DNA of 64,000 nucleotides from Scenedesmus sp. PABB004 (taxonomy: Eukaryota), in contig CM026547.1 of NCBI GenBank assembly GCA_014905635.1, positions 1,054,001 to 1,118,000 on the forward strand, given 5' to 3'. Both the position numbers and the translations under genes were made by a program. Below, one piece after another: positions 1 to 64,000 of this stretch. Under the pieces are notes generated by a model. It was not told the origin of the DNA, ran no database searches, and saw only the letters and a list, made by a program, of their open reading frames with translations. Positions within the stretch are counted from its first letter, which is position 1. Each line of letters opens with the position of its first letter.

Positions 1-593
1 CCGGCGCGTCGCCGCCGCCGTTGGGCGGCGCCGGCGCCGGCGCCGCCGCGCGCGCGTCGCTCGAGGCGGAGCACCTCGCCGCGCTGCTGCGCGCCGCGCC
101 GCTGCTGCCGGACGGCAGCGCGGCGCACGGCGGCGGCGCCGCGCGGCTGAGCGTCGTCACGGCGGGCCTGCCGCCGCTCTACCCGTCGGGCCCGCTCACG
201 CCCGGCGCGCTGCCCAGCCCGGGCCTGCCGACCGCGCGCAGCGCGCACGTCGGCGACTGGCTGCACGGCGGCCTCGCCGCGGCCAAGGCCGCGGCCGCGG
301 CCGCGCAGGGCCGCTGCGGTCTCGCGGGCGGCAAGAAGCGCGGCGCGCCGGCGCCCGCGTCGCGGCGCCGCAGCGGCCTGCACCGCGCGATGTACCCGCC
401 GCCGGTCGTGCGCGCCGCGCCGCGCGCGACCAACGAGGTCCTCGGCGGCCTCAGCGGCGCCGCGTGGGCGGCGTTCATGGCCGAGCTGCACGCGGTCATG
501 GACGAGGCGCTGCGCCCGGGCGTCGGCGCGTGGCGCCGCGCGTCCGAGGCGGCCGGCCTCGGCGCGGCGGCGATGTCGTGCCCGCGCTTCTGA
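1..593 (+). CDS. 3' end (last exon) of a hypothetical protein, 5'-truncated by the window edge
   Basis: Open frame with protein-like C-terminus (MYPPPVV...NEVLGGLSGAAWAAFMAELHAVMDEALRPGVGAW...MSCPRF*) and strong GC3 bias; family not recognised. Confidence 0.7.
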   Translation, partial: GASPPPLGGAGAGAAARASLEAEHLAALLRAAPLLPDGSAAHGGGAARLSVVTAGLPPLYPSGPLTPGALPSPGLPTARSAHVGDWLHGGLAAAKAAAAAAQGRCGLAGGKKRGAPAPASRRRSGLHRAMYPPPVVRAAPRATNEVLGGLSGAAWAAFMAELHAVMDEALRPGVGAWRRASEAAGLGAAAMSCPRF

Positions 594-1702
594 GGGCGCC
601 TGGGGCCCGCCCCCAGGCGGCGGGGGCGGGCCGGCGGCGGCGGCGGAACCCTAAAACCCAACAAACGTGGACCGCGTGTGGCGTCTGTTTTGCGAGTGCG
701 GGGGAGCGCGGGGGGCCGGCGGCGCGGGGTCATTGCCCGCGGCGCCGCCCCCATCCGACTGTGGCTCTTCCCACCACGTGCACTGCCTTGACTTCAGCCC
801 CAGTCGCCGCCCTGCAGCGGCAGGCCGCGGCGCGCGGGGGGCGCGCATGCGCGCGCGCTTGCGCGGCGCCGCCGGCCCGCGCGCGCCGCGGCGGCTGCGG
901 CTCGACGGCCGGTCCTTCCTTGGTCGATGCACGCACGGGGCGGCGCGGGGGCGCGGGCTGCAGGCGCAGCGCCGCGCGCGCGCGCGGCGGCGGCGGCGGC
1001 GGCGAGGGGGCGGCGCGCCGCCTGGCGGCGGCGGCCGCCGCGGCCCCTCGCCGCCGTGGGCGTGCCGTGCGCCTGGGGGCCGTGCGCGTTGGCCCGACTT
1101 GTATATTCTCGCTGCCTTTGGCTCAGCGGCTGTAGACTGGCAGGACGTGCGCGCGGCGGCGGCGCGCCGGGGCGGGGGTGGCGCGGACGCACCCGCCCTC
1201 TCCCGGCCTGCCGCCCGCCCGCTCTCACTCTCTCTCTGTCGGCGTTGGCTGCCCGGCGTGCTCGCCCCTCGTCGTCGTTGCTCGTCGTCGTGGGCGTCAT
1301 TGGCCGTCGTTCCCAGGGCCGCGGCGGTGGCGGGCCGTTGATCTGTCCACACGCACGCACACAGACACACGCAAGAACGGCGCGCTCCGCGCGCGCGCGC
1401 GCCGCGCCGAGGGCCGCACCGCCCCGGCGCGCGCGCGCGCGTGCCACGGCTCCCTCTCTTCCCTTTGTACCATTCACGACGCGCACCGCGTTCGAGCGCA
1501 CTGCCGGCTCTGAGTCTCTGAGGCCCCGCGCGGCGGCGCTGCCGCGGCGCCCGCGCCGCCGCGTGGGCGGGCGGCGCCGGCGGCGGGCGCGGCGCGGCCG
1601 CGGAGGCTCCGCACAGAACAGCAGTCCCCACGGCGAGAACGGCGCATTTGTAACACCACCAACACGCTCGGCGACCCGCAGGCAACGCGCGAGCTGCTCG
1701 CG

Positions 1703-1774
1703 CTGCTGAAACGCTGCGGCGGCGCAGCGCTTCAGCGTTCGAAAACGGCGCAGCGCTTCAGCGTTCGAAAACGG
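1703..1774. repeat. 26-bp tandem duplication (CGCAGCGCTTCAGCGTTCGAAAACGG x2) preceded by a partial inverted copy
   Basis: Read directly; GCTGAAACGCTGCG at ~1705 is a near reverse complement of CGCAGCGCTTCAGC. Confidence 0.85.
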
Positions 1775-2072
1775 CCGAACCGAACTGAATGCGGCACGCG
1801 CCGCCCGCCGGCCACGCCCAGCGTCGAACACGCGAACCAACGTCCCCTCAGCGCGGTCCCCGCCGCCCCCGCCCGCCCGCCAGCAGCCCTCGCGCGCTCC
1901 CGCACCGCGCCAGCGCACCGCCCGCGCGCCGCGCGCCCCCGGCCTGCGTCCAGGAGGCGATCCGTGAGCTTACCTTTGCGTGTGGACCGCTGCAGCCCCG
2001 CGGCGACGTGGCAGCGGGTCGGGGCAGGCCGCCCATCACCGGCATCCCACACTCGCGCACCCCGCGCGCGCC

Positions 2073-5066
2073 ATGGGCCGCACCGGCCGGGCCAAGCGCG
2101 CCCCCGCGCCCGCCGTGGTGGGCGCGACGCCCCTGAGCAATGACGCGCCCTTTGGCGACCTGCGGCGCGGCGCCGCCGAGCGCAAGGACGACCGCGCGGG
2201 CCTGGTCGCCAAGGTCGGCGTCGGCCGCTTCTTCACCGCGCCGCCCCGCACCGCCGTGCTGGAGCGCGACGGCGACGGCGCGCGGGACACGCTGAAGCCG
2301 CGCAGCCAGGCCGAGGGCGCGCCCGTCGGCCTCGGCGAGCTCGCCGCGAGTGCGCGCCGCCGCGCTGGGCGCGGCGCGCGCTGGCCCCGCTGCGGCGCAG
2401 CGCGGCGCGGCGCCCCGGCGGCAGCCGCGGGGCTGGGCGCTGACCGCGCCGCGCCGCCCGCCGCCCGCCCCGCGCCGCGCGCCGCGCGCCGCGCGCCGCA
2501 GCGATCTGGGCCAACACGCCCGCGAGCAAGGGCGGCGCGCGCGACCCCGCGGCCGGCCCCCGCGCGGCGCTCGGACACATCATGCAGCACGGCGCCGCGC
2601 TCGAGGCCGGCGGCGCGGCGGCGCAGCTCTACAGCACCGACGGCTTCCGCGCCTACGCGGACGAGATGGTCTGGGTGAGCCGCGGCGCGCACGTGCTCGC
2701 GCGCTTCGCCCATCGGCGCGCCGCGCCCGCGCCGCCATGCCGCGCCGCGCGGCCGACCGCGCCGCCGCCGCCGCCGCCCTCGCAGGGCGTGCGCGCGGCG
2801 GGCGAGGCCGACGACGCGACGCTGGAGGACGCGCAGGCCGACCCGCTGCTGCTGCGCGAGCGCCTGCGCCTGCTGTGGCGCAGCTGGCGCAAGCTGAGCG
2901 CGACGGAGCAGCGCGTGTGGAGCGACCGGCAGCTCGGTGCGCGGCGCCGCCGCCGCGCGGCCGGCCGCGGGCGCGGCGGCGCACGCCGCACGCCGCCGGC
3001 TGGCCGCGGCCGGCTGACCGCCGCGGCGCCGCGCGCCCCGCCGCGCGCCCCGCCGTGCAGCCCGCGAGGAGGCGGCCGCGGTCGAGCGCGTCGTCGGCAG
3101 CAGCAAGGCGCCGCAGGCCAAGCTGCGCCGCGCGGCGGGCGCGGTGTCGACGGCCGAGCGCGACGCGCCGGGCAGGTGGGCGAGAGAGGAGGGCGAGAGG
3201 GGGGGGGGGCAGCGCTGCCGCCGCTCTGGCAGCGGCGGGCGCGGCAGCGTCCCGCTCGCGCGGCGCGCGCCGCGCGCGCCTTGCTGCGGGCGCCGCCGCC
3301 GCGCTCACCGCCCCGCACCGTGCCGCTGCTCAGGGCCAAGCCCCGCAAGAACGACGGCTGGAGCTACGTGCCCGTGCCCAAGCACGCTGCCAAGCTCAGC
3401 AAGGCCGCTGCAAAGGCCGCAGCGACCGTCGCGCTGGCCGCTGAGCGCGAGGAGGCAGAGGAGGACGACGGGGAGGAGCAGGAGCAGGAGGAGGAGGAGG
3501 AGCAGGAGCGCGCGGCCGCGGCGCCGCGCGGCGGCGGCCGGCGCGACCAGAAGCGCAAGCGCGGCACCGCCGGCCCCTCGGCCGCCGCCGCCGCGGCCGC
3601 CGCCGCCGCGGGCGACGGCGGCGCGGGCGGGCTGGACGCGCAGTACCGCCGCGCCGCGGCGCTGCGCTTCAGCCGCACACTGCTGGCGGAGGAGATGCGC
3701 AGCTGGGAGGAGGAGGACGAGGAGGAGGAGGCCGCCGCCGCGGCGGGCGTGGTGCGCTGCTCGGCAGCACGCGCGGGCCGCCGCACGCGGCGCGGCGCAG
3801 CCGGGCGCGCCGCCGCGCCGCCGCGCGCGGGCGCCGCGCCCACGCCGCATCACCGCCGCCGCCGCCGCTCGGCGCAGAGCGTGGAGGAGCTGCGCCGCCG
3901 GCGCGAGCAGGCCGCTGCGGAGGCCAAGGCAGCCGCTGCCGCCGCCGCCGCCGCCGCCAAGGAGCAGGCGGAGAGGGAGAAGGCGGAGGGCGAGGAGGGC
4001 GCGGCCGCCAAGCCCGCGCAGCGGCGCGCCCGCGCCGCCGGCACGGCCAAGGCCGCGCCCGGCAAGCGCAAGCCCGCCGGCGCCAAGGGCCGCGCGCGCG
4101 CCGCGCCGCGCGGCCGCACGCCCGCCGACGCCATCGCGGACGGCGGCTGGCTGGCCAGCGAGGACGGCGACGACGACGAGGAGGAGGGCGCGGGGCCGGC
4201 CGAGGAGGCCGCGCTCGCGCGCGCACTCTCCGACGGCGACGACAGCGACGCGGACGCCAGCTCCGGCCCGGGCGCGCAGGGTGCGCCGGCAGCAGCGCCG
4301 CGCCGCCGGCGCGACCGCGCGCGGCTGCGCGGCTGCGCCGCGCCGCCGCCGCGCCCGGCCGACGCTGCGGCCGCGCCGCAGGCGACGAGGAGGAGGAGGG
4401 GCAGGAGGGCGCGGCGCCGCCGCGCAAGGCGCGCAAGGCCGCCGCCGCCCGGCCGCGCACGGCCAAGGGCCAGGCGCGGCGCGGCGCCGCCGCGGACGGC
4501 CAGCCCAGCGGCGCCAAGCCCAGCGAGGCGGCGAGCAGGAAGCGCCCGGCCGCGTCCGAGCCGGGGCGCGGCGCCGAGCCGGCCGGCGCCGCGAGCGGCG
4601 GCAAGCTGCGCAAGCAGGCGCCTGGCGGCAAGGCCGCCGCCGCCAAGCCCACGCAGCAGCACTCGCCGCTGCGCCGCAGCGCGCGCGGCAGGGACGAGGC
4701 GCAGGAGGAGGACGGGCCGGAGGCCAGCGGCGCGGGTGGGCGGCGTCGGGCGCGGCGCGCGCGGTGCTGGCGCGGCGCGCGCTCGAGGATGCACGCCGCC
4801 GCGCGCGCGCGCGCGCGGCGCACGCCCCGAGCCCGCCCCCCGCCGCAGGCAACTCCAGCGTGCCCGTGCGCCGCGGGCGCTCCGCCGGCGCGGCGGGCGG
4901 CGCTAAGGTGGCGCAGCTGGAGCACCTGGAGATGGAAATCTTCAGCAACACGCGCCGCTCCAGCTTCAGCGGCCGCGCCGACAGCCCCGGCCTCCGCGCG
5001 GCGCCGGCAAAGGACAAGAAGCGCCCCAGCCGTCTCGCCAGGCTCGGCGGCAAGGCCGCCTCCTGA
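2073..5066 (+). CDS. Multi-exon putative nuclear protein with a degenerate HMG-box-like segment and acidic/basic low-complexity tail
   Basis: ATG 2073 (MGRTGRAKR); GT-AG introns at 2350-2501, 2675-2785 and others splice in frame. FRAYADEM...LLWRSWRKLSATEQRVW resembles HMG-box helices; KRKR NLS-like motifs and poly-E; ends RLGGKAAS* at 5066. Confidence 0.6.
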
Positions 5067-5371
5067 GCGGCTGCCGCGGCGCCGAGCGGCGCCGAGCGGC
5101 GCCCGGCGGGGCGGTGCCGCCCGCCGGCGCGCCGGCGCCCCTGTGGCCCAACTGTATGACCGAGTGCACGCCGTGACCGGCCTCACGCGACCACCGCATT
5201 TGTTGTGCGCTGCTGCGGGCCCAAGGACTGGCGGGCGGGGCGGGCGGGGTTCAGGGCTCTGCGTTTCTTTGAACACACGGCACCCGTGCGCGCCGCCGCG
5301 TCGTCCGCCGTCAGCACGCCGCCAATCCGCACGCCCAGCGGTTGCAGCGGTTGCCGCGCGCCAGCAGCGCG

Positions 5372-6310
5372 ATGGCCGCGCCTCCGCCGCCGCGCCCGGC
5401 CGGGCTCCCCGCTGTCCGCGGCGTTGCGCTGCACCGAGAGTTTGTGGCCGCTGCGCTGTCAGACGCCGCGCGCCTGGAGCAGCCGCCGGTGCGGCGGCGG
5501 CGCGGCGACAGCGCGCGGCGATGCCGGGCGGCGCGGGCGGCGAGCGGCTTGCGCCCTGCCCTGCGGTGGCTCTCACGGCCACCCCGCGCCCTGTAACTGC
5601 TCACGGCCGCGCGAACCGCCTGCTGCGGTCCCGCAGGGCGACCAGGCGGGCGCCGGCGCTGCTCCCGCGGCGCTGTCGAGCGCCTTCGAGGCGGCGCTGC
5701 GCCAGGCGGACGCGTCGCCCGAGGCCCTGCGGGACGTTCTGGCGGCGTACGGCGGCGCTGTGCTGCGCGTGAGCCAGGCGCTCGGGGCGCGCGCGGGGCC
5801 GCAGCTGGCCGCGCGCGCGCTGGCGGCGGCCGAGGGCGTGCACGGCGCGCTGGCGAGCGCGCGCCGGGACGCGCAGCTGCTGCAGCTGGCGCTCCAGGCG
5901 CTGGAGGAGGCGGCGCAGCCTGCGGGCTGGGCGTGGGCACTGCACGCGCATGCGGCGGGCGGCGCGGCGCCGCTCGTCGCGCTCCCGCTGGCGAGCTCGG
6001 CGGGGCCGTTTGGGTGAGCGCGCTGGGGCCTGGCTCCGCACCCTGCGGGCCTCATCATCCTCACACTGCAGCCGCCCGGCGCTGCGGCGGCGGCGAGCGC
6101 CTCGCCGTTGCCTGCGGCGCCGCTGCGGCGCTGGCGCGCGCCGCAGCCCGCTGCACGCGACCTGCCGCTCCGCTGCACGGCCTGAGCGAGCAGCCCCGCG
6201 CGCTTGCGCGTGCGTTACACGCGCTGTGCGCCCCCGGCCCCCTGGCGCGGCGGCGGCGCGCGCGTCCACATTGCGGTGGCGCGCGCCCGCTCGCCGCCGC
6301 ACGGCTGTAA
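5372..6310 (+). CDS. Hypothetical helical protein (2-3 exons; 3' end uncertain, 6017 or 6310)
   Basis: ATG 5372 (MAAPPPPRP...EQPP), GT-AG intron ~5489-5636, exon GDQAG...LQLALQALEEAAQ; TGTAA at 6306. Confidence 0.45.
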
Positions 6311-6338
6311 TCGCGGCCCGCGCCCCGCACCCCTCCGG

Positions 6339-7563
6339 TCAGTCAAAGTCGCGCCGCCGGCGCTCCGCCTTTTTCTTGCCCTCCTTTTTCTTGCCGTCCA
6401 GCCGCCGCTCGTTGCCGGCCTTGATGCTGCGCGGCGGGGGCGGCGGCGCTGGCGGGGTCCGGGCGCCGGGGCGCGCGCGCGCCGCGGCTGCTGGCTGGCG
6501 CCGCGGTCGCCAACCCTGCTGCCCCCCGCCTGCCGTGGGCGCGCGGCGGCACTCACGCCGCCTTGACGCGCTTGATGGTCTCCGGGTCGACCTCCTTGGG
6601 CGTGACGGCGTCCACGCCCGCGTCCAGCATCGCCTGCAGCTTGCCGAGGCAGTCGTCCAGGTTTTGGCTGCGCGGCGGGGCGGGGCGGGGCGCCGCCGCG
6701 CAGCGGGGCGCACGACTCGGACCCGCGCGGCGGCGGCGCGGGCCCGCGCGGCGGCGGCGCGGGCGCGCGCCCTCGCCGCACCTCTGCGTGCGGTGCCGCG
6801 TCGAGGTGAGGAAGAGGGTGCCGTCCTTGGTGAAGCGGTTCTTCTCCTGCGCGGCGCGGCGCACGCGGCGCGGGGCCGCGCACACAACACGCTCGGCGCG
6901 CCGCCGCGGCCGCGGGCGCCCGCGCGCCGCCGCGTCGCCGCCTGCCTGGCAGTACGCACCGCGCGCCGCACGGCGTCCTTGACCTCGTCCGGGATCCAGT
7001 CCGCCTTGTCCAGCTCGAAGCGCATGTCCACCTTGGTGTTCACCTGCAGCCGCGGCGGCGAGGCGGCGGCGGCGCGGCGCTGAGCTGCTGCCGCCGGCGG
7101 GCCGCTGCTCGCCGGCAGGGGCGGCGGCTTCCGCCGCGCCGCTGCGCCGCGCCGGCGCGTGGCCCGCGTGGCGGCCGCGCACCTTGTTCACGTTCTGCCC
7201 GCCCGCGCCGCCGGAGCGCGCAAAGCTGAACTCCACGTCGTCTTTGCCGATCGGTCGCAGCGCATACTTGCGCGGCCCCGGCGCCGGCGGCGCGCTGCCG
7301 CAGGTGCTGGTGCCGCTGCTGCTGGTGCTGGTGCTGCTGCTGGTGCCGCCGACATCGCTGTAGCAGCGAAGGCAGCGCGCCGGCGGCGGCGCGGGCACGG
7401 GCGCGGGCAGCTGCTGCTGCTGCCGCCGCGCGGCCGCGGCGGCGGCGGCCGCCGCCCACGCGCCGCCGGATGGCGAGCTGGCGCCGCCGCCGCCGCCGCC
7501 GCAGGGCGCCGCCAGGCGCAGCGCCCGCGGCGCGCCGCCGCGGAGCAGCGCAAGTGCAAGCAT
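6339..7563 (-). CDS. ICT1: Organellar peptidyl-tRNA hydrolase / ribosome rescue factor (ICT1/ArfB family), 5 exons
   Basis: FARSGGAGGQNVNKVNTKVDMRF with GGQ motif; STRHRTQSQNLDDCL; basic C-tail RRLDGKKKEGKKKAERR; N-terminal targeting-peptide-like sequence; four GT-AG introns. Confidence 0.93.
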
Positions 7564-7860
7564 GGTCGACCGAGACTGGGTCCGCTGACGCGCTGATCGG
7601 GTGCGTTGATCGATCGTGACCAGAACTGCACGCGAGCGCGGTCGCGGGCGCCCCGTTATCTGGGAGACCGAGCCTACAACGCGACCGCGGTCGCGCGCGG
7701 CTCCGGCCGGCCGCGTGGGCTTGCGGCGCCCTCAGTCGCCCCCTACATCTCTCCCGCGCGCACCCCACGCCCACCGACGCCGCCAATCGAGCCCCCCAGC
7801 GCGCGCGACAGCAGCGAACCGACTCCGCCTGGCGCGGAGAGCCGCTGAGCAGGGCACAGG

Positions 7861-9311
7861 ATGAGCGCATTCGCCAGTGCCAGTCGCGTCGGCGTCGCGC
7901 CACGCCGCGCGGGCGCCCACGCACGCAGCGGGGCCGCGCCGCGCCCCTCATCGCTGGCCGCGCGCCTCCGCCGCGGCCCGTCGGCGCCCCGGGGCGGCGT
8001 TCAGTTCGACGAGCAGTTCATGGCATCCCTGCAGGCCAGCCTGGAGCGCGAGGAGCACCGGGTGCGGACTGCGCCGCAACCGCCGCCGCTCGCGCGCCAG
8101 CAACGGCACCGCGCCCGCGCCGGCGCCCCCGCCGCCGCCCTGGCCGCGCCGGCCTCACCCCGTCCGCGGGCCCGGCGCCGGCGCAGATTGCGGAGAAAAT
8201 CGGCCTGCCGGGGCTGTGCCTGCACGAGGCGGTCGAGGACGAGGCGATCGAGGGCACCGGCGCGCTCATCTGGGCCGCCGGCGTGCGCCTCAGCCAGCAC
8301 CTCGTGCGCAACCGCGCGGGCGAGCTCAAGGGCGCGCGCGTGCTCGACCTCGGCGCCGGCACGGGTGCGCGGCGGCGCTCCGACGCGCGCGTGCGCGCGC
8401 CCGCCCGCCGCCCGGCGCCGCGCGCGCCCGCCCGCCGACGCGCCCGGCGCCGCCGCCGCCGCCGCCGCCGCTGGCCGCCGCCGCAGGCATCGTGGGCATC
8501 GCCGCCGCGGCGCTGGGCGCGCACGTGATGCTGACCGACACGCGGGAGATCCTGCCGCAGCTCTACGAGAATGTCAAGGCGCGCGCCGCGCGGCGCCGCC
8601 GCGCCGCCGGCCAGCCAGCGGGAGGGCCCGCCGCCGCAGCGCGCGCGGCATGCGAGCACGCCCGCCCACCCCGCAGGCGAACGAGGGGCTGATCGGCGAG
8701 AGCGGCGGCAGCGCGACCGTCGCGGAGCTGGACTGGCTCGACCCGGACGACGAGGTGCTGGACCAGGTGCGCACGCGGCGCGCCGCCGCGCCGCGCGATA
8801 TCCTGCCGGGGCCACAGCGCGCCGCGCCCGCCGTGCTTGGCGCACCGCCGACGTCGCGTGCGCGCGGCTCGCGGCACCCGCCGGCACCGTCGCAGGACTA
8901 CGACTGGGTGTTTGGCAGCGACGTGACGTACAGCGAGGAGGCGCTGGTGCCGCTGGCCAAGCTGCTGCGCCAGATGGTGCTCACAAACGAGGGCGCCGTC
9001 GTCAAGCTCGCGCACATGCACCGCAGCAAGGAGCTGGACAAGGCCATGCGCGAGGCCTTCCAGGGTGCGGGGGCGCTGGGCGGGGCCGGCCGCGCGGCGC
9101 GGGTGCGCCGGGCGCGGCGCGACGCGCCCCGCCGCCGCGCCGCGCAGACGAGGGCCTGCAGCTGCGCCCCGTCGACGTGCGCACCACGGGCACGACGGTG
9201 TACGACGACCCGCTGCACGTCGACGAGGCGATCGTGTTTTACCGCGTCGGCCTCGACCCCGCGCTGCGCGAGATCGTGCCGGACGAGGGCGCCGACGGCG
9301 GCAGCAGCTAG
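7861..9311 (+). CDS. METTL21-like (Methyltransf_16) SAM-dependent protein-lysine methyltransferase, 6 exons
   Basis: GTGALIWAAGVRLS, VLDLGAGTGIVGIAAA, LTD, ELDW and GSDVTY motifs; transit-peptide-like N-terminus; one GC-AG intron at 8579-8676. Confidence 0.9.
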
Positions 9312-9609
9312 CCGAGCGGGCGAGCCGGGTCTCAGCCGTGTGTGCGCGGACGCCGCGCGGCGGCGGTGACCGTCTGCCGCGGGGCGGCGGTGACTGCGAG
9401 ACGCCGCCGCCCCGGTTGGGCACACACAGCCAGGCGCGCCCGCAGTCAAAAACGCCGCGGCAGCTCCCCGCGGAGGCTTGGCGGCACGCCTCTCGTCCCA
9501 GCCGCCGCCCTCCCCGGCGGCCTGCTCCACAGTTGCCCTCGCCCGGGCGGCCGCGCGCGGGGTCGGTTGCAGCAGCCGGCGGCGCCGGGCCGCAACAGCG
9601 GCGCCGGCC

Positions 9610-12426
9610 ATGGCGGCGCTCGACGCGCGCGCGGCCGACGCGCAGTTCACTCGCGTGAGCTCCAGCGCTGCCAGCGCTGTCCCGCCCAGCGCTGCGCTGG
9701 GCGGGACAGACGCAGTGGGGCGCGCGCCGCCAACAGCACAGCAGCAGTTTTTTTTTTGCGCCGCCACGGCGCCCCGCGACCACGCCCGCTCACTTACTTA
9801 GTCACTTACTGTCGCAGGTCGCGGCGGCGGTCGAGGCGCGGCTGGGTCTGCTCGCGCGGCTCCCCGCGCTGCGGGTGCGGGCGTGGCTGACCAAGCTCGG
9901 CGACGCCGAGACGCCCAACCCCTGCTGGGCGCGCAACCGCCTGGCGTGGGTGCGCCTCCTGCACGAGCAGCTCCGCGCCGGCTTGCTGGAGGCGCCCTTC
10001 AGCGCGCTGCCGCCCGAGGGCCCGCTGCCCACGCTGCCGGCGCACCTCGCGGTCCGCTTCCTGCCCGCCGCCGGCGGCGCGGCCCCGCCCGCGAGCCCGC
10101 GGCGGCCGCGCAGCGCGCCGCACGCGCCGCACGGCGCGTCGGCGGCGGGGGGCGTGCTCATGCCGAGCGACCTGTCGGCGCTGTCGCCCATTCGCTGCAG
10201 CCCGCCGCGCGCGGGCGCCCTGCAGCCAGCGCGGCGCGGCGAGGCCGGCAGCGGCGGCAAGGCCGGCGAGCCGCGCAGCCGCGGCGGCGGCGCCGGGCCC
10301 CCGCGCGCCAGCAGCGCGGGCGCCGCCGCGGGGCTGCTGGGCGCGGCGGCCGCGTTCGCTGCCGAGCTCGAGGCGGAGCGCGACGGCGCGGCGCAGCTGG
10401 ACAGCCGGATGGCGTGGGCGGAGGAGAGGCTGCTGCAGCAGGTGCGTGGCGCCCGGGGGGGGGGGGGGTGCGGCCGGCGACATGCGCGCCGGGCGCTGGT
10501 GGCCCGCGCTCTCAGCGCGCCGCCGCCGCCGCCGCCGCCACACGCGCGCGCGCGCACAGGAGGCGGAGCTTGCGCGGCTGCAGGGCGAGGCCGCGGCCGC
10601 GCGGCGCCGTGTGAAGGCGGCGACTGCCGCCACGCTGAGCGAGCTCCTCGACCGCTACAACGCAGCGGCGGCCGCGTGGCCCGCCGCCACCAGCCCAGGC
10701 GCGTCGCCCAGCAGGTGAGGGGTGAGTGGCGCCGGCGCCGGCCTCGGCTGCAACCGGTGCGCCCGGCCGCCCGCCCACGCCGGTGCCGCGCTGCACGCGC
10801 GCCTCCAGGCGGCAGCCCTCGCTCGCCGCGGGCGTGCTTGGCCCCGTCGCGGCGCTGGTGCGCAGCATCCAGCAGACGCTGGACGCCTGCGACGAGGAGG
10901 AGCTGGAGCGGCAGCAGGCGAGCAGCGCTGCGCCGCCGCAGCGCGGGGCCGCGCCCGGCCCTGACGGCGTGGCTGGCGGCGCGGCCGGGCCCGCCCAGGC
11001 GGAGGCGGCTGTGCTGCAAGCGCTGGAGGAGCTGGCGGCGCGGCTGCTGCGCAAGGCGGAGTCGCTCGGCGCTGCGCTGGACGCCAGCAAGGCGGCGGCC
11101 ACCGCGGCTGCCGCCGGCAACGGCGCCTCCGCGGCGCACGTCGCGGCGGCGGCCGCCGACGCGGTGCGCAACATGGCCAGGGCAGCGCGGCGGGCGGCCA
11201 AGGCCAAGAAGGGCCTGGAGCGCACGCTGGAGACCGCAGCAGACGCGGCTGCCGCCGCGGCACGCGCCGCTGCGGGCCGCAGCGGCCAGCGCGCACGCGC
11301 CAGCGACAGCAGCGAGGCGGACAGTGACGGCAGCGACAGCAGCAGCGCCAGCCACGACCATGCCAACGGGGGGTGGGCGGGGGTGCAGCAGCAGTCGCAG
11401 CAGCAGCTGCAGTCGCAGCAGCAACAGCAGCGCGCGCGCCTGGGCAGGCTGTCGGACGCCCACAAGCTGCTGCTGGCGCTGCTGGATGCCAGCGCGAGGC
11501 TGGCGGTGCAGCTGGCGGACGGCGCCACGCGCCTGGGCGATGCAGGCGGCGCGGCCGCCGGCCGCGACCACAGGCTGGCCGCCGCGGCCATCGCTGGCAT
11601 TGCCGCGGCCCTGGGCGCCGCCGCCGCAGCTTTCTGCGCGCAGGTGTGCCCGCTCCGGCAGCAGGTTGCGGCCCTGATCAGGGCGTCGGAGCGGGGGCCC
11701 GACGCAGGCCACGCTGCCTGCGCTGCCAGCCCCACGCTCCAGCGGCGGGCGGCCGACACCGCCGCGCCGGTGGTGTTTGCCTCGCGCGCGAGCGACGGCG
11801 CCGTGGCGGGGACGCTGCTGCACCCTGCGTCCGGCGGCACCGCAGCGGCCGGCGGCGGCGCCTTCAACGGCGCGGCGCACTATCGCCTCGGCAGTGCGGC
11901 CGCCAGCAGCAGCCCCAGCACGGCAGCCGGCCTGGGCGGCAGTGCTGGCCTGGCGCCCCTGCACGCGCTTTTGAGCGGCGCGTCGCTGCGGGCGCCAGCG
12001 CCGGGCACGGGGGCGGCGAGCCTCGGCAGCGGGCCAGAGGCGGTGCACCAGCGCCTGTCGAGCCTGTCGCGCCAGGCGTCGAGGCTGTCGGAGCGCGCCA
12101 GCGAGCTGCTGAGCTCGCCCCGGGCTGCCAGCGGCTTCGGCGCCGGCGCTGGATTTCCTGGCAGCTCCAGCCTGGGCCTGGGGGGCGCGGCGGGGCTGAG
12201 CCCGCCCACGGCGACTGCGCCGGGGAAGCTGGGCGCCAGCGCCAACCGCGCGCAGCTGGACGCCCAGCTGCTGGGCCTCGGCGGGCGCCCGCTTTCGGCC
12301 GGCGCGGCGGGCGCGGCGGCGGGCGGCGGCATCGCGGCGATCAGCAGCAAGCTCAGCAGCCTCAGCCAGCGCTGGGGCGCGGCGGGCGGCGGCAGCGGCG
12401 GTCTGGGCGGGCGCGCCGGCTGGTGA
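9610..12426 (+). CDS. DUF4485 (CEP112 N-terminal-like) domain coiled-coil protein
   Basis: RVRAWLTKL...RNRLAWVRLLHEQLRAGLLEAPFSALPPEGPLPTLP matches the DUF4485 pattern as recalled, followed by coiled-coil and low-complexity sequence; introns ~9655-9817, 10442-10559, 10715-10808. Confidence 0.75.
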
Positions 12427-12777
12427 GCCAGGGCAGGCCGGTGCGGGTGGAGCGCGGCGGCCGAGCGGGCGCGTAGTCGGACAGGGGCGCAGCCTCGGGC
12501 AGCGCACGTGCGGGCGGCCGTGACCCGTGATGAGCCCGCGCGCGAGCGCGCCGGCGAGCGCGCGCCGCCGCCGTCGCGGTGCCGAGTCGATGACGGGCGC
12601 GGGCGACCTCGTCGTGCACGTCCCGGCCGCGTGGGCGCTGGCGGCCGGTGGCGGCGCGTGTGTGAGAGGTGGGCGCGGTCACCGGCGATGGATCGTGTTG
12701 ACTCCCGCTGCTGCGAGTGCTGCGCGGCCCGGCGCTGGGCCGAGAGGCTGCGCAGCGCTGCGGGCGGTCGTCCCGGC
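12322..12777 (+). repeat. Copy A of a ~460 bp inverted duplication (3' CDS end and 3' flank of the DUF4485 gene)
   Basis: Reverse complement aligns by eye with 17467-17938, with scattered substitutions and small indels. Confidence 0.93.
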
Positions 12778-13086
12778 GCGGCCGCCACGGCGCAGGAGGC
12801 TGCAATGTGACCCGGGGCTTTGCGGCCGCTCGTCTCCCCCGCCACGAAGAGCGCGCGTCGCCGCCCCCTTCGCGCACCACGGGGACGGGGCTTTACCAGT
12901 AGCAGCAGCAGCAAGCACGCGTCAGACGCCGGCGGGCAGAGCGCGCAGCCTGGGCGCGCACTGCGGGCGCTGCGGCGAGCCCGAGCCGCACGAGGTGGGC
13001 CGCCCGCCGCGCCAGAGCACGTCGTCGCGGCGGCGCCCGCGTCGCCCGCCCGACGCCCGGCGCGCAGCGCTCGCAGAGCGCGGCCG

Positions 13087-15230
13087 ATGGACGCCTCGAG
13101 CGGGCTGCCCGGCGGCGTGGGCGGCCTGGGCGCGTCGGTGTATGACACGGACGAGTTCAGGTGCGCCCTCCCGGCCTGGCGCGCGCTCGGAGCGCCGGAT
13201 TAGGAGCGCTGCCCGCGCAGCAGCCTTACGCGCGCACCCGCCACCCGCGCCCCGGCGCGCGCCCAGGCTCTACTGCCACAAGATCTTGCCCTGCTCCAAG
13301 GTGCGCGGCGCGGGGAGGGTGTGAGGCGCCGTTATGGCTCGTACGAGCGCGCAGCGGCTCGCTCCGGCGGCGCTGGGCCACGCGCGCTGGCCGGGGAGGT
13401 CGGCGGCTGCGCGCTGGGGCCGTCGCCGAGCCGGCGGCCGCAGCAGGGGCCCGCCCCGACCGCGCCGCCCGCCCGCCATGCCGCCCCGCCCTGCCCCCGC
13501 AGCGCACGCCCCACGACTGGGCGACCTGGTGAGCCCGGGGATCCCAGCGTGCCGGAAAGCCGCCCGCCGGCCGGCTTCGCGCAGCAGCCGCCGCGGCGGC
13601 GGGCGCCGGCGCCGGCCGGCGCCAGGTGGCGTTGGGCGCGCCGTCAGCGTTGGGCGTCATCCTCAGCTGGACCCGCCCCGCCGCTCACGCGCACGCCGCT
13701 GCCGGCGCCGCCGCGACCGCAGCCCGTTTGCGCACCCGGGCGAGAAGGCGAAGCGCCGCAACATCCGCACGCACCACTATGACTGCGAGATGTGCCCCGA
13801 CGTCAGCAAGGGCGTCGAGTGCAAGCTGGGCGCCAACTGCCCGCACAGCCACAACGTGTTTGAGTCGTGGCTGCATCCCCAGAAGTACCGCACCATGATG
13901 TGAGCCCGGGGCGCGGCCGCGGCGGGCAGCGCCGCCAGCGCCGCCCGCGCCGGCGTCGGCGCTGCGCGCGCAGCGCCGGGGCGGCGCCCCGGCCGCGCCC
14001 CCGCCGACGCGCCGCCCCCGCGCGGCGCCCGCCCGCCGCAGGTGCAAGGACAGGGACCGCTGCTCGCGCGCCGTGTGCTTCTTCGCGCACGGCCCACACC
14101 AGCTGCGCACGCCCACGGACCTGCCCCCGCCGCAGCTGGCACCGCCGCAGCTCGCCCGCGACGGCAGCGGCGCCTGGAGCGCCGAGGCGGCGGCGTACGC
14201 GCAGCAGCTCGCGCGCGGCACCAGCAACGCCAGCACCGCGAGCACCCTGAGCGGCGCGCTCGGCGCGTCGGGGCCCTCCACGCCCACGGGCAGCTCCCGC
14301 GTCGGCCTGCCGCCCGCGTCGGCGGGCGCGTCGCCGGCCGTGGTGCCCACGACGGGCGCAATGCTCATGCGCCTCGGCAGCGGCGCCGGCGGCGTTGCGC
14401 TGTACGCCGGCGGCGGCGGCGGCGGCGGCGTGCCGCTCGACGTCGCGGCGGCGGAGCAGCAGGCGCGCGCGGCGGGCGGCTCGCCCGACGCCATGGCGGG
14501 CATGGCGGGCATGCAGCAGCTGCTGGCCAGCCTGATGCAGGAGGTCACGGCGAGCCGCCAGGACGCGGCGCAGAGCCGCAGCGCGGCTGCGGCCGCGCAG
14601 CAGCAGCTGCAGGCCATCACCGCGGCGCTCGCCGGCGGCCCCGCCGGCGGCGCCGGCGCCGGCGGCGGCGGCGTGATGCGCCAGGGCAGCGCCATGGCCC
14701 TGAGCGCCATGCTGCACCAGGTGCCGCTCGTCGAGGGCGGCGGCGGCGCCATGCTGTGCCCGCGCGGCCCCGGCAGCGCGTACCTGGACGCCAGCGACGC
14801 GTCGTCCGGGTCGTTCATGGACTACACGACCGGCGACGTCACGCCCGGCAGCTCCGGCGCGCTGCCCGACGGCGGCGGCGGCGGCGTCGCGTGCGGCGAC
14901 TACACGCTCGCGCACGCGCTCGCCGCCGGCGGCGCGCTCGCGTGCGACGGCGGGCTGGCCAGCTACGCCCCTGTCGCGCGCGCCGGCAGCGGCGGCTCGC
15001 GGCTGCGCCCGGGCGGGCCCGAGGGCGCCGCCGCCTACGGCGGCGGCGCGGCCTTCCTGCACGCGCAGCAGCAGGCGCTCGGCGGCGGCGGCGGCAGCGG
15101 CGTGCTGCTCGCGCTGCAGCCGGGGCACGGCGCCCTCGCCGCGCCGCAGCAGGCGGCGGGCCTCGTGGAGGGCGTGCTGGGCGGCCAGGCCGCGGCCGTG
15201 TCGGCGCCCATGGTTTACTACACCATGTGA
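13087..15230 (+). CDS. Arginine-rich tandem CCCH zinc-finger (RR-TZF) RNA-binding protein, 5 exons
   Basis: Spliced: YDTDEFRLYCHKILPCSKRTPHDWATCPFAHPGEKAKRR...CPDVSKGVECKLGANCPHSHNVFESWLHPQKYRTMMCKDRDRCSRAVCFFAH, the plant TZF signature. Confidence 0.93.
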
Positions 15231-16382
15231 AGCCGCGGCGGGCGCGCGCGCGCGCGTGGCACTGCCTGCCGCGCGCCCCGCACAGCCGGCGCGCAGGCAG
15301 GGCAGGGGCCTGCGCGCGCGCCCGACCGCCGGGCGCGCCCGCGCGGCGGATTTGGCGCCGCCGGCCGCCCCGGCGCGGGGCGGGCGCCGCCGCGTGCGCG
15401 CGGGGCGGCCCCCAGCTGCCCACCCATGGTCGCGTTGTTCTTGCCCTTGCATGTCTCACGAAGCACCGCCACCCAATCAACAACAAATGCCCGGGGTCGG
15501 TTTCGCGGCATCCCTTGGATGCCACGCCGCGCGAGATAGGGGGCGCCAGCCGCGCACGGCCCCAGCCTGCGCTGCTGCTGCTCCCACCGCGTGGGCGCTG
15601 CTGCTCGTGCTCGTCGCACACCCTGTCTCTGCGCCGCGCTGCCATGGCCGCTGGCTGCCGGCGCGCCGCCGCCGCGTGCGCCGCGGGCGCCCGCCGCCCC
15701 GGCTGGGGCGGCCGGCGGCGTCCTCAACCCTGCAGCGCACGGCGCCTGCGGTGCTCTCCTCTGCTGCCATTGCGCACATTTTCCATTCTGCCTGCTCAAG
15801 CTGCTGTGCTGTGAGTGTCGATGAATGTGGTGCGTGGGCGGGCGGGCGCGGGCTTGGCTCATCGTGTCGGGGCGCCCCGCCCGGCTGGGCCGCGCTGGCG
15901 GCTGCGGCTGACGGCTGCCGCTCTGGCGCCTGTCCCGGCTGTGAAAGTTGAGGCTCGTGCCGCGCGCACGCGCGGCGGCGCCCTGCTTTGTCCCTCCTGC
16001 GCCGGCGGCGAACGCATGCGCCGGGCCAGCCCGCGGCCGTGTGCGTCAGCTGCCCCCGGCGCGGCGAGGGCCACCACACTTTTGCTTTGCAACTTGGGCA
16101 ACTTGGGGCCGGGGACGGCGGCGTGGGGTCGGGTTGTGAGGGCGCCCCACTTCAAAAACCACCAAAGAACACGGAGTCGGGGCTTGGCGCGCAGCGCAGG
16201 GGCGCACCCAGGCCGCAGGCCGGGGCGCCGTCGGGCGGGGTCGGGTCGCAGTGGGGGCTGGGGCGGGCGGGGCTTCCTCTGCCGGCGGCGCGCGCGGGCG
16301 CGGCACCGAGGGGACGGGGCCCACGGCCGCGGGGGCGGGGCGGGGCTGCATCCTCACCTCACCTCATCGCGGGAGCCGCGGC

Positions 16383-16411
16383 TGCCTGCCTGCCTGCCTG
16401 CCTGCCTGCCT
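16383..16411. repeat. (CCTG)n microsatellite
   Basis: Read directly. Confidence 0.9.
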
Positions 16412-16895
16412 ATGTGGCTGCCGCGGCGGCACCGCCGACTTGAATAACACTCAGAGCGGTTGGAGCACTGCCCGAGATGGATCGGTGGCGGGCGCGTTGG
16501 ATGGTTGGTTGGGTGTGCACTGCGGAACGCACGCGCACGTGAGCTGTGGCGGCGCTGCGCGCAACCGGCGGCATGTTTGTTTGCATGTGAGCTGCGCGCG
16601 CGCACAACCTTTCGCCTTGTTCAGTCTTTGGGTCTAGCCGCCGCGGACTGCTGCTGCTCGCGCCGACAAACCGCGCGCGCGGCGCTGCTCGCGGCCGACG
16701 CGCCCCCCACCCACGTGCGCCGCGCGCCGCCGCCGGCTCGCAGCGCCTGCTTTAACCGTCAGGCGGCCCACCGGCGGGGGCGCGAGGGGGGCGTGATCAG
16801 GGATGATCCCTCCTGGCCTGTGAGCAGGCCCTCGGGGCGCATCTCGTCCGTCCGTGGGTGGCTGCGCGGCCACCCACGCCTGCCCGGTTTCAATC

Positions 16896-16938
<43 letters not shown>
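16896..16938. repeat. (ATG)n microsatellite
   Basis: About 14 units read directly; produces spurious poly-M/D/H/I ORFs. Confidence 0.95.
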
Positions 16939-16940
<2 letters not shown>

Positions 16941-17225
16941 GGCGGCGCCCCACGCCCCACGGCCCCAGGCCTGGGGGGCGAGCTTCTGGGTGCGCGCAGG
17001 TGCGTGCTCCGCATGCAGCAGCGCGCCTACGTCAGCTGGCGGCGTCTGCAGCACTGCTGCTGCTGCTGCTCCAAGCACTGTGCCTGCGCGTCCTCTTCTG
17101 TTTTGCTGCACCTCGTCTTGTTTTCCCCGGACCTCCCGCCCCGAATTCAGCCGGCGCCCGCATGTCGGGCGGCTCGTTCGCTCGCTCACGCATGCAGGCG
17201 GCACCCTGCCGCTGCTGGGCAGGGG

Positions 17226-17227
<2 letters not shown>

Positions 17228-17256
<29 letters not shown>
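17228..17256. repeat. (CA)n microsatellite
   Basis: Read directly. Confidence 0.95.
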
Positions 17257-17258
<2 letters not shown>

Positions 17259-17466
17259 CATCACCGCCGCCAGCCCGCACGCACGCGCCTCACCGACTCC
17301 CCACGCATGCATCGGTTCGCCTGGACTCGTCAAACCTGCGCGACCTGCCGAATGCCTGTGCATGTGGGCCCAAGCTCACGGACCGCACTCGGCGCTCGGC
17401 ACACTGCCATTTGCAAGAGGAGGAGGAGGAGGACAAAATCGCACTCGCTTCTGCTTTTATGTAATG

Positions 17467-17938
17467 GCCGGGACGACCGCCCGCAGCGCTGCGTAGCTTC
17501 TCGGCCGAGCGCCGGGCCGCGCAGCACTCGCCGCAGCGGTGGTCAACACGATCCATCGACCGCGCCCACGTCTCACACGCGCCACCGGCCACCAGCGCCC
17601 TGGCCGCTGGGACGTGCACGACGAGGTCGCCCGCGCCCGTCAGCGACTGTGCACCGCGACGGCGGCGGCGGCGCGTGCGCTCGCCGGCGTGCCGCGCGCG
17701 GGCTCATCACGGGATCACGGCCGCCCGCACGTGCGCTGCCCGAGGCTGCGCCCCTGTCCGACCACCAAGCACTACGCGCCCGCGCCACCGCCGCGCTCCA
17801 CCCGCACCGGCCAGGGGCAGGCCTGCCCCTGGCTCACCAGCCGGCGCGCCCGCCCAGACCGCCGCTGCCGCCGCCCGCCGCGCCCCGGCGCTGGCTGAGG
17901 CTGCTGAGCTTGCTGCTGATCGCCGCGATGCTGCCGCC
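17467..17938 (-). repeat. Copy B of the inverted duplication; orphan 3' fragment of the DUF4485 gene
   Basis: On the minus strand it encodes [31 protein letters not shown] followed by the same 3' flank as 12322-12777. Confidence 0.93.
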
Positions 17939-18331
17939 GCGCCGTTCGCGCCGGTCGATAGCCGCGGGGTCGGGCGCGCTTTTGCGAAACTGTCGGCGGT
18001 TCAAGAGTCAGCGCGGCCTGCTGCAGCGCCGGGACGCATGCCGCGGGCGACCTTCAGATCGCGCACGCGCGGGGGGTGGCACACGCTGCAGCAGCGGCGG
18101 CAGCAGCAGCAGCGGCAGCAGCGCGCGGCGCAGCAGCTCGCGCAGCCTCTCCCGTGGCCGCTCGGGGCCCGGCCGCCGGCAGCTGCCGTCGCAACCTCAT
18201 CCTGCGAGGACGGCGGCGCGCAGCCTCTGCCCTGGCCGGCCGCCGCGCTGCGAGCGAGCGCGGCAGCAGCGCCGCGTTCGATCGCGCCGCAGGCCCCGCA
18301 TGCGCCACGCCGGCAGCCGTCAGCGCCGCTG

Positions 18332-21300
18332 ATGAGCGGTGGCGCCGCCGTGCCCGGCGTGGCGCCGGGCGCGCCGCCGCCCCAGCTGGGCGGCGGCGCG
18401 GGCCTGCCGCCGCTGCCGCCGGGCGCGGCGCAGCCGCAGCCGGCGCGCGCGCCGGCGGCGGCGGCGGCGGCCGGCGTGCGCATGATGCACGTCGTGGCGG
18501 ACACGGGGCGGCTGGAGCTGGGCGGCGGCGTGAGCTTTGCCATCCCGCTCTGGTACGACGACCTGGCCAAGACCGGCGCGGTGCCACGGTGCGAGGGCGC
18601 GGGCGCCGCCGCGCGGCGGCAGCGCGGCGGGGCGGGAGGGGCGGCGGCCGGCGGGCGGCGGGCGGCCGCGCGGTGCGCCGGCGAGCGCAGCGGCCGCCGC
18701 CGCCGCGCGCAGGTTTGAGGAGGTGGCCGTGATGCCGCCAGACCTGCTGCGCCAGCCGGTGGGGCAGGCGATGCCGGCGCTGGCCGAGGGCGCGCGCCTG
18801 CGCGCGCTGCTGCGCGGCCGCTGGCGCGCGGCGGCCAAGACCTTCTTCGCGGCGGCGCCGCTGGCAGACGCGCAGCGCGAGCCCGACAACGGCGCGCCGG
18901 GCGGCCAGCGCCAGCTCTCTGCGGCGGACGCCGCCGCGCTCGCGGCGTCCGCGGCGCTGCGGCACCGCCTGGTGCCCGCGAGCGAGCTGGACACGCCGGG
19001 CCACGCGCACTGGAGCGTTCTGGCGTACGAGCGCCAGCTGCGCGAACAGGCGGACGCGGCACAAGCGTCGGCAGGCGGCGGCGCCGGCGGCGGCGGCGGC
19101 CCGGGCTCCAAGAAGCGCGCCGCGGCGGCCGCGTTTGGCGGCGCGCTGGGCGGCACCGCGGCCAAGCGGCTCGCGGCGGAGCTGGCCGGGGGCGTCGGCG
19201 GGCAGTGCTGGTACGTGCCAGCCCAGGGCGACGCGCCGGAGCAGGTGCGGCGGCCAGGCGGCACAGGCTGCGTCGCGCTGCGCCGGGCGGCGCCGGCGGG
19301 GCAGCAGCGCCGGCACCCTGCGCTGCCCACGCGCCTCCGGCTGTGCGCGCCCGCCGCCGCAGGGCCCGGGCGCGGGGCGCAAGCGCACGCAGCACGCAGA
19401 CCCGCAGGCGCAGGCGGCCTGGGAGGATGCGATGCTGGCCAAGGCCTGGGCGGCGCTCGTGCGGCGCGACGTCCCGCGCGCGGCCCGGCTGGCCGCCGCG
19501 CGGCGCGTGGGCGCGCAGGCCGAGGCGGAGCGCCTGGCGGACGCGTGCGCGCGCGAGCTCCGGCTGCGCGCGGCCAAGGCGGCGCGGGAGGCCGGGTGCG
19601 TGCGCGCCGTCTGCCCCGCGGTCGGCGGCGCGGCGCGGCGCCCGCCCCCCCCCCCCCCCCCCCCACCACCACCACCACCACCCCCCTCTGACAGCACCCC
19701 GCCGCGCGCCTGGCGCCGACCCGCCCGCAGGCGCGGCGCAGCGGCGTCGCTGCGCCGCCTGCTGCGCGACGGCCAGGCGTGGTGGCGCGCCGCGGGGCGC
19801 GAGGCGGCGGGCGCGTCGCGCGCAGCCGCGCGCGCGGCGGCCGAGGCGGCGCGCCGCGCCGAGGAGGAGCGCGAGGCGCGGCGGCAGCAGCAGCGCCTGA
19901 ACTTCCTTCTCACTCAGACTGAGCTCTATTCACACTTTGTCAAGAGCAGGATGGCCGGCGGCGACGCGCCGGGCGCCACCACGCCGGCAAAGGCCGACGG
20001 CGCGGCCCCCGCCGGCGGCGGCGGCGCGCCGGGCGCGAGCCCCGCGCCCGCGGCGCGGGCAGCAGCCCCGCGCCGCCCGCGGCGGGCCTGCCGTTTGCGC
20101 CGTCGCCCGGCGGCTTTGGCACGCCGCCGCGCGGCGGCGGCTTTGCGGGGTTCAGCCTCGCCGGCGCGGGCGTCAACGCCGCCGACCTGGCGGACGACGC
20201 GGCCGAGGCGGCGCGGCTCGCGGCGGCGGCGGCGGCGCGCGCGCAGGCGGCCGCGGCGAGCACGTTTGGCGCCGCCGCCGAGTTTGATCGCGAGTATGTG
20301 GCCGGTGCGGCCGCCGTTGGCGCGGCGCCAGACCAGGAGCTTGAGGCGGAGCGCGCGCTGCGCGCCGCGGGCGAGGTGCGGCGCGCGTGCGCTTGTCTGC
20401 GGGGCGTGCGTCCGCGTGTGAGAGGAGAGGGGCGGGAAGGGGGGGGGGGGGGGCCTGGCTCGCGCGCCGCGCGCCCCGGCGCTCCTGGGGCCGCGCCGCT
20501 CACACGCCGCTCACGCGCCGCTCACGCGCCGCCGCTGCGCGCGCAGGCGGGGGGCTCGCCCGGCGCGGCCGGCGCCGGCGCGGCCGTCGACCTCACGCGC
20601 CCGTCGACGATGCCGGCCGAGGGCGGCGGCGTGGCGCAGCCGGGGAGCTTCCGGGGGACGCTGAAGGGCTACCAGCTGCGCGGCGTGAGCTGGCTGGCAA
20701 GCCTGTATGACCAGGGGCTCAACGGCATACTCGCGGACGAGATGGGCCTCGGCAAGACCGTGCAGGCGCGCGCGGCGCGGCAGCGCGGGCGCGCTGCTGG
20801 GGCGGCGGCTGCGCGGCGCTGCTGGGCGGCGTCGCACCTGTGGCGCGCGTGCGCGCGTCTGCGGCAGAGAGGGAGGGGGCCGACGCCCGCGCGCCCGCGC
20901 GCGCCCGCGCGCCCGCGCGCCCGCCCACGCGGCCGCGCCCGCGCGCCGCCGCCGCCGCAGGCGCTCGCGTTCCTGTGCCACCTCGCCGAGGCCAAGGGCG
21001 TGTGGGGGCCCTTCCTCGTGGTCGCGCCCGCGTCGACACTGCACAACTGGGACAAGGAGCTCACCCAGTTTGCGCCGGGCTTCAAGGCGCGCGCCCCGCG
21101 GCCGCAGCGCGCACCGCCGCGGCGGCGCCCCCCGCCTGCTGTGTGCTGCGCCGCGCCGTCGCCCGGTCGCCCTCTCCCCCCCTCCAACACACGCACACCC
21201 ACCCTCCCACACACACACACACACGCACGCACACGCACGCACACACACCCGCCAGGTGCTGCCGTACTGGGGCTCGCTCGCCGACCGCAAGACGCTGCGC

Positions 21301-22215
21301 CGCCTGCTCGCCCCGGGTCGGCTGTACGGCCGCTCCGCGCCGTTCCACGTCGCGCTGACGAGCTACCAGATCGCGGTGCAGGACGAGGCGGCGCTGAAGC
21401 GGGTCAAGTGGCAGTTCATGGTGCTCGACGAGGCACAGGTGGGGTGTGTGTGGGTGGGTGGGGGAGGGGTGCAAGGTGGAGTGCAAGGTGGAGTGCAAGG
21501 CGGGGTGCAAGGCGGGGTGCAAGCCGGGGCAAGGTGTAGGGCGCAGGGGCACTGGCCCCGGGGCCCTGAGGCGGCGCGGGGGGCTGCCGCCGCGGGGTCG
21601 CCGTGCCCGCGCCCGCCGCACGGCGCGCGCCCAGCGCCCGAGCCCTGAGCCCCGCCCCCTGCCCTCCCCACCCGCGCCGCCCGCGCGCTGCCGCGCCGCC
21701 GCGCCGCCGCGCCGCCGCAGGCGATCAAGTCGAGCGGCAGCGCGCGCTGGCGGTCGCTGCTGACGTTTGCGTGCCGCAACCGCCTGCTGCTGAGCGGGAC
21801 GCCGATCCAGAACAACCTCGGCGAGCTCTGGGCGCTGCTGCACTTCATCATGCCGCAGCTCTTCGACTCGCGCGACGCGTTCAACGAGTGGTTCGCGCGC
21901 GTGAGCAGCCCGCCGCGCCCCGCCGCGCCGCGCCGCGCCGCGCCGCGCGCGCAGCCACCGCCGCCGGGACCACCCGGCGGCGCGCGGGGAGGCGGCGCAG
22001 CGCTGACCCGGCCCCAGCGCGCCGCGCCTGCGCAGGGCCCGGCCGCCGGCGGCGGTGGCGGCGGCGGCGGCGGCGGCGCGCAGCGGCCGTGCCGCAGATG
22101 ATGTCGCTGGACCGCCACCAGCTGGCGCGGCTGCACGGCGTGCTGGGTCCGTTCATGCTGCGCCGCGTCAAGGCGGACGTGGTGGCGGAGATGGCGCCCA
22201 AGACGGAGGTGGGTG

Positions 22216-22280
<65 letters not shown>

Positions 22281-25200
22281 GCGTGCGCGCGTGCGCGCGT
22301 GCGCGCGTGCGCGCGTGCGTGCATGCGTGCCCCGTCCACGCCGCCACGCCGCCACGCCCCTGCCTGCCCACTCGCGCGCGCGCGCCGCAGGTGACCATCC
22401 GCTGCGGGCTGAGCCGCCGCCAGGCGGCGCTGTACGGCGCGCTGCGGTCCAACCTCAGCGTCGCCGACCTGCTGGCCATGGGCGCCGCGCGCGCCGCCGC
22501 GGGCGGCGGCGGCGCCGGCGCCGGCCCTGGCCCAGGCGCCGCCGGCGGCGCCAAGACCGCGGGCATGGCCCGGCTGATGGGTCTGATCATGCAGATGCGC
22601 AAGGTGGGCGGGGCGCAGGCGGGCGGGCGGGCGGGCGGCGGGGCGGGCGGGCGGGTGCAGCGGGGCGAGGGCCGTGATGCGGGGCGCCCGGCGTGGGCTG
22701 CGGCGCAGCCCGCCCCACCCGCCCACACGCGGCGCGTGCCGCCGCGGCCGCTGCGCAGGTGTGCAACCACCCCGAGCTGCTGGAGGGCCAGGCGGAGCGC
22801 TGGCCGCTCACGTTTGCCACGCTTGCGCGCGAGTCGGACGCCGACGCCGCCGCGCGGCAGGGCGGCGCCCCCGCGCTGCAGGCGGCGGGCATTCGCTCGC
22901 ACCTGTCCGTGGCGCTGCCGCGCCTCGTTTACGACCAGGGCCTGCCCGGCCAGCCCGCGGCGGTGCTGGGCGGGCACCTCGAGGGCGCGCGCCAGCTGTG
23001 GCTGCGCCAGCGCCTGCAGCTCTTCCGCGACGCCCCCGTGCACGCGGCGGCCGGCGGCCCGCGCGAGCGGCGCGCGCAGCGGCAGACGGCGCAGCAGGAG
23101 CGCCCGCCGCAGCGCGCCGTGCTGGGGTTTGCCCCGGAGCCGTGCTTCATCAGCGGCTTCAGCTTCGCGGCGCTCGCGGGGCTGGCGCCGGCGGAGGTCG
23201 AGGCGGCGGCGGCCGCGGACCCCTTCCAGCGCTGGGAGCTCGCGTACGCCGCGCGGCGCGGGCGCGAGGCCGGCGCCGCGTGGGAGGCGCGCTGGGCGGA
23301 CTACGGCCTGGCCGCCGGTGACTGGGCGGCGCGCGCGCGGCAGCTGCGCGCGGCGGCGGCGGCGAGCGGCGCGGTCAAGGCGGAGCAGCTGCCGCTGAAA
23401 GCCGAAGCCGGCGGCAGCGGCGGCTGCGTCTCCCTGCTCGGCGGCACGCGCCTGGAGGTGGTGGGGGAGCAGGCGCACGGGGAGCAGCAGCAGGCGCTGC
23501 TGCTGCTGCCGCCTAGCCGCGCGGCGCTGGCGGCGGGGCGGTCGCTGCGCGGCCGGCGGCTGCTGGTCTGCGTCGACGACCTGGCGGCGGGCGCGGCGTG
23601 CAGCGTGAGCGGCGGCTCGCGCGGCAAGGCGCTGCGCCGCCCCCGCGCCGTGTGGGGCGCGGAGGAGCGCGGGCTGCTGCTGCAGCTGCAGCAGCACCAG
23701 GCGCAGGCCGAGGCGGCCGCGACGTCGGCGGCGCTGGGCGCGCTGGCTGCGCTCGTGGGCGGCGACGGCGACGGCGGTGGCAGCGGCCCGCAGCAGCTGC
23801 AGCCGCCCGCGGCCGTCGCGGGGCTGCGGGAGCTGGGGCAGCTGCTGCCGCCGCTGGTGCTGAGCGCGGCGCGGCGGCTGCGCGAGGCTGCGCCGCTGCT
23901 GCGGAGCGTGTGGGGCGCGGTCATCCCCCCGGTGCTCAGCCCGCCGCCGGCGCTGGAGGGCAGCTGCGCCGGGCTGGTCGCGCAGACGGTTGCGCTCGCC
24001 GCGGCGCCCTGGTGAGCGCGCGGCGCGGGCCCGCGCGCGTGCCGAGCACCGCACGGCGGCGCTGCTCACGCCGCCCTCGCCTGCGCGCAGGTCGCGCGTG
24101 ATGCTGCTTGGCGTCTGCAGCCACCCCGCCGCGCCCACGCCGCCCAGCGGCGCGCCGCCGCTGCTGGCGGCGCTCGCGGCCTGGCGCGTCGCAGACGCGG
24201 CCGCGGCGCAGCAGCCGCGGCCCGAGCCGTCCTGGCTCGCGGCCGCGCCGAGCGCCGGCGCCGGCGCCGGCGCGGCGGGCGCGGGAGGCACTGACAGCGG
24301 CAGCGGCAGCGGCGACGAGGACGAGGACGAGCCACTGACCACCGACGACTACGACTCGGGCTTTGCGCAGCAGCCCAGCGGGCGGCGCGGCGGGCGGGGG
24401 CGGGGCGCGCTGCCGCCGGTGCCCCGTCGCGGGGCCGCGGCCGGGGGCGCGGCCGCGGCCGGCGCGCGGCCGCGGCCGCGGCGCTGGGGCAGCCGCGCCG
24501 GCAGCGGGACGCCCCGCGCGGCGTCGCTCCCGGCGGCGTCCGCGGCGGGCACCCCGCCGCCGCCGGCGCCGCCGCCGCCGCCCCGCATGCACAGCTACGT
24601 GCTCACGCGGCAGCAGGCCGCACTCCCGGGCTTTTGCAGGGACGCGCCGCCGCCGGCGCTGGCAGCCCTGCCGGGCCTCGCGCCGCCGCTCGCCGCCGCG
24701 GGTGGCGGCGAGGCGGCGCAGCAGCTGTCTTGCGAGCTGCAGCTACAGCAGCAGTCGCAGCAGCAGCAGCAGGCCGGGCACGCCAGCGGCGCCGACGCCC
24801 CCCACGGTGGCGGCGCGTGCTTCCCGCTCGTGCTGCGCAGCGCCGTGCCGCCGCTCGCGCCGGCCGCGCCGGCGCCGCCGCCGCTGGCGCCCCGCCCGCC
24901 GGCGCGCGGGCTCGCGGCCCCGCTGCTGCGCGTGTTTGGCGCGGCGCCGCCGAGCCAGACGTACGCGCTGGCCAAGGCGCTCAACGCGAGCGGCAAGCTC
25001 ATGGCCCTGGACCGCCTGCTCGCGCGGCTCAAGGCCGAGGGCCACCGCGTGCTCGTGTTTTGCCAGGCGCGCGCCGCCGCCGCGGCGCGCCGCGCTCCGC
25101 CGCCCCGCCCCCCGCCGCGCCCCTGCGGCGCGGTCTCCCTCTCTCTCTCTCGCTCTGACCCAAAACCCTCGGCCCTCTGCCCCGTCCCTAAACCCCGGCA

Positions 25201-26839
25201 GATGACGAGCATGATGGACGTGCTGGAGGAGCTCTTCGCCCTGCGCCGCCACCGCTGGCTGCGCCTCGACGGCTCCACGCCCATCGCGGAGCGGCGCGAC
25301 CTCGTCGACGCGTGGCAGGGCGCCGGCGGCGGCGCGGGCGCGGGCAGCGGGGGCGGCGAGCCGTTTGTGTTCCTGCTGTCCACGCGCGCGGGCGGGCTGG
25401 GCATCAACCTCACCGCCGCAGACACAGTCATCTTCTACGAGTCCGACTGGAACCCAACCATGGACCTCCAGGCGCGCGCCGCGCCCCGCGCCGCCGTCGC
25501 CCCGCGCTGGCGCCCGCGCACCCGCCCGCGCACCCGCCCGTGCCGCCCCCCCCCCCCCTCCCCCCCCCCCCCCCCCCGCGCGCGCCCGCCGCGCCCCTGA
25601 CGAGCCGCCGCGCGCGCGCGCGCGCAGGCGATGGACCGCTGCCACCGCCTGGGCCAGACGCGGCCAGTGACGGTGTACCGCCTGGTGACGAGCGGCACGA
25701 TCGAGGAGCGCATCCAGTCCACCGCCGCGGCCAAGACGCACGTGCAGCGCCAAGTCATGGCCGGGGAGGCGGCCGGCGGCGGGGGGGGCGGGGGCGGGGC
25801 CGGCCGCGCCCGACGGCGGCGGCGGCGACGACGACGACGGCGACGACGACGCGGCGCTCGGCGGCGGCGGCCGCGGCTCGCCGTTGGGGGCGCGCTGCTC
25901 GTGGATGACGCGCCAGGGGCGGCGCTGGGCGCCGCCGACGTGGCCAGCCTGCTGCTGGACGACGACCTGGCGGCCGAGGCGGCCCGGCAGGGCCTCACGG
26001 TCGACCTCGCCGCGCTCGAGAGTGCCATGGAGCCCCTGTCCGGGCGCGACGCGACCCCGGGCGGCTCGGCTGGTGTTGTCGGCGCCGGCGCCGGCGGCCG
26101 CTTCACGCCCAGCCCGGCCGCCGCCCGCGGCGCGGCGGCGGCGGGCGCGCGCGCGGGCGCGCGCGCGGGCGCGGGCGGTCCCCTGGCAGCGCCGGCAGGG
26201 GGCGCGGGCGGGGGCGCAAGCCAGCCGAGCAGCCGGCAGGCCAGGCTGGAGCTGGCGGCTCGGAACCCTGGGGCGCCGGGTTGTGAACGCGGACAGCGTG
26301 TAACTGGAGCAGCAGCGACTTACAGCAACCCCAGGACAGCCCGCACCACGTCAGTTTGCAGTTTGCAACAAAAAGAGCAGGTGAAGCGCGGCGCCCCGCA
26401 GACGCGGTGGCGCGGCCGGTGCCGCCGCCGGTGGCACTGGCGCCGGCGCGTGCGCCGCATGCGTTGGCGATACGGGGTGGCCGCCACCATCGGCGCTCAC
26501 ACCCACACCATGATGATCTTATTCTCACCGGCCGCCGCCCGGCCGGTGCCGGGCCGCCGCCCGGCGCGGCACAGCGCCAGGCCGTTCATCTCCGGCCGCC
26601 AGGCCGCTCATCATCGTCCTCATCGCCACCTAGGCGGCCTGCCTGCCGCCGACTGCCAGCACAACTGTCAGGCCGTCCTGTCGGCGCGGCGAGCAATGCC
26701 GGCCGATGACGCTGCTGCTGCCTGCCAGCCTGAGCGACGCGGTACATGCGCCGCCAGCGCAGCCCACAGCCCACAGCCTCAGCCGCGTGTGGGCGCGTTT
26801 GTGCCCTCGTCCCGTCCCATCCCCCTCAGCAGCGGCTGA
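18332..26839 (+). CDS. INO80: INO80 chromatin-remodelling ATPase (SNF2 family, split ATPase); start and last exon boundary uncertain
   Basis: DBINO motif [67 protein letters not shown]; long insert; [55 protein letters not shown]. Four GC-AG introns and apparent frameshifts. Confidence 0.95.
21468..21537. repeat. 12-bp minisatellite (GTGCAAGGYGGR)x~6 in an INO80 intron
   Basis: Read directly. Confidence 0.85.
22214..22322. repeat. (GTGC)n / (GC)n microsatellite in an INO80 intron
   Basis: Read directly. Confidence 0.9.
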
Positions 26840-27262
26840 CCAGGCGCGACCAGTGTGTGCAAAGCTCCGTCCCGACATGCCGGTCAGTGCCAGCCAGCCC
26901 AGAGCCGCCCACCCGCGCGGGGAGGTCCAGGGGGCAGTGTGTGTGTGCAGTGACGTGTGGGTGCGTCGGGGGCGTCGTGACCCACCGGGCGGGCGGCAAC
27001 AGCAAACAATGAGTGCCGGCATGCGTCCGCGGGGCTGCGCGCCGGCGGCGCGCGATGCAGGGGCCCTGAAAACTTGAAAGCAGCAACGCTGCATATATGG
27101 TGGAGACAGGCAGGGCGGTGCGCACGGCCGCTGCCGGCTCTGCTCTGCGGCAAGAGCGCCGAGCAGCGCACTGCACTGCGGCGGCGCGCGCAAGAGCGCC
27201 AAGCAGCGCACTGCGCCGGCCGGCGGCGCGCACGCCGGCACCGCGCGGGTGCACATGGCGCG

Positions 27263-27535
27263 TTATTTGTGTTTGTGTTTGTGTTTTGTGGGTGTGTGTG
27301 GATCTGTGGATGTGTGAGGATGTGTGAGGATATATGTGTGGATATGTGAGGATATATGTGTGGATACGTGTGGATATGTGGAGCGGGGGCGCACCCCGCC
27401 ATGCCGGGCGAGGCGGCAGCCCTTTGGGCGTCCCAGCAGGGGAAAAATTCATACTCCCCAACCGCGTCGGCTGTCCTGAACGGGCCTCTCTGAATAAGCT
27501 CGAGCTGTGCCAGGTGCAGCCGTGACCTAGCTAAG
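27263..27535 (-). mobile_element. Possible 3' remnant of a non-LTR retroelement with a microsatellite tail
   Basis: Abrupt lower-GC island; on the minus strand ~150 bp of unique sequence, then degenerate (CACATATC) repeats ending in (ACACAA)n. No ORF or clear TSD. Confidence 0.3.
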
Positions 27536-27727
27536 CGCCACAGGCCCCCCGCGGGGGCGCGCGACGTGCCGCAGCGCAGCTGGCCGCCGGGCCAGCGCGC
27601 ACGCGTCTTATTATGGCTGGCCCCCCGCCGCCGCGCGGCGCCGCCGCCGCTGCTCGCTGCGAGCGCGCGGCGCGGGGCGCAGGCGGCGGGGCCGCCGCCA
27701 CCCGAAGCCTCAAGGGCACTTGAAGCC

Positions 27728-30700
27728 TCAAGGAGGGGGGCACTGGAAGCTGGGGATGACCAGGAAGGCGCCGGCGTTGTTCTTGGCGCTGTTGCTGCGG
27801 CAGCCGTTGGGCAGGCTGAAGCTCCCGGTGGTGAGGGGTGTGAACGCGGGGGTGTTGTCCGGGAAGCTGCCGTCGTGCGCCCACATGAACACGCGCTGGC
27901 CCGGTGTCACCCCCGTGAGCGTGATGGTGCCGTTGACCGGCACGCTCTCCCGCTTGAAGCACGCGCTCGTGGCCGTGGTCGTGCCCGCGCCGAGCGCGAC
28001 CCACGAGAGCGCCGAGCCGAGGCAGCGGCCGTTCCTAAGGGGCGAGCGGATGGTGACCGTGCCGACACCGCCGGGGCACGACGGGACGTAGTTGCCTGGA
28101 AGCTGGAACCAGCCCCGGTAGTAGTTTGAAGGCGCCAGGGGGGAGGGGGGCAGCGGGTTGGGCACGGTGCTGCCAGGGACCGCGCCGGGGACGCACTGGT
28201 CCTGCGGAGCGAGAGGCGCACGCGCGCAGGCGGGGAGGAGGTCAGCCGCTGCCGGGAGGAGGGGGGCAAGTGTGCAAGAACAGGCGAGAGGCAGCAGCCG
28301 CCAGCCCGCAGCGCCGCACCAGGCAGGGAACGTCGACCCCGCTGCTGGCGTTGGCGGTTGTGCCCTTGTTGGCTGTCACATTGACAGCCACCATGGCATT
28401 CAGCGGCAGGTAGGCCATGCAGGTCGCGTTCACGGTCGCCGTGCAAATCATGCTACCGTTCAGCGGCACGCTGGTCTCGGGGGGGCAGGTAATGGCCACA
28501 GAGCGGCCGTCGACGGTCAGGCGGGTGCTCGTGAGGCTCCACCGAGTGTTGCTGCCGGCGGCGGCGGAGTTGCTGACCACGGCGGTGTAGGTCACACTGC
28601 CTGGGGAAGCAGAGGGGAGGGGGGAGGGAGTGGGTGGGCGGCGTGAGACAGAGCGCCGAGGGCCCAGGCGCGAGCGATGTGCAGCGCGCGCGTGCATGCA
28701 GCAGGGCCAGTGCGGGCAGCGCACCTGGGGCGAGGGCGTTGATGTTGGGCCGGTTGGCGCTCAGCGCCACGGTGACGGCGGGGGTGAGCACCACAGTGAT
28801 GCTGGCCGTGTCGTTCGCGCTGATGGGCAGGCCGGCGACGTTGGATTTGCCAGAGGCAGTCACGCTCACGACGATGGGGTCGCCCACCTCAAACGTGAGC
28901 TGGTTCACGACGACCAGCAGGGGGCAGGTGACCGTGCCGCCGGGCGCGGCGACCGCGGCCAGGTTGCAGCCGCTGCCCAGCGAAGGGGTGGCCGTGAGGC
29001 CGCTCAGGCCCCAGTTGCCGGCGTTCGTGATGATCACAGTGCAGGTCACGGTTTGCGCTGCGCGCGCGCGCCAGGGCGGCGGGGCGTGAGCGTGCGCCGG
29101 CGGCCGCGCGGCAGGCGCCGCCGGCACCGCCCGTGGCCGCGCGCTCACCGCTGGTGATGCGTGAGACGGGGCAGCTGACCGTGACCGTGAGCTTGGGGTC
29201 GTACACGACCGCCACGTCAGCGGTCGCGTTGACGGGGCCCACGGCGGTGTTCTGGTTGGTGGCCACTCCGGCCGCGCTGGCCGTGTTGGTGATCTTGAGG
29301 CCTGTGCTGTAGGCGGCCTCAAACTCGGTCTGGGTGAACGTCTTGTTGGTGGTGCCCGTGCAGGTCTGGCTTTCGCCGGGTCTGAGCGACGCGCTGCTGC
29401 AGCTGAGGCCCGGCAGCATCGCATCCGAGACGGCCAGGCTCTTGACAGCCACGTTGCCGGTGTTCAATGCGATGATGGTGTAGGTCACCAGGCCTGCAGC
29501 GCCGCAGCGGGGCGGGGCGGGGCGGGGCGGGGCGGGGCGGGGCGGGGCGGGGCGGGGCGGGGCGGGGCGGGGCGGGGCGGGGCGGGGCGGGTGCGCGCAG
29601 CGGGTGGGCCGCGGCGGAGGGGGGAGGGCGAGCAAGAGCGCGCAAGCCCCCCGCCTGGCTGCTGCGCTCCCTGTCCCTGCCGGCGCGCCACGCCCCGCCC
29701 GCGCTCGGGCGCGGCTGCGCACCCGGCTCCGACAGGCTGGTCGGCGAGGCGGTCTTGGTCAGCACCAGGTTGATTTTCTGCTCGCCCGCCACGGTCGCGT
29801 TGGCGGTGGCGGTGGCGGTCTTGGTGGCGCTGGGAGTGGTGGTGGTGGTGATCGTGTCGGTGCCCGTGAACGACCTGGTGACGTTGCCCGCCTCCAGGTC
29901 AGCCTGCGTGACCGGGTAAGTCACCGTGCACGTCGCGTTGCTGCCGGGGTCCACGGCGGTGGTGGGGCTGCAGCTGGCGCCGTCCAGCGTGAGCACGCCG
30001 GGCACTGCGGCGCCGCGGCGGCAGCGGCGGCGGCGGCGGAGCGCAGGCGCGTCAGCGGCGCGGAGGGAGCGTTGGAGGTGCAGCGGCAGGCGCAGCAGCA
30101 GCACCCAGCGCGAAGCCCGCAGCCGCCGCGCCGCACGCGCCCGCGCCGCGCTGCGTGGTCTCACCGTTGCCGGTGTTGGTGAGCGTGGCGGTGAAGGTGA
30201 TCTGGTCGCCGACGCTGTCAAACTTGCCGTCGATGGTGCCGCCAGTCACGGCGGCGCTGACGGCCACCAGGATGTCGGGCCAGGCGTTGGTCGCAACCCA
30301 GGCAGAGGCGGGCGGTACAGTCTGGAGTGAGCCTTCGGCGGGGGCCGCACCGCTCAGCGACGCGGTGACGCTGATGTTGCCGGCCAGCAGGTCGGCGAAG
30401 ACAACGGGGTAGCGAACGCTGCAGGTGAGCGAGGCGCCGGGCGCGAGCGGCGCCGCCAGGTTGCAGCTGCTGCTGACCAGCACGGCGTTGCCGGTCAGCG
30501 TCACAGCGTTGGGCGTGAGCGCGACGTTGCCCGTGTTGTTGATGGTCAGGGTGAAGGTGACGTTGCCTGCGGAGGTGCACGTGGTGAGCGCCCGCCGGGC
30601 GGGGGCGTGCGGCGGGCGGCGGCCAGGCCCGACCGACCAGGGGCAGCGCGCCACAGCGCGCCGGCGCGCGCGGCGGTGCGTGCGCACCTGTCGCATTGAT

Positions 30701-31773
30701 CGGGCCGGCAGGGGCTGCCAGCGCCAGGGTCGCGTCGGGGCTGGCCGTGGTGCCGCTGCCGCTGCCCTGGTTGTTGCCGGTCGGCACCAAGTGGTTTGAT
30801 TCGTAGTCGATGCAGTTGCACTTTGCGGTCGTCCCCACGGAGGTCTGGTTGGCGTATCCGCCGGCGCCAGTGCAGGGGACGTCGTCATTTGGTTTGTTTT
30901 GGTTGTTGCCGGTGCCGCCTGTGCCTGAGCGCTGCTGGTCCCAGGAGGTGCAGATCGGCACCATGAGTTTTCCGCTGGTGGGGTGGATGCGGGAGCAGCT
31001 CACAGTGATGTCCGCCGTCCCGCACGACACGGTGCCGCTGGCGTCGCCCGCCTTGGTGATGTCGCCGCACGTATCGTTGTCTGCGTTGACGAGGCTGCTG
31101 CCGCACGCGCCCCCGCCTGGCAGCACCGGCAGCGCCGACATGTGGCAGCTGGAGTTTGTGTTGTCGGGCGAGACGCCGTTCACGCTGCGCGGCGGCGGGT
31201 GGTGGCGCGCGAGCGTGGGCCGAGGGCTGAGCGACAGCTTCTGCGGGCCGCCGCCGGCCGCGGCGCTGCGAGCGCTCCACGCCCGCGGCGCGCGGCCGAG
31301 CGAGGCCTCGCTCACCCCACAAAGAGGCCAACCGCATAGCGTGTGTCGCCTTTGGTGGTGAGGCTCACGCGCACGCGGATGGTGGCGTTTGATGTAGGCC
31401 CGGTGCAGTTCCTCACGACCTCAAAACCTGCAGCGGACGGCATCAGCGCAGAGTGAGGCGACGGACGCGTGGTGCGCGCGCAGCGGCGGCCGGGGCCGGC
31501 CCCGCCAGCACGCCAGCACGCACTCGCGACGTCCAGGGTCAGGTCTTTGGCGTTGCAGTTGGGGGGGTTGCCGGCCGTCATGCAGCTCTTGCCGCTCACA
31601 TCAAGCCAGACGTCAGGCGCGGCCACGCAGTTGCACTGCGCCTGCGCCAGCCGGCGCCCCGCCCACGCCGGCACGGCGGCGGCGCCTGGGGCGCCGAGCG
31701 GCCGGGCGGCGCCCAGGGCGGCCAGAGCCAGCAGCCCCGCCAGCGCCAGCTGGGCGCGTGGGACGGACATCAT
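27728..31773 (-). CDS. Secreted Thr/Asn-rich surface protein with a Cys-rich N-terminal domain and ~5 DUF11/DUF7507-type Ig-like repeats
   Basis: Signal peptide (MMSVPRAQLALAGLLALAALGAA) plus RRLAQ; repeats VTFTLTINNTGN, DQITFTATLTNTGN, VTYTIIALNTGN, VTCTVIITNAGN, VTYTAVVSN; several GT-AG introns; ends FQCPPP*. Confidence 0.85.
29507..29591. repeat. (GCGGG)x17 intronic pentanucleotide repeat, strong G-quadruplex potential
   Basis: Read directly. Confidence 0.95.
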
Positions 31774-32544
31774 CACGGCCACGGGGTGGCCTGGTTGCGC
31801 AAGTGGGGTGCGACCCTCTGCGATGGCGGAGCTGTATCGGCCTGGCGCGGACGCGCGGGGCTGCGGGGCCGCGCGGAGATCTCCGAGGGCAGCCGGGGCG
31901 CCGAAATCCGGCGGGGGAGAGTCTAGCCCGCGCTGCGCTTGCGGCGCGGCGAGCAGGGGCGCGCTGCGTGCGCCTGGGCGGCTCGCTGTGTCGCGTGGCG
32001 GTCGCCGGCGCTAAGTGACGAGCTCTGGAGGGCCGCGCAGAGCGCGCGGACGCTCAGGCGCGCGGGGCGGCAGGCGAACCGCGCGGAGGGTTCGGCGTTC
32101 GGCGACTCTCCCGATTGCGGCGCGCCGGCATCGCTACTCGGGCCGCCAGGCTTCCAGCCTGCCTGATGAGCCCTGGCTACCCCCGGGCACCGCACGAAGC
32201 CTCGAGCGGCCCGGCGCTCGAGGGCGGTTCGCACGATCGATTGAGCCGTCCAGCCCGCGCGCAGGACGGGCGGCAGGCACCGGTGCCGCTGCGGGGAGTC
32301 GGAGGGCGCAGTTCTCGACAGCCCAAGCCGGTGGCGCGTCGAACGGGCAGGTTAAGGCGAGTTCTCGGTTCGGACATCCCCGAACCCGCCACTGCGCCGC
32401 CTGGGGCGCCCCGATCGCCGCGCCCGTCGTGCAGGGCGCGAGAAAATGCAGCGGTTCATGCCCGGCGGGCGCCCAGGTGCGCGCGTCTCCGGCGCCGGCG
32501 CCGCCAGCCGCCGGCGGCGCCCGCCGCCCGCCTCTCTCGCACGC

Positions 32545-35500
32545 TCAATCACCGCTCCTCGCAGCGCCGCTCGCGTCCTCCTCCTCCGCGGCTCTGGCCG
32601 GGCCCTCGCTCAGCCACGCCGCCAGCGCGGGCAGCTCCGGGGGGCCGGCGGCGTCGCTCTCGATCGCACCCTCGCCAGCGCCCTCGGCCGCCTCGCGCGG
32701 CACGCCCAGCTCCTGCTCCTGCTGCGCCTGCTGCTGCTGCGCCTGCTGCGCCTGCTGCTGCCGCAGCCGCGCCCGCTGCTCCGGCGGCAGCGCGGCCGCG
32801 TAGCCCGCGAACGCCTCGAGCTGCTGGCGCACCTCGGCCTCGCTGCGCTGCCGCACCAGCGCCTCGCCGTCGTCCGGGTCCTGCTGCGGCCGCCCCTCCC
32901 GCTGGTCGTCATCATCGTACAGCTCCTCCAGCAGCTCCTCGCTCACCTCCAGCACCCCGTCCGCCTCCAGCTCCAGCGCCGCCAGCAGGCCGTCGTCCTC
33001 GTCCGCGGCGCCGGCCGCGGTCGGGGCCTCCGCCGCCGCCGCGCCGCCGCCGCGCGGCCCCGCGCCGGCCGCGAGCGCGGCCGCGGCACGCGCGGCAGCG
33101 GCCGCGCCGGGCGCCACCAGCCCCAGGCGGCTGGCGCCCATCTGGTGCGCCCAGTGCTGCGCCGCCAGCGCGAGCTGGTGCGTCGTGCCGGCCTCCAGCG
33201 GCCCGTAGCGCAGCTGCAGCACCTGCGGCGTGTCCGGGCGGCGCGGCGAGCGCGGCGTGGCGTCCGGGCAGCCGGCGGGCCCAGCGGCCGTGCGGCTGAG
33301 CCCTGCGACGCCCCGCCAGGCCGCCGGGCGCCGCCGGGCGCCGCCGGCGCCGCCGGCGCCACCGCGCACCTCAAACAGCCCCCGCGCCGCCGCCTCGACG
33401 CGCGCGTCGCTGCCGCCCCAGCGCTCGTGCGCCGCCAGCAACAGCGCCGCGGCGCCGAGCAGGTGGCTGGGCCCGCCCGGCACAGCCAGCCCCGCGAGCT
33501 CCATGGCTGTGCCGATGGCGCCCAGGCTCCGCATCGCCGACGGCTCCGCCCCGAGGCGCACCGTCGCGAGCAGCGCGTGCGCCTGGTAGATCGAGGCGTG
33601 CGCCCAGCCGGCGACGCGCGGCGGCGTGGTCGGCGCGTCCACCTGCCGCTCCAGCTGCTGCACCGCGCCGCTGAGCGCGGCCGCCGCGGACGCGAGGGCG
33701 CCGCCGTCGCCGGCCGCCAGCGCGGGCGGCACCTGAGGCCCCAGCCGCGCGGCGAGGGCGTTCGCAGCGAGCTGGCTGCGCTCCACGACGGGGCCCAGCT
33801 CCGCCTCGGCGGTGCAGCGCTCGCACCTGCGTGCGCGCGGGGGTGGCGGCAACGGCCGGAAGCGCAGCGCGTCGCGAGCCGGCGGCCGCCCGCGCCGTGC
33901 GACACGGCGCAGCTGCCCCGCGCGCCGCGCAGCAGCCGCCCGCGCACGCGCGCGTGCGGCGCACCGGCAGGTGAAGCCCCAGCGCTGCGCCAGCGCGGCG
34001 CGGCGCCGCTCGCGGTGCACCATGCTGCCCTCGGCCCCCGGCGCCAGGTAGTCCAGGGTCACCTCATCGCCTGCCTTGAGGTCTGTGACGGCGCGCACCA
34101 GCACAAAGGGGCCCTCCCCGGGACGCGCCGACACAGCGAGCGCGGCCTCGCGCTGCAGCCCCGCGCCCGCGGCGGCGCCGCCGCGCCGCTCCGCAGACCC
34201 CGCGCCAGCCGCGCCGCGGGCCCACGGGTTGGTGGGGCCGCGCGCTCCGGCGCCGGCGCGGCCGCCGCGCCGCGGCGGCCCCTGGCCGGGCGGCGCCGGC
34301 GGCGGCGGCGGCGCGGGCTGCGGCGGCAGGCCGCCAATGAGCACCGCGACGGCGTTGGGCGCGCAGGAGTGGTTGAACGCTGCCAGCAGCGGCCACAGGC
34401 CCGTGAGCGACGCGGGGCGGTCGCCGCGCACGCTGCACACGGGCAGGTCCTGGGCCATCTCGGCGAGCGCGTTGCGGCACACCAGCGCCGCGAGCCGCTC
34501 CGGCGGCATGCCCAACGCGCCCGCCGCCGCTGCCGCCGCCGCCGGCACGAGCTGCTGCGGCCGCGCGGCGGCGCCCGGCGCCTCTGGCCCCGCGGTGCAC
34601 TCGAGCAGCTCAAGCAGGTCGGGCGTGCGCCGGCGCTGCCCGGACGCGCCCGGCGCCGCGAGGCCCGCGCCGCGGGGCCACGTCGCGGCCGCCGGTGGCT
34701 CGTCTTCGCACTCACGCTCGCCGTCGCCGCCGCCCCGGCCCTCGTACAGCGCGTCACGCTGCTGCAGCTTCGCGCGCAGCTCGCGCTGTGAGCGCTTGAT
34801 CGCCGCGCTGCGCGACGCGGGCAGGCTGCTCGCCGCCGCGCCGGGCGCGGCGCCCTCGCCCGCGGCGGCCGCGGCGAGCAGGCGGTCGTTCGCCGCCGCC
34901 GCCGCGCGGTCCGCGGCCGCCGCCTCGTGCTCGGCGTCCAGCACTGGCAGCGAGCACAGGCTGTGCAGCACGTCGCGCTGCCGCGGCGTGAGCTCCACGC
35001 CCGCCAGGTGCTGCATCAGCGCTTCCAGCCGCGGCGGCCGCCCCGGCGCGCCCGCGACCCACGCCAGCGGCGGGCAAGCCGCCAGCAGCGTGCCCTTGGC
35101 GATGTCGCGCGCGGCGACCACGCCGTAGCCCCTGCCTGCGGGCGGGCGGGTCGGGTCAGGCGGGCGGGTCGGGCGCGGGCGCGGGGCGTCGCGCGCTGCT
35201 GCCGCGTCGCCGACTGCCGCGCGCCGCGCCCCGCCGCCGCCGGCGCACCCGGCGCCCAGTGGAGCTCCAGCTGGTCCACGTGCGCTTGAGGGAAGGCCTG
35301 CTGCACGTAGAGGCGGTTCGCCTCGGAGAGCAGCATGCGCGGCTCGCCGTCGGCGACGCCGCGGTCGAGCCCCAGCCGCCGCACGGCCTCGCCGACGTCC
35401 TCCTCGTCGTCCCACACCTCTCGCGTGACGTCAGCGAGCCCGTCGCTGGCCCCCCGGAGCGCGCGCGCGGCGCGGCGGCCACGGCGGCGCTGCTGCGCCC

Positions 35501-35570
35501 GCGGCGCGGCCGCCGTGGCGCCGCCGGCGTGCGCCCATCCGCCAGCCCGAGCGGGGGGCGCCAGCCGCAT
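32545..35570 (-). CDS. SET-domain (SMYD-like) protein lysine methyltransferase, probably organelle-targeted
   Basis: GRGYGVVAARDIAKGTLL; AFNHSCAPNA; AGDEVTLDYL; post-SET WGFTCRCERC; helical and acidic C-terminus; transit-peptide-like N-terminus from ATG 35570. Confidence 0.88.
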
Positions 35571-35916
35571 GTGGACAGCGATCGGAGCGGCGGGAGCGCC
35601 CGGCGTGGCGCCTGACGCCGCTCCGACGGCGAGCCGCGTGGCCGCAAGGCGGGGCGCCGGGACGGGCAAAGGCCGCGGGCAGCTGCAGAGTGCCGGCTGT
35701 TCGCGAGCTGCTGTGCGTCCTTGCCGATCGGAAGTCGAAGACCCCCGGGCGCGGCGCGGGCGGCGCGGGCGGCGCGCCGCGGGCCACAGCCCTGCGCAGC
35801 TGGGCAGGGCGGGCAACAAGCGTCGCGTCCACTCGCTCCCAGCCCCGCGCATCAACGCCGGCAGCCCCGCAGCGCAGGTCGCACGCTCGCGCACACCGCT
35901 GCCGCTGCTGCCGCCG

Positions 35917-36918
35917 ATGCAGGCGCCGGCGGCGGCGCCGTGCGGGCGCCCCGCCCCGCCCACCCGCGCCCCGGCCCAGCGGGGCGAAGCAGCAGCAGCG
36001 GCAGCAGCGGCCGGCGGCAGCGGCCGGCGGCGCGCGCTGCTCGCGGCGGCAGCGGCGGCGCTGCAGCAGCAGCTCGCGGGACGATCGGCGGCCGCCGCGA
36101 CATGCGCCGCCGCCGGCGCGTCCGCTCCGCAGCGCCTGTGGGTGCTGCCGCCGCGCGGCTGCCTCGCGCTCGGCGACGTGGGCGCCGACTACGACGGCTA
36201 CGCGGCCACGTACGACGCCCTCGACGGCGGCGCCGCGTCGGCGGCGCTCGGCTTCCCCGGGCTGCGCCGCGCGCTGCTGGCGCAGGCGTCTGGCGACGCG
36301 CTGGAGGTCGCGGTCGGCACGGGGCTCAACCTGCCGCTGTGGGACTGGGCGTCGCTCGCGTCGCTCACGGCGCTCGACCTCTCGCCCGGCATGCTCGACG
36401 CCGCGGCGGCGCGCGCGGCGGCGGTGCAGCCCGGCGCCGGGGGCGTGCCGGTGCGGCTGGTGCAGGGCGACGCCGCGGCGCTGCCGTTCGACGACGGCAG
36501 CTTTGACGCGGTGGTTGACACGTTCAGCCTGTGCGTGATGGAGCGCCCGCAGGCGGCGCTCGCAGAGTTTGCGCGCGTGCTGCGCCCTGGCGGCCGCCTG
36601 CTGCTGCTCGAGCACACGCGCAGCGACAGCCCGCTGCTCGGCGCGTACCAGGTGGGGCAGGCAGGAGCGAACGGAGGGCGCGGCTGCGGCGCCGGCAGGC
36701 GGCTGAAACGTTGGAACGCGCCGCTGATCGCCTCCGCCGCCGCCCCTGCTGCCGCGCCGCAGGGCGCCACGCGCGGGCTGGTGGCGCCGATCAGCAAGGG
36801 CTGCGACTGGGCCCAGGACGTGCCGGGCATGGTCGCGGCGCTGCCAGGGGTGGCCGTCACCTCGCAGCAGCGCCACCTCGCGGGCACGCTGGTCAGCATC
36901 TCGGCGCAGCGCTTGTAA
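35917..36918 (+). CDS. Class I SAM-dependent methyltransferase (Methyltransf_11/UbiE-like), 2 exons
   Basis: LEVAVGTGLN, LDLSPGML, GDAAALPFDDGSFDAVV, RVLRPGGRLLLLEH; intron ~36652-36762; transit-peptide-like N-terminus. Confidence 0.9.
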   Translation: MQAPAAAPCGRPAPPTRAPAQRGEAAAAAAAAGGSGRRRALLAAAAAALQQQLAGRSAAAATCAAAGASAPQRLWVLPPRGCLALGDVGADYDGYAATYDALDGGAASAALGFPGLRRALLAQASGDALEVAVGTGLNLPLWDWASLASLTALDLSPGMLDAAAARAAAVQPGAGGVPVRLVQGDAAALPFDDGSFDAVVDTFSLCVMERPQAALAEFARVLRPGGRLLLLEHTRSDSPLLGAYQVGQAGANGGRGCGAGRRLKRWNAPLIASAAAPAAAPQGATRGLVAPISKGCDWAQDVPGMVAALPGVAVTSQQRHLAGTLVSISAQRL

Positions 36919-36986
36919 ACGCCCGGACGCGTGTGCGCGCGCGGCGCCCGCGGCGTCGCGTCGTCACCCCCCGCGGCGCGCCCGCC

Positions 36987-39900
36987 CTAAAACTCCCACG
37001 CGCCGCGCGACCCCGCGCCGCTGCCGCCGCCGCTGCCGGCGCTGCCCGCGCGCGCGGCGGGCGCAAAGCGCGTCCCGATCGCCTCCAGGTGCTGCTTCAG
37101 CACGCCCGGCGCGCCCGCCGCCGCGGCGCCGCCGCCGCCGTCCTGCAGCAGCGCCAGCAGCGCCGAGCCCTGGCTGCCCGCCCGCGCGCCTGGCTTGGCG
37201 CCGCGCGGCGCGCCGGGCCTGGCCGCCGCCTCCGGAATGAGCTTGCTCAGGCCGGCAAAGGACGAGGGGCCGGCGGGCCCGGCGCCTGCGCCGGCCGCCC
37301 TGGCGCCGCGCGAGCCCTCGTCGCCGGGGCCCGGGTTGCTGGCGGCGTTGCTCGGGTCTGAGCCAAACACGAACGAGCGGCTCGCGCCGTAGTTGGACGC
37401 CGCGCGCACGCTCACGCCCGCGCTGGCCTGGCGGCCGATGAAGCTCGCCGCCGCCGCGCCGAGCGGGCGCGCCGCGTTGGTGAGGTCCTTGCCAAACACC
37501 TGGAAGCTGAAGCCGCCGCCAGCGGCGCCGCCGGCGCCGCCGGCCTTGCCGGGGGCCGCGCCCGGCGCCGGCGCGGCGGACGCCGCGCGGCGCAGCGGAC
37601 CCAGGTTGCTCGGCGCCGGCGGCGCCGCCGCGAGCGAGCCCGCGCGCGCGGGCGGCGGCGGCGGCGCGCCCGCGAGCGACGCGGAGCGGCTGATGAGCGC
37701 GGCGGTGTGCTGCGAGTCCTCGTCCGCCGCCAGCTCGGCCTCCATGAGCTGCATCACGTCATCCTGCTGCGGCACACACACACGGGAGGAGAGGGGGCAG
37801 GGCAGGGCGCAGGGCAGGGCGCAAAGGCAGGGCGCAGCGGCGCGGTCAGCGGTCAGCGGTCAGCGATCAGCGGTGAGCGCGCAGCTGGCCGGCGGGGGCG
37901 CGCGTGCGCGTCGGCGGCGCTCACGTGCTGCGACTCGCTGGCCTGCTGCAGCTGCGCGATGCGGCGCTGCTTCTCGTGGTTGGCGAGCTCCGCCGCCGCC
38001 GCCGCCGCGGCCTGCGCCTGCTCCGCCTCGTCCTCCGCGAGCTGGAAGTCGAGCTGCTGCAGGCTGCCGTCCAGCAGCCCGCCCGCCTCCTCCTCCTCCT
38101 CCTCGCCGCCGAGCGTGCCCAGCAGCTGCGCGCGCCGGCGCCGCGCCGCCGCGTCGGTGCCGTCCTGCGGGCCGCGGCGGGCGCGGCAGCGGCAGCGGTG
38201 GGGGCGGGGGTCGGCGCGGCGCGCGCGGCAGCTGGGGCCGGCCCTGCCCAGCGGCGGCCCCCTTCCCCACGCCCCCGGCCGCAGCCGCGGCGCGCCTCGT
38301 CGTCGCCGTCGTCGAGCCCCGCCGCCTGGCGGCGCCTGCGTCGGAAGCCGCGCCGCATCGCGTCCAGCAGCTCGCGCACGCCGCGGTCCTCGGCCTCGTC
38401 CGCCCAGCGCGCGTGCAGCGCGGCGCGGCGCGCCTCGTCCATGCGGCCCTCCCTGACCTCGGCGATCAGCTCCGCCTGCGCGGCGCGGCGGCGGCGGCGG
38501 CGGGGCGGGCTCGGCGCGCGCGCACGTGCGCAAACCGCGGCGCCGCCGCCACGCGCGCGGGGCCCGCTGCCGGCCCACTGCGCGGCATGGCCGCCGCCGG
38601 AGCGCGCACCAGCATGCCGTCCGCGTCGTCGCTGTCCTCCTCGTCCGACTCGCCGTCGCCCGCGGCGCCCTCGTCGTCGCTGAGGTCGGCCTCCGCGTCG
38701 ATGAAGCCGCCGGCCGCCGCCGCGCGGCGCAGCTGGCGGTACACCTTGGAGCGCGGCCGCGGCGGCGCCGGCGCGGGGCCCGGCGAGCCGCGCTGCGGGC
38801 TGCCGCCGGCCAGCTCCTCCTCCTCCTCCTCAAAGTGCAGCGGCTCCGGCTCCGCCGCGTCCGACGGCGGCGCCTCCTCCTCCTCGCTGCTGTCGTGGCT
38901 CGGCAGCAGCTCCTCCTCGCTCTCGTCCACGAAGTCGTCCTCCTCCTCCTCCTCCTCCTCGCCGCCCTCCTCCTCCTCCTCCTCCTCGCCCTGCTCGCCC
39001 TCGCCCTCGCCGCTGCCGGGCTCGCCGTCGCCGCTGCCGCTGGCGTCCGGCTCCTCCGCCTCGCTGCCGGGGCCGCCCTCGGCCGCGCCCTGCTCGCCGC
39101 CGTCGCGCGCGCGCTCCTGGGGCTCGCTCCCGTCGAGGCGCAGGTCCAGCGCGGGCGCCTCGGTGCCGGCCAGCAGCTGCGTGCCCGCGGCGGGCGCGTC
39201 GGGGCCGCCGAGCGCCGGCAGCTCCTCCAGCAGCTGCTGCGTGTCCGGCGGCAGCGCCGCGCCGCCGCGCTGCGCCTGCGGCGCGGCGGGCTCGACCTCC
39301 AGATCGTCATCATCGTCCTCCATCTCCATCTCCCCGGACCCCTCCTCGCCAGCGCCCGGCAGCCCATCCAGCGCCTCGCCGCCGCCCGCCGCCTCGCCCG
39401 CCGGCGGCGGGTGCGCGTGCTGCTGCTTGCTGCCGGCGACGCTGCGCGCCTCGAGGTGGGCCTTCAGCTGCGCAAAGGTCATGGCGGGCTGCGCCTCGCA
39501 GTCGCCGACTGCCGCGCCGCCGGCGGCCGCCGCGTGCTGCTGCCGCGCCCTGCGGCCCGGCCGCGCCGCGGCGGTGCGGGGCGTCAGCCGCTGGCCAGGC
39601 CAGCTGGCAGCGGCAGCCGCCCGGGTGCCCCGCTGCCGGCCCGCGCACACTCACTTGGCCTCGAGCGCCGCCTGCCGCGCAGCCAGCTTGCCGAGGATGC
39701 TGCTCAGCGGCGCCACCTGCGGCACAAAGCCCTTGCCCAGCACATCGCGCGACGCGCAGTCTGCAGCGCGACAGGGCGGCGCGGCGCGGCGCGGCGGCGT
39801 GCGTGTGGGGCCGGACGCGGCCTTGCGGCCCGCCCGCCTGCCCTGCCGCCGCCCGCGCAGGCGCCAGGCACCGGCCGCGCGGCGAGCGTCTCACCGCGCA

Positions 39901-41069
39901 GCAGCTTCTGCGTGCGCGCAGCGGTGGCGTCCGCGTCCTCCGCCAGCATGCCCTCGTCGCCCGGCTGCCCCCGCTCGCTGCCGCTCGCGCTGCCCGAGTC
40001 GGAGCTGCGCGCCGCCCGCTCCGGCTCGCCAACCGAGGCTGCCGGGTGCGAGCCTGCGCGCGCAGGCGGCGCGGGAGCGGGGGCCGTCAGCCCGCGCGCC
40101 TGACGCGCTGCGCCGGCAGCGCGGCAGCTGGGTCGTACCTGCCCGCTCGCCTGGGGGCACGTCCGCGTCGGCCTCGTCGCCGTACAGCGTGCGCCGCCGG
40201 CTGCTGGGGTCGTACTCTGCCGCCGCGCCGGCCTCGCCAGCGGGTGCGTCCGCGCCGTCCGCGTTCGGCGCGGCGCCGCTGCCCTCGTCGCCCTGGCTGA
40301 GCAGCGGCGCGGGCTGGTCCTCCCACTCGTCGTCATCGTCGTCGTCGTCCAGCCGCTGCACGACCGGCGGCAGCTCCGGCTCGGGCGCTGCCGCGGCGGG
40401 CTCGGCCGCCGCCGGCGCCGGTGCCTGCGGCGACTCCGCGGCGGGCGCGGCCGCTGGCGAGGGTGCCCGCTGCGCTGCGTCCGCGCCGCCAGCCGCCGCC
40501 TGCGGCTGCGGCGCCGGCAGCGACGCGGGCAGCGCCGGCGCCTCCTCCTCCATCAGGTTCGGCTCGGGCTGCTGCTCCTGCTGCGACCGCGCTGGTGAGT
40601 GCTGCTGTGACTGCTGCTGCTGCTGTGACTGCTGCTGTGACTTCTGCTGCTGCGGCGACTGCTGCATCTGCTGCTGCGACGCCTGCTCCGGCGCGGGCGC
40701 CAGCTCGTCGTCGCCGCTGCCAGCGGCGCCGGCGTCCTGGTCGTCCGCCGCCGCCGCGTCGCGCGCGGCGGCGATCAGGGCCGCCTCCAGGCCGCCCCTG
40801 GCGCCGGGGGAGGCCTTGTGCGGCAGCTCTGCGTCGCCGCCGTCGTCCGGCTTCTCCACCGTCATCGCTGCCAGGCGGCTCAGCTTGCGCTTCGCCTTGG
40901 CCGGCTGCGACGCCTCGCCGCCTGCGGGGGCGGGGAGGGCAGGGAGTAAGCGATTGCTGCGGCGTGGGACCCGGGGTGGGGCGCGGCGGCGCCGCCCTGC
41001 GCCGCAGTGTTGAGGCCAACCTGCGGCGTCCATCTGCGCCCCCTGCTGCTCCCCGCCCGCGCCGCTCAT
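36987..41069 (-). CDS. MRC1/Claspin-like replication-checkpoint mediator (acidic, disordered); start uncertain, frame open to 41369
   Basis: FIDAEADLSDDE...ELIAEVREGRMDEARRAALHARWADEAEDRGVRELLDAMRRGFRRRRR resembles the MRC1-like domain; TQ/SQ motifs, poly-E; C-terminal SRSFVF. Confidence 0.7.
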
Positions 41070-41487
41070 GGCCGCGCCCGCTCGATCCCCGGGCCCCAGG
41101 CCTGCGGGAAGCAGCACGGAGAGGCGATGGAGGTGCTGCAGCGCTGGGGAGGCGGCGGGACCCGCTGAAGTGTTTGAAGCTGGTGGTGGGCTCGGGCCGA
41201 CTTCCGGGCTGCCTGAACTCCGTGCCGCGATGCTGGGGCGGGGCGCCGGGGCCGCAGGTCGCGCGAACGAAGCGAGCGTGTTACTTTTTTGAGCCGTGCC
41301 GCCGCCGCGTAGTGCCGGCCGCCTCCCCGCGGCTGCCGTCGTGCTGCTCCCGCGTTTGATCGGCGGCACGGCGGCCGAGCGGGGCAGCAGGAGACCCCCA
41401 CACCAAAGTCAACGCGCGCGCGCCGACCAGGCGCCGCAGCGTGGCCATGCCCGCCTAGCCCGTCCAGGCGCCCACCAGGCCGCCAGC

Positions 41488-44400
41488 ATGCCCGGGCGCG
41501 CACCGCCGCGGCGTGCCGCGGCGCTGGCGGCGCTCGCGCTGCTCGCGGCGGCGGGCAGCGCGCTCGGCCCTCGCCCCGCGGCGGCGACCAAGTGGACCTG
41601 GTTCGTGTACATGCTGGCCGACAACGACCTGGAGCAGTTCGGGCTCATGGACATGGAGGTGCGGAGGCGCGCGGCCGCGAGCGAGCGCCGCTGCCGCGTG
41701 CGGCCAGTCGCGTCCCGCGCCTTCGCGCTGCGCGCCGCCTCGCGCACGCGCCGCCTCACGCACGCGCGCGCGCGGCGCGCAGGAGATCATGGCTGGCATG
41801 TCGGCGGAGCCGCCGGGCTGCGTGAGCGCCGCGTGCGGCGCGGCCTGCCCCGCCGGCACGGTCGCCACGTACTCGGCCGCCTGCCCCGGCGGCGCCGCGC
41901 CGCGCTGCTGCCCGCCCGAGGCCTACCCGGACGTGCTGCTGCTGGTCGACCGCGGCTCGGGGCAGGCCGCGAGCTACGTCGCCGGCGCCGCGCCGCACGG
42001 AGACTACAGCCTGCTCACGACCGAGTGGACGACCGCCAAGGAGCTGCTCGCGCTGCCGGGTGGGTCGGCGGGCGGAGGGGCGGCAGCGGCCTCTCGCGCG
42101 CGGCGCGGCGGGGGCCGGGCGCCGGCGCCGCCGAGCACCGCGCCGCGCCGCGCAGGCGGGCAGTGGCAGCAGCTGAAGGACCACGCGGAGCTCGACCTCG
42201 CGTCGCCGGCGGTGCTCGCAGACTTCCTGCGCCGCGGCCTGCAGCGGTGCGCGTGCGCGCGCGTGCGGCCGGCGCCGGGAGGGCGCCGCCGCGCCGGCTG
42301 CTGCAGGCCCCGCCCGCTCATGATCAGCGCGCGCGCCCGCGGCCCCGGCCCACGCACACGCACACGCACACGCCCGCGCCCGCGCCGCCACCCGCGCGCA
42401 GCTTCCCCCCGAGCGCTGACCGCAAGTACATGCTGGTGTTCTGGGACCACGGCAGCGGGTGGTGGGGCTACGGCGTGGACCACACGTGCGGCGTGGTCGA
42501 CGCGTACAGCAGCTCGCGCGGCTGCGACATGCTCACGATGCGCAAACTCGCGCAGGGTGCGGCGCCGCGCGGCTGTCTGTGTCTGTGTGTGCGCGCACGC
42601 GCGCGCCCCCGCAACGCCGCGCCCGCTCACACGCCGCTCCCACGGCGCTCCCGCGGCGCCGCCGCGCGGCGGCGGGCAGGCCTGTCGGACGGGCTGGTGC
42701 ACCCCGACAGCGGCGCGGCGGTGAAGCTGGACATCATCGGCTTTGACGCCTGCCTGATGTCCATGTACGAGGTCGCGTCCACGCTCGCCCCCCACGCGCA
42801 CCACCTGCTCGCGAGCGAGCTGCTCGAGCCGGGGCACGGCTGGGACTACGCGGCGCCGCTCGCGGCGACGACGGCCGCCGGCGGCGCGCTCGGCAGCGCC
42901 GGCCTCGCGCGGGCCGTCATCGACGGCTACCTCCAGCAGGCGCGGCCGGTGCAGGGTTCTGGGCGTGCGCCGCCGCCGGCCTGCGCGCGCGTGCGGGCGG
43001 GGCGCGCGCCGCGCGCCTGCTGCGGCCGCCCCCACCCGCGGCCGCCGGCGGCGCGGCGGCGCGCGCAGGCGGCCGCGTACGAGACGTCCGGCCTCACGCT
43101 CGCGCTGGTCGACCTGGGCGTGGCCGGCGGCGCGCTGGAGGCGGGCGTGGCGGGGCTCGCCGCGTACTTGGCACGCCAGCTTGCCGCCGACCCGGGTGCG
43201 CGCGAGCTGCAGCCGGCAGGCCCAGGGGCGGCGCAGCGCATGCGCGCGCGCGGGGAGGGCCGCGCGCTGAGGGCCGGCCCGCCGCCGCGCTGCAGCGTAC
43301 GCGATGCTGCTCCTGCGCCGGCGCGCCGCGCTGGGCAAGATCTCGGGCGCCGAGGAGAACGGTGCGCAGGGCCGTGGCGCACGCCGCGCGCCCGCGGCCG
43401 CGCGCGCGGGGTGGGGCAGCGCGCCCGCCCAACACCAACGCGCGCGCGCGCCCCGCAGTCGACCTTGGCGCGCTGCTGGCGGGGCTGCGCGGCCTCGACG
43501 GCTCGCCCGCGCTCGCGGCGGCGCTCGCGCCCGCCCTCGACGCCTACAACGGCAGCGTGGCCGCGTTTGACCGCGACGCCGAGCTCGCCGACGTGCGCGC
43601 GCCGCCGAAGCACGCGCGCGCGCGCCGCCGCCCCACGGCTCACGCCCCCTCACACCCCCTCACGCCCCCTCACGCCCCTTCACGCCCCCCACGCCCGTCC
43701 CTGCCCCCTGGCGCCTTGCAGGGCTCCGGCGTGGCCATCTACTTCCCCAGCTCCGCGGCGGCGCTGTCGCCCGCGTACGCCGGCTTCACCGCCGCCGACC
43801 CGACCGCGCTCTCGGGCTGGGCCGCCTTCCTGGACGCCATGTATGCCGCGACCGCGGCCTACACCAGCGACCCGCTGCTCGGTGCGCGCGCGCGCCGGCC
43901 GCGCGCAGCTGCGCCTCCGCCGCGCCCGCCCGCCCGCCTGCCACGCGCGCCTGCTGCACACACGCCGCGGGCCACGCCGCGCAGCTGACTTTGGGTTTGA
44001 GGAGGCCAGCGCCGCGCCGTACCTGGCGGTCTCGACCGGGAGCTGGGTCACGCACGGCACGCTGACCAACCACATGGGCCTCACGTCGGCGCTGCTCTAC
44101 GGCTTCCGCTCGCCCAGCAACACCCAGTTCATCACCGCCGGCAGCGCCGAGGCGCAGCTCCAGGGCAGGCGCGCCGCGCCGCGGCCGCGCCGCCGTCGCG
44201 CGCCGCGGCGGGGCGCTGCGCGCCGCGGCAGCGCGCTGCGCGCTGCGCCGTGTCCGACTCGCAACCGGCGCGGCTGCCATCCCCGTGCGCAGGCTGGCGG
44301 TGGGCGCGTGGTCGGGGTACCTCTTCGGGCTGCTGCAGGACGTCTCGCCCGGCGACGGCGCGGTCGACGGCCTCGCGCTCGCGCACGTCGACGAGGCGCG

Positions 44401-47400
44401 CGTGCTCGCGCCCGACCGCTCCGTCGCGCAGCTCATCCTGCAGGCCAAGGCGCGCCGCGCCGCGCCGCGCCGCGCCGCGCCGCGCCGCGCGCCGCCACCG
44501 CCGGCCTGGGTCGCCCCCGGCCGCGCCGCGCTCCGCGCCGCGCCGCGCGGTTTTGCTGACCGCGCCGCGGGGCGCAGGTCTTCTACGCGGCCAGCTGCAC
44601 CGCGGCCGCGGCGGACATGAAGCGCGGGGTGCTCAAATACGTCTACGACACCGCCGGCGCCAACGCGACGCTGCAGCTCTTCGTCAGCTCGACGGGTGCG
44701 CCGCGCGCTCGGGGCAGCCCAACAACTCGGGGTCAAAACGCGCGGACGTGCGGGGTCAAACGGTGTGCTTCCGACCCCGGGGCGCCGACCCCGCGCGCAG
44801 GCTCCTCCTGGGGCGAGGTCCCCCCCGCGCAGGGCGGCGTGGTCGTGCCCTACATGGGCAGCTACGCCCTCGACGGCGGCGGCGCCGCGGGCGCGGGCGG
44901 GCGGCCGGGCGCGTCGTTCGGCTACGCCGACTGCCTCAAGTGGGGCTACCGCGACGCGATCCGGCTCGCCGCGTTTGACGCGACGCAGGCGGCCGACATC
45001 CTGGGGCTCGACCTCGCACGCGTGCGCGCAGCGGCGGCTGGCGGCTGATGCATCACGCCCCGCGGCGGCGGCTGAGCGCGGCGCCCGCGGCGCCGACACC
45101 CGCCCGCCCGCGCGCGCACGCACACGGCGGCGCCGCAGGACATGGAGACGCAGCTGCTGGTGACCTCGATCGACGGCGAGGTCGCCGGCCTGCCGGGGTT
45201 CTTCGGCCCGGCGCAAAAGACGCTCGCGGGGTGCCAGTGCAGCCAGGCGTGGCCGTACAATGCAAGCGACGGCACCGTGACGGTCGTGCGCGGCGCGTGC
45301 ATCAACCCCGGCGCCGACCCGCGCGGCGCGTGGTGCCGCTACGCCCCCGACAGCTGCACCAACGCGAGCGGTGCGCGCGCGGGCCCCGCAGACCGCGCGG
45401 GGCGCCTGCCGAGGGCGCGCGGCCGCAACTCTCACGCCGCCGCTGCGCGCCGCTTGCGCGCAGCCGCGGCCAGCGCGGAGTGGGACTACTGCGCGCCCAC
45501 GGTCACGCTGTCGGGGTGCCGCTGCCACCCGAGCTGGGCGCTCGGCGGCGAGACGCACTACGGCTCGTGCGCGTCGGACGGCGACCCGCGGGGGTCGTGG
45601 TGCGTCGTCGACCGCGCAAGCTGCCCCGGCCCGCACCGCGCGCACCGCTTTGGCGCGGAGCACGCCATCAACGCCACGGTCGGCGGCGGCGCCGCGACGC
45701 TGACCGGGCTGGACTTTGACTTCTGCCAGACCACCACCGTCAACGGCTGCCACTGCCGCAACGCCTGGGCCTACGCCGGAGACACGCACGCGGGCACGTG
45801 CCGGCAAGGCCTCGCGGGCGGCGGCGCGCTGCCGGGGTTTAGCGCCGCCACGCCCTGGTGCTTCGTCGACGGCGTCGACGGCGGCACCTGCGCGGGCTCG
45901 GGCTACGTTGGGGGCCACATGGTCGACATCTGCACGCCCGAGGGTGGCCGCGTCGCGGTGTCGGGCGCGGCGTGCGAGCTGCCGGCGAGCTACGGCGGCG
46001 CGCTGATGTACGACTGCCTCGCCTACAACCTCACCGCGCCCGGCGGCGCCGCCGCGGCCGCGGCGCCCTGGTGCTTCACCAACGCGACCGCGGGCGCGCA
46101 GGAGGCGTGCGCGCCGTGGAGCTGCGGCGCCGCGGTCAGGCGGGCCTGCCCGCCGTTCGACCCCGCCGCGCCGCCGCCCGACGCCGCGCTGCCCGGCTGG
46201 GCGGCGCCGGCCTGCCTCGAGGCGCTGTGCAGCGCGCGGCAGGCGCTCGCCAACATCAGCCAGTGCGCGGCGACCGACGGGCCCGCCGACCGCGCGGCGC
46301 TGGCCGGCGCGTACTCGTACCTGGCCGCCAGCCCCGCGTTCGGCGCCCTGCTCGCCGGCGCGACCGGCGCCGCGTCGCTGGGCGCGCACTGCGCGGCGGC
46401 GTCCGGGGAGCTGTGCGTGGACGCGCTGCTCGACCCGGCCTGCCCCGCGCTCTACCGCGCGGGCAATCGCTGGTTCATGGACGCCACGCCGGCGGGGCTC
46501 TGCGACACGGGCTGCCTCACCGCGCTGTGCCGGCTGCAGGAGGCGGCCAAGGCGAGCGTCCAAGGCACGCCGAGCTGGGAGCAGCACGTCGCCGCGGCGC
46601 GCGGCTTCTCGCCGCCCGGCACCGTGTGCGCGGACGCGGCGCTGGAGACGCTCGTGCGCTGGACGCTCATGGCCGAGATGGACCGCTCCTGCGGCTGGCC
46701 CGGCCCGGCCAGCCTCGCCTGCAACCGGCTGCTTTCGGAGCCGCAGCTCTGCGCGGCCGAGACCGCGCTCACGGCGCTGGCGGGCGACGTCAGCGACGCC
46801 GTGCCGCCGGGCGGGCGCTACGCGCCGAGCAGCGCGTGCGCGTGGACGGTCAGCACGCCCAACCTTCCCTTCATCACCCTGAACTTCACGACCTTTGACA
46901 CGGAGCCCCTCTACGACGTACTCACGGTCGAGGTGGGCCGGAAGGGCGCGGCGCGGCGCGGGGCGGGGCGGGGCGCGGCGCGGCGCGGCGCGCACGCACC
47001 TGCCTTGGACCGCGCGGCGCAGCGGGCCGTGGCTCGCCGGCGTGGCGCCTGACAACGGCCCGCCGCCGCCGCCGCCGCCGCCACGCCGGGCAGGACTCTG
47101 ACGGCGTGATTGGCATGTTCAGCGGCGACGCGCTGCCGCCGGCGCTGAGCACCGACACGGGCGTCCTGCGGCTGCGCTTCGTGTCGGACTCGAGCCTGCA
47201 GCGCGGCGGCTTTGCCGCGAGCTACTCGGCGTCGGCGAGCCCCCAGGTCGCGCTGCCCGCGTGCGGCGCGCGGGAGAAGCTGGTGCAGGTGGTGCTGCGC
47301 AGCCGCGCGTACGGCGCGGAGCTGAGCTGGCTCGTCACGTCGCGCAGCAGCATCGCCGCGCTCAACCCGCCGAGCGCGCTCAACATCGTCATGGCCGGTG

Positions 47401-50234
47401 CGCCGCGCCGACGGCCGGGCAGCAAGCGCGTCGTCGCGGGAGGCACAGGGCGGCGCTGCGTGCACAGCATGCGCGTGGCGACCGTGCCTGCGTCCGCGCC
47501 GGTCCGCGCCGCGCAGGCGGGCTGCTGCCGGCGGCGCTGCGGTCCAAGGTGCCGCGCGGCGTCGCGGCCGTCGCGGACGGCGAGTACGGGGATTATCGCA
47601 GCTACTACTCTTATGCCTGCCTGCGCCTCGGCGAATACAGCCTACACCTGTACGACAGCTACGGCGACGGCTGGGACGGCGGGCGGCTGTCGCTCACGCA
47701 GATGCTCAGCGCGTCGTCGGGATGCCAGCTGCTGAGCGCGACCACGGCCGCCGCGGACGTGAGCCTGCCGTTCACCATCACGGTGCGCCTGCGCGCGCGA
47801 GAGCCGGGGCGCACGGGCGCCGGGGTTGTGCCGCGCGCTCGCTGCCGCGCGCCGCCACTGACAGCGGCGGCGCCTCCGCTGCTGCCGCAGGAGGACGCCG
47901 ACACGAGCAGCGCGGCCTGCGCGTCGCTGGTCAGCGCGGGCGCGGCGGAGTCGTGGTACGCGGAGGCGGGCATCGTTGTGCGGGGCGAGCACACGGGCAG
48001 CTTCAACCTGGCGAAGCAGCGCAAGGTCAAGGAGGCGCTCGCGCTGCTGCTCGACGTCGACGCGGCGGGCGTGAGCATCCAGGAGCTGGCCAACGCGAGC
48101 GCGGCCGACCTGGCCGCGACGGCGTGGGGCAACAGGAGCGCTGCGCAGGCGACTGGCGTCGGTGGTGGCGGCGGCGGCGGCGACGGCGGCGGCGCGCCCA
48201 TCGGCCGCGTGCTGCTTGCCGCTGCTCAGCGTGGCGCGCCGCCGGCTGCGCCGCCGGCTGGCAGCGTCCAGGCGCTGCTGCACGAGCAGGGGGCCTGGCA
48301 GGGCCCCGCGCCCGAGGCGGGCGGAGGCGGCCGGCGCGAGGCGCTCCGCAGGCTGGCGCGCCCGGTGAGCGAGCTGGTCGCCTCTGGCGCGCTCGACGCC
48401 GGGCAGCGGCAGCTGCAGCAGGTGGCGGACCAGCTGCGCGAGCAGGAGCGCGGCGGCCCGACGGCCGCGCCGCCGGCCCCCGGCGCGTGGCCGCTGGAGC
48501 CGGAGTGCGCCGAGCCCGGGCAGTGCCAGCCGGGCGCGGTGTGCGCCGCTGCGTGCGCCGGGCCGGCCGGCCGCCGGCTGCAGCAGCTGCTCACGCTCAG
48601 CCAGGAGGGGGATTGGCTCGACGCCGACGCGGCGCCCGCGCCGGCTGCCGCCGGCGGTGCGAGCGTGGCGGCCGTGCTGGCTGCGCAGCCGCTGCAGGCG
48701 CCCGGCGGCGCCGGCGCGGGCGGGCAGGGGGCGGCGCGGTGGCGTCACTGCTGCAGCCGCTGCGGCCGCTGTCGGGCCCGCGGCCGCGCAACGGGACGTC
48801 ACGCGGCGGCAGGGTCAAGCACGTCGTGCTGTCGGCCAGCTTCCGCGATGCCTTTGCCAGCAGCGCTGACGGCAGTGGCGGCACTGGCGGCGGCAGTGGC
48901 GGCGGTGCGCAGACGGCGGCGGCAGTGCCCAAGCCCAGCGCCGCCGACACTGCGCCCGCGCCCGGCGCCGCCGCGGCTGCGGGGGGCGCAGCAACCGCCG
49001 GGTCTGCGGTCGCCGTGTTTGATGCCATCCGGCCGCAGCGCTCCATGCTTGGGCAGGACCTTGGGGGTGGCGGCGGTGGCGCGCGGCCACTGCAGCGCGA
49101 GGCCAGGGCCACCGGTCGCGCTGGCGGCGGCCGGGCCGCGAGCGTCGCCGCGGCCGACGCCGCTGCGCTGGTGGGCGCGCCGCGCGTGCGACCCGACCAC
49201 AGCCGCCCGCGGCCCAAGCCCGTGACGCCGCGGCGGAGCGCCAAGGGCGGCGCGGCGTCGGGCGGCGGCGCCGCGGCGCACCTGGGCGTGCTCGGGCCCA
49301 AGACGCCGCTGCGGCGGAGGGCCCGCAAGCGCCACGCGCGGCCGGCCAAGGCGCCCACTGCGCCGCCGCCCCCGGCGTGCCGGACGCCGCCGCCGTCCAG
49401 CAGCCCGCGCGCACCGGCCGCGCGCTGCGCGAGGCTGCGGGCGGCGGCGGCGCGCTGCTGCTCGTCGCGCGCGTGAGCGGCTACGCCAGCCAGGCGGCGG
49501 CCGGGCAGGCGGCGGCGGCGCTGTCGCGCCTGGTGGCCAACGGCACGCTGCGCAGCACGCTCGCGGCGCAGGGCTGGGCGGACGTCGAGCTGGGCCTCGC
49601 CTTCACGCGCACCGGCGAGCGCGCGGGCCCGCCCGCGGCGCGGCCCTGGCGCACCATCATCATCGCCGCAGCGGCCGCCGGCGGCGGCGCGCTGCTGCTC
49701 GCGCTCGCCGGCGCGCTGTGGTACGCGCGGCGCGCGCGCGCCGCCGGCGCGGCGGCCGTGCCCGCCGCCGGCCCCGGTGCGGGGCGCGGCCACGCGCGCA
49801 TGTCGGCGCCGCCCGGCCTGCTGGCGTACGGCGGCGCCGGCGCCGCGGCCCTGCCGGCCTTTGGCGCCCCCGCGCCCGGCGGCGGGGCTGGCGGCGGCGC
49901 GTACGGCCGCGCGCGCAGCAACACCAGCCCACCGCCCGCATTCCGGGCGGGCGGCGTTTGCAGCCCGAGCGACGTACACGCGGCGGTGCAGGCCAACCCC
50001 TTTGCGCCGCCGGTGCAGCAGGCGCGGCAGTGGCAGCAGCCGCAGCACGGCGCGGGGCCGCGCGCTCAGCCCTGGGTTGGCGGCGGCGGCGGCGGCGGCG
50101 GCGGCCCGCCAGCGCAGCAGGCGCCGCCAGACCTCACGGCGGTGGAGGCCTTCACCGCGCCGCGCTCTGCCGCGGCGTCGGTCGTCCAGCACCAGACGCG
50201 CGGCGGGCGCGCCAGCCACGCGTCGCTCCTGTGA
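41488..50234 (+). CDS. Giant type I membrane protein: clostripain (peptidase C11) + Cys-rich FN2/kringle-like repeats + CUB + low-complexity stalk + TM + cytoplasmic tail
   Basis: Signal peptide; KWTWFVYMLADNDLE; WDHGSGW (His 42448); IIGFDACLMSMYEV (Cys 42751); ASELLEPGHGWDY; GVAIYFP; GCxC..W..C..WC repeats; CUB (YAPSSACAWTV...FDTEPLYDVL...LRFVSDSSLQRGGFAASY); TM ~49654-49724; about 16 introns. Confidence 0.88.
43639..43697. repeat. 10-bp minisatellite (CTCACGCCCC)n in an intron
   Basis: Read directly. Confidence 0.8.
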
Positions 50235-50471
50235 GCCAGCGGCGGAGGGCTGCGCGGCAGGCACGCGGCTGCCTCGCGCGGCAGTGCGTGCGGGTGGGGG
50301 CTGTGCTGCTCCTGCAGGTGGCGGCGGTGCGTTGCATTGATTTTGCGGGGGCTTGGCTGGGCGCAGGCGCCGCGCACTGAGCAGGGTGGCCGCGCTGCGA
50401 GAGGCGCGGGGGCGTCGCCATTGCTTTACACGCTCGTGCGTGTGCGCGCGCACGGCTGCGGCTGCGCCGCC

Positions 50472-51377
50472 TCACGCGCTGACGCCGCCGCGGGTGTCGG
50501 CGTAGAGGGCGCTGGGGGGAAACTCGTAGTAGGCAGCAACGAACTTGGCCTGCGAGTGCAGTGCACGCGGCGGCTCAGCAGACAGGCGGCATGCGCCCGG
50601 CGGCCGCGCGCCGCGCAGCGCTGTCGGCCGCGCGCCGCCGCGCCTTGGCCTCGTCGGGTGAGAGGCCGCTGGCCGCGGCCCACGCGTCCCAGCGCGCGCG
50701 GCCCTCAAAGTCGAGCCCGCCGCCGCGCTCCGCCCACATGGGGCGCTCGGTCGCGTTGTCGCCGGCGGTCGCCTGCTGCGCGAGGCCGTAGAGCCTGCAC
50801 TCGGGCGCGCGGGCGCGGCGGACCGGCTTGGCTGGGCGGCGCGCCCACACGCGCCCGTGCGGACCTGGTCACCCGCGCTCGCCCGCGTGGCCGTCCGCGC
50901 CGCCCCGCGCCGCGCGCGCGCGCGCGCGCGCCTGTAGAAGTGGTCGGGCTTGACCGTCGCGCCGCCGGGCTTGCTGATGAGGCGCCACTTGAGCGACTCG
51001 TAGCTGCCCGACAGCGCCTCAAACTCGGCCGCGTCGTAGCTGGCCTTGGCGTGCGGCGAGCGCTCCGCCGCGCTGCCGCGCCCGTCGCCGCCGGCGGCCG
51101 CGGCCTCGTCGCTCGCGGCGAGCGCCTTGCGCAGGCGGGTGCGCGCGGCTGCGGCGGCGGACGGGCATCGGCGGCGGGCTGGCGTTGCCAGCGGCGGCAG
51201 CGGCGCGCCGCCCGCGGCAGCCTTCGCGCCCCCAGCGCCCCCACCGCGCAGCTTCTGGCGGTCCTCGCCCGGGTGGTCGTCCAGCCAGGCGGCCGCCGCG
51301 ATGGCGGCCTCAAGGGCGGGCACAGCGTCGGCCGCCTCGAGCGCGGCCGTCGCGGCGCTCGCGTCGGGGTGCGTCAT
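50472..51377 (-). CDS. Acyl-CoA-binding (ACBP) domain protein with N-terminal extension, 4 exons
   Basis: Spliced FYRLYGLAQQATAGDNATERPMW...DFEGRARWDAWAAASGLSPDEAKAKFV matches the ACBP pattern; two GC-AG introns. Confidence 0.85.
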   Translation of the reverse strand: MTHPDASAATAALEAADAVPALEAAIAAAAWLDDHPGEDRQKLRGGGAGGAKAAAGGAPLPPLATPARRRCPSAAAAARTRLRKALAASDEAAAAGGDGRGSAAERSPHAKASYDAAEFEALSGSYESLKWRLISKPGGATVKPDHFYRRARARARRGAARTATRASAGDQVRTGACGRAAQPSRSAAPARPSAGSTASRSRRPPATTRPSAPCGRSAAAGSTLRAARAGTRGPRPAASHPTRPRRGGARPTALRGARPPGACRLSAEPPRALHSQAKFVAAYYEFPPSALYADTRGGVSA

Positions 51378-51653
51378 GGTCGGGGCGTCGCCTGGGACGC
51401 GCGGCACGGGGTCGGGGACTGAGGGCGCCGGGTGGCGGGCTGGGGGAGCCGTGCAGCGGCGCGCTGCTTCGTCAATCTTGAACCGCCCGCTCCTGCCCCG
51501 TCGGTCGCGATTTGCCACCGTGTCACCCTGCAGGAGCTGCCCGCCCGCGAGCCCAGACTAACTCAAGTCAGCGGCCGCGCCCCGGGCCAGCGGCAGCAGC
51601 GGCAGCAGCGGCAGCAGCGGCAGCGGCGCTCGCGCCCACGCGCCCATCTCGCG

Positions 51654-52031
51654 ATGGCGGCCGACGACGCGGCCTTTGCTCTCGCGCCCGACGGCTCCGC
51701 CCGCGACCCCGCGGCCTTCCAGGCGGCGCTGCGCGCCGACGCGGCCAAGGCCGCGGCGCTCGCGGCGGACCCCGAGCTCGCGGCGGTGCTGCTCGGCGAC
51801 GACGTGGCCGCGATGCAGGCGCTGCTGCGCGAGGCCTACGCGGCGGAGCTGGAGCGCGCGTCGCGCGCGGTGGCGCGGGCGGCGGAGCGCACGATGGACG
51901 CGCAGCGCGCGAGCGCGCAGCGCCCCCGCGACGTCGTGCAGCTCTACACAGCGCTGGCTGAGAGCGGCCTGCAGTACGGCCCGGCCTTCCGCCTGCTGCG
52001 CAGCGTGAACGTGCCCGACGTCGACCCGTAA
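51654..52031 (+). CDS. Small intronless protein: DDI1 helical-domain-like N-terminus plus a PKS-dehydratase-like C-terminal motif
   Basis: PDGSARDPAAFQAALRAD...DPELAAVLLGDDVAAMQALLR resembles plant DDI1 HDD; LYTALAESGLQYGPAFRLLR resembles the PKS DH GLxYGPxF motif; 125 aa. Confidence 0.75.
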   Translation: MAADDAAFALAPDGSARDPAAFQAALRADAAKAAALAADPELAAVLLGDDVAAMQALLREAYAAELERASRAVARAAERTMDAQRASAQRPRDVVQLYTALAESGLQYGPAFRLLRSVNVPDVDP

Positions 52032-52579
52032 CCGAGAGCGTCGCCGCGCGCCGAGCCGACCCGACCCGACCGCCGCGCCACCGCCGCCGCCGCGCAAACA
52101 GCCGAGAGGCCAGACCCCGTGCAAAGCGTGCGTAAGACAGGGCCCGCGCCACCTGCCTGGCTGTGATTGGGTTTGTGTCGGAAATGCACCGCTGCCGAGC
52201 GACAGAGCCCGCTCCCCCTCGTCCCTCGCTCCGCTGCGCACGCACCGCAAACGCACAAACACACACGCACAGAACACAGTGCGACCGAGGGCCAAACGCC
52301 CGCCCCCCGCGGCAGTGCTCTCTAGAGACGCACGCGGCCGGCGCGCGCCGCACAGGCGGCCGCCCGCGGCAGACAGAATCCCGCGCGCGCGCGCGCGCGC
52401 GCAGCCGCCAATCCATTCCGCCGCCCCCAAAAGCCGCCCACGCTGGGCACCAACCCTGGGCGCAGGTGCGCGCGCGCACGCACTGCTCTCGCGCTGCTGG
52501 CGGCGCGTCTCAGCCGCCCGCTCGCCGTCCAACTCGCCGCCAAGCCAAGCCCACACGCCCCCAGCCCCTCAACCCTCTC

Positions 52580-54875
52580 CTAAAAGTACAGCCGCTCCTC
52601 GTCGTCAGGAGCAAAGGGCCCCGTATCGGCGGGGAACAGCGCCGCCGCGGCCGCGCCGCGTGCCAGCATGTCGCCGCGCACCAGGCGCGCGCCGCTGGCG
52701 TCGCTGCCGGCCTCGCCGGCGCCGCCCAGGCCCACCAGCGACTGGCAGGACGCGGCGCTGGGCGCGCTGCTCGTCGCGCTGCAGGGCGAGCCGCCCTGGC
52801 CGTCCGCGGCGCCGCCGCCGGGCATCGACCCGAGCGGCGGCGCGCCGTCGCCGCCGCCGCCACGCACGGCGCAGCGCAGCCGGCTGGGCCGGGGCGGCGC
52901 GCGGCCGGGCAGCGGCGCGTCGGGGCTGGCGTCGCTGCTGTCGAAGCAGGGGCCGTCGATGACGCAGCTGCTGCCGCGCGCAAACGCCTGCGCATCGAGC
53001 AGCACCGCGTAGCCGCTGCCGCCGCTGATGTGGCAGCTCGTCGCCTGCGGGCGAGCGCGGGCGAGCGCGGCCGGCGCGCGTGTGACGGCGTGGCGGGCGG
53101 GGCGGGCGGGGGCGGCCGCGGCCTCGCTGCGGCGGCGCCGCCCCGCAGGCGCACACGTGCGCGCGCGCGCGCACCTCGCACGTCGCCGCCTGCCAGAGCC
53201 ACACGCCGCCGGCGCAGCCCGTGACCTCGACGTGCTTCAGCACCGCGCTGCCCTCGTCGCCGACCTCCACGCCCGCGCCGCCGCAGCCCGCGACGGTCGT
53301 GTTCGTCGCGTGCAGCGCGCCCCGCTCCAGCACCACCAGCCCGTCCGCGCCGGCGTCGGCGACCGTGCAGCCCTCCAGGAAGGCCTGGGCGCTCTCGCAC
53401 ACGAGCATCGCGTGCTGCCCGCCCGTGAGGCTGCAGCGCCAGAGCGTGGAGCTCGACGACCCGGCCTGCTTGATGCCGCAGCGCCGCGCCTGCGCGGCGC
53501 GCGCGGGGCGGGCCGCGGCGGGCGGCCGTCGGCGCGGCGCCGGCGCGGCGGCGGCGGCGCGCGCGCCGCGGCCTCGGACGCGCGCGCGGCGCGGCGCGGC
53601 ACGACGCGGCGCGGCGCCCGCGCACCACGATGGTGCACCCGTCGAGCAGGGGCTGGGCCTTGCCACCGACCGCGAGCGCGTCGTCGCCGCTGCACGAGAG
53701 GCGCAGGCAGCGCAGGACGGGCTTGATGCGCGCCGAGGCGTGGCTGACGCACACGGCCTCGCAGAAGCCGACCATGTCGACGGTGAAGTCGCGCAGCACG
53801 CAGCACCTGGCGGGCGGGCGGGCGGGCGGGGGGACAGACGGCGTGCGCGGGCAGGGGCGGGGGCGGGGGCGGAGGCGGGGGGACGCGTCGGCGGCGCGGC
53901 ACGCGCAGGTGAGTGTGTGCGAGCGTGTGTGCAGCGCGGCGCGCGCGTGCAGCGCGGCGCGGCGCCTGCGCACGCCTGTGGATGGCAAGGGCCGGCTGGT
54001 TGGCGCGGTGGTCGAGCACGACCGCGGCGGCGTCGCCGCCCAGGCCCTCGACCAGCACGCGCTGCCGGACGGTCAGCGTGGCCTGCGCGGCCGGGGCGCA
54101 GGCGGCGGCTCGGGCGCCGCGGCGCGGGCGGCGCGGGCGGCGCGGGCGGCGCGCGCGGCGCGGGCGCGGCGCGGCGCGGGCGGCGCACCTGCGAGACCAC
54201 GTGCGTGCCGGGCAGCAGCTGCACCACGTCGCCGTCGACCGCCGCGGCGAGCGCGTCGGCGAGGCTCGTGAAGCTCAGGCCGCCCGCCGCCTCCGCGCCC
54301 TTGTCGCCCGGCAGGCCCAGCCACACGGTGCTCGCGTCGCAGGGCAGCACCTGCGCGGCGCGGTGGGCGCGGCGCGGTGGGCGCGGCGCGGTGGGCGCGG
54401 CGCGGTGGGCGCGTCGCGGCGGGCAAGCCGCGCGCGGGACACGCGTGCGCGCCGGCGCCGGCGCCGGCCGCACCCGCAGCGTGCGGCCGTCGAAGCCGAT
54501 CAGGTCACCCGCCGCGGCGGCGTGCATGCAGATGTCGTCGACAAACTCGGCGTGCGCGCTCGCGCTCCTGCGGCGGGTGCGGCGGGCGCCCGCGTCGGCC
54601 GAGGCAGCGCCGTGCCGCAGCGCGCGCGCGGGCACCACCCCAGCGCCGGCGCGGCCCAGGCGTGTGTGTCGCGGCGCGCCGGGCCCGCACCCGCCAGAGG
54701 CAGCAGCCTGGTCGGCGCGCGCCGCCGTGAGCGCCGCTGCCCACTGCTTGGTCTCGAAAAGCCTGCGCGGCGGCGCACCGGCTGCGTTGGCCTGGGCTCG
54801 CGCTCGCAGCGCGGCTGCCGGGCGGGCGCGCGCCTCGCACCTGCGCGCTGAGGAGCTGCGAGCGTGTGCTGCCAT
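52580..54875 (-). CDS. Right-handed beta-helix (pectin-lyase-like, SKIP5/FBXO11-type repeats) protein, ~8 exons
   Basis: SLADALAAAVDGDVVQLLPGTH; repeats LEGCTVADAGADGLVV, NTTVAGCGGAGVEV, HVEVTGCAGGVWL; no signal peptide; one GC-AG intron; ends EERLYF*. Confidence 0.82.
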
Positions 54876-55311
54876 CGCAGCGCCAGCAGCCCGCGCGTGC
54901 GCCGCGGCGCGGGCCGCCCGCGTTCAGCCCTCGACGGCGCTCGCGCGGGTGAGCGGCGCCCGCGTGGATCGATCGATGGGCGCGTGCCTGGCGGGCCCTC
55001 CCACGCGGCCCTCAGACGCAATTGCAGGGCCGCGCACGCTGCGCACGGACCGCACGTTCTGCAGTGTCTGGCGCTGGAGGAGCTGTTGTGAAGGGGGCTG
55101 GGGCTGCGGGGGCCTTGCAAACACCAGCGCTTGCGCCGCCGTGACGAGCAGCAGCGGCGCGCGTCACACGCCCGCGCCAGGTGCAGTCCGAGCTTCCCCG
55201 GCCTGGAGCTTTGGCCTCTCACGTCCTCAACTGCGCCGCGCGGAGCTCGGACTGCGCCGGCCTTGCGGCGGCGGCGACCGGTTGCGCCGCGAGCTCGCGA
55301 GCAGCTGCTGA

Positions 55312-55316
55312 TTACA
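55312..55316 (-). terminator. TGTAA polyadenylation signal of the truncated dynein gene
   Basis: Chlorophyte poly(A) signal ~180 nt downstream of the TAG at 55494. Confidence 0.55.
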
Positions 55317-55493
55317 CCTGCCGCGGGAGCTCGTCGGGCCGCTGCCATGACAGCCGAGGCCTCAGTCGGCGAGCTGCACCACGCCGGCAGGCGCGCGCGT
55401 TGCGACGCGGCGGCGGACCGACCGCGCGCGCGCGCCCGAGCCGCCGACGCCGCAGCCCCCGCGCGCAGCCCCCGCGCGCCGCCCCCGCGCGCC

Positions 55494-58400
55494 CTAGTGG
55501 CAGCCCGGCGCGTCGCCCGGGAAGAGGCCGGCGACGACGCCGTTGAAGAGGGGCACGTCGTTGGCGAGGAGCTTGCACTGGTTGACCTCCACCAGCGCGC
55601 GCAGCACGAGCGCAAGCTCGCCCTCCCCCGGCGACGCGCGCCTGAGCGCGCCCGCGGACCGCAGCACCGCCGCCACCGCGCGCATGCCGCAGTCGTAGCA
55701 GCGGTCCTGGCTGGAGAGCTGCTCGCTGCAGAGGCGGTGCGCGGCCACGATCCTGCGCGCGCACTCGCGCGCCTGCGCGGCGCCGCGCGGCGCGGCCGGC
55801 GGCCGGCGCTCGGCCCGGATCTCTCGCAGCCGCGCCCCGCGCAACCGCCCGCCCGCTCATGTGGTCACAGCACGCACCTGCACGTAGCCGCTTGACAAGA
55901 GCATGACCTCAGCGATCAGCGCGACGTCGGGCACCGCCTGGCGGCGCCGGCCGGCCAGGCGGCGTGCCGTGAGCCCAGCGGGGACACCGCGCCAGGCCGG
56001 CGCGACGCAGCGCTCAGCGCGCGGCGCGCAGCGCCGCGTGGTCGCAGGCTTGCGCGGCGCGCACCATCGCGACGGTGCGGAACAGGGCCTTGAGGCTGTC
56101 CGGCAGCTCGCTGCGGCCTACGTGGCAGCGGCGGCGGCGGCCCGGGGGCGGCTCGGCGCGCGCGCGCGCGCGCGTGCGCGCGCGTGCGCGCGAGGCGCAG
56201 CCGGCGGGGAGGGCGGCGGCCTGCGCCCACGCACGCCACCGACGCGCGCCGCGCAAGCCCGCCGCACCGGCGCCGCTCGTGTCCACCGTGGCAAATACGG
56301 CGCAGCTGTGGCGCAGCGGCAGCGTGGTGCCCTCGAAGGTGAACGAGCGCAGGCACGCTCTGACGGCGAGCTGGACCTCCATGACCTGCTGCGCCACGAC
56401 CGACAGCACCTGGGCGGGCGGGCGGGCAGGCCGTGGCGGCGCGCTCACTCTGGCGCCTGCGCCGCACAGCACTCGCGCCAACGACGACGCCTGCCACCCC
56501 CACACGCGCATGCCGCCCACCTTGAGGTCGGCGCGGTTCAGCTCGTCAAAGCACGCCCACGCGCCGCTGGCTGCGAGGCCCTTGCACAACGCGGCCACCG
56601 CGAGGCAGTCGAGCGCGCCGGAGCAGCCGAGCACCACACACTGCCGGCCGAGCGCCTTGGCGAGGTCCCTGGTCGCCTCCGTGCCCCCGGGCCTGCGGCG
56701 CGGCAGCGTCGGCGGGCTCGGACGCCCAGCGGGCCGCGCCGCATGCGGCGCGGTGCGCACCGCACGCAGGGCGCGCTAGTCTGCACGCGCGCCCCGGCCC
56801 GCCGCGCAGCGCAGCCGCCGCCGCCGCCGCCGCGCGCACCCCTCTGACGCGCCGCCGAGGCCGAGGTGCACCGCGCCGATGAGCGCCTGGCGGTGGCAGC
56901 GGTCGGTCAGCGGCGTCACCACGAGCCGCCCGCTGTTGCCCAGGTACTCGTACCCGTAGTCCGCCTGCGCCATCCAGGGGGATGGGGATATGGCAGGGGC
57001 ACGTCGGGCGCGCGTGCGCGCGCGGCGTCGGCCGCAGGCCGGGCGGCGGCGGCCGCGCCGGGCGGCGCCGGGCCCCCCGCCGCCGCGCAGCGCCACCCGC
57101 GCGCGTCGGGCCACCCACCCGGGCATCCATCATGCGCACGACGATGGTCTTGCCGCCGTCCGCGCCGCCGGCGCGGCCGCCCCGGGGGGCCTCGGCGTCC
57201 TCCCAGTACGTGCGCAGGCAGGACAGCCAGCTGAAGTGCTCGGGCTGGCCCTCGATGCCCTCCTCCGCAAGCGACGCGGCCACGTCCCGGGCATGCACGT
57301 CCATGACCACCAGCGCGCTCAGCGTGGCCCTGCCGCGGCGGCGGCGGCGGCAGCCGCGGGCGCAGCGGCGCGTGAGCGACGGAGGCGGCGAGGCGAGTCA
57401 CGGGCGCCCGGGCGGCAGCAAACCCCGCTCCGGGCGCAGGCGCACCGGTTGAGGTTGGACAGCTCGCCGCGCACGAGCTCCACCACCTCGCCCAGCTGCG
57501 CGGTGCAGCGCGCCGCCACGCCCGCGAGCGCGCCCCGGCCGCCGGCCGCCGGCGGCGCAGGCGGCGCGGCGGCGTCGCCGCCGCCGGGAGCGGGCGACGC
57601 AATCGCCTCGGCGACCTCCTGCGTCCAGTAGATGCCCGACACCGCCAGCACGACCTGCCCCGGCCACGCCATCGCCCACGCGGCGCGCGGCGTGGCTGGG
57701 TAGGCCTCGGAGGCGCGCCGGCACACCTCCTGCAGGCTCTCCACCATGCCCGCCTCGACCTGGAGGGCGCAGGCGCAGCGGGGGCGGCGCAGCATCGGGC
57801 CGAGCACGCTCGCAGCAGGGCCGTCGCTCGGCGCGGCGGCGGGGCGGCGCCCGACGGCCGGCACGCGCGCGCCGCGCGCCGCGCTCCGCTGCCGCCGCAC
57901 CTGTGCCAGCCACTTCTCCACGGCGCCGTTGGCGTCGGCCGGGCGGATGCGCGTCTTGAGCGGCACCAGCTCGCCCTCCGCGCTCAGCATGCCGGTGACG
58001 TCGCCGTTGGGCTTGAACCTGCGTGGCGCCGGCGGGCGGCCGGGCGGCGGTGCGCCGTGGGCGGGCGCGCGCTGCGTGGCGCGCGCCGCGCCCGCAACCC
58101 CCGCCCCGCCCCGCGCGCGGCGCGGCGCGCACTGCAGGCGGTCGATGCCCTCAAACGCCTTGCGCAGGTGGGGCTGCACACGCATGGGGTCCTTGGCCTC
58201 AGCCAGGACCTCCAGCACCTCGTCATTGGAGAGGAAGAAGAAGCTGCGGGGGCAGGCAGGCGGCGGCAGGGGTCAGGCCAGGCCAGGCGAGCGAGCGCGC
58301 GCGCGGGGCGGGGCCGGCGGGCGCGGCACGGCGCGGCGCGGCGGGCGGCCCGCGGCCGCGCACCGCGGGAAGGCGAGGCGCTTGACCTCGAGGAACGCTG

Positions 58401-61400
58401 CCAGGCCCTGCGCGGGGTGTCAGCGGCGTGCGGCGGCGCGGTCACACGCACGCACACCCGCGCGCGGCGCCGAGTCCGTCTGAGCTGGGCGTCACCAGCC
58501 CTCCAGGGCCAGCCCAGGGCAGGGCTCCTGCCTCGCGGCGCGCCGCCCCCCGCTGAGCGTGTGCACGCGCCTTTTGGATCTCCTCCAGCAGCTTATTGGC
58601 CTCCTCGAGTCGCGCAACGCGCTCGGGGTCGTCTGCGAGGCCGAGCACGCTGGGCGCCGCCGCCGCGGCCTCCATGAGGTCGCGCCACGCCGTGTCCGCC
58701 TGCGCGGCGGCGCGGGGCACGCGGCGCGGCGCGGCGGGCTCCTCAGCCCGGCGCCCGGCGCCGCCCCGCGCCGGCCCGCCGCGGCTCGCCGGCCCGCCAA
58801 GGCCTCTGCGCGCCGGCGCCGCGCGCCGCGCCTGCGCAAACTTGTCGCCCTCGTCGGGCATGTGCCTGAGGACGTCGGGGGCGCTGAAGATCGGCCCCAG
58901 GTGCTGCCACGCCGCCTGGCAGGCGAGCCAGGCGCTGATCAGGTCCTGCGCGGCCAGCAGGCGGCGCTCCCAGGCGAGCAGGTCCGCCTCGAGCGGCTTG
59001 ATGAAGGCGCTCGCCCGCATCGCCTGCGTGCGGACCACCTGGTCGTCCAGCAGCACCTGCGCGCCGGCGGCGGCGGCGCAGCACGCCGCAGGCTGGTCAG
59101 TGGTCAGCGCAGGCAGCTGAGCAGCTCGCGCCGGCGCCCCACGCGCGCGCGCGCGCCTGCACGTCGTCGGTGCCGCAGATGACACTCGTGCCGGAGTCCT
59201 TGTACTCCGCGATGCGCAGCGCCACGCCCTCCCAGTCGGCCTGCATGCGCGCGAGCGCCGCGTCCAGCGCCGCCTCCTCGCTCGCCGCCGCGCCGACGCC
59301 GCGCAGGCGCTCGAGCTGCTCCAGCAGGTCGAACTGCAGCAGCTGCCGGATGCTGAACGACGCAAAGCCTGGCGCGGGCGGCGCGGTTGGAGCGCGCCGG
59401 TCGGGGCGGCGCGCAGCCCGCACCGGGTCCGCCGCTGGCGGTCGCAGCCGCACCCACCCCGCGGCGCGCCGCCGCACCCGCGCCGGTGTCGTCGCGTGGC
59501 GGGATGTCTGCGCCGATGATGTCAAACATCTCCCGCCAGTGCCGCGCCCGCAGCGCGGGGTTGCCCAGCTCCGCCACCAGCGGCAGCAGCTCCTGCGGGC
59601 GCCGGCGGTGGCGGCAGAGGCGGCGGCGGCAACGGCAGCAGCATGTGAGGGCCGCGCACGTGTGCGCGCGAGTGCACGAGCGCGGATGTGGGAGCCGGCG
59701 GCGGCGCGCGCACCTTGAAGTCGTCCACCACGTCCTTCAGCCGCGCCGCGACCGCGTCCTGCGCGCGGGCGCCCGGCGCAGAGCGGCGTGCGGCGGGGGC
59801 GGTCAGGCTGCACGCAGCGAGCGGCGTTGCGCGAGCCCGGCCGGCGCGGCGCGCGCGGGCAGGTGCACGCACGTCCTTGTTGGCCTTGACGGCCCTGTCG
59901 GCCTTGGCCGCGTAGTCGTCCACCTCGGCGCGGACGGACTCGACGTCGAGCAGCACGCGGCCGTCGTCGTCCAGCACCGGCTCCTCCGTCCAGCTCCGGC
60001 TCTGCTCCAGGAAGTCCCGCACGTTGCGCCACAGCTGGCGGGCGCGGCGCGCGGCGCGGCGTCGGCGTCGCCCTGCCCACCGCGGGGCTCTTGGGCGCCC
60101 CGCCGGCGCGCGCGCAGGCTGCACGCAGCCCAACAAACAGGGGCTGCGTGCTGCTGACAGCGTGCGCAGCGCGGGTCACCTGGTACCGCGCATTGACCTC
60201 CTTCTCAGTGACCATGAGTGCGCCGAGGTCGTCCGGCGGGGCCTCAAAGAGGGCCAGGTAGGTGTTGTACTGCCCCAGCGCCTCGCCCAGGCCGCTCACG
60301 GACTGCAGCAGCGCCTCCAGGTCCGCCACGACCTCGTCGGGGTCCGCCGCCGCGTCGACGTACTTGCCTGGCGCGGCAGGCGGCGGGCGGCGGTGGCGGT
60401 GCTGGGCGCGAGCGCGGGGCGGCGGGCGCCGGCCGTCGCCGTGCGGCCGCACCCGCGTGCAGGCCGTCGGTCAGCGCCGCGAGCTCCTCGTTCACCGACG
60501 CCACGCTTGCGGCGAGCGTGGCGGCCTGGGCCTCCCTGTGGTCGGCGATGAACTCCTTGCCCTGGCACGGGACAAGAGAGGAGGGCAGGGCAGCGGGGGC
60601 GGCAGGGCGGGCAAGGGTCGAGGTTTGGTGGAGTGGCGCGCTGTGGCGCGCGGCAGTGCGGCGCGCGGGCGCGCGCGGGCGCGCGGGGCGCGCGCGCCTC
60701 TGTGAGCTGCGCCTGGAACGCGGCGAGCGCGTCGGTGAGGTCGTCGTGCTTGACCTGGTCCGCGGTCGGCACCTTTTGCTCGTGCGCGGCGAGCGACTCA
60801 TACATGTCGTCCACCTGGAGGGAGGGGCGGCGCGTGGGCGTGGTGGGGCTCTCGCCGCGACCAACCTGGAGCTCCAGACCCGCGCCCGCAAGCCCCTGGC
60901 GCGCCGGCAGCCCGCGCGGCGACGACCGCACGCGCGTCCGAGGGAGGCCCGGCGCCGCACCGCCACGCCGCCGCACCTGGCCGACCTGGCTGGAGAGCAG
61001 CTTGCGGTCGTTGAGCTGCGCCGCGTGGAGGGACATGTAGGCCACAAACTCGTCCAGCTGCGCGGGGCGCGCGGCGAGCATGGCGCTGCGCGCGGTGATG
61101 TCCTCCAGCACCGCCAGCGTCGCCTGCGCGCGGCGGCGCAGGTTGCGGCGGGGGCGCGGGCGCACGCGGTGCGCGCCCGCCGGGCGTCGGCCGGCATCGC
61201 GCGCACGCGCGCGCACCTGGCGCGCCATGTTGAGGAGCAGCAGCTTGATGCGCTCCAGCGCCGCCGCGGTGACGGGCACGAGCTCCGCGCGCAGCGGCTT
61301 GGCGTCGATCTGCAGGCAGCCGGCGGCGATGCTGGTCCGCATGCGCTCGAGACTGGCCTTCCAGTTGCGCTGCATGACCAGGTCGCGCCGGATCTCGCCG

Positions 61401-64000
61401 AGGCCGCGCGGCTGCGCCGCGTACGCGTCACCGTCCCAGGTGCGGCCAAAGTCCCAGACCTTGCGGTAGCCCGCCTCCAGCTCCTGGACGCCGGCGGGGC
61501 GGGGCGGCCGGGCGGCCAGGGAGGCGGGCGGTGAGCGGCGAGCTCGCCGCTCGAGCGGCGAGGTGCGAGCGCGAGGGGCCCGCCGCGGCGCGCGCGCTGC
61601 GCAGCGTGCGGTGTGAGGGCCGCCCCGCCCCGCGCCGCCGCGCCGTGCCGCACCCGCGCCGCGTCGCGCGCGGCGGAGAAGTCGTCGATGATGGCCTGGT
61701 TGATGGCGCCGCGCTGCGACAGCAGGCGCGGCGTGGACCGCAGGATGGCGAGCGCGTTGAGCCCGCTGGGCTTGCCCTCAAACAGGTGCGCAAACGCGCG
61801 CATGAACAGCACACGCGGCGCGCCCTGCCGGGGTGCGGGGCGGCGCAGGGGTGGGGCGGGACGAGGGAGGTCGGCGGGGCCCCAAGAGGCCAGAGCGCGG
61901 GCGCTCGGCGCGGCGTGGGCCTCCCAGGCGCGCCTGCACGACCGACAGGATGCCCTCCAGCGTGTTGGCGTTGACCGCCTCCAGCACGGCCGCCTCGGCC
62001 GGCGCAAACGACACGCCGCCGCGCTCCTCGAACGACACCAGCACCGTGAACAGAGCCTTGGCCTGCTTGTCGCCCTGGCGCGCCAGGCAGCGACAAACAG
62101 CGCCTCGGCGCGCGCGCTGCGTTGGCTCTGATCACCCGTCGCCCACACACACGCGCCCGGGCGCCACCCCGCACCTGCTGCTTGTGCGCCGTGAGCAGGG
62201 CGAGCACGTCGTCCACCGCCGCGACCGCGGCGGCCATGAGCCCCTCGACGAGCAGCAGGTCGGCCAGCCGCACAAACGCGCCCAGCTGGCCCAGCTCGGC
62301 CATGACGCGCGCGTAGTTGGCGGCGCGATCGACCTTCTCCTGCGCACATTTTTGCACGCGGGCAGCGTGTGCGGACGCGGCGCTCAGCGGGCAGCGCGCG
62401 CTCCGCGGGGCGGTCCCCCGCCGGGAGGCCCCGCGGCTCTCCTTGGCACGCGGCCGCCCCCAGCACGCCGCGCCGCGCCGCGCCTGCTTTATGACCACCA
62501 TCGGCCGCGCCCGCCCGCCGGCGGCGCCGCCGCCCTGGAAGGGCTCCACGCCGGTCGTGTCGGCCAGCTCCGCGGCGTCGCGCACCGACTCGGCGTACAG
62601 CGCCGCCTGCGCCGCGACGTCTCGGCACAGCCGCTCGAGCGCCTGCGGGCAGGCCGGTTGGGGGCGGGGTCGGCGCCCGGCGCCCGGCGGCTGCGCTGCC
62701 GCCTGGCAGGAGCGCGGCTGGGGCCGCGCGACAGACTGGCAGCGGGCCAGGGGGCCACTGATTGGGTACCTTTTGGACTTTGTCCACGATCGCGTCCAGC
62801 GCAGGCTTGGCCTTCTGCTCCCGCGTGGCGACCTGCAGCTCGCCATACTCCTGCGCCGCGCGCGCCGCCGCGGTGGGCGCGGCACGCGCCGGCGGCGCCC
62901 CCGCGACCCTACGCCGCCCGCACCTGCAGCGTGTACGTGTGGCTGGGGTTGGCCCACGCGAGGCTCACGCCGCGCAGCTGCGCGGCCGCCGCCGCGACCT
63001 CGCGCAGCGTGGCCGCAAACGTCAGCCGCCCGCCAAAGAGCTTCGCCTCCACCTGGGCGCGCACGCGCCTGAAGTTCTTGCGCCGCACGCCCTGCCGGCG
63101 CCGGGAGCGGGCAGCTCGTGGGCACGGCGCGGGGGCGAGGCGCGGCCGCAGGGCGCAGCGGCGCGGCGCGGCGCGGCCCCCGCCGCGCGCCGCGCGCCGC
63201 ACCCGGTGCCAGCGCCCAAACGCGCGGCGCGTGAGGAAGTGGCGGAAGAAGCCGATGCGGCTGACGGTGTCAAATAGGCTGCTCGACCGCACCCACGCCG
63301 CGAGCGGCACAAACTCGGCCGCCGCGCCGCGGCGCACCGCGACGACGCCGTTGGCGGACAGCGTGAAGTACTCGGGCAGCCGCCCGAGGCCCTCCCGCGC
63401 CGCGACGCGCAGGTCGTACGGCCGGAAGCGCGCGCCCTCCGGCGCGCTGGGCGCGGGGACACGGCGGCGCGGCGGCGCGGCGGCGCGCGTGTGGGCGGGC
63501 GGGGCGGGGGCGGCGGCCGCGGCGACCCTGCGGCTCAGCGCAGCGCCCTGCTGCGTGCCGCCCGCCCGCTCACCGCACGCAGTAGAAGAACTTGACGGGG
63601 CTGTCCTGCCCGTGGCGGCCGTAAAAGGCGACCACGTCCTCCCCCGTCACCACGCCGGGCACCGCGTCGGGGTCCGCGCCGCCGGGGGCGGGGTCGGCCG
63701 GGGCCGCGGCCGGCCCCCAGCAGCCGCCCGGGCTGCCGCCGCCGCCGTCGCCGGCATCCACGTCGGCCGCCTCGCCGGCCTCCGCCTCCCAGTCATCACC
63801 AGGCTGCTCCGGCGAGTCGGCGCGCGGGCGCTCCGCGTCCGACCACGCGTCGCGCGCCGCTGCGGCGCCGTCGTCGCCGCATCTGATGAGCTCGCCGCGC
63901 GGCTGCGGCTGCGGCGGCGCATGCTCCGCCGCCGGCCGGATCGGCCCCTCGCCCGACTTGCGCAGGCTGGCGGCGACGTCCGGCAGCCGCGGCACGTGCG
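55494..64000 (-). CDS. Axonemal inner-arm-type dynein heavy chain, C-terminally truncated after a degenerate AAA1; 5' end outside the window
   Basis: Tail FRPYDL...[10 protein letters not shown]; linker [82 protein letters not shown]1 [25 protein letters not shown]; stop after [10 protein letters not shown]; about 30 introns. Confidence 0.92.

Follow-up and report, generated by a model that had tools for sequence, protein, structure and literature searches.

Frequent GC-AG introns after exonic AG in a GC-rich nuclear DNA segment of a green alga

It is known that GC-AG introns constitute about 1% of human introns (PMC3167603) and 0.3–2% of introns in plants and metazoans (the figure cited in bioRxiv 10.1101/2024.10.30.620910). 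The animal and plant GC-AG introns are U2-type, with the other donor positions closer to the consensus than in GT introns; in this respect they are similar to the introns described here, although their frequency is roughly tenfold lower. Their donor consensus is GCAAGT-like, compared to GCGCGC in our case.

Higher rates have been published for GC-rich algae. In the haptophyte Emiliania huxleyi, GC-AG junctions were reported to form 56% of 241 curated ones, nine GC junctions being confirmed by RT-PCR; the authors attributed this share to the G+C content of 65% and noted that GT-based predictors mis-annotate such introns (PMC4028052). For pelagophytes, the reported shares of approximately 14–17% in Aureococcus anophagefferens and 14% in Pelagomonas calceolata were ascribed to high G+C, and a low-GC relative was reported to have 0.32% (bioRxiv 10.1101/2024.10.30.620910). 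In the green alga Ostreococcus lucimarinus, the donor consensus was described as GTGCGTG (PMC2483917). Among the papers returned by our literature searches, none described frequent GC-AG introns in green algae; a plant splice-site survey (PMC6310983) may contain values for individual algal species in its supplement.

Here we consider a 64-kb stretch of DNA from Scenedesmus sp. PABB004 (below, the window), where a sequence-only reading had listed 18 GC donors. The DNA is nuclear, the host being a chlorophycean-like green alga; its closest protein relatives come from chlorophycean green algae (for INO80, Tetradesmus obliquus at 61% identity), and its G+C content is approximately 79% overall, ranging from 73% to 81% in 4-kb steps. 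Introns were predicted by a self-trained ab initio gene model with third-position G+C periodicity as the coding signal. The prior for GC donors was varied from 0.25 to 0.001, and in an extra run the donor matrix was derived from 93 GT introns only. The model yielded 122–125 introns (approximately 123) across the window, usually short (median length 127 nt) and numerous in each gene. Thus, the 18 GC introns of the earlier count are retained, whereas its denominator of roughly 110 has to be raised, and GC-AG introns make up approximately 15% (18/~123) of the introns predicted in this single window, that is, about one in seven.

Like the E. huxleyi genome, the window shows GC-rich algal nuclear DNA, a large share of GC donors, and the canonical AG acceptor (PMC4028052). 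However, the share of 56% at 65% G+C in the haptophyte and approximately 15% at approximately 79% G+C in the green alga mean that G+C alone does not determine the rate. The strict dependence on exonic AG, described below, is seen in the window and is not among the E. huxleyi features considered here (PMC4028052). The pelagophyte rate equals that of the window (bioRxiv 10.1101/2024.10.30.620910), although pelagophytes are stramenopiles with a reported 0.1–0.9 introns per gene, as opposed to many short introns in the window. O. lucimarinus shares with the window the atypical GTGCG donor core (PMC2483917), but its genome is intron-poor, with a few introns that have strong signals, and the term "GC-AG" does not occur in the text of that paper. 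The initial reading overstated the novelty of frequent GC-AG introns, as haptophytes and pelagophytes of high G+C had already been reported with shares of 14–56% (PMC4028052; bioRxiv 10.1101/2024.10.30.620910). A link of GC-AG abundance to high G+C has already been proposed in print for GC-rich algae, and a green-algal case is added.

All 18 claimed donors have GC at positions +1/+2, with AG at the predicted acceptor (Table 1), and all of them fit AG/GCG(C/T)G, the slash denoting the exon–intron boundary. The donor coordinates were correct in 16 cases; two approximate minus-strand values fell on the last exon base, the true donor G being at 38295 and 53975. All 18 donors were kept by the model at every GC prior, down to 0.1%, and also with the GT-trained matrix, while lowering the prior from 0.25 to 0.001 reduced the total number of predicted GC donors from 31 to 20. 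In a decoy control with equal priors for dinucleotides, the model selected 92 GT, 23 GC, 4 GG, and 3 GA donors.

Table 1. GC-AG introns of the window (positions within the 64-kb stretch; "all priors" means prediction by the ab initio model at each GC-donor prior).
Positions	Strand	Gene and location	Evidence
8579..8676	+	Methyltransf_16 (METTL-like), donor aag/GCGCGC	ab initio, all priors
20766..20960	+	INO80, right after GLGKTVQ codons (ATPase motif I)	best in 8/8 references
21087..21255	+	INO80, SNF2 domain	best in 8/8, GT 20–28 units lower, gapless
25067..25201	+	INO80, upstream of helicase-C exon	best in 7/7, GT 25–32 units lower, gapless
25472..25627	+	INO80, between MDLQ and AMDR	best in 8/8, GT 18 units lower
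38165..38295	-	MRC1-like gene	ab initio, all priors; Pfam
42940..43068	+	clostripain (Peptidase_C11)-CUB gene	8/8 references; ab initio, all priors
44169..44292	+	clostripain-CUB gene (putative intron)	ab initio only
44450..44577	+	clostripain-CUB gene	P0273; ab initio, all priors
50550..50643	-	after ACBP core exon	Pfam, solved ACBPs; ab initio, all priors
50795..50931	-	before ACBP core exon	homology edge; ab initio, all priors
53807..53975	-	beta-helix gene, donor cag/GCGTGC (putative intron)	ab initio only, all priors
58408..58570	-	dynein heavy chain	best in 10/10 references by 11–27 units, gapless
58700..58831	-	dynein heavy chain	best in 10/10 references by 27–48 units, gapless
59057..59156	-	dynein heavy chain	best in 10/10 references, gapless
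60562..60697	-	dynein, N-terminal region	P0136 +40 units, gapless; ab initio, all priors
61825..61933	-	dynein, N-terminal region	P0136 +15 units, gapless; ab initio, all priors
62340..62483	-	dynein, N-terminal region	P0136 +22 units; ab initio, all priors

For the homology test, we constructed spliced alignments and compared the GC model with the best GT alternative, the score being given in BLOSUM units per reference protein. Thirteen sites were tested across the junction, and at 12 of them the alignment with homologues is gapless, the exception being 44169. The junction was placed on GC by many references at seven sites and by fewer or weaker references at five more; GC donors account for 7 of the 21 junctions accepted as homology-confirmed. 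The four INO80 donors are the best in 7–8 of 7–8 references, with the best GT variant 18–32 units lower. At 20766, the GT alternative at 20760 scores 20–21 units less, and the junction is gapless, with identity to reference P0003 over 16+6 residues; at 25472, the 32 surrounding residues are identical to the same reference. A homologue search with the INO80 insertion exon produced a single distant match. A metagenome scan with the helicase-C exon yielded 80 loci with 43–63% identity and G+C not exceeding 69%. An intron at the same position was present in none of the 72 and none of the 80 metagenome loci spanning the two respective junctions.

In the dynein gene, the lead of 59156 over a GT situated 6 nt upstream is 2–20 units. 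At 60697, 61933, and 62483 only reference P0136 is informative, the nine others being at the noise level; the junction at 62483 is ungapped, with a three-residue gap 13 residues upstream of it. At 44450 in the clostripain gene, GC leads by 20 units with reference P0273, other references being at the noise level, and the junction is gapless. At 42940, GC is ahead in all references by 1–13 units only, its rival being a GT 9 nt downstream, and the junction is gapless relative to P0272. At 44169, homology is uninformative or slightly against GC (P0273 scores 97 for GC and 100 for a 42-nt GT intron), and the alignment across the junction is gapped.

Elsewhere the edges of exons can be compared with protein profiles. 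Upstream of 8579, the Pfam match reaches residue 29 of the 30 in the exon (profile positions 59–89), and the next-but-one exon begins near profile position 118, so that a 30-aa exon is left for approximately 28 profile positions. The Pfam MRC1 match upstream of 38295 extends to the final residue of the exon. The ACBP core exon (50644–50793) aligns by residues 1–50 of 50 with positions 26–69 of the Pfam ACBP profile and by residues 1–49 with solved ACBPs; hence the homology to the latter begins at the first residue downstream of the 50931 intron, while the exon upstream of this intron has no significant match among solved structures. Neither exon flanking 53975 has a Pfam match, and the same holds for several exons flanking GC introns, even at E-values up to 10. 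As a whole, homology and the ab initio model support these GC donors being genuine, with putative introns at 44169 and 53975 as the weakest predicted cases.

The dominant donor in the window is G/GTGCG(C/G), the commonest GT hexamers being GTGCGC (n = 38) and GTGCGG (n = 19). The GC donors are represented by GCGCGC (n = 12), GCGCGG (n = 4), GCGCGT (n = 1), and GCGTGC (n = 1); hence the GC class is the exact T+2-to-C counterpart of the dominant GT donor, in agreement with the sequence-only reading. U12-type identity was considered and rejected: the U12-type donor consensus is /RTATCCTT, and none of these hexamers contains ATCC. In the set of 18, the remaining donor positions fit the GT-donor consensus more tightly than GT donors do, with G+3 and G+5 in all sites and C+4 in 17; this comparison is partly circular, as the motif had guided the choice of the set.

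The claim that each GC donor follows an exonic AG was also borne out (18/18, compared to 32/96, i.e. one third, of GT donors; p = 4.5e-8), the 18/18 figure being partly circular, as the sites were picked partly by the AG/GCGCG motif and the model matrix rewards AG. Among the AG-ending exons of the window, 18 of 50 use GC, while exons with other endings never do. GC introns tend to be in phase 0 (15/18, compared to 45/96 GT introns; p = 0.005), mostly after CAG, AAG, and GAG codons.

The heptamer AGGCGCG occurs in 70 copies on both strands of the window, hence the motif by itself is no proof of a donor. In a matrix-free test, a sharp coding-to-noncoding step was observed at 12 of these 70 copies, compared to 18 of 1220 copies of six control heptamers; the same step was seen at 9 of 35 copies of AGGTGCG. 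On the sense strand, 17 copies of AGGCGCG are used as donors and 14 are unused within predicted exons, whereas AGGTGCG is nearly absent from predicted exons (one copy). The strand bias of AGGCGCG inside genes (37 sense, 30 antisense) is not significant and does not support the GC-donor finding. The model also called nine more GC donors (5055, 7463, 19983, 24385, 25779, 26149, 35629, 40150, 55509), which were left uncounted; seven of them lack the exonic AG, and they are located in poorly conserved or gene-boundary regions. These nine look like model errors, mostly without AG, although 40150 (cag/GCGAGC) may be genuine.

We consider it likely that these are ordinary U2-type introns starting with GC at an unusually high rate, in which G+C pressure turned T+2 to C where the other contacts match the consensus. 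Mutation bias or biased gene conversion would convert T to C at the donor position +2, and C+2 would be tolerated only if all other contacts with U1, U5, and U6 (A-2, G-1, G+1, G+3, G+5) are at consensus; GC donors would therefore be concentrated at AG-ending exons, and altered snRNAs would be an unnecessary assumption. Such erosion of the +2 position by G+C pressure is plausible, and published work proposes the same for other algae; the direction of the change, from GT to GC, is what we infer.

An alternative is that the spliceosome of this lineage has changed in its U1 5' end, in the ACAGA box of U6, or in Prp8; C+2 and C+4/+6 would then be accepted, and GC donors would be equal to GT ones. 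Indeed, the GTGCG(C/G) consensus already differs from GTRAGT at +4 and +6, and Irimia and Roy mentioned a change of snRNA as one possibility in Ostreococcus, where the donors are GTGCGTG (PMC2483917). However, full acceptance of C+2 predicts GC donors after non-AG exons, and these are 0 of 18, compared to 64 of 96 GT donors, while the difference between the unused exonic copies of AGGCGCG and AGGTGCG fits a weaker site. This explanation is thus rather improbable; as for snRNA genes, no RNA family was found within the 64-kb window (Rfam). The GC donors could also belong to regulated, inefficiently spliced introns, with retention or alternative 5' sites, as proposed for some animal GC-AG introns and for E. 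huxleyi, where non-canonical splicing was tied to frequent intron retention (PMC4028052). At three sites an in-frame GT is situated 6 nt upstream, in the context gtgcag/GC (20760, 59162, 61939), and its use could yield isoforms differing by two residues. GC donors are weaker in base pairing, an argument that is based on the canonical U1 5' end, which may differ from that of the host. Nevertheless, regulated splicing seems unlikely: the sites interrupt catalytic motifs that are invariant in INO80 and dynein, and hence the respective isoforms would be non-functional.

If most of the sites were annotation artefacts, a nearby GT would be used in vivo, causing small protein indels, or the segment would be retained as coding. 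Each of the 13 sites does have from 4 to 24 frame-compatible, stop-free GT-AG or retention models, and several GC introns are stop-free and have lengths divisible by three (e.g. 25067–25201, 135 nt); at 80% G+C, open frames are weakly constraining. Donors 42940 and 44169 are truly ambiguous. However, the GT alternatives add or remove residues within invariant motifs, and at 12 sites they score lower in all informative references; the GC junctions are gapless at 12 of the 13 sites, and the third-position G+C periodicity of coding regions stops at the GC donors. Hence we regard artefacts as highly improbable.

The GC donors are of practical importance for annotation. When GC donors were forbidden, the model lost 259 log-odds units, two residues of the INO80 GKTVQ motif (ATPase motif I) were deleted, the whole ACBP core exon was skipped, and no intron was left near two of the sites. 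Thus, the expectation that standard predictors mis-annotate this genome holds for the GT-only run. Predictors that allow only GT or strongly penalise GC would damage about one in seven introns in the window, and for annotation of Scenedesmus sp. PABB004 or its relatives, training should include GC donors.

No new kind of mechanism is opened by these observations; the green-algal case joins the haptophyte and pelagophyte ones, and the sharp rule, with GC used solely after exonic AG and mostly in phase 0, makes the compensation idea testable. It is possible, though rather doubtful, that after AG-ending exons the +2 position in this green-algal lineage has become virtually unconstrained between T and C. 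If that were true, the lineage might have the top GC-AG share in Viridiplantae, possibly with the help of a changed U1 or U6, and would provide a clean natural titration of the U1/U6 contacts needed per splice site.

The G+C content is 73-81% at each 4-kb step across the 64-kb window, which contains no N, and we read the host as a chlorophycean-like green alga whose nuclear genome is exceptionally GC-rich. Numerous short exons on both strands are picked out by the periodicity of G+C at third codon positions, and the genes in the table come from a Pfam run on the periodic open frames. With G+C at ~79%, every one of the six frames contains open stretches of 200-1200 codons, and the antisense frame sharing third positions with the true frame looks like coding sequence. 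The top relatives of INO80 are two Tetradesmus obliquus proteins (61% identity), followed by those of other green algae and plants.

Genes of the window, with strand and the basis of assignment
Gene	Position	Strand	Basis
Methyltransf_16 (METTL-like)	about 8.0-9.3 kb	+	Pfam
DUF4485		+	Pfam
INO80 (DBINO, SNF2, Helicase_C domains)	18.3-26.6 kb	+	Pfam
DUF7507 repeat gene (DUF7507/CARDB-like domains)	27728-31773	-	Pfam
SET		-	Pfam
Methyltransf_11		+	Pfam
MRC1-like		-	Pfam
Peptidase_C11 + CUB (clostripain)	41488-50234	+	Pfam
ACBP		-	Pfam
Beta-helix		-	Pfam
Dynein heavy chain	55.5-64.0 kb	-	Pfam

The DUF7507/CARDB-like repeat gene, whose domain families are mainly prokaryotic, occupies the lowest-G+C part of the window (73%). 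In INO80, a long Ala/Gly/Gln-rich insertion exon (22759-24011, plus strand) separates the two ATPase lobes, its sole database relative found being the protein P0001 (924 residues, 32% identity). The named relatives of the Peptidase_C11 exon are bacterial, mostly actinobacterial, except P0273, which is eukaryotic and also has both Peptidase_C11 and CUB, and a bacterial origin of the clostripain gene is possible. The dynein homology (55494-55772, minus strand) reaches no further than residue 1655 in a homologue of 4234 residues, inside AAA1; the last match just before the break is ...[15 protein letters not shown], an in-frame stop lies a few codons past it, and no further dynein similarity was found anywhere in the 64-kb window. 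The beta-helix gene comes next on the same strand, in the region downstream to 52580. Truncation of the gene copy, a highly unusual gene structure or a join in the assembly may lie behind the break.

The sequence-only reading held that conserved motifs require GC donors at 18 sites, named here by the first base of the intron. In the junction test, ungapped tblastn matches were chained, all frame-open pairs of a GT or GC donor and an AG acceptor were tried at each break, and every joined peptide was scored against the reference protein. For the INO80 donors (20766, 21087, 25067, 25472) every one of the 7-8 references ranked the GC model first, with a gap of 18-32 units to the best GT model, and for the dynein donors 59156, 58831 and 58570 GC was the best in 10 of 10. 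In the less conserved dynein N-terminus, where the closest homologue, P0136, was the only informative reference, GC was favoured at 62483 (+22), 61933 (+15) and 60697 (+40 units). In the clostripain gene, GC was the best at 42940 in all 8 references, though a GT located 9 nt further downstream trailed by just 1-13 units, and GC was ahead by 20 units at 44450 in the single informative reference; at 44169 the GC donor had no support in this test.

Residue-level alignments had no gap across the junction at 12 of 13 sites, and two INO80 junctions, ...GLGKTVQ / ALAFL... and ...NPTMDLQ / [10 protein letters not shown]..., have the same residues as the Tetradesmus protein. In the ACBP gene, similarity to Pfam ACBP (positions 26-69) and to solved ACBPs covers the core exon (50644-50793) from end to end, which pins down both the donor 50643 and the acceptor belonging to intron 50931. 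At 8579 and 38295, Pfam matches the upstream exon up to its end. No homology support was found for 53975. The proposed coordinates agree with ours except at 38296 and 53976, where the donor G lies one base lower (38295, 53975).

The gene finder combined codon log-odds, donor and acceptor matrices and phase-aware dynamic programming, and reconciled the two strands. Seeding used 21 homology-confirmed junctions (14 GT, 7 GC) and exon sequence of 4.8 kb with homology support, and self-training followed. The gene finder predicted 122-125 introns in the window, with 31 GC donors at the fitted prior of 0.25 and 20 at a prior of 0.001. All 18 sites were predicted at every GC prior, and also with a donor matrix built from 93 GT introns alone. 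In a decoy control with GC, GG and GA allowed at equal priors, we observed 92 GT, 23 GC, 4 GG and 3 GA donors, hence about 4-8 of the GC calls may be noise; in agreement with this, the nine GC predictions outside the 18 mostly lack the AG|GCGCG signature. In a coding-step test, which does not use the splice matrix, strong coding signal on either strand ended at 12 of 70 copies of AGGCGCG, 9 of 35 of AGGTGCG and 18 of 1220 of six control heptamers. Within genes AGGCGCG has no strand bias (37 sense, 30 antisense), and by itself the motif is little informative. We put the GC-AG share at about 15% (18 of about 123 introns, or perhaps 19 if 40150 is counted), and GC accounts for 7 of the 21 homology-confirmed junctions. 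The unusual frequency of predicted GC-AG introns in the window is confirmed.

The GC donors mirror the common GT donor with T changed to C, as had been proposed: GCGCGC (n = 12), GCGCGG (4), GCGCGT (1) and GCGTGC (1, at 53975) versus GTGCGC (38), GTGCGG (19), GTGAGC (11), GTGCGT (6) and rarer hexamers. Also as proposed, an exonic AG precedes the donor in all 18 GC introns, compared to 32 of 96 GT introns (p=4.5e-8); conversely, GC is used by 18 of 50 AG-ending exons and by none of the 64 others. GC introns tend to be in phase 0 (15/18, after CAG, AAG or GAG codons, versus 45/96 for GT; p=0.005), in agreement with codon usage, as third positions are nearly always G or C and codon boundaries are therefore the main places where an exon can end in AG. 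The median length differs little (137 nt for the 27 predicted GC introns, made up of the 18 and the nine others; 124 nt for GT). Across the whole window, introns are short and vary little in length (median 127 nt, range 71-1334), and their acceptors are CGCAG|G-like.

On the sense strand, 21 copies of AGGTGCG serve as donors, against 1 in an exon and 2 in introns, so that this heptamer is nearly always a donor; AGGCGCG is one just half the time (17 copies, with 14 in exons and 3 in introns), hence GC donors behave as weaker, context-dependent sites. The single exonic AGGTGCG in 36.7 kb of predicted exon, set against the 14 exonic copies of AGGCGCG left unused, suggests selection against cryptic GT donors and none against cryptic GC ones. 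At three GC donors the sequence reads gtgcag|GCGCGC, with an in-frame GT exactly 6 nt upstream (20760, 59162, 61939), the use of which could yield isoforms two residues shorter.

If GC donors were forbidden, the gene model lost 259 log-odds units, switched to GT sites at the cost of residues lost or added (e.g. 20760, 59162, 42949), omitted the ACBP core exon and had no intron near 25067 or 58831; a GT-only model mis-annotates these genes.

The analysis shows where the junctions lie, that the GC consensus is a twin of the GT one, that GC follows AG and that phase 0 is in excess; two explanations may be considered. Pressure towards G+C would turn T+2 into C at donors, and C+2 would persist only where all remaining donor contacts are consensus. 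Alternatively, an altered U1 or U6 in the host could account for the GC donors; in this case, however, they would be expected after non-AG exons as well, and none are seen there. With the canonical U1 5' end, AG|GCGCGC would form as many pairs as a typical GT donor after a non-AG exon, e.g. GG|GTGCGC, and the AG rule would then be explicable without any snRNA change. The interpretation proposed earlier is supported in part: GC pressure, with compensation added, is plausible and has precedent in other algae.

GC-AG introns constitute about 1% in human (PMC3167603) and, as quoted in bioRxiv 10.1101/2024.10.30.620910, 0.3-2% in plants and metazoans. No report of a comparable rate in a green alga was found among the papers that the literature searches returned. 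The GTGCG donor core of the window's GT introns is common to Ostreococcus lucimarinus (PMC2483917). High GC-AG use is likewise reported for E. huxleyi, at 56% of 241 curated junctions with nine verified by RT-PCR, where the authors ascribe the excess to a G+C of 65% and describe the failure of ab initio predictors (PMC4028052), and for Aureococcus (about 14-17%) and Pelagomonas (about 14%), versus 0.32% in a low-GC relative (bioRxiv 10.1101/2024.10.30.620910). Frequent GC-AG use is an already known phenomenon, to which this window adds another case.

Follow-up and report, generated by a model that had tools for sequence, protein, structure and literature searches.

Loss and erosion of flagellar dynein genes are well known. 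Truncated 1-alpha or 1-beta chains of Chlamydomonas I1 dynein mutants reportedly still assemble into the axoneme; like the product predicted here, these are heavy chains minus the motor domain, but they come from the laboratory, from a two-headed dynein and from a flagellate, whereas the present gene would be a natural truncation in the single-headed class, with a dead AAA1. The closest relatives are the single-headed inner-arm dynein heavy chains (DHCs; the DNAH3/7/12 group and Chlamydomonas chain 8GLV_Mm), with whose full-length members tail, linker and AAA1 of our gene are collinear. Unlike them, it lacks, within the window (the whole 64-kb stretch of DNA that was analysed), AAA2 to AAA6, the stalk, and the microtubule-binding and C-terminal domains, and in its AAA1 the Walker A lysine and the last 58 profile positions are missing. 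A gene ending within the motor region is also found in the split cytoplasmic dynein of Basidiomycota (Ustilago Dyn1/Dyn2 type), split DHC1 genes being documented (PMC5100056); there both halves exist, are expressed and make a working motor, whereas here the window holds no second half and the AAA1 site is destroyed. The same source puts DHC pseudogenes on record, and PMC4438323, PMC5100056 and PMC12571836 likewise concern motor loss in groups with a rare motile stage or none known. The DHC pseudogenes they describe are 'highly disturbed and fragmented', whereas here 30 exons are intact and tail and linker are unaccelerated. For the Sphaeropleales, PMC5966456 and PMC12571836 describe motile stages as 'not dominant or not known' and the cilia genes as perhaps nonfunctional. 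A thin search of the literature, which is no proof of absence, found no description of a natural motor-less heavy chain.

A homology-guided reconstruction of the minus strand from 63998 to 55497, made from anchors and junctions and with exon borders that are predictions, gave 30 exons with 1,623 codons and 0 stops. The 5΄ end of the gene lies beyond the window edge at 64000, and the model covers the in-window part:

55494..63998, minus strand: in-window part of the truncated dynein heavy chain gene, with 1,623 codons and the TAG in 30 exons, separated by 29 introns (73-170 nt)
60180..63998, minus strand: tail, exons 1-13, from the tblastn match to P0158 residues 189-860
57119..60034, minus strand: linker, exons 14-24, comprising the Pfam DHC_N2 region and what follows it as far as AAA1, from Pfam and P0158 residues 880-1385
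55497..56964, minus strand: exons 25-30, a degenerate and shortened AAA1 that matches Pfam AAA_6 from profile position 44 to 269 (of 327)

The predicted protein gives a single blastp alignment (42.8% identity) with residues 189-1655 of P0158, a full-length DHC of 4,234 aa in which Pfam finds every motor domain, and these residues are collinear with window positions 63653 to 55515, the tail portion (residues 189-860) aligning by tblastn to 63653-60162. Pfam recognised DHC_N2 in three minus-strand ORFs (59097-60470, 58442-59521 and 57319-58272; E 2.8e-09 to 3.6e-26) and AAA_6 in two, with the final match in ORF 55494-55856; DHC_N1 gave no match, and the homology of the tail to DHC tails was established by alignment. 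The sequence-only reading of this DNA had claimed a spliced frame through tail, linker and AAA1 to a TAG at 55494, and the DHC_N2 and AAA_6 ORFs together with the collinearity with P0158 bear this out. Among solved structures the Chlamydomonas axonemal chain 8GLV_Mm is nearest, the tail exons at 60722-61483 matching PDB 8GLV chain Mm with an E of 1.1e-35 (next chain, 2.7e-06); among named proteins it is one from the sphaeroplealean green alga Monoraphidium neglectum. The AAA1 exons best match DNAH12, DNAH7, DNAH3 and Chlamydomonas inner-arm chains. By these matches the locus would be a true relic of a heavy chain gene for a single-headed inner-arm axonemal dynein.

With GC near 80%, every one of the six frames stays open (101 ORFs of at least 60 aa over 11 kb) and the absence of stops is uninformative; the former argument that the lack of obvious stops favours a translated product is thus void, and intactness is instead shown through splice sites and frame. 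The 29 introns comprise 24 GT-AG and 5 GC-AG introns, with consistent phase in 29/29, and no frameshift, premature stop or broken splice site was found in the retained 30 exons (1,623 codons, 29 introns). Codon periodicity in the exons (GC3 0.93-1.0, GC2 0.3-0.6) equals that of the neighbouring genes in strength and breaks off at about 55510. We considered the GC donors as splice-site decay and rejected this: all five working GC donors of the dynein gene read AG/GCGCG, and an INO80-like gene in the window uses identical ones. Because that gene also has GC-AG introns (at least two, one of them confirmed through motif continuity), such introns are normal for this genome. Also rejected was a 16-aa insertion with a 57-nt intron before the last exon, in place of which stands a normal 105-nt GT-AG intron (55877-55773) that shares its position with an intron of the relative P0277. 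The lengths of 13 of the 29 introns are divisible by three, against about 10 expected, which we judged unremarkable.

The 3΄ end of the gene and its surroundings contain the following features:

55515..55516, minus strand: apparent former splice donor, ancestral GT now GC, located after the first base of the LFPG glycine codon
55494..55496, minus strand: TAG stop, six codons (D-A-P-G-C-H) past LFPG; read-through GDAPGCH
55422..55493, minus strand: GC-rich tandem repeat with a 13-nt unit, immediately after the stop and similar to low-complexity intron sequence elsewhere in the window
55312..55316, minus strand: TGTAA, a probable poly(A) signal that follows the TAG by 177 nt
52580..54875, minus strand: unrelated downstream gene with a right-handed beta-helix domain (Pfam PF13229, coding periodicity; crude gene model)

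The gene end appears to coincide with an old phase-1 intron found in three relatives: P0271, P0277 and P0282 (3/13, as read-through fragments) diverge exactly behind LFPG, while the other 10/13 continue GV.LP..DY. The former donor here stands in the context GG/GCGAC, unlike that of the five working GC donors. TGTAA occurs 10 times in the window against 2.79 expected, a count reached by 0/100 shuffles, and other copies lie at gene 3΄ ends (26299+, 36914+); the chance of one in a 620-nt spacer, by arithmetic from the shuffled rate, is about 0.014. The stop at 55494 and the TGTAA at 55312 had both been noticed before, and both were found there on the minus strand. As to the claim that an unrelated gene starts at 54875, the unrelated Beta_helix gene is indeed present, but the ATG at 54873-54875, which opens its long frame, is a plausible candidate for its start.

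Beyond the gene end no motor region was found in the window. P0158 residues 1656-4234 have no counterpart in the 64-kb window (one stray match, E 5.2). With ten partial DHCs carrying AAA2 to AAA4, the stalk or AAA5, the alignments all cease at 55509-55533, and the later parts of these proteins give scattered noise in the window at E<=50 (best E 0.13). AAA2 to AAA6, the stalk, the microtubule-binding domain and the C-terminal domain are therefore not found within the window, which contains no Ns, and the earlier statement to this effect holds for both P0158 and the ten partial chains.

The gene had also been said to end cleanly after AAA1, and this is not the case: it ends inside the AAA1 small subdomain, at AAA_6 position 269 of 327, with the last 58 profile positions missing, whereas in P0158 AAA_6 extends to residue 1713 and LFPG ends at 1655. 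What is left of AAA1 is altered at two sites in particular:

56671..56692, minus strand: Walker A remnant, GPGG, a three-residue gap, then TEAT, against GPAGTGKTETT in 7/7 reference DHCs
56269..56292, minus strand: sensor-1 block, ATVDTSGA in place of ITMNPGYA (references: ITMNPGYAGR)

In the Walker A motif GPAGTGKT has become GPGG-T by deletion of three residues, the lysine among them; a PDB alignment of the region sets GG opposite the GK of GKTETTKDL, and no reading of the flanking intron restores GKT. Among the AAA1 invariant columns 31/135 are changed and 3 deleted, compared with 0 to 9.8% violated in nine other DHCs, and 21/34 of these deviations start from F, Y, M, I, N or K residues. 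The length changes of the domain (one 3-aa deletion and two 1-aa insertions) are all in frame. Judged by its residues, AAA1 is catalytically dead, and with the Walker A lysine and the sensor-1 block lost there would be no ATP-driven motor, even with a partner gene. The dead AAA1 had escaped the sequence-only reading, as had its truncation and the apparent old intron donor at the gene end. High GC alone is not the cause of the AAA1 changes, because the INO80-like gene in the same window keeps a 12-residue motif identical to human INO80. A local speed-up of AAA1 could stem from GC-biased gene conversion.

The distribution of changes along the gene was followed with a relative-rate test, in which changes unique to one of two sequences are counted against an outgroup. 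In the last AAA1 exon our gene has 13-23 unique changes and the relatives 0-7 (45/45 triplets), in the middle AAA1 exons 14-17 vs 2-4 (4/4 triplets), and over the whole of AAA1 32-70 vs 4-26 (18/18 triplets). The linker is about equal in 15/18 triplets (e.g. 45/45, 43/41, 13/15), the other three being 70/51, 53/87 and 86/33. For tail exons compared with close relatives, with P0122 as the outgroup, the sum over 10 triplets is 36 changes in ours and 52 in the relatives, and long tails gave, ours/relative, 82/62, 56/57, 3/5, 6/9, 3/7 and 8/19, the mild excess of 82 vs 62 coming from the comparison with P0158; tail and linker were compared at 35-50% identity, where saturation blunts the test. The tail exons are as near to their relatives as these are to one another. 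Invariant columns are violated in 10/53 cases in the tail (18.9%) and 9/59 in the linker (15.3%), the latter exceeding most other DHCs (0-4.8%, with two outliers at 25% and 50%), and some relaxation outside AAA1 is possible. Strong acceleration is, by these counts, confined to AAA1, with tail and linker balanced against other dyneins. No loss of constraint along the whole retained sequence was found, within the power that saturation leaves to the test.

Normal rates in tail and linker, together with unbroken exons and splice sites, suggest that the truncated product most likely stayed under selection. We give roughly even credence to a real truncation of some age, after which a motor-less protein of tail plus linker remained under selection. 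Somewhat more tentatively, we propose a natural 'pseudo-dynein', consisting of tail, linker and a dead AAA1 stump and maintained by selection in a non-motor role, in an alga with relatives that have no known flagella. A rearrangement or deletion would have broken the gene in the phase-1 intron behind LFP-G; with the donor now GC in a poor context, the message would read six codons on to the TAG, and the transcript would be polyadenylated at the TGTAA. After the death of the motor, AAA1 may have drifted towards GC-rich codons, while tail and linker did not exceed the pace of working dyneins and every exon and splice site survived. The product would have been kept for a structural or docking task carried out by the tail, perhaps together with the linker; it could serve as placeholder or adaptor in an axoneme that is rarely built, or have taken on a new, non-flagellar role. 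Between a retained scaffold and decay from the motor end, the two options put forward from the letters alone, the intact exons and the AAA1-only acceleration favour the retained non-motor product, although the argument from missing stops no longer contributes. The end in the middle of the AAA1 small subdomain looks accidental rather than like a tidy domain boundary, which speaks against this interpretation. We know of no role for a linker without the AAA ring, and for this reason the conservation of the linker may mean that the truncation is recent.

The gene could instead be an early-stage unitary pseudogene: a flagellar gene of no further use, in an alga with no motile stage on record, would have lost two thirds of its length from the 3΄ end, and the rest would merely not have picked up a frameshift or a damaged splice site so far. 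The loss of both the motor and the AAA1 ATP site, an end inside a domain and the somewhat raised linker violations (9/59) all fit such a gene, an open frame is cheap where stop codons are rare at 80% GC, and there are precedents in the recorded DHC pseudogenes (PMC5100056) and in the scarcity of motile stages in the Sphaeropleales (PMC5966456, PMC12571836). Nevertheless we consider it unlikely: uniform neutrality should over the same time also have hit the roughly 4 kb that encode tail and linker, as well as the 58 splice dinucleotides, but 29/29 introns are usable, the three length changes are all in frame, and while AAA1 gained some 30-45 extra residue changes, linker and tail show no comparable excess.

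Another explanation is that the remainder of the gene lies elsewhere, either through a misjoin in the GC-rich repetitive intron behind LFPG or in a split gene as in the cytoplasmic dynein of Basidiomycota; the alga would then possess every domain of this heavy chain. The apparent intron opens with about 70 nt of the 13-nt tandem repeat, which is misassembly-prone, GC donors are in use in this genome, and split DHC1 genes have their precedent (PMC5100056). Yet the window has no Ns, the stop is followed 177 nt later by a TGTAA that chance would seldom place in such a spacer and then by a normally spaced gene, and the old GC donor lacks the AG/GCGCG context of the five working ones; moreover, with the Walker A lysine gone, a split or full-length version would still have no working motor. 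We therefore rate this explanation as quite unlikely. Little credence, too, can be given to a truncated segmental duplicate, a redundant 5΄ copy free to decay while an intact inner-arm parent gene exists elsewhere: truncation at an intron and decay of AAA1 are compatible with it, but decay would be expected over the whole length, whereas acceleration is seen only in AAA1 and the tail exons are as close to the relatives as the relatives are mutually. A fusion gene, in which the GC behind LFP-G still serves as a donor and is spliced to the beta-helix gene to give a dynein-tail/beta-helix chimera, is highly improbable, for although the two genes lie on the same strand about 620 nt apart and frame-compatible AGs occur at 54869-54870 and 54848-54849, such an AG is expected one time in three by chance, the donor context is poor and the TGTAA lies between both genes.

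The locus stands out in that motor and ATP site are gone while the 30 exons, tail and linker are undamaged and change at an ordinary pace. Should the product be made, it would offer a natural experiment on the abilities of a dynein's tail and linker in the absence of the ring, and it would mark cryptic or vestigial flagellar biology among sphaeroplealean algae. If the pseudo-dynein proposal is true, tail and linker would be selectable in their own right, apart from the AAA ring, through a function such as docking, scaffolding or light-chain sequestration. If no product is made, the gene would be a well-dated snapshot of a giant gene dying from its 3΄ end under extreme GC pressure.

P0142 and P0157 were rejected as tail-only relatives, Pfam revealing incomplete gene models that skip AAA1, and the odd C-terminus of P0117 was rejected as a truncation, being an out-of-frame read. 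A conserved-stretch search for related loci with alignment A1 found none, and a search with the tail protein found one metagenome contig, L001 (1,844 nt, 69% identity), which is too short for AAA1. The tail exons are 77-97% identical to environmental exon fragments, the orthology of these short fragments being an assumption.

Our results suggest that the truncated dynein heavy chain (DHC) gene on the minus strand codes for a motor-less tail-plus-linker protein that is still under selection, a reading to which we give roughly an even chance. Three minus-strand ORFs carry a Pfam DHC_N2 match and two an AAA_6 match. A gene model was built from ungapped anchors of 16 reference proteins and a frame-consistent splice-site search between anchors; it has 30 exons with predicted borders, 29 introns of 73–170 nt and 4,869 coding bases without an in-frame stop, and its 5' end lies beyond the window edge. 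The modelled product gives a single blastp alignment (42.8% identity) with residues 189–1655 of P0158, a full-length DHC of 4,234 aa in which Pfam finds every motor domain. The Pfam matches and the model thus bear out the spliced frame through tail, linker and AAA1 described in the sequence-only reading. The introns are GT-AG in 24 of the 29 cases and GC-AG in five, all five with the donor AG/GCGCG. We considered these donors as splice decay and rejected this, since the INO80-like gene of the window has it too: directly behind GLGKTVQ, and also between DWNPTMDLQ and AMDRCHRLG, where continuity of the split conserved helicase motif confirms the intron.

61933, 60697, 59156, 58831, 58570 (starts), minus strand: GC-AG introns of the dynein gene model
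18717–26050, plus strand: large INO80-like chromatin remodeller (DBINO, SNF2, Helicase_C), canonical ATPase motifs despite 80% GC
20766 onward and 25472–25627, plus strand: GC-AG introns of the INO80-like gene, donor AG/GCGCG

Such fixed-donor introns are unusually common here (5/29 in the dynein gene, at least two in the INO80-like gene), and introns of the latter carry long (GTGC)n, (CA)n-like and poly-C/CCA runs.

A protein search gave twelve partial dyneins, which were aligned to the whole window. Ten reach past LFPG (ending at P0158 residue 1655), and all ten alignments end at 55509–55533; the later parts of these proteins gave, against the whole window at E<=50, scattered non-collinear noise only (best E 0.13). 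P0158 matched in 16 pieces, collinear over 63653–55515 (residues 189–1655), and beyond residue 1655 there was one stray match (E 5.2). The absence of AAA2–AAA6 and stalk sequence, noticed earlier, therefore holds within the 64-kb window, as does the unrelated neighbour: the next same-strand gene encodes a beta-helix protein (Pfam).

How does the gene end? It ends within the small subdomain of AAA1, apparently at a former intron, and seems to have a poly(A) signal of its own. The stop at TAG 55494 had been read correctly; the clean end after AAA1 had not, as the last AAA_6 match, in the ORF terminating at 55494–55496, stops at profile position 269/327, inside AAA1. Among 13 relatives compared over the last exon, ten read on as DLFPGV.LP..DY, and three, P0271 (Monoraphidium neglectum), P0277 and P0282, diverge directly behind LFPG (GGG, GGRWAACW, EWRWRSL), from which we infer read-through of a phase-1 intron beginning G/GT. 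At this apparent old donor position (55516–55515) our gene reads G/GCGACG, in a context unlike the five working GC donors; read-through past 55515 gives D-A-P-G-C-H, then TAG; next comes a tandem repeat with a 13-nt unit, intron-like in composition. The high-GC dynein fragments P0117 and P0292, from other organisms, share an out-of-frame reading (..EDDPAVRDDRRAARADD..) that begins directly or a little way past LFPG; they look like gene-call or frameshift artefacts and were rejected as truncations. The TGTAA reported after the stop lies 177 nt behind it. This motif has 10 copies in the window where 2.79 are expected (3.6-fold; 0/100 dinucleotide-preserving shuffles reach 10), and the other copies that were checked sit at the 3' ends of genes, in keeping with its role as the chlorophyte poly(A) signal. 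The calculated chance of one right-strand TGTAA in the 620-nt spacer is ~0.014.

1649, 5592, 6215, 6306, 17460, 26299, 26320, 36914, 50426, 55312: TGTAA sites (n=10, motif count in window)

At the convergent pair 26299(+)/26320(-), two genes end with 20 nt between them.

G+C is ~80% across the whole window, so all six frames are largely open (101 ORFs >=60 aa in the last 11 kb), and the earlier argument that a lack of upstream stops favours a translated product is void. Codon-position composition, which is independent of homology, gives GC3 of 0.93–1.0 and GC2 of 0.3–0.6 in the dynein exons and no periodicity in introns; the coding periodicity ends at ~55510.

AAA1 was compared with seven references in alignment and with solved axonemal dyneins; the motif names (sensor-1 and the like) follow AAA+ usage.

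AAA1 motifs in the references and in our gene
Walker A: GPAGTGKTETT; ours GPGG---TEAT
Sensor-1 block: ITMNPGYAGR; ours altered
Conserved block: H-YDYGMRAV; ours altered
Walker B (DE): kept; ours kept

The GKT of Walker A is missing however the flanking intron is read. All other sequences agree at 135 columns; ours has substitutions at 31 of these and lacks a further 3, against 0 to 9.8% changed in nine other dyneins. Judged by its sequence, this AAA1 is dead. In 21/34 deviations the residue lost is F, Y, M, I, N or K, which amounts to a shift to GC-rich codons; GC pressure by itself does not explain the AAA1 changes, because the INO80-like ATPase keeps a 12-residue motif identical to human INO80.

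Rates were compared by counting, in triplets with an outgroup, the changes seen solely in ours or solely in the relative.

Unique changes, ours versus relatives
AAA1 last exon: 13–23 versus 0–7 (45/45 triplets)
AAA1 middle exons: 14–17 versus 2–4 (4/4)
AAA1 whole: 32–70 versus 4–26 (18/18)
Linker: about equal (45/45, 43/41, 43/49, 13/15 ...) (15/18)
Tail exons, close fragments, outgroup P0122 (a database protein): 36 versus 52 (10 triplets summed; fragment orthology assumed)

Identity to P0158, ours and P0117 (two ordinary dyneins compared)
Tail: 0.35; 0.36
Linker: 0.45; 0.58
AAA1: 0.64; 0.86

The unequal linker triplets (3/18; ours/relative) were 70/51, 53/87 and 86/33, and in the last of these relative and outgroup, at 56% identity, are much closer mutually than either is to ours. 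Identity of the tail fragments to ours is 64–87% for the ten triplets summed and reaches 93% in the other outgroup sets; six long-tail counts were 82/62, 56/57, 3/5, 6/9, 3/7 and 8/19. The domain-wise identities agree with these counts. On the other side, comparisons at 35–50% identity are partly saturated. By the invariant-column test our tail (10/53) falls inside the 2–28% range of the others, and our linker (9/59) is above most others (0–4.8%), so some linker relaxation is possible.

AAA1 has gained ~30–45 extra replacements while 30 exons and 29 introns stayed unbroken and tail and linker were not sped up, a pattern better explained by selection for a product lacking the motor than by uniform neutral decay. 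The odd end point within a domain, on the other hand, looks accidental. The truncation could be younger than the death of AAA1, since the linker is conserved without a ring. An early-stage pseudogene is the strongest rival, though an unlikely one: the end within a domain would suit it, but acceleration confined to AAA1 in an otherwise intact gene fits it poorly. That the remainder lies elsewhere, or that the window is misassembled, is less probable still, and the window holds no N. We think a partial duplicate slightly more doubtful again, and a fusion with the neighbouring gene very improbable.

The closest named protein, from Monoraphidium neglectum, is 69% identical over the last exon. In the passages concerned, motile stages of Sphaeropleales are called 'not dominant or not known' (PMC5966456), and cilia genes are described as retained in all examined Sphaeropleales, where they may point to a cryptic motile stage or be nonfunctional (PMC12571836). 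Kollmar 2016 reports that Basidiomycota have split DHC1 genes and that Chlorella has lost inner-arm dyneins, and lists seven fragmented DHC pseudogenes (PMC5100056); Chlamydomonas I1 heavy chains without a motor domain are on record (PMC3031465).

The window also holds the following.

9809–10444, plus strand: DUF4485 coding segment
29165–30564, minus strand: repeated DUF7507/DUF11-like domains
34339–35127, minus strand: coding segment with a weak SET domain match
36130–36660, plus strand: class I methyltransferase coding segment
42418–42954, plus strand: clostripain-type C11 peptidase coding segment

The DUF7507/DUF11-like family is otherwise typical of prokaryotic surface proteins. Around these repeats, at 26–32 kb, GC falls to ~0.72–0.73 and GC skew is strongly positive.

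Follow-up and report, generated by a model that had tools for sequence, protein, structure and literature searches.

Analysis of the 64-kb window (the whole stretch of DNA under study), which comes from an extremely GC-rich green alga, identified, on its minus strand, a multi-exon gene for an axonemal dynein heavy chain of the single-headed inner-arm type. Judged by homology, the locus is the 5' two-fifths of such a gene and encodes the tail, the linker and the AAA1 module. At the level of the predicted protein, the AAA1 motifs show that the nucleotide pocket is degenerate and the main ATP site destroyed, and the rest of the visible gene looks still constrained. The reading preferred here, to which a probability of about 0.5 is given, is that of a dynein heavy-chain gene, 'headless' or split, that is catalytically dead and would still be under some selection; its product is most likely a non-catalytic dynein-derived protein.

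The dynein homology was established by Pfam and PDB searches. Two exons upstream of AAA1 matched the linker family DHC_N2 (E=7.2e-20 and 7.3e-09), and the AAA1 module matched AAA_6 (E=2.9e-34 and 7.5e-22), its pieces covering only profile positions 44-269 of 327. In the PDB search (E=1.8e-32 for dynein homology) the Chlamydomonas axonemal heavy chain 8glv_Mm came first for each of the three segments searched, the top chains also including 8glv_Me and DNAH3, DNAH7 and DNAH12; the match to 8glv_Mm reaches residue 1644 of 4209. A FastTree topology placed the gene as sister to the Trebouxia orthologue P0002, and by this topology together with the PDB ranking it groups with the single-headed inner-arm heavy chains and not with the outer-arm, I1 or cytoplasmic ones. 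As to close relatives, protein searches gave nothing above ~65% identity over the matched stretches, an exact 36-nt search returned no match, and none of the 595 pattern matches from a metagenome scan with the last exon could be confirmed.

All parts of the gene are read from the minus strand, and its 5' end falls outside the window. The exons of the tail (N-terminal stem) were located at 59669..63698 by nine collinear tblastn matches to residues 189-943 of the full-length dynein P0089; 18 coding-signature segments are found between 63698 and 59479, and the six tail junctions tested all follow the canonical GT-AG rule. In the partial model, exons 1-9 (57119..59595) encode the DHC_N2 linker and exons 10-15 (56964-56840, 56692-56521, 56409-56268, 56117-56065, 55937-55878 and 55772-55497) the AAA1 module, which occupies 55497..56964. 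The linker and AAA1 region is collinear with both P0002 and P0089.

The former P-loop is interrupted by intron 10 (56693..56839, 147 nt, GT-AG). An earlier note on this DNA had claimed that the catalytic residues of dynein AAA1 were lost, and every reading on which that claim was built could be found on the minus strand. Its junction, given as 56692/56841, was correct for the start of the downstream exon at 56692 (CAG/g ccc ggg ggc acg gag, the slash marking the splice site) and one base off for the end of the upstream exon, which lies at 56840 (gag gg/GTGCGC); bases 56841-56840 are the first two of the interrupted Gly codon. Where the aligned homologues read GPAGTGKTE, the spliced product reads GPGGTE, its remnant G/PGGTE continuing 3' of the junction at 56677..56692, and AAA1 carries no Walker A motif GxxxxGK[ST]. 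The in-frame loss of three residues proposed in the note holds with this GT donor only: the second-best candidate, a GC donor located 9 nt further 3' (exon end at 56831), yields the collinear EGCAR/PGGTE (GCARPGGT), with Gly at the position of the lysine. The Walker A lysine is missing with either donor. A micro-exon restoring GTGKT had been named as one finding that would overturn the claim; in all frames of intron 10 there is neither an AAA or AAG codon nor GK[ST], and therefore no micro-exon or alternative site within it can restore GKT.

This lesion was seen in none of the 224 dynein proteins fetched for comparison. The canonical P-loop is present in 183 of them, and in 23 the region is not covered. 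The other 18 span the region and do not match the strict P-loop pattern; 17 of these are fragments, 114-301 aa long, and the lysine is still visible in 14 of them; the one remaining, P0188, has GPTGTGKTE.

Changes were also found in the rest of the pocket, where the motifs listed in the note were recovered by alignment with homologues. VLGCSG (56634-56617) stands in the place of VFNCS. The sensor I strand and loop (56268..56295), which replaces (F/S)ITMNPGYAG (ITMNPGYAGR in the homologues compared), is degenerate, its Asn being changed to Asp, and several other near-invariant pocket residues are replaced as well. RCYDCGMR (55680..55703) replaces HYDYGMR of the homologous HYDYGMRA with one residue extra, the Arg of GMRA being kept. 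The Walker B CFDE (56542..56553; CFDEFNR in homologues) is retained, and with it the D-E pair, as is the sensor II Arg. In motif windows of the ATP pocket, chosen post hoc from known AAA+ motif positions after the changes had been seen, 19/60 conserved positions were changed, ten of them radically, which ranks first of 63 dyneins; in the other dyneins the median is 1.6% and the highest value 14.5%. The four canonical motifs are changed at 16/49 positions versus 5/60 in the linker (p=0.003). An unbiased scan statistic for clustering of the changes was non-significant (p=0.09, 0.17 and 0.62), and comparison of linker and AAA1 at a 95% threshold gave p=0.19.

In dyneins the AAA2 module provides the arginine finger. 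Because the Walker A lysine is lost, sensor I is degenerate and AAA2 is absent from the locus, the predicted product cannot act as an ATP-driven motor.

Homology to dynein stops at ...LFPG, around residue 1,650 of 4,200, a truncation that the earlier note had missed. The alignments of all 13 full-length dyneins break off at the point corresponding to residue 1655 of P0089, nothing beyond position 677 of a profile of 1,594 positions finds a match in the window, and conservation is undiminished up to the breakpoint. Most of the motor part is missing from the window: AAA2-6 of the six-module AAA+ ring, the stalk with its microtubule-binding domain and the C-terminal region, together ~61% of a dynein, were found on neither strand of the 64 kb, and tblastn of the window returned no further dynein match at E<0.02. 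A second decayed copy of the P-loop at 55030-54983 (ALQLRLRAAWEGPPGT) and 54900-54853 was considered and attributed to chance, as its E-values were 0.09-0.18 in a 2.7-kb search and the profile search missed both segments.

The truncated gene has a 3' end of its own. A TAG stop codon (55494..55496) follows six codons after the last homologous residue, and ~180 nt further 3' lies TGTAA (55312..55316), a likely polyadenylation signal, which is the role we take this pentamer to have in green algae. TGTAA occurs ten times in the window versus 2.8 expected, a number reached in none of 100 shuffles, and several of the sites are situated just 3' of other genes, on the strand of the gene concerned. Past the stop, the DNA contains short GC-rich repeats. 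The next downstream open frame (52608..54923, minus strand) lies outside the dynein and encodes an unrelated beta-helix protein (Pfam Beta_helix, E=1.9e-07).

The preservation of an open frame had been taken by the earlier note as a sign of selection. At the ~80% GC of the window this argument is meaningless, because all six frames stay open: they are stopped only every 106-145 codons on average, and 208 stop-free stretches of at least 200 aa are present. The idea of a pseudo-ATPase under selection therefore keeps its dead pocket and loses its open-frame support; it is somewhat favoured on other grounds, namely exon collinearity, splice sites, a deficit of Leu-to-Pro changes and the state of the linker. 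The 15 homology-anchored exons (770 codons) are collinear with Trebouxia P0002 and contain no frameshift and no premature stop; the tail matches and junctions are intact too. Strong GC-biased fixation might change many residues before indels arise, which makes the argument from missing frameshifts weaker. The 14 introns lie at homology-consistent places. Three of their donors are GC-AG sites of the AG/GCGCG type; that these are a sign of splice-site decay could be dismissed, since the INO80 control gene of the same window has the same AG/GCGCGC donors; judged against this control, the splice sites are normal for the genome. GC3 is 0.956 versus an intron GC of 0.859. Only one Leu-to-Pro change was found among 50 ancestral Leu, and one-W residues were replaced in 31/187 cases versus 27% expected from the two-W rate (p=7e-4).

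The linker is changed at 7/63 conserved columns (rank 8 of 63), within the range of working dyneins, and the AAA1 scaffold at 12/68 (rank 3 of 63). As a whole, the gene is an outlier, with 25/137 conserved columns changed, where the median for 62 homologues is 2 and none exceeds 14. Compared with INO80 (17/271), whose rate may be inflated by an animal-heavy homologue set (51 of 120 listed), the whole gene is changed at 32/184 conserved columns (p=3e-4) and the linker, by an alternative count, at 5/60 (p=0.57). INO80 keeps its motif in the same window despite the GC pressure. Conservation of a linker without a ring is puzzling for a headless protein.

Among the rival explanations, a young unitary pseudogene is possible, at odds clearly short of even. 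A deletion or rearrangement would have removed everything past AAA1, and the remnant would be drifting under GC bias in a lineage possibly losing flagellar motility; frame and splice sites would be intact as the time has been short and stops are rare at 80% GC. Truncated genes that have lost catalytic residues are usually pseudogenes, which counts against a selected product. Consistent with this explanation are the large loss of coding sequence, the missing lysine and near-invariant residues, and conservation that continues up to the breakpoint, as expected of a recent truncation. A single internal deletion might also have retained the original 3' UTR and its TGTAA. Lineage-specific changes are nearly flat over the conservation classes (0.14-0.25), where the Trebouxia sister drops to 0/164, a profile that looks like relaxed selection, and the gene's terminal branch is 3.4 times as long as the sister's. 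The replacements, overwhelmingly AT-to-GC at codon positions 1-2, run GC-ward (57 up, 11 down, 17 neutral). A green-algal precedent exists as well, since PMC5100056 reports the loss of all inner-arm dyneins in Chlorella species.

Uniform neutral decay, however, misfits the gradient from linker through AAA1 scaffold to pocket given above. FYMINK content is alike across linker, AAA1 scaffold and pocket motifs, and the idea that GC pressure is locally stronger in the AAA1 half could be rejected, intron GC being 0.845 there versus 0.867 in the linker half. The scarcity of Leu-to-Pro and other radical one-step GC-ward changes, the lack of frameshifts and the integrity of every tested junction also speak against a pseudogene.

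It is unlikely that the gene is a full-length dynein with a dead AAA1, one that only looks truncated because of a mis-join in the assembly or a structural variant. In its favour, the conservation of the linker would be easiest to understand if a ring were present, and homology ends abruptly at a well-conserved exon with the short repeats past the stop. Against this, the window contains no N and no relic of AAA2-6 on either strand, and the break would need to coincide with a stop six codons on, a TGTAA at the distance seen for other genes and an unrelated gene, likewise on the minus strand, ~1 kb on. A sequencing or assembly error at the P-loop of a normal motor gene is very improbable: sequencing is difficult in GC-rich DNA, and the missing residues would be explained by a single 9-nt difference, but the lysine position is still Gly with the collinear donor, ~18 further conserved pocket positions are substituted and AAA2-6 are also missing.

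For the preferred reading, a catalytically dead heavy chain under some selection, the following course can be proposed. Catalysis would have ceased to be selected, after which extreme GC-biased substitution may have eroded the AT-rich Lys, Asn, Met, Tyr, Ile and Phe codons of the pocket. Frame, splice sites, hydrophobic core and linker would still be under purifying selection, or would have been so until very recently. By docking with its tail, the headless product may fill an inner-arm site in a structural or regulatory role. Of the two forms that such a gene could take, a selected headless heavy chain, with tail, linker and nucleotide-free AAA1 and with neither ring nor stalk, acting as a non-motor component of the axoneme, for example by passively filling or by regulating a docking site of the inner arms, is suggested tentatively; the N-terminal half of a split heavy-chain gene with its other half elsewhere is rather doubtful.

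If expressed and selected, the gene would encode a natural dynein heavy chain reduced to tail, linker and dead AAA1, possibly the first. We know of no earlier natural dynein heavy chain cut down in this way, and a narrow search of the literature found no natural case. Such a protein would be informative about the filling and regulation of inner-arm sites and about the evolution of motors into pseudo-enzymes. If the locus is a young pseudogene, the loss of a green-algal inner-arm dynein would have been caught in the act. On either reading it is an example of extreme GC pressure reshaping proteins: near-invariant Phe, Tyr, Met, Ile, Asn and Lys are replaced at ~44% in the dynein gene versus 17% in the essential control gene next door. 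It also carries a warning for genome scans, as the mere openness of a reading frame says nothing about function at 80% GC.

The gene resembles the single-headed inner-arm heavy chains (8glv_Mm and human DNAH3, DNAH7 and DNAH12) in its collinear tail, DHC_N2 linker and AAA1; in contrast to them, it has no Walker A lysine, its sensor I is degenerate and the ~61% that follows AAA1 is absent from the locus. The earlier note had drawn an analogy to DNHD1, the 'ghost' or orphan dynein of animals. The likeness to a ghost gene stands, as both are dynein-derived, open and seemingly not canonical motors (PMC8754002). The comparison with a full-length degenerate dynein does not: DNHD1 is a long heavy-chain-like gene, whereas the present gene stops after AAA1 and is a lineage-specific derivative of the canonical inner-arm class.

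Split dynein genes are described for fungi in PMC5100056 (DHC1 of Basidiomycota, the split falling within AAA1 in Wallemia), along with partial genes in Giardia and Spironucleus. An N-terminal gene with its own stop in or near AAA1 is the shared feature, and partial N-terminal copies occur there; the split halves, however, form working motors with intact P-loops, while the pocket described here is dead. For the possible action of a headless product, a model is offered by engineered, truncated I1 1-alpha heavy chains of Chlamydomonas, which, according to PMC2156140, still assemble at the right axonemal site without their motor domain. Those chains are laboratory transgenes of a two-headed dynein with a partner chain, whereas the gene reported here is natural and belongs to the single-headed class.

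A dynein heavy chain is encoded on the minus strand, from about 63,700 to 55,494. Three-frame translation and a homology-guided splice search gave a model of 15 exons (59595 to 55497, 770 codons), with Pfam matches to DHC_N2 on two linker exons and to AAA_6 on the AAA1 exons. The 14 introns measure 100-163 nt and their positions leave no gaps against the orthologue; no frameshift or stop was found in the 770 homology-anchored codons. The tail is present as well: it is collinear with the full-length dynein P0089 from residue 189 on, starting at 63653, and comprises 18 coding-signature segments with canonical junctions in six of six tested, while the 5' end of the gene lies beyond the window edge. 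For all three dynein segments searched, the best solved-structure chain was 8glv chain Mm, a 4,209-residue Chlamydomonas axoneme heavy chain, followed by 8glv_Me and then by human DNAH3, DNAH12 and DNAH7. The gene is of the single-headed inner-arm type. A FastTree phylogeny of the model and 66 homologues, read for topology only, placed the Trebouxia orthologue P0002 as its sister.

Alignment to homologues that reach further, including 13 of 13 full-length dyneins, ends at 55515, which corresponds to residue 1655 of 4,234 in P0089 and 1644 of 4,209 in 8glv_Mm. A TAG stands at 55494-96, six codons past the last homologous position. A dynein profile of 1,594 positions, built from 20 homologues and extending from the linker to about AAA4, matched the window on either strand to profile position 677 only, and tblastn (E up to 10) detected no further dynein-like piece in the window with E<0.02. 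The next downstream frame on the same strand belongs to an unrelated beta-helix protein, and beyond it lies an acyl-CoA-binding-protein (ACBP) gene. About 180 nt 3' of the dynein stop lies TGTAA (55312-16); Chlamydomonas and its relatives use UGUAA as their polyadenylation signal. This pentamer occurs ten times in the window (1649, 5592, 6215(-), 6306, 17460, 26299, 26320(-), 36914, 50426(-) and 55312(-)) against 2.8 expected, a count reached by none of 100 shuffles, and comparison with gene positions places several sites a short way 3' of identifiable genes in the same orientation (ACBP, INO80), where a polyadenylation signal would be expected. Because of the homology end, the stop, the TGTAA, the unrelated next gene and the lack of other dynein pieces in the window, the locus resembles a complete transcription unit that codes for tail, linker and AAA1 and nothing else. 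The motor ring is certainly missing here, about 61% of a dynein being absent from the locus (AAA2-6, the stalk with the microtubule-binding domain and the C-terminal region). Two short peptides resembling a P-loop and a Walker B, ALQLRLRAAWEGPPGT and ARAGCWRC, occur in the right order at 54853-55030 (minus strand), just 3' of the gene; they were unsupported by the profile search and are probably chance resemblances in GC-rich sequence.

The ATP site of the remaining AAA1 module is certainly dead. Where the aligned homologues shown carry the P-loop LGGAPEGPAGTGKTETTKD, an exon ending at 56840 (gag gg|GTGCGC) is joined to one starting at 56692 (CAG|g ccc...). The three-residue deletion described in the earlier note follows with this GT donor but not with the second-best junction, a GC donor 9 nt downstream (exon end 56831), since the latter gives the collinear protein EGCAR|PGGTE with Gly at the lysine position; the Walker A lysine is absent with either donor. 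A micro-exon restoring GTGKT, considered in the same note, is excluded at the DNA level, as intron 10 (56839-56693) lacks AAA, AAG and, in every frame, GK[ST]. Its readings of the other motifs were borne out: Walker B is kept with its D-E (CFDELNR against CFDEFNR in homologues), VLGCSG stands for VFNCS(D), the sensor I form ITMNPGYAGR is replaced, and RCYDCGMRA stands for HYDYGMRA with the Arg kept. Among 224 fetched dynein proteins, 183 have a canonical P-loop, 23 do not span the region and 18 span it but miss the strict pattern; 17 of these 18 are fragments of 114-301 aa, with the lysine still visible in 14, and the last, P0188, reads GPTGTGKTE. The lesion was found in none of the 224.

Selection had been proposed on the ground that the frame is open. 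This ground falls away, since stops are rare in every frame at the extraordinary GC content of this window (0.72-0.83, taken in 2-kb steps; 0 N): one stop per 106-145 codons occurs across all six frames, leaving 354 stop-free stretches of at least 120 aa and 208 of at least 200 aa. In the dynein model (introns within 55878-59478, minus strand), 8 of 14 intron lengths are multiples of three and several introns have no stop in the exon frame. Intron retention would thus often leave the frame open, one more reason why open frames mislead here.

Other frames matched by Pfam were DUF4485 (9659-11674, plus), a class I methyltransferase (35311-36915, plus), the N-terminal part of a polyketide-synthase dehydratase domain (51423-52028, plus), a weak match to an RF-1 domain, under its cut-off (6556-7731, minus), and a clostripain-type peptidase in a long open frame (41293-47732, plus; Peptidase_C11, E=2.2e-19), after which come frames with weak CUB-domain matches. 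DUF7507/DUF11 repeat domains lie in minus-strand open frames at 26000-32000, especially 28892-30999; GC is lower in this region, at 0.72-0.73, and GC skew is strongly positive, reaching 0.18, a composition unlike the rest of the window.

Several observations speak for relaxed selection on the dynein gene. Of 137 columns with 95% conservation or more among 62 homologues, 25 are altered (homologue median 2, maximum 14). When polarised with the Trebouxia sister and six outgroups, changes show an almost flat profile over conservation classes (0.21, 0.25, 0.19, 0.14, 0.22, 0.15), while over the same classes the rate in the sister drops from about 0.1 to 0/164; the terminal branch of the dynein gene measures 0.60, that of the sister 0.18. 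The direction is GC-ward: at columns at least 90% conserved, residues with AT-rich codons (Phe/Tyr/Met/Ile/Asn/Lys, FYMINK) were replaced in 22 of 50 cases, Gly/Ala/Arg/Pro, with GC-rich codons, in 4 of 43 and others in 6 of 91. GC at codon positions 1-2 rose in 57 replacements, fell in 11 and was unchanged in 17, and FYMINK content is 12% against 25-26% in orthologues. The ACBP frame (50578-50868, minus; Pfam ACBP, E=4.8e-13) reads LYGLAQQATAGD and GRARWDAW; the Tyr-Lys that the family usually has ahead of QAT, and a Lys ahead of WDAW, would be replaced, which may be another GC-driven loss of conserved AT-rich codons.

An INO80-type chromatin remodeller (18470-26000, plus; DBINO, SNF2-related and Helicase_C domains) served as control. 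Of the homologues compared, Tetradesmus obliquus is nearest to it, at 1,020 bits, and the others score at most 680, which makes the organism a core chlorophyte. INO80 retains its conserved motif with GLGKT intact, so essential residues are not erased by GC pressure alone. On 51 of 120 listed homologues, an animal-heavy set, 17 of 271 conserved columns are changed in INO80 (FYMINK 11/65) against 32 of 184 in the dynein (p=3e-4). At least two INO80 introns have AG|GCGCGC donors, and GC-AG introns seem common in the genome; the three GC-AG donors of the dynein match them and are thus normal here.

Other observations on the dynein speak for persisting selection. GC3 is 0.956, intron GC 0.859. The substitution pattern is filtered: residues with two A/T sites at codon positions 1-2 were replaced in 41 of 87 cases, a rate from which 27% replacement is expected, under uniform GC-ward drift, for residues with one such site, but only 31 of 187 of these were replaced (p=7e-4); only 4 of 50 ancestral Leu changed, one to Pro. 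Relaxation is also uneven: the linker is normal, the scaffold loosened and the pocket erased. In a leave-one-out comparison with 62 dyneins, 7 of 63 conserved linker columns are changed (rank 8 of 63), 12 of 68 in the non-motif part of AAA1 (rank 3) and 19 of 60 in the pocket motif windows (rank 1; other dyneins median 1.6%, maximum 14.5%). These windows cover the surroundings of Walker A and of the strand after it, of Walker B, of sensor I and of the strand after that, and of sensor II; they were chosen from the usual AAA+ motif positions after the data were seen. The four canonical motifs (16/49) differ from the linker (5/60; p=0.003) at similar FYMINK content (17/60 in motif windows, 16/60 in linker) and with similar intron GC in both halves of the model; between linker and INO80 there is no difference (5/60 vs 17/271, p=0.57). 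An unbiased scan statistic gave no significant clustering of the dynein changes (p=0.09-0.62), and linker against AAA1 at the 95% threshold gave p=0.19.

With a probability of roughly 50%, the locus would be a non-catalytic dynein-derived gene on which purifying selection still acts or acted until very recently, in the form of a headless heavy chain or of a split gene's N-terminal half. This reading is favoured because of the gradient, because frame and splice sites are intact, because radical GC-ward changes are scarce and because the 3' end is gene-like; its verdict on selection rests on comparative statistics from one sequence. The main rival, a tentative one, is a young pseudogene in which fast GC-biased fixation replaces residues before indels accumulate; a passage of PMC5100056 reports loss of all inner-arm dyneins in Chlorella species, so a green alga losing such a gene would be nothing out of the ordinary. 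Against a mis-join concealing a full-length dynein gene, an unlikely reading, stand the stop, the TGTAA and the neighbouring gene, and base error, a very improbable cause, would leave many substitutions unexplained.

Both forms of the selected remnant have precedents. Chlamydomonas 1-alpha heavy chains without a motor are described, in the abstract of PMC2156140, as assembling at the right place in axonemes, and dynein genes split within AAA1 are mentioned for some basidiomycetes in an excerpt of PMC5100056. The analogy with DNHD1 drawn in the earlier note is reasonable. A nomenclature review (PMC8754002) calls DNHD1 a 'ghost gene' whose decay may have been slower or faster than normal, or which may be turning into a pseudogene. 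Unlike DNHD1, the gene described here is truncated and derived from a canonical inner-arm class.
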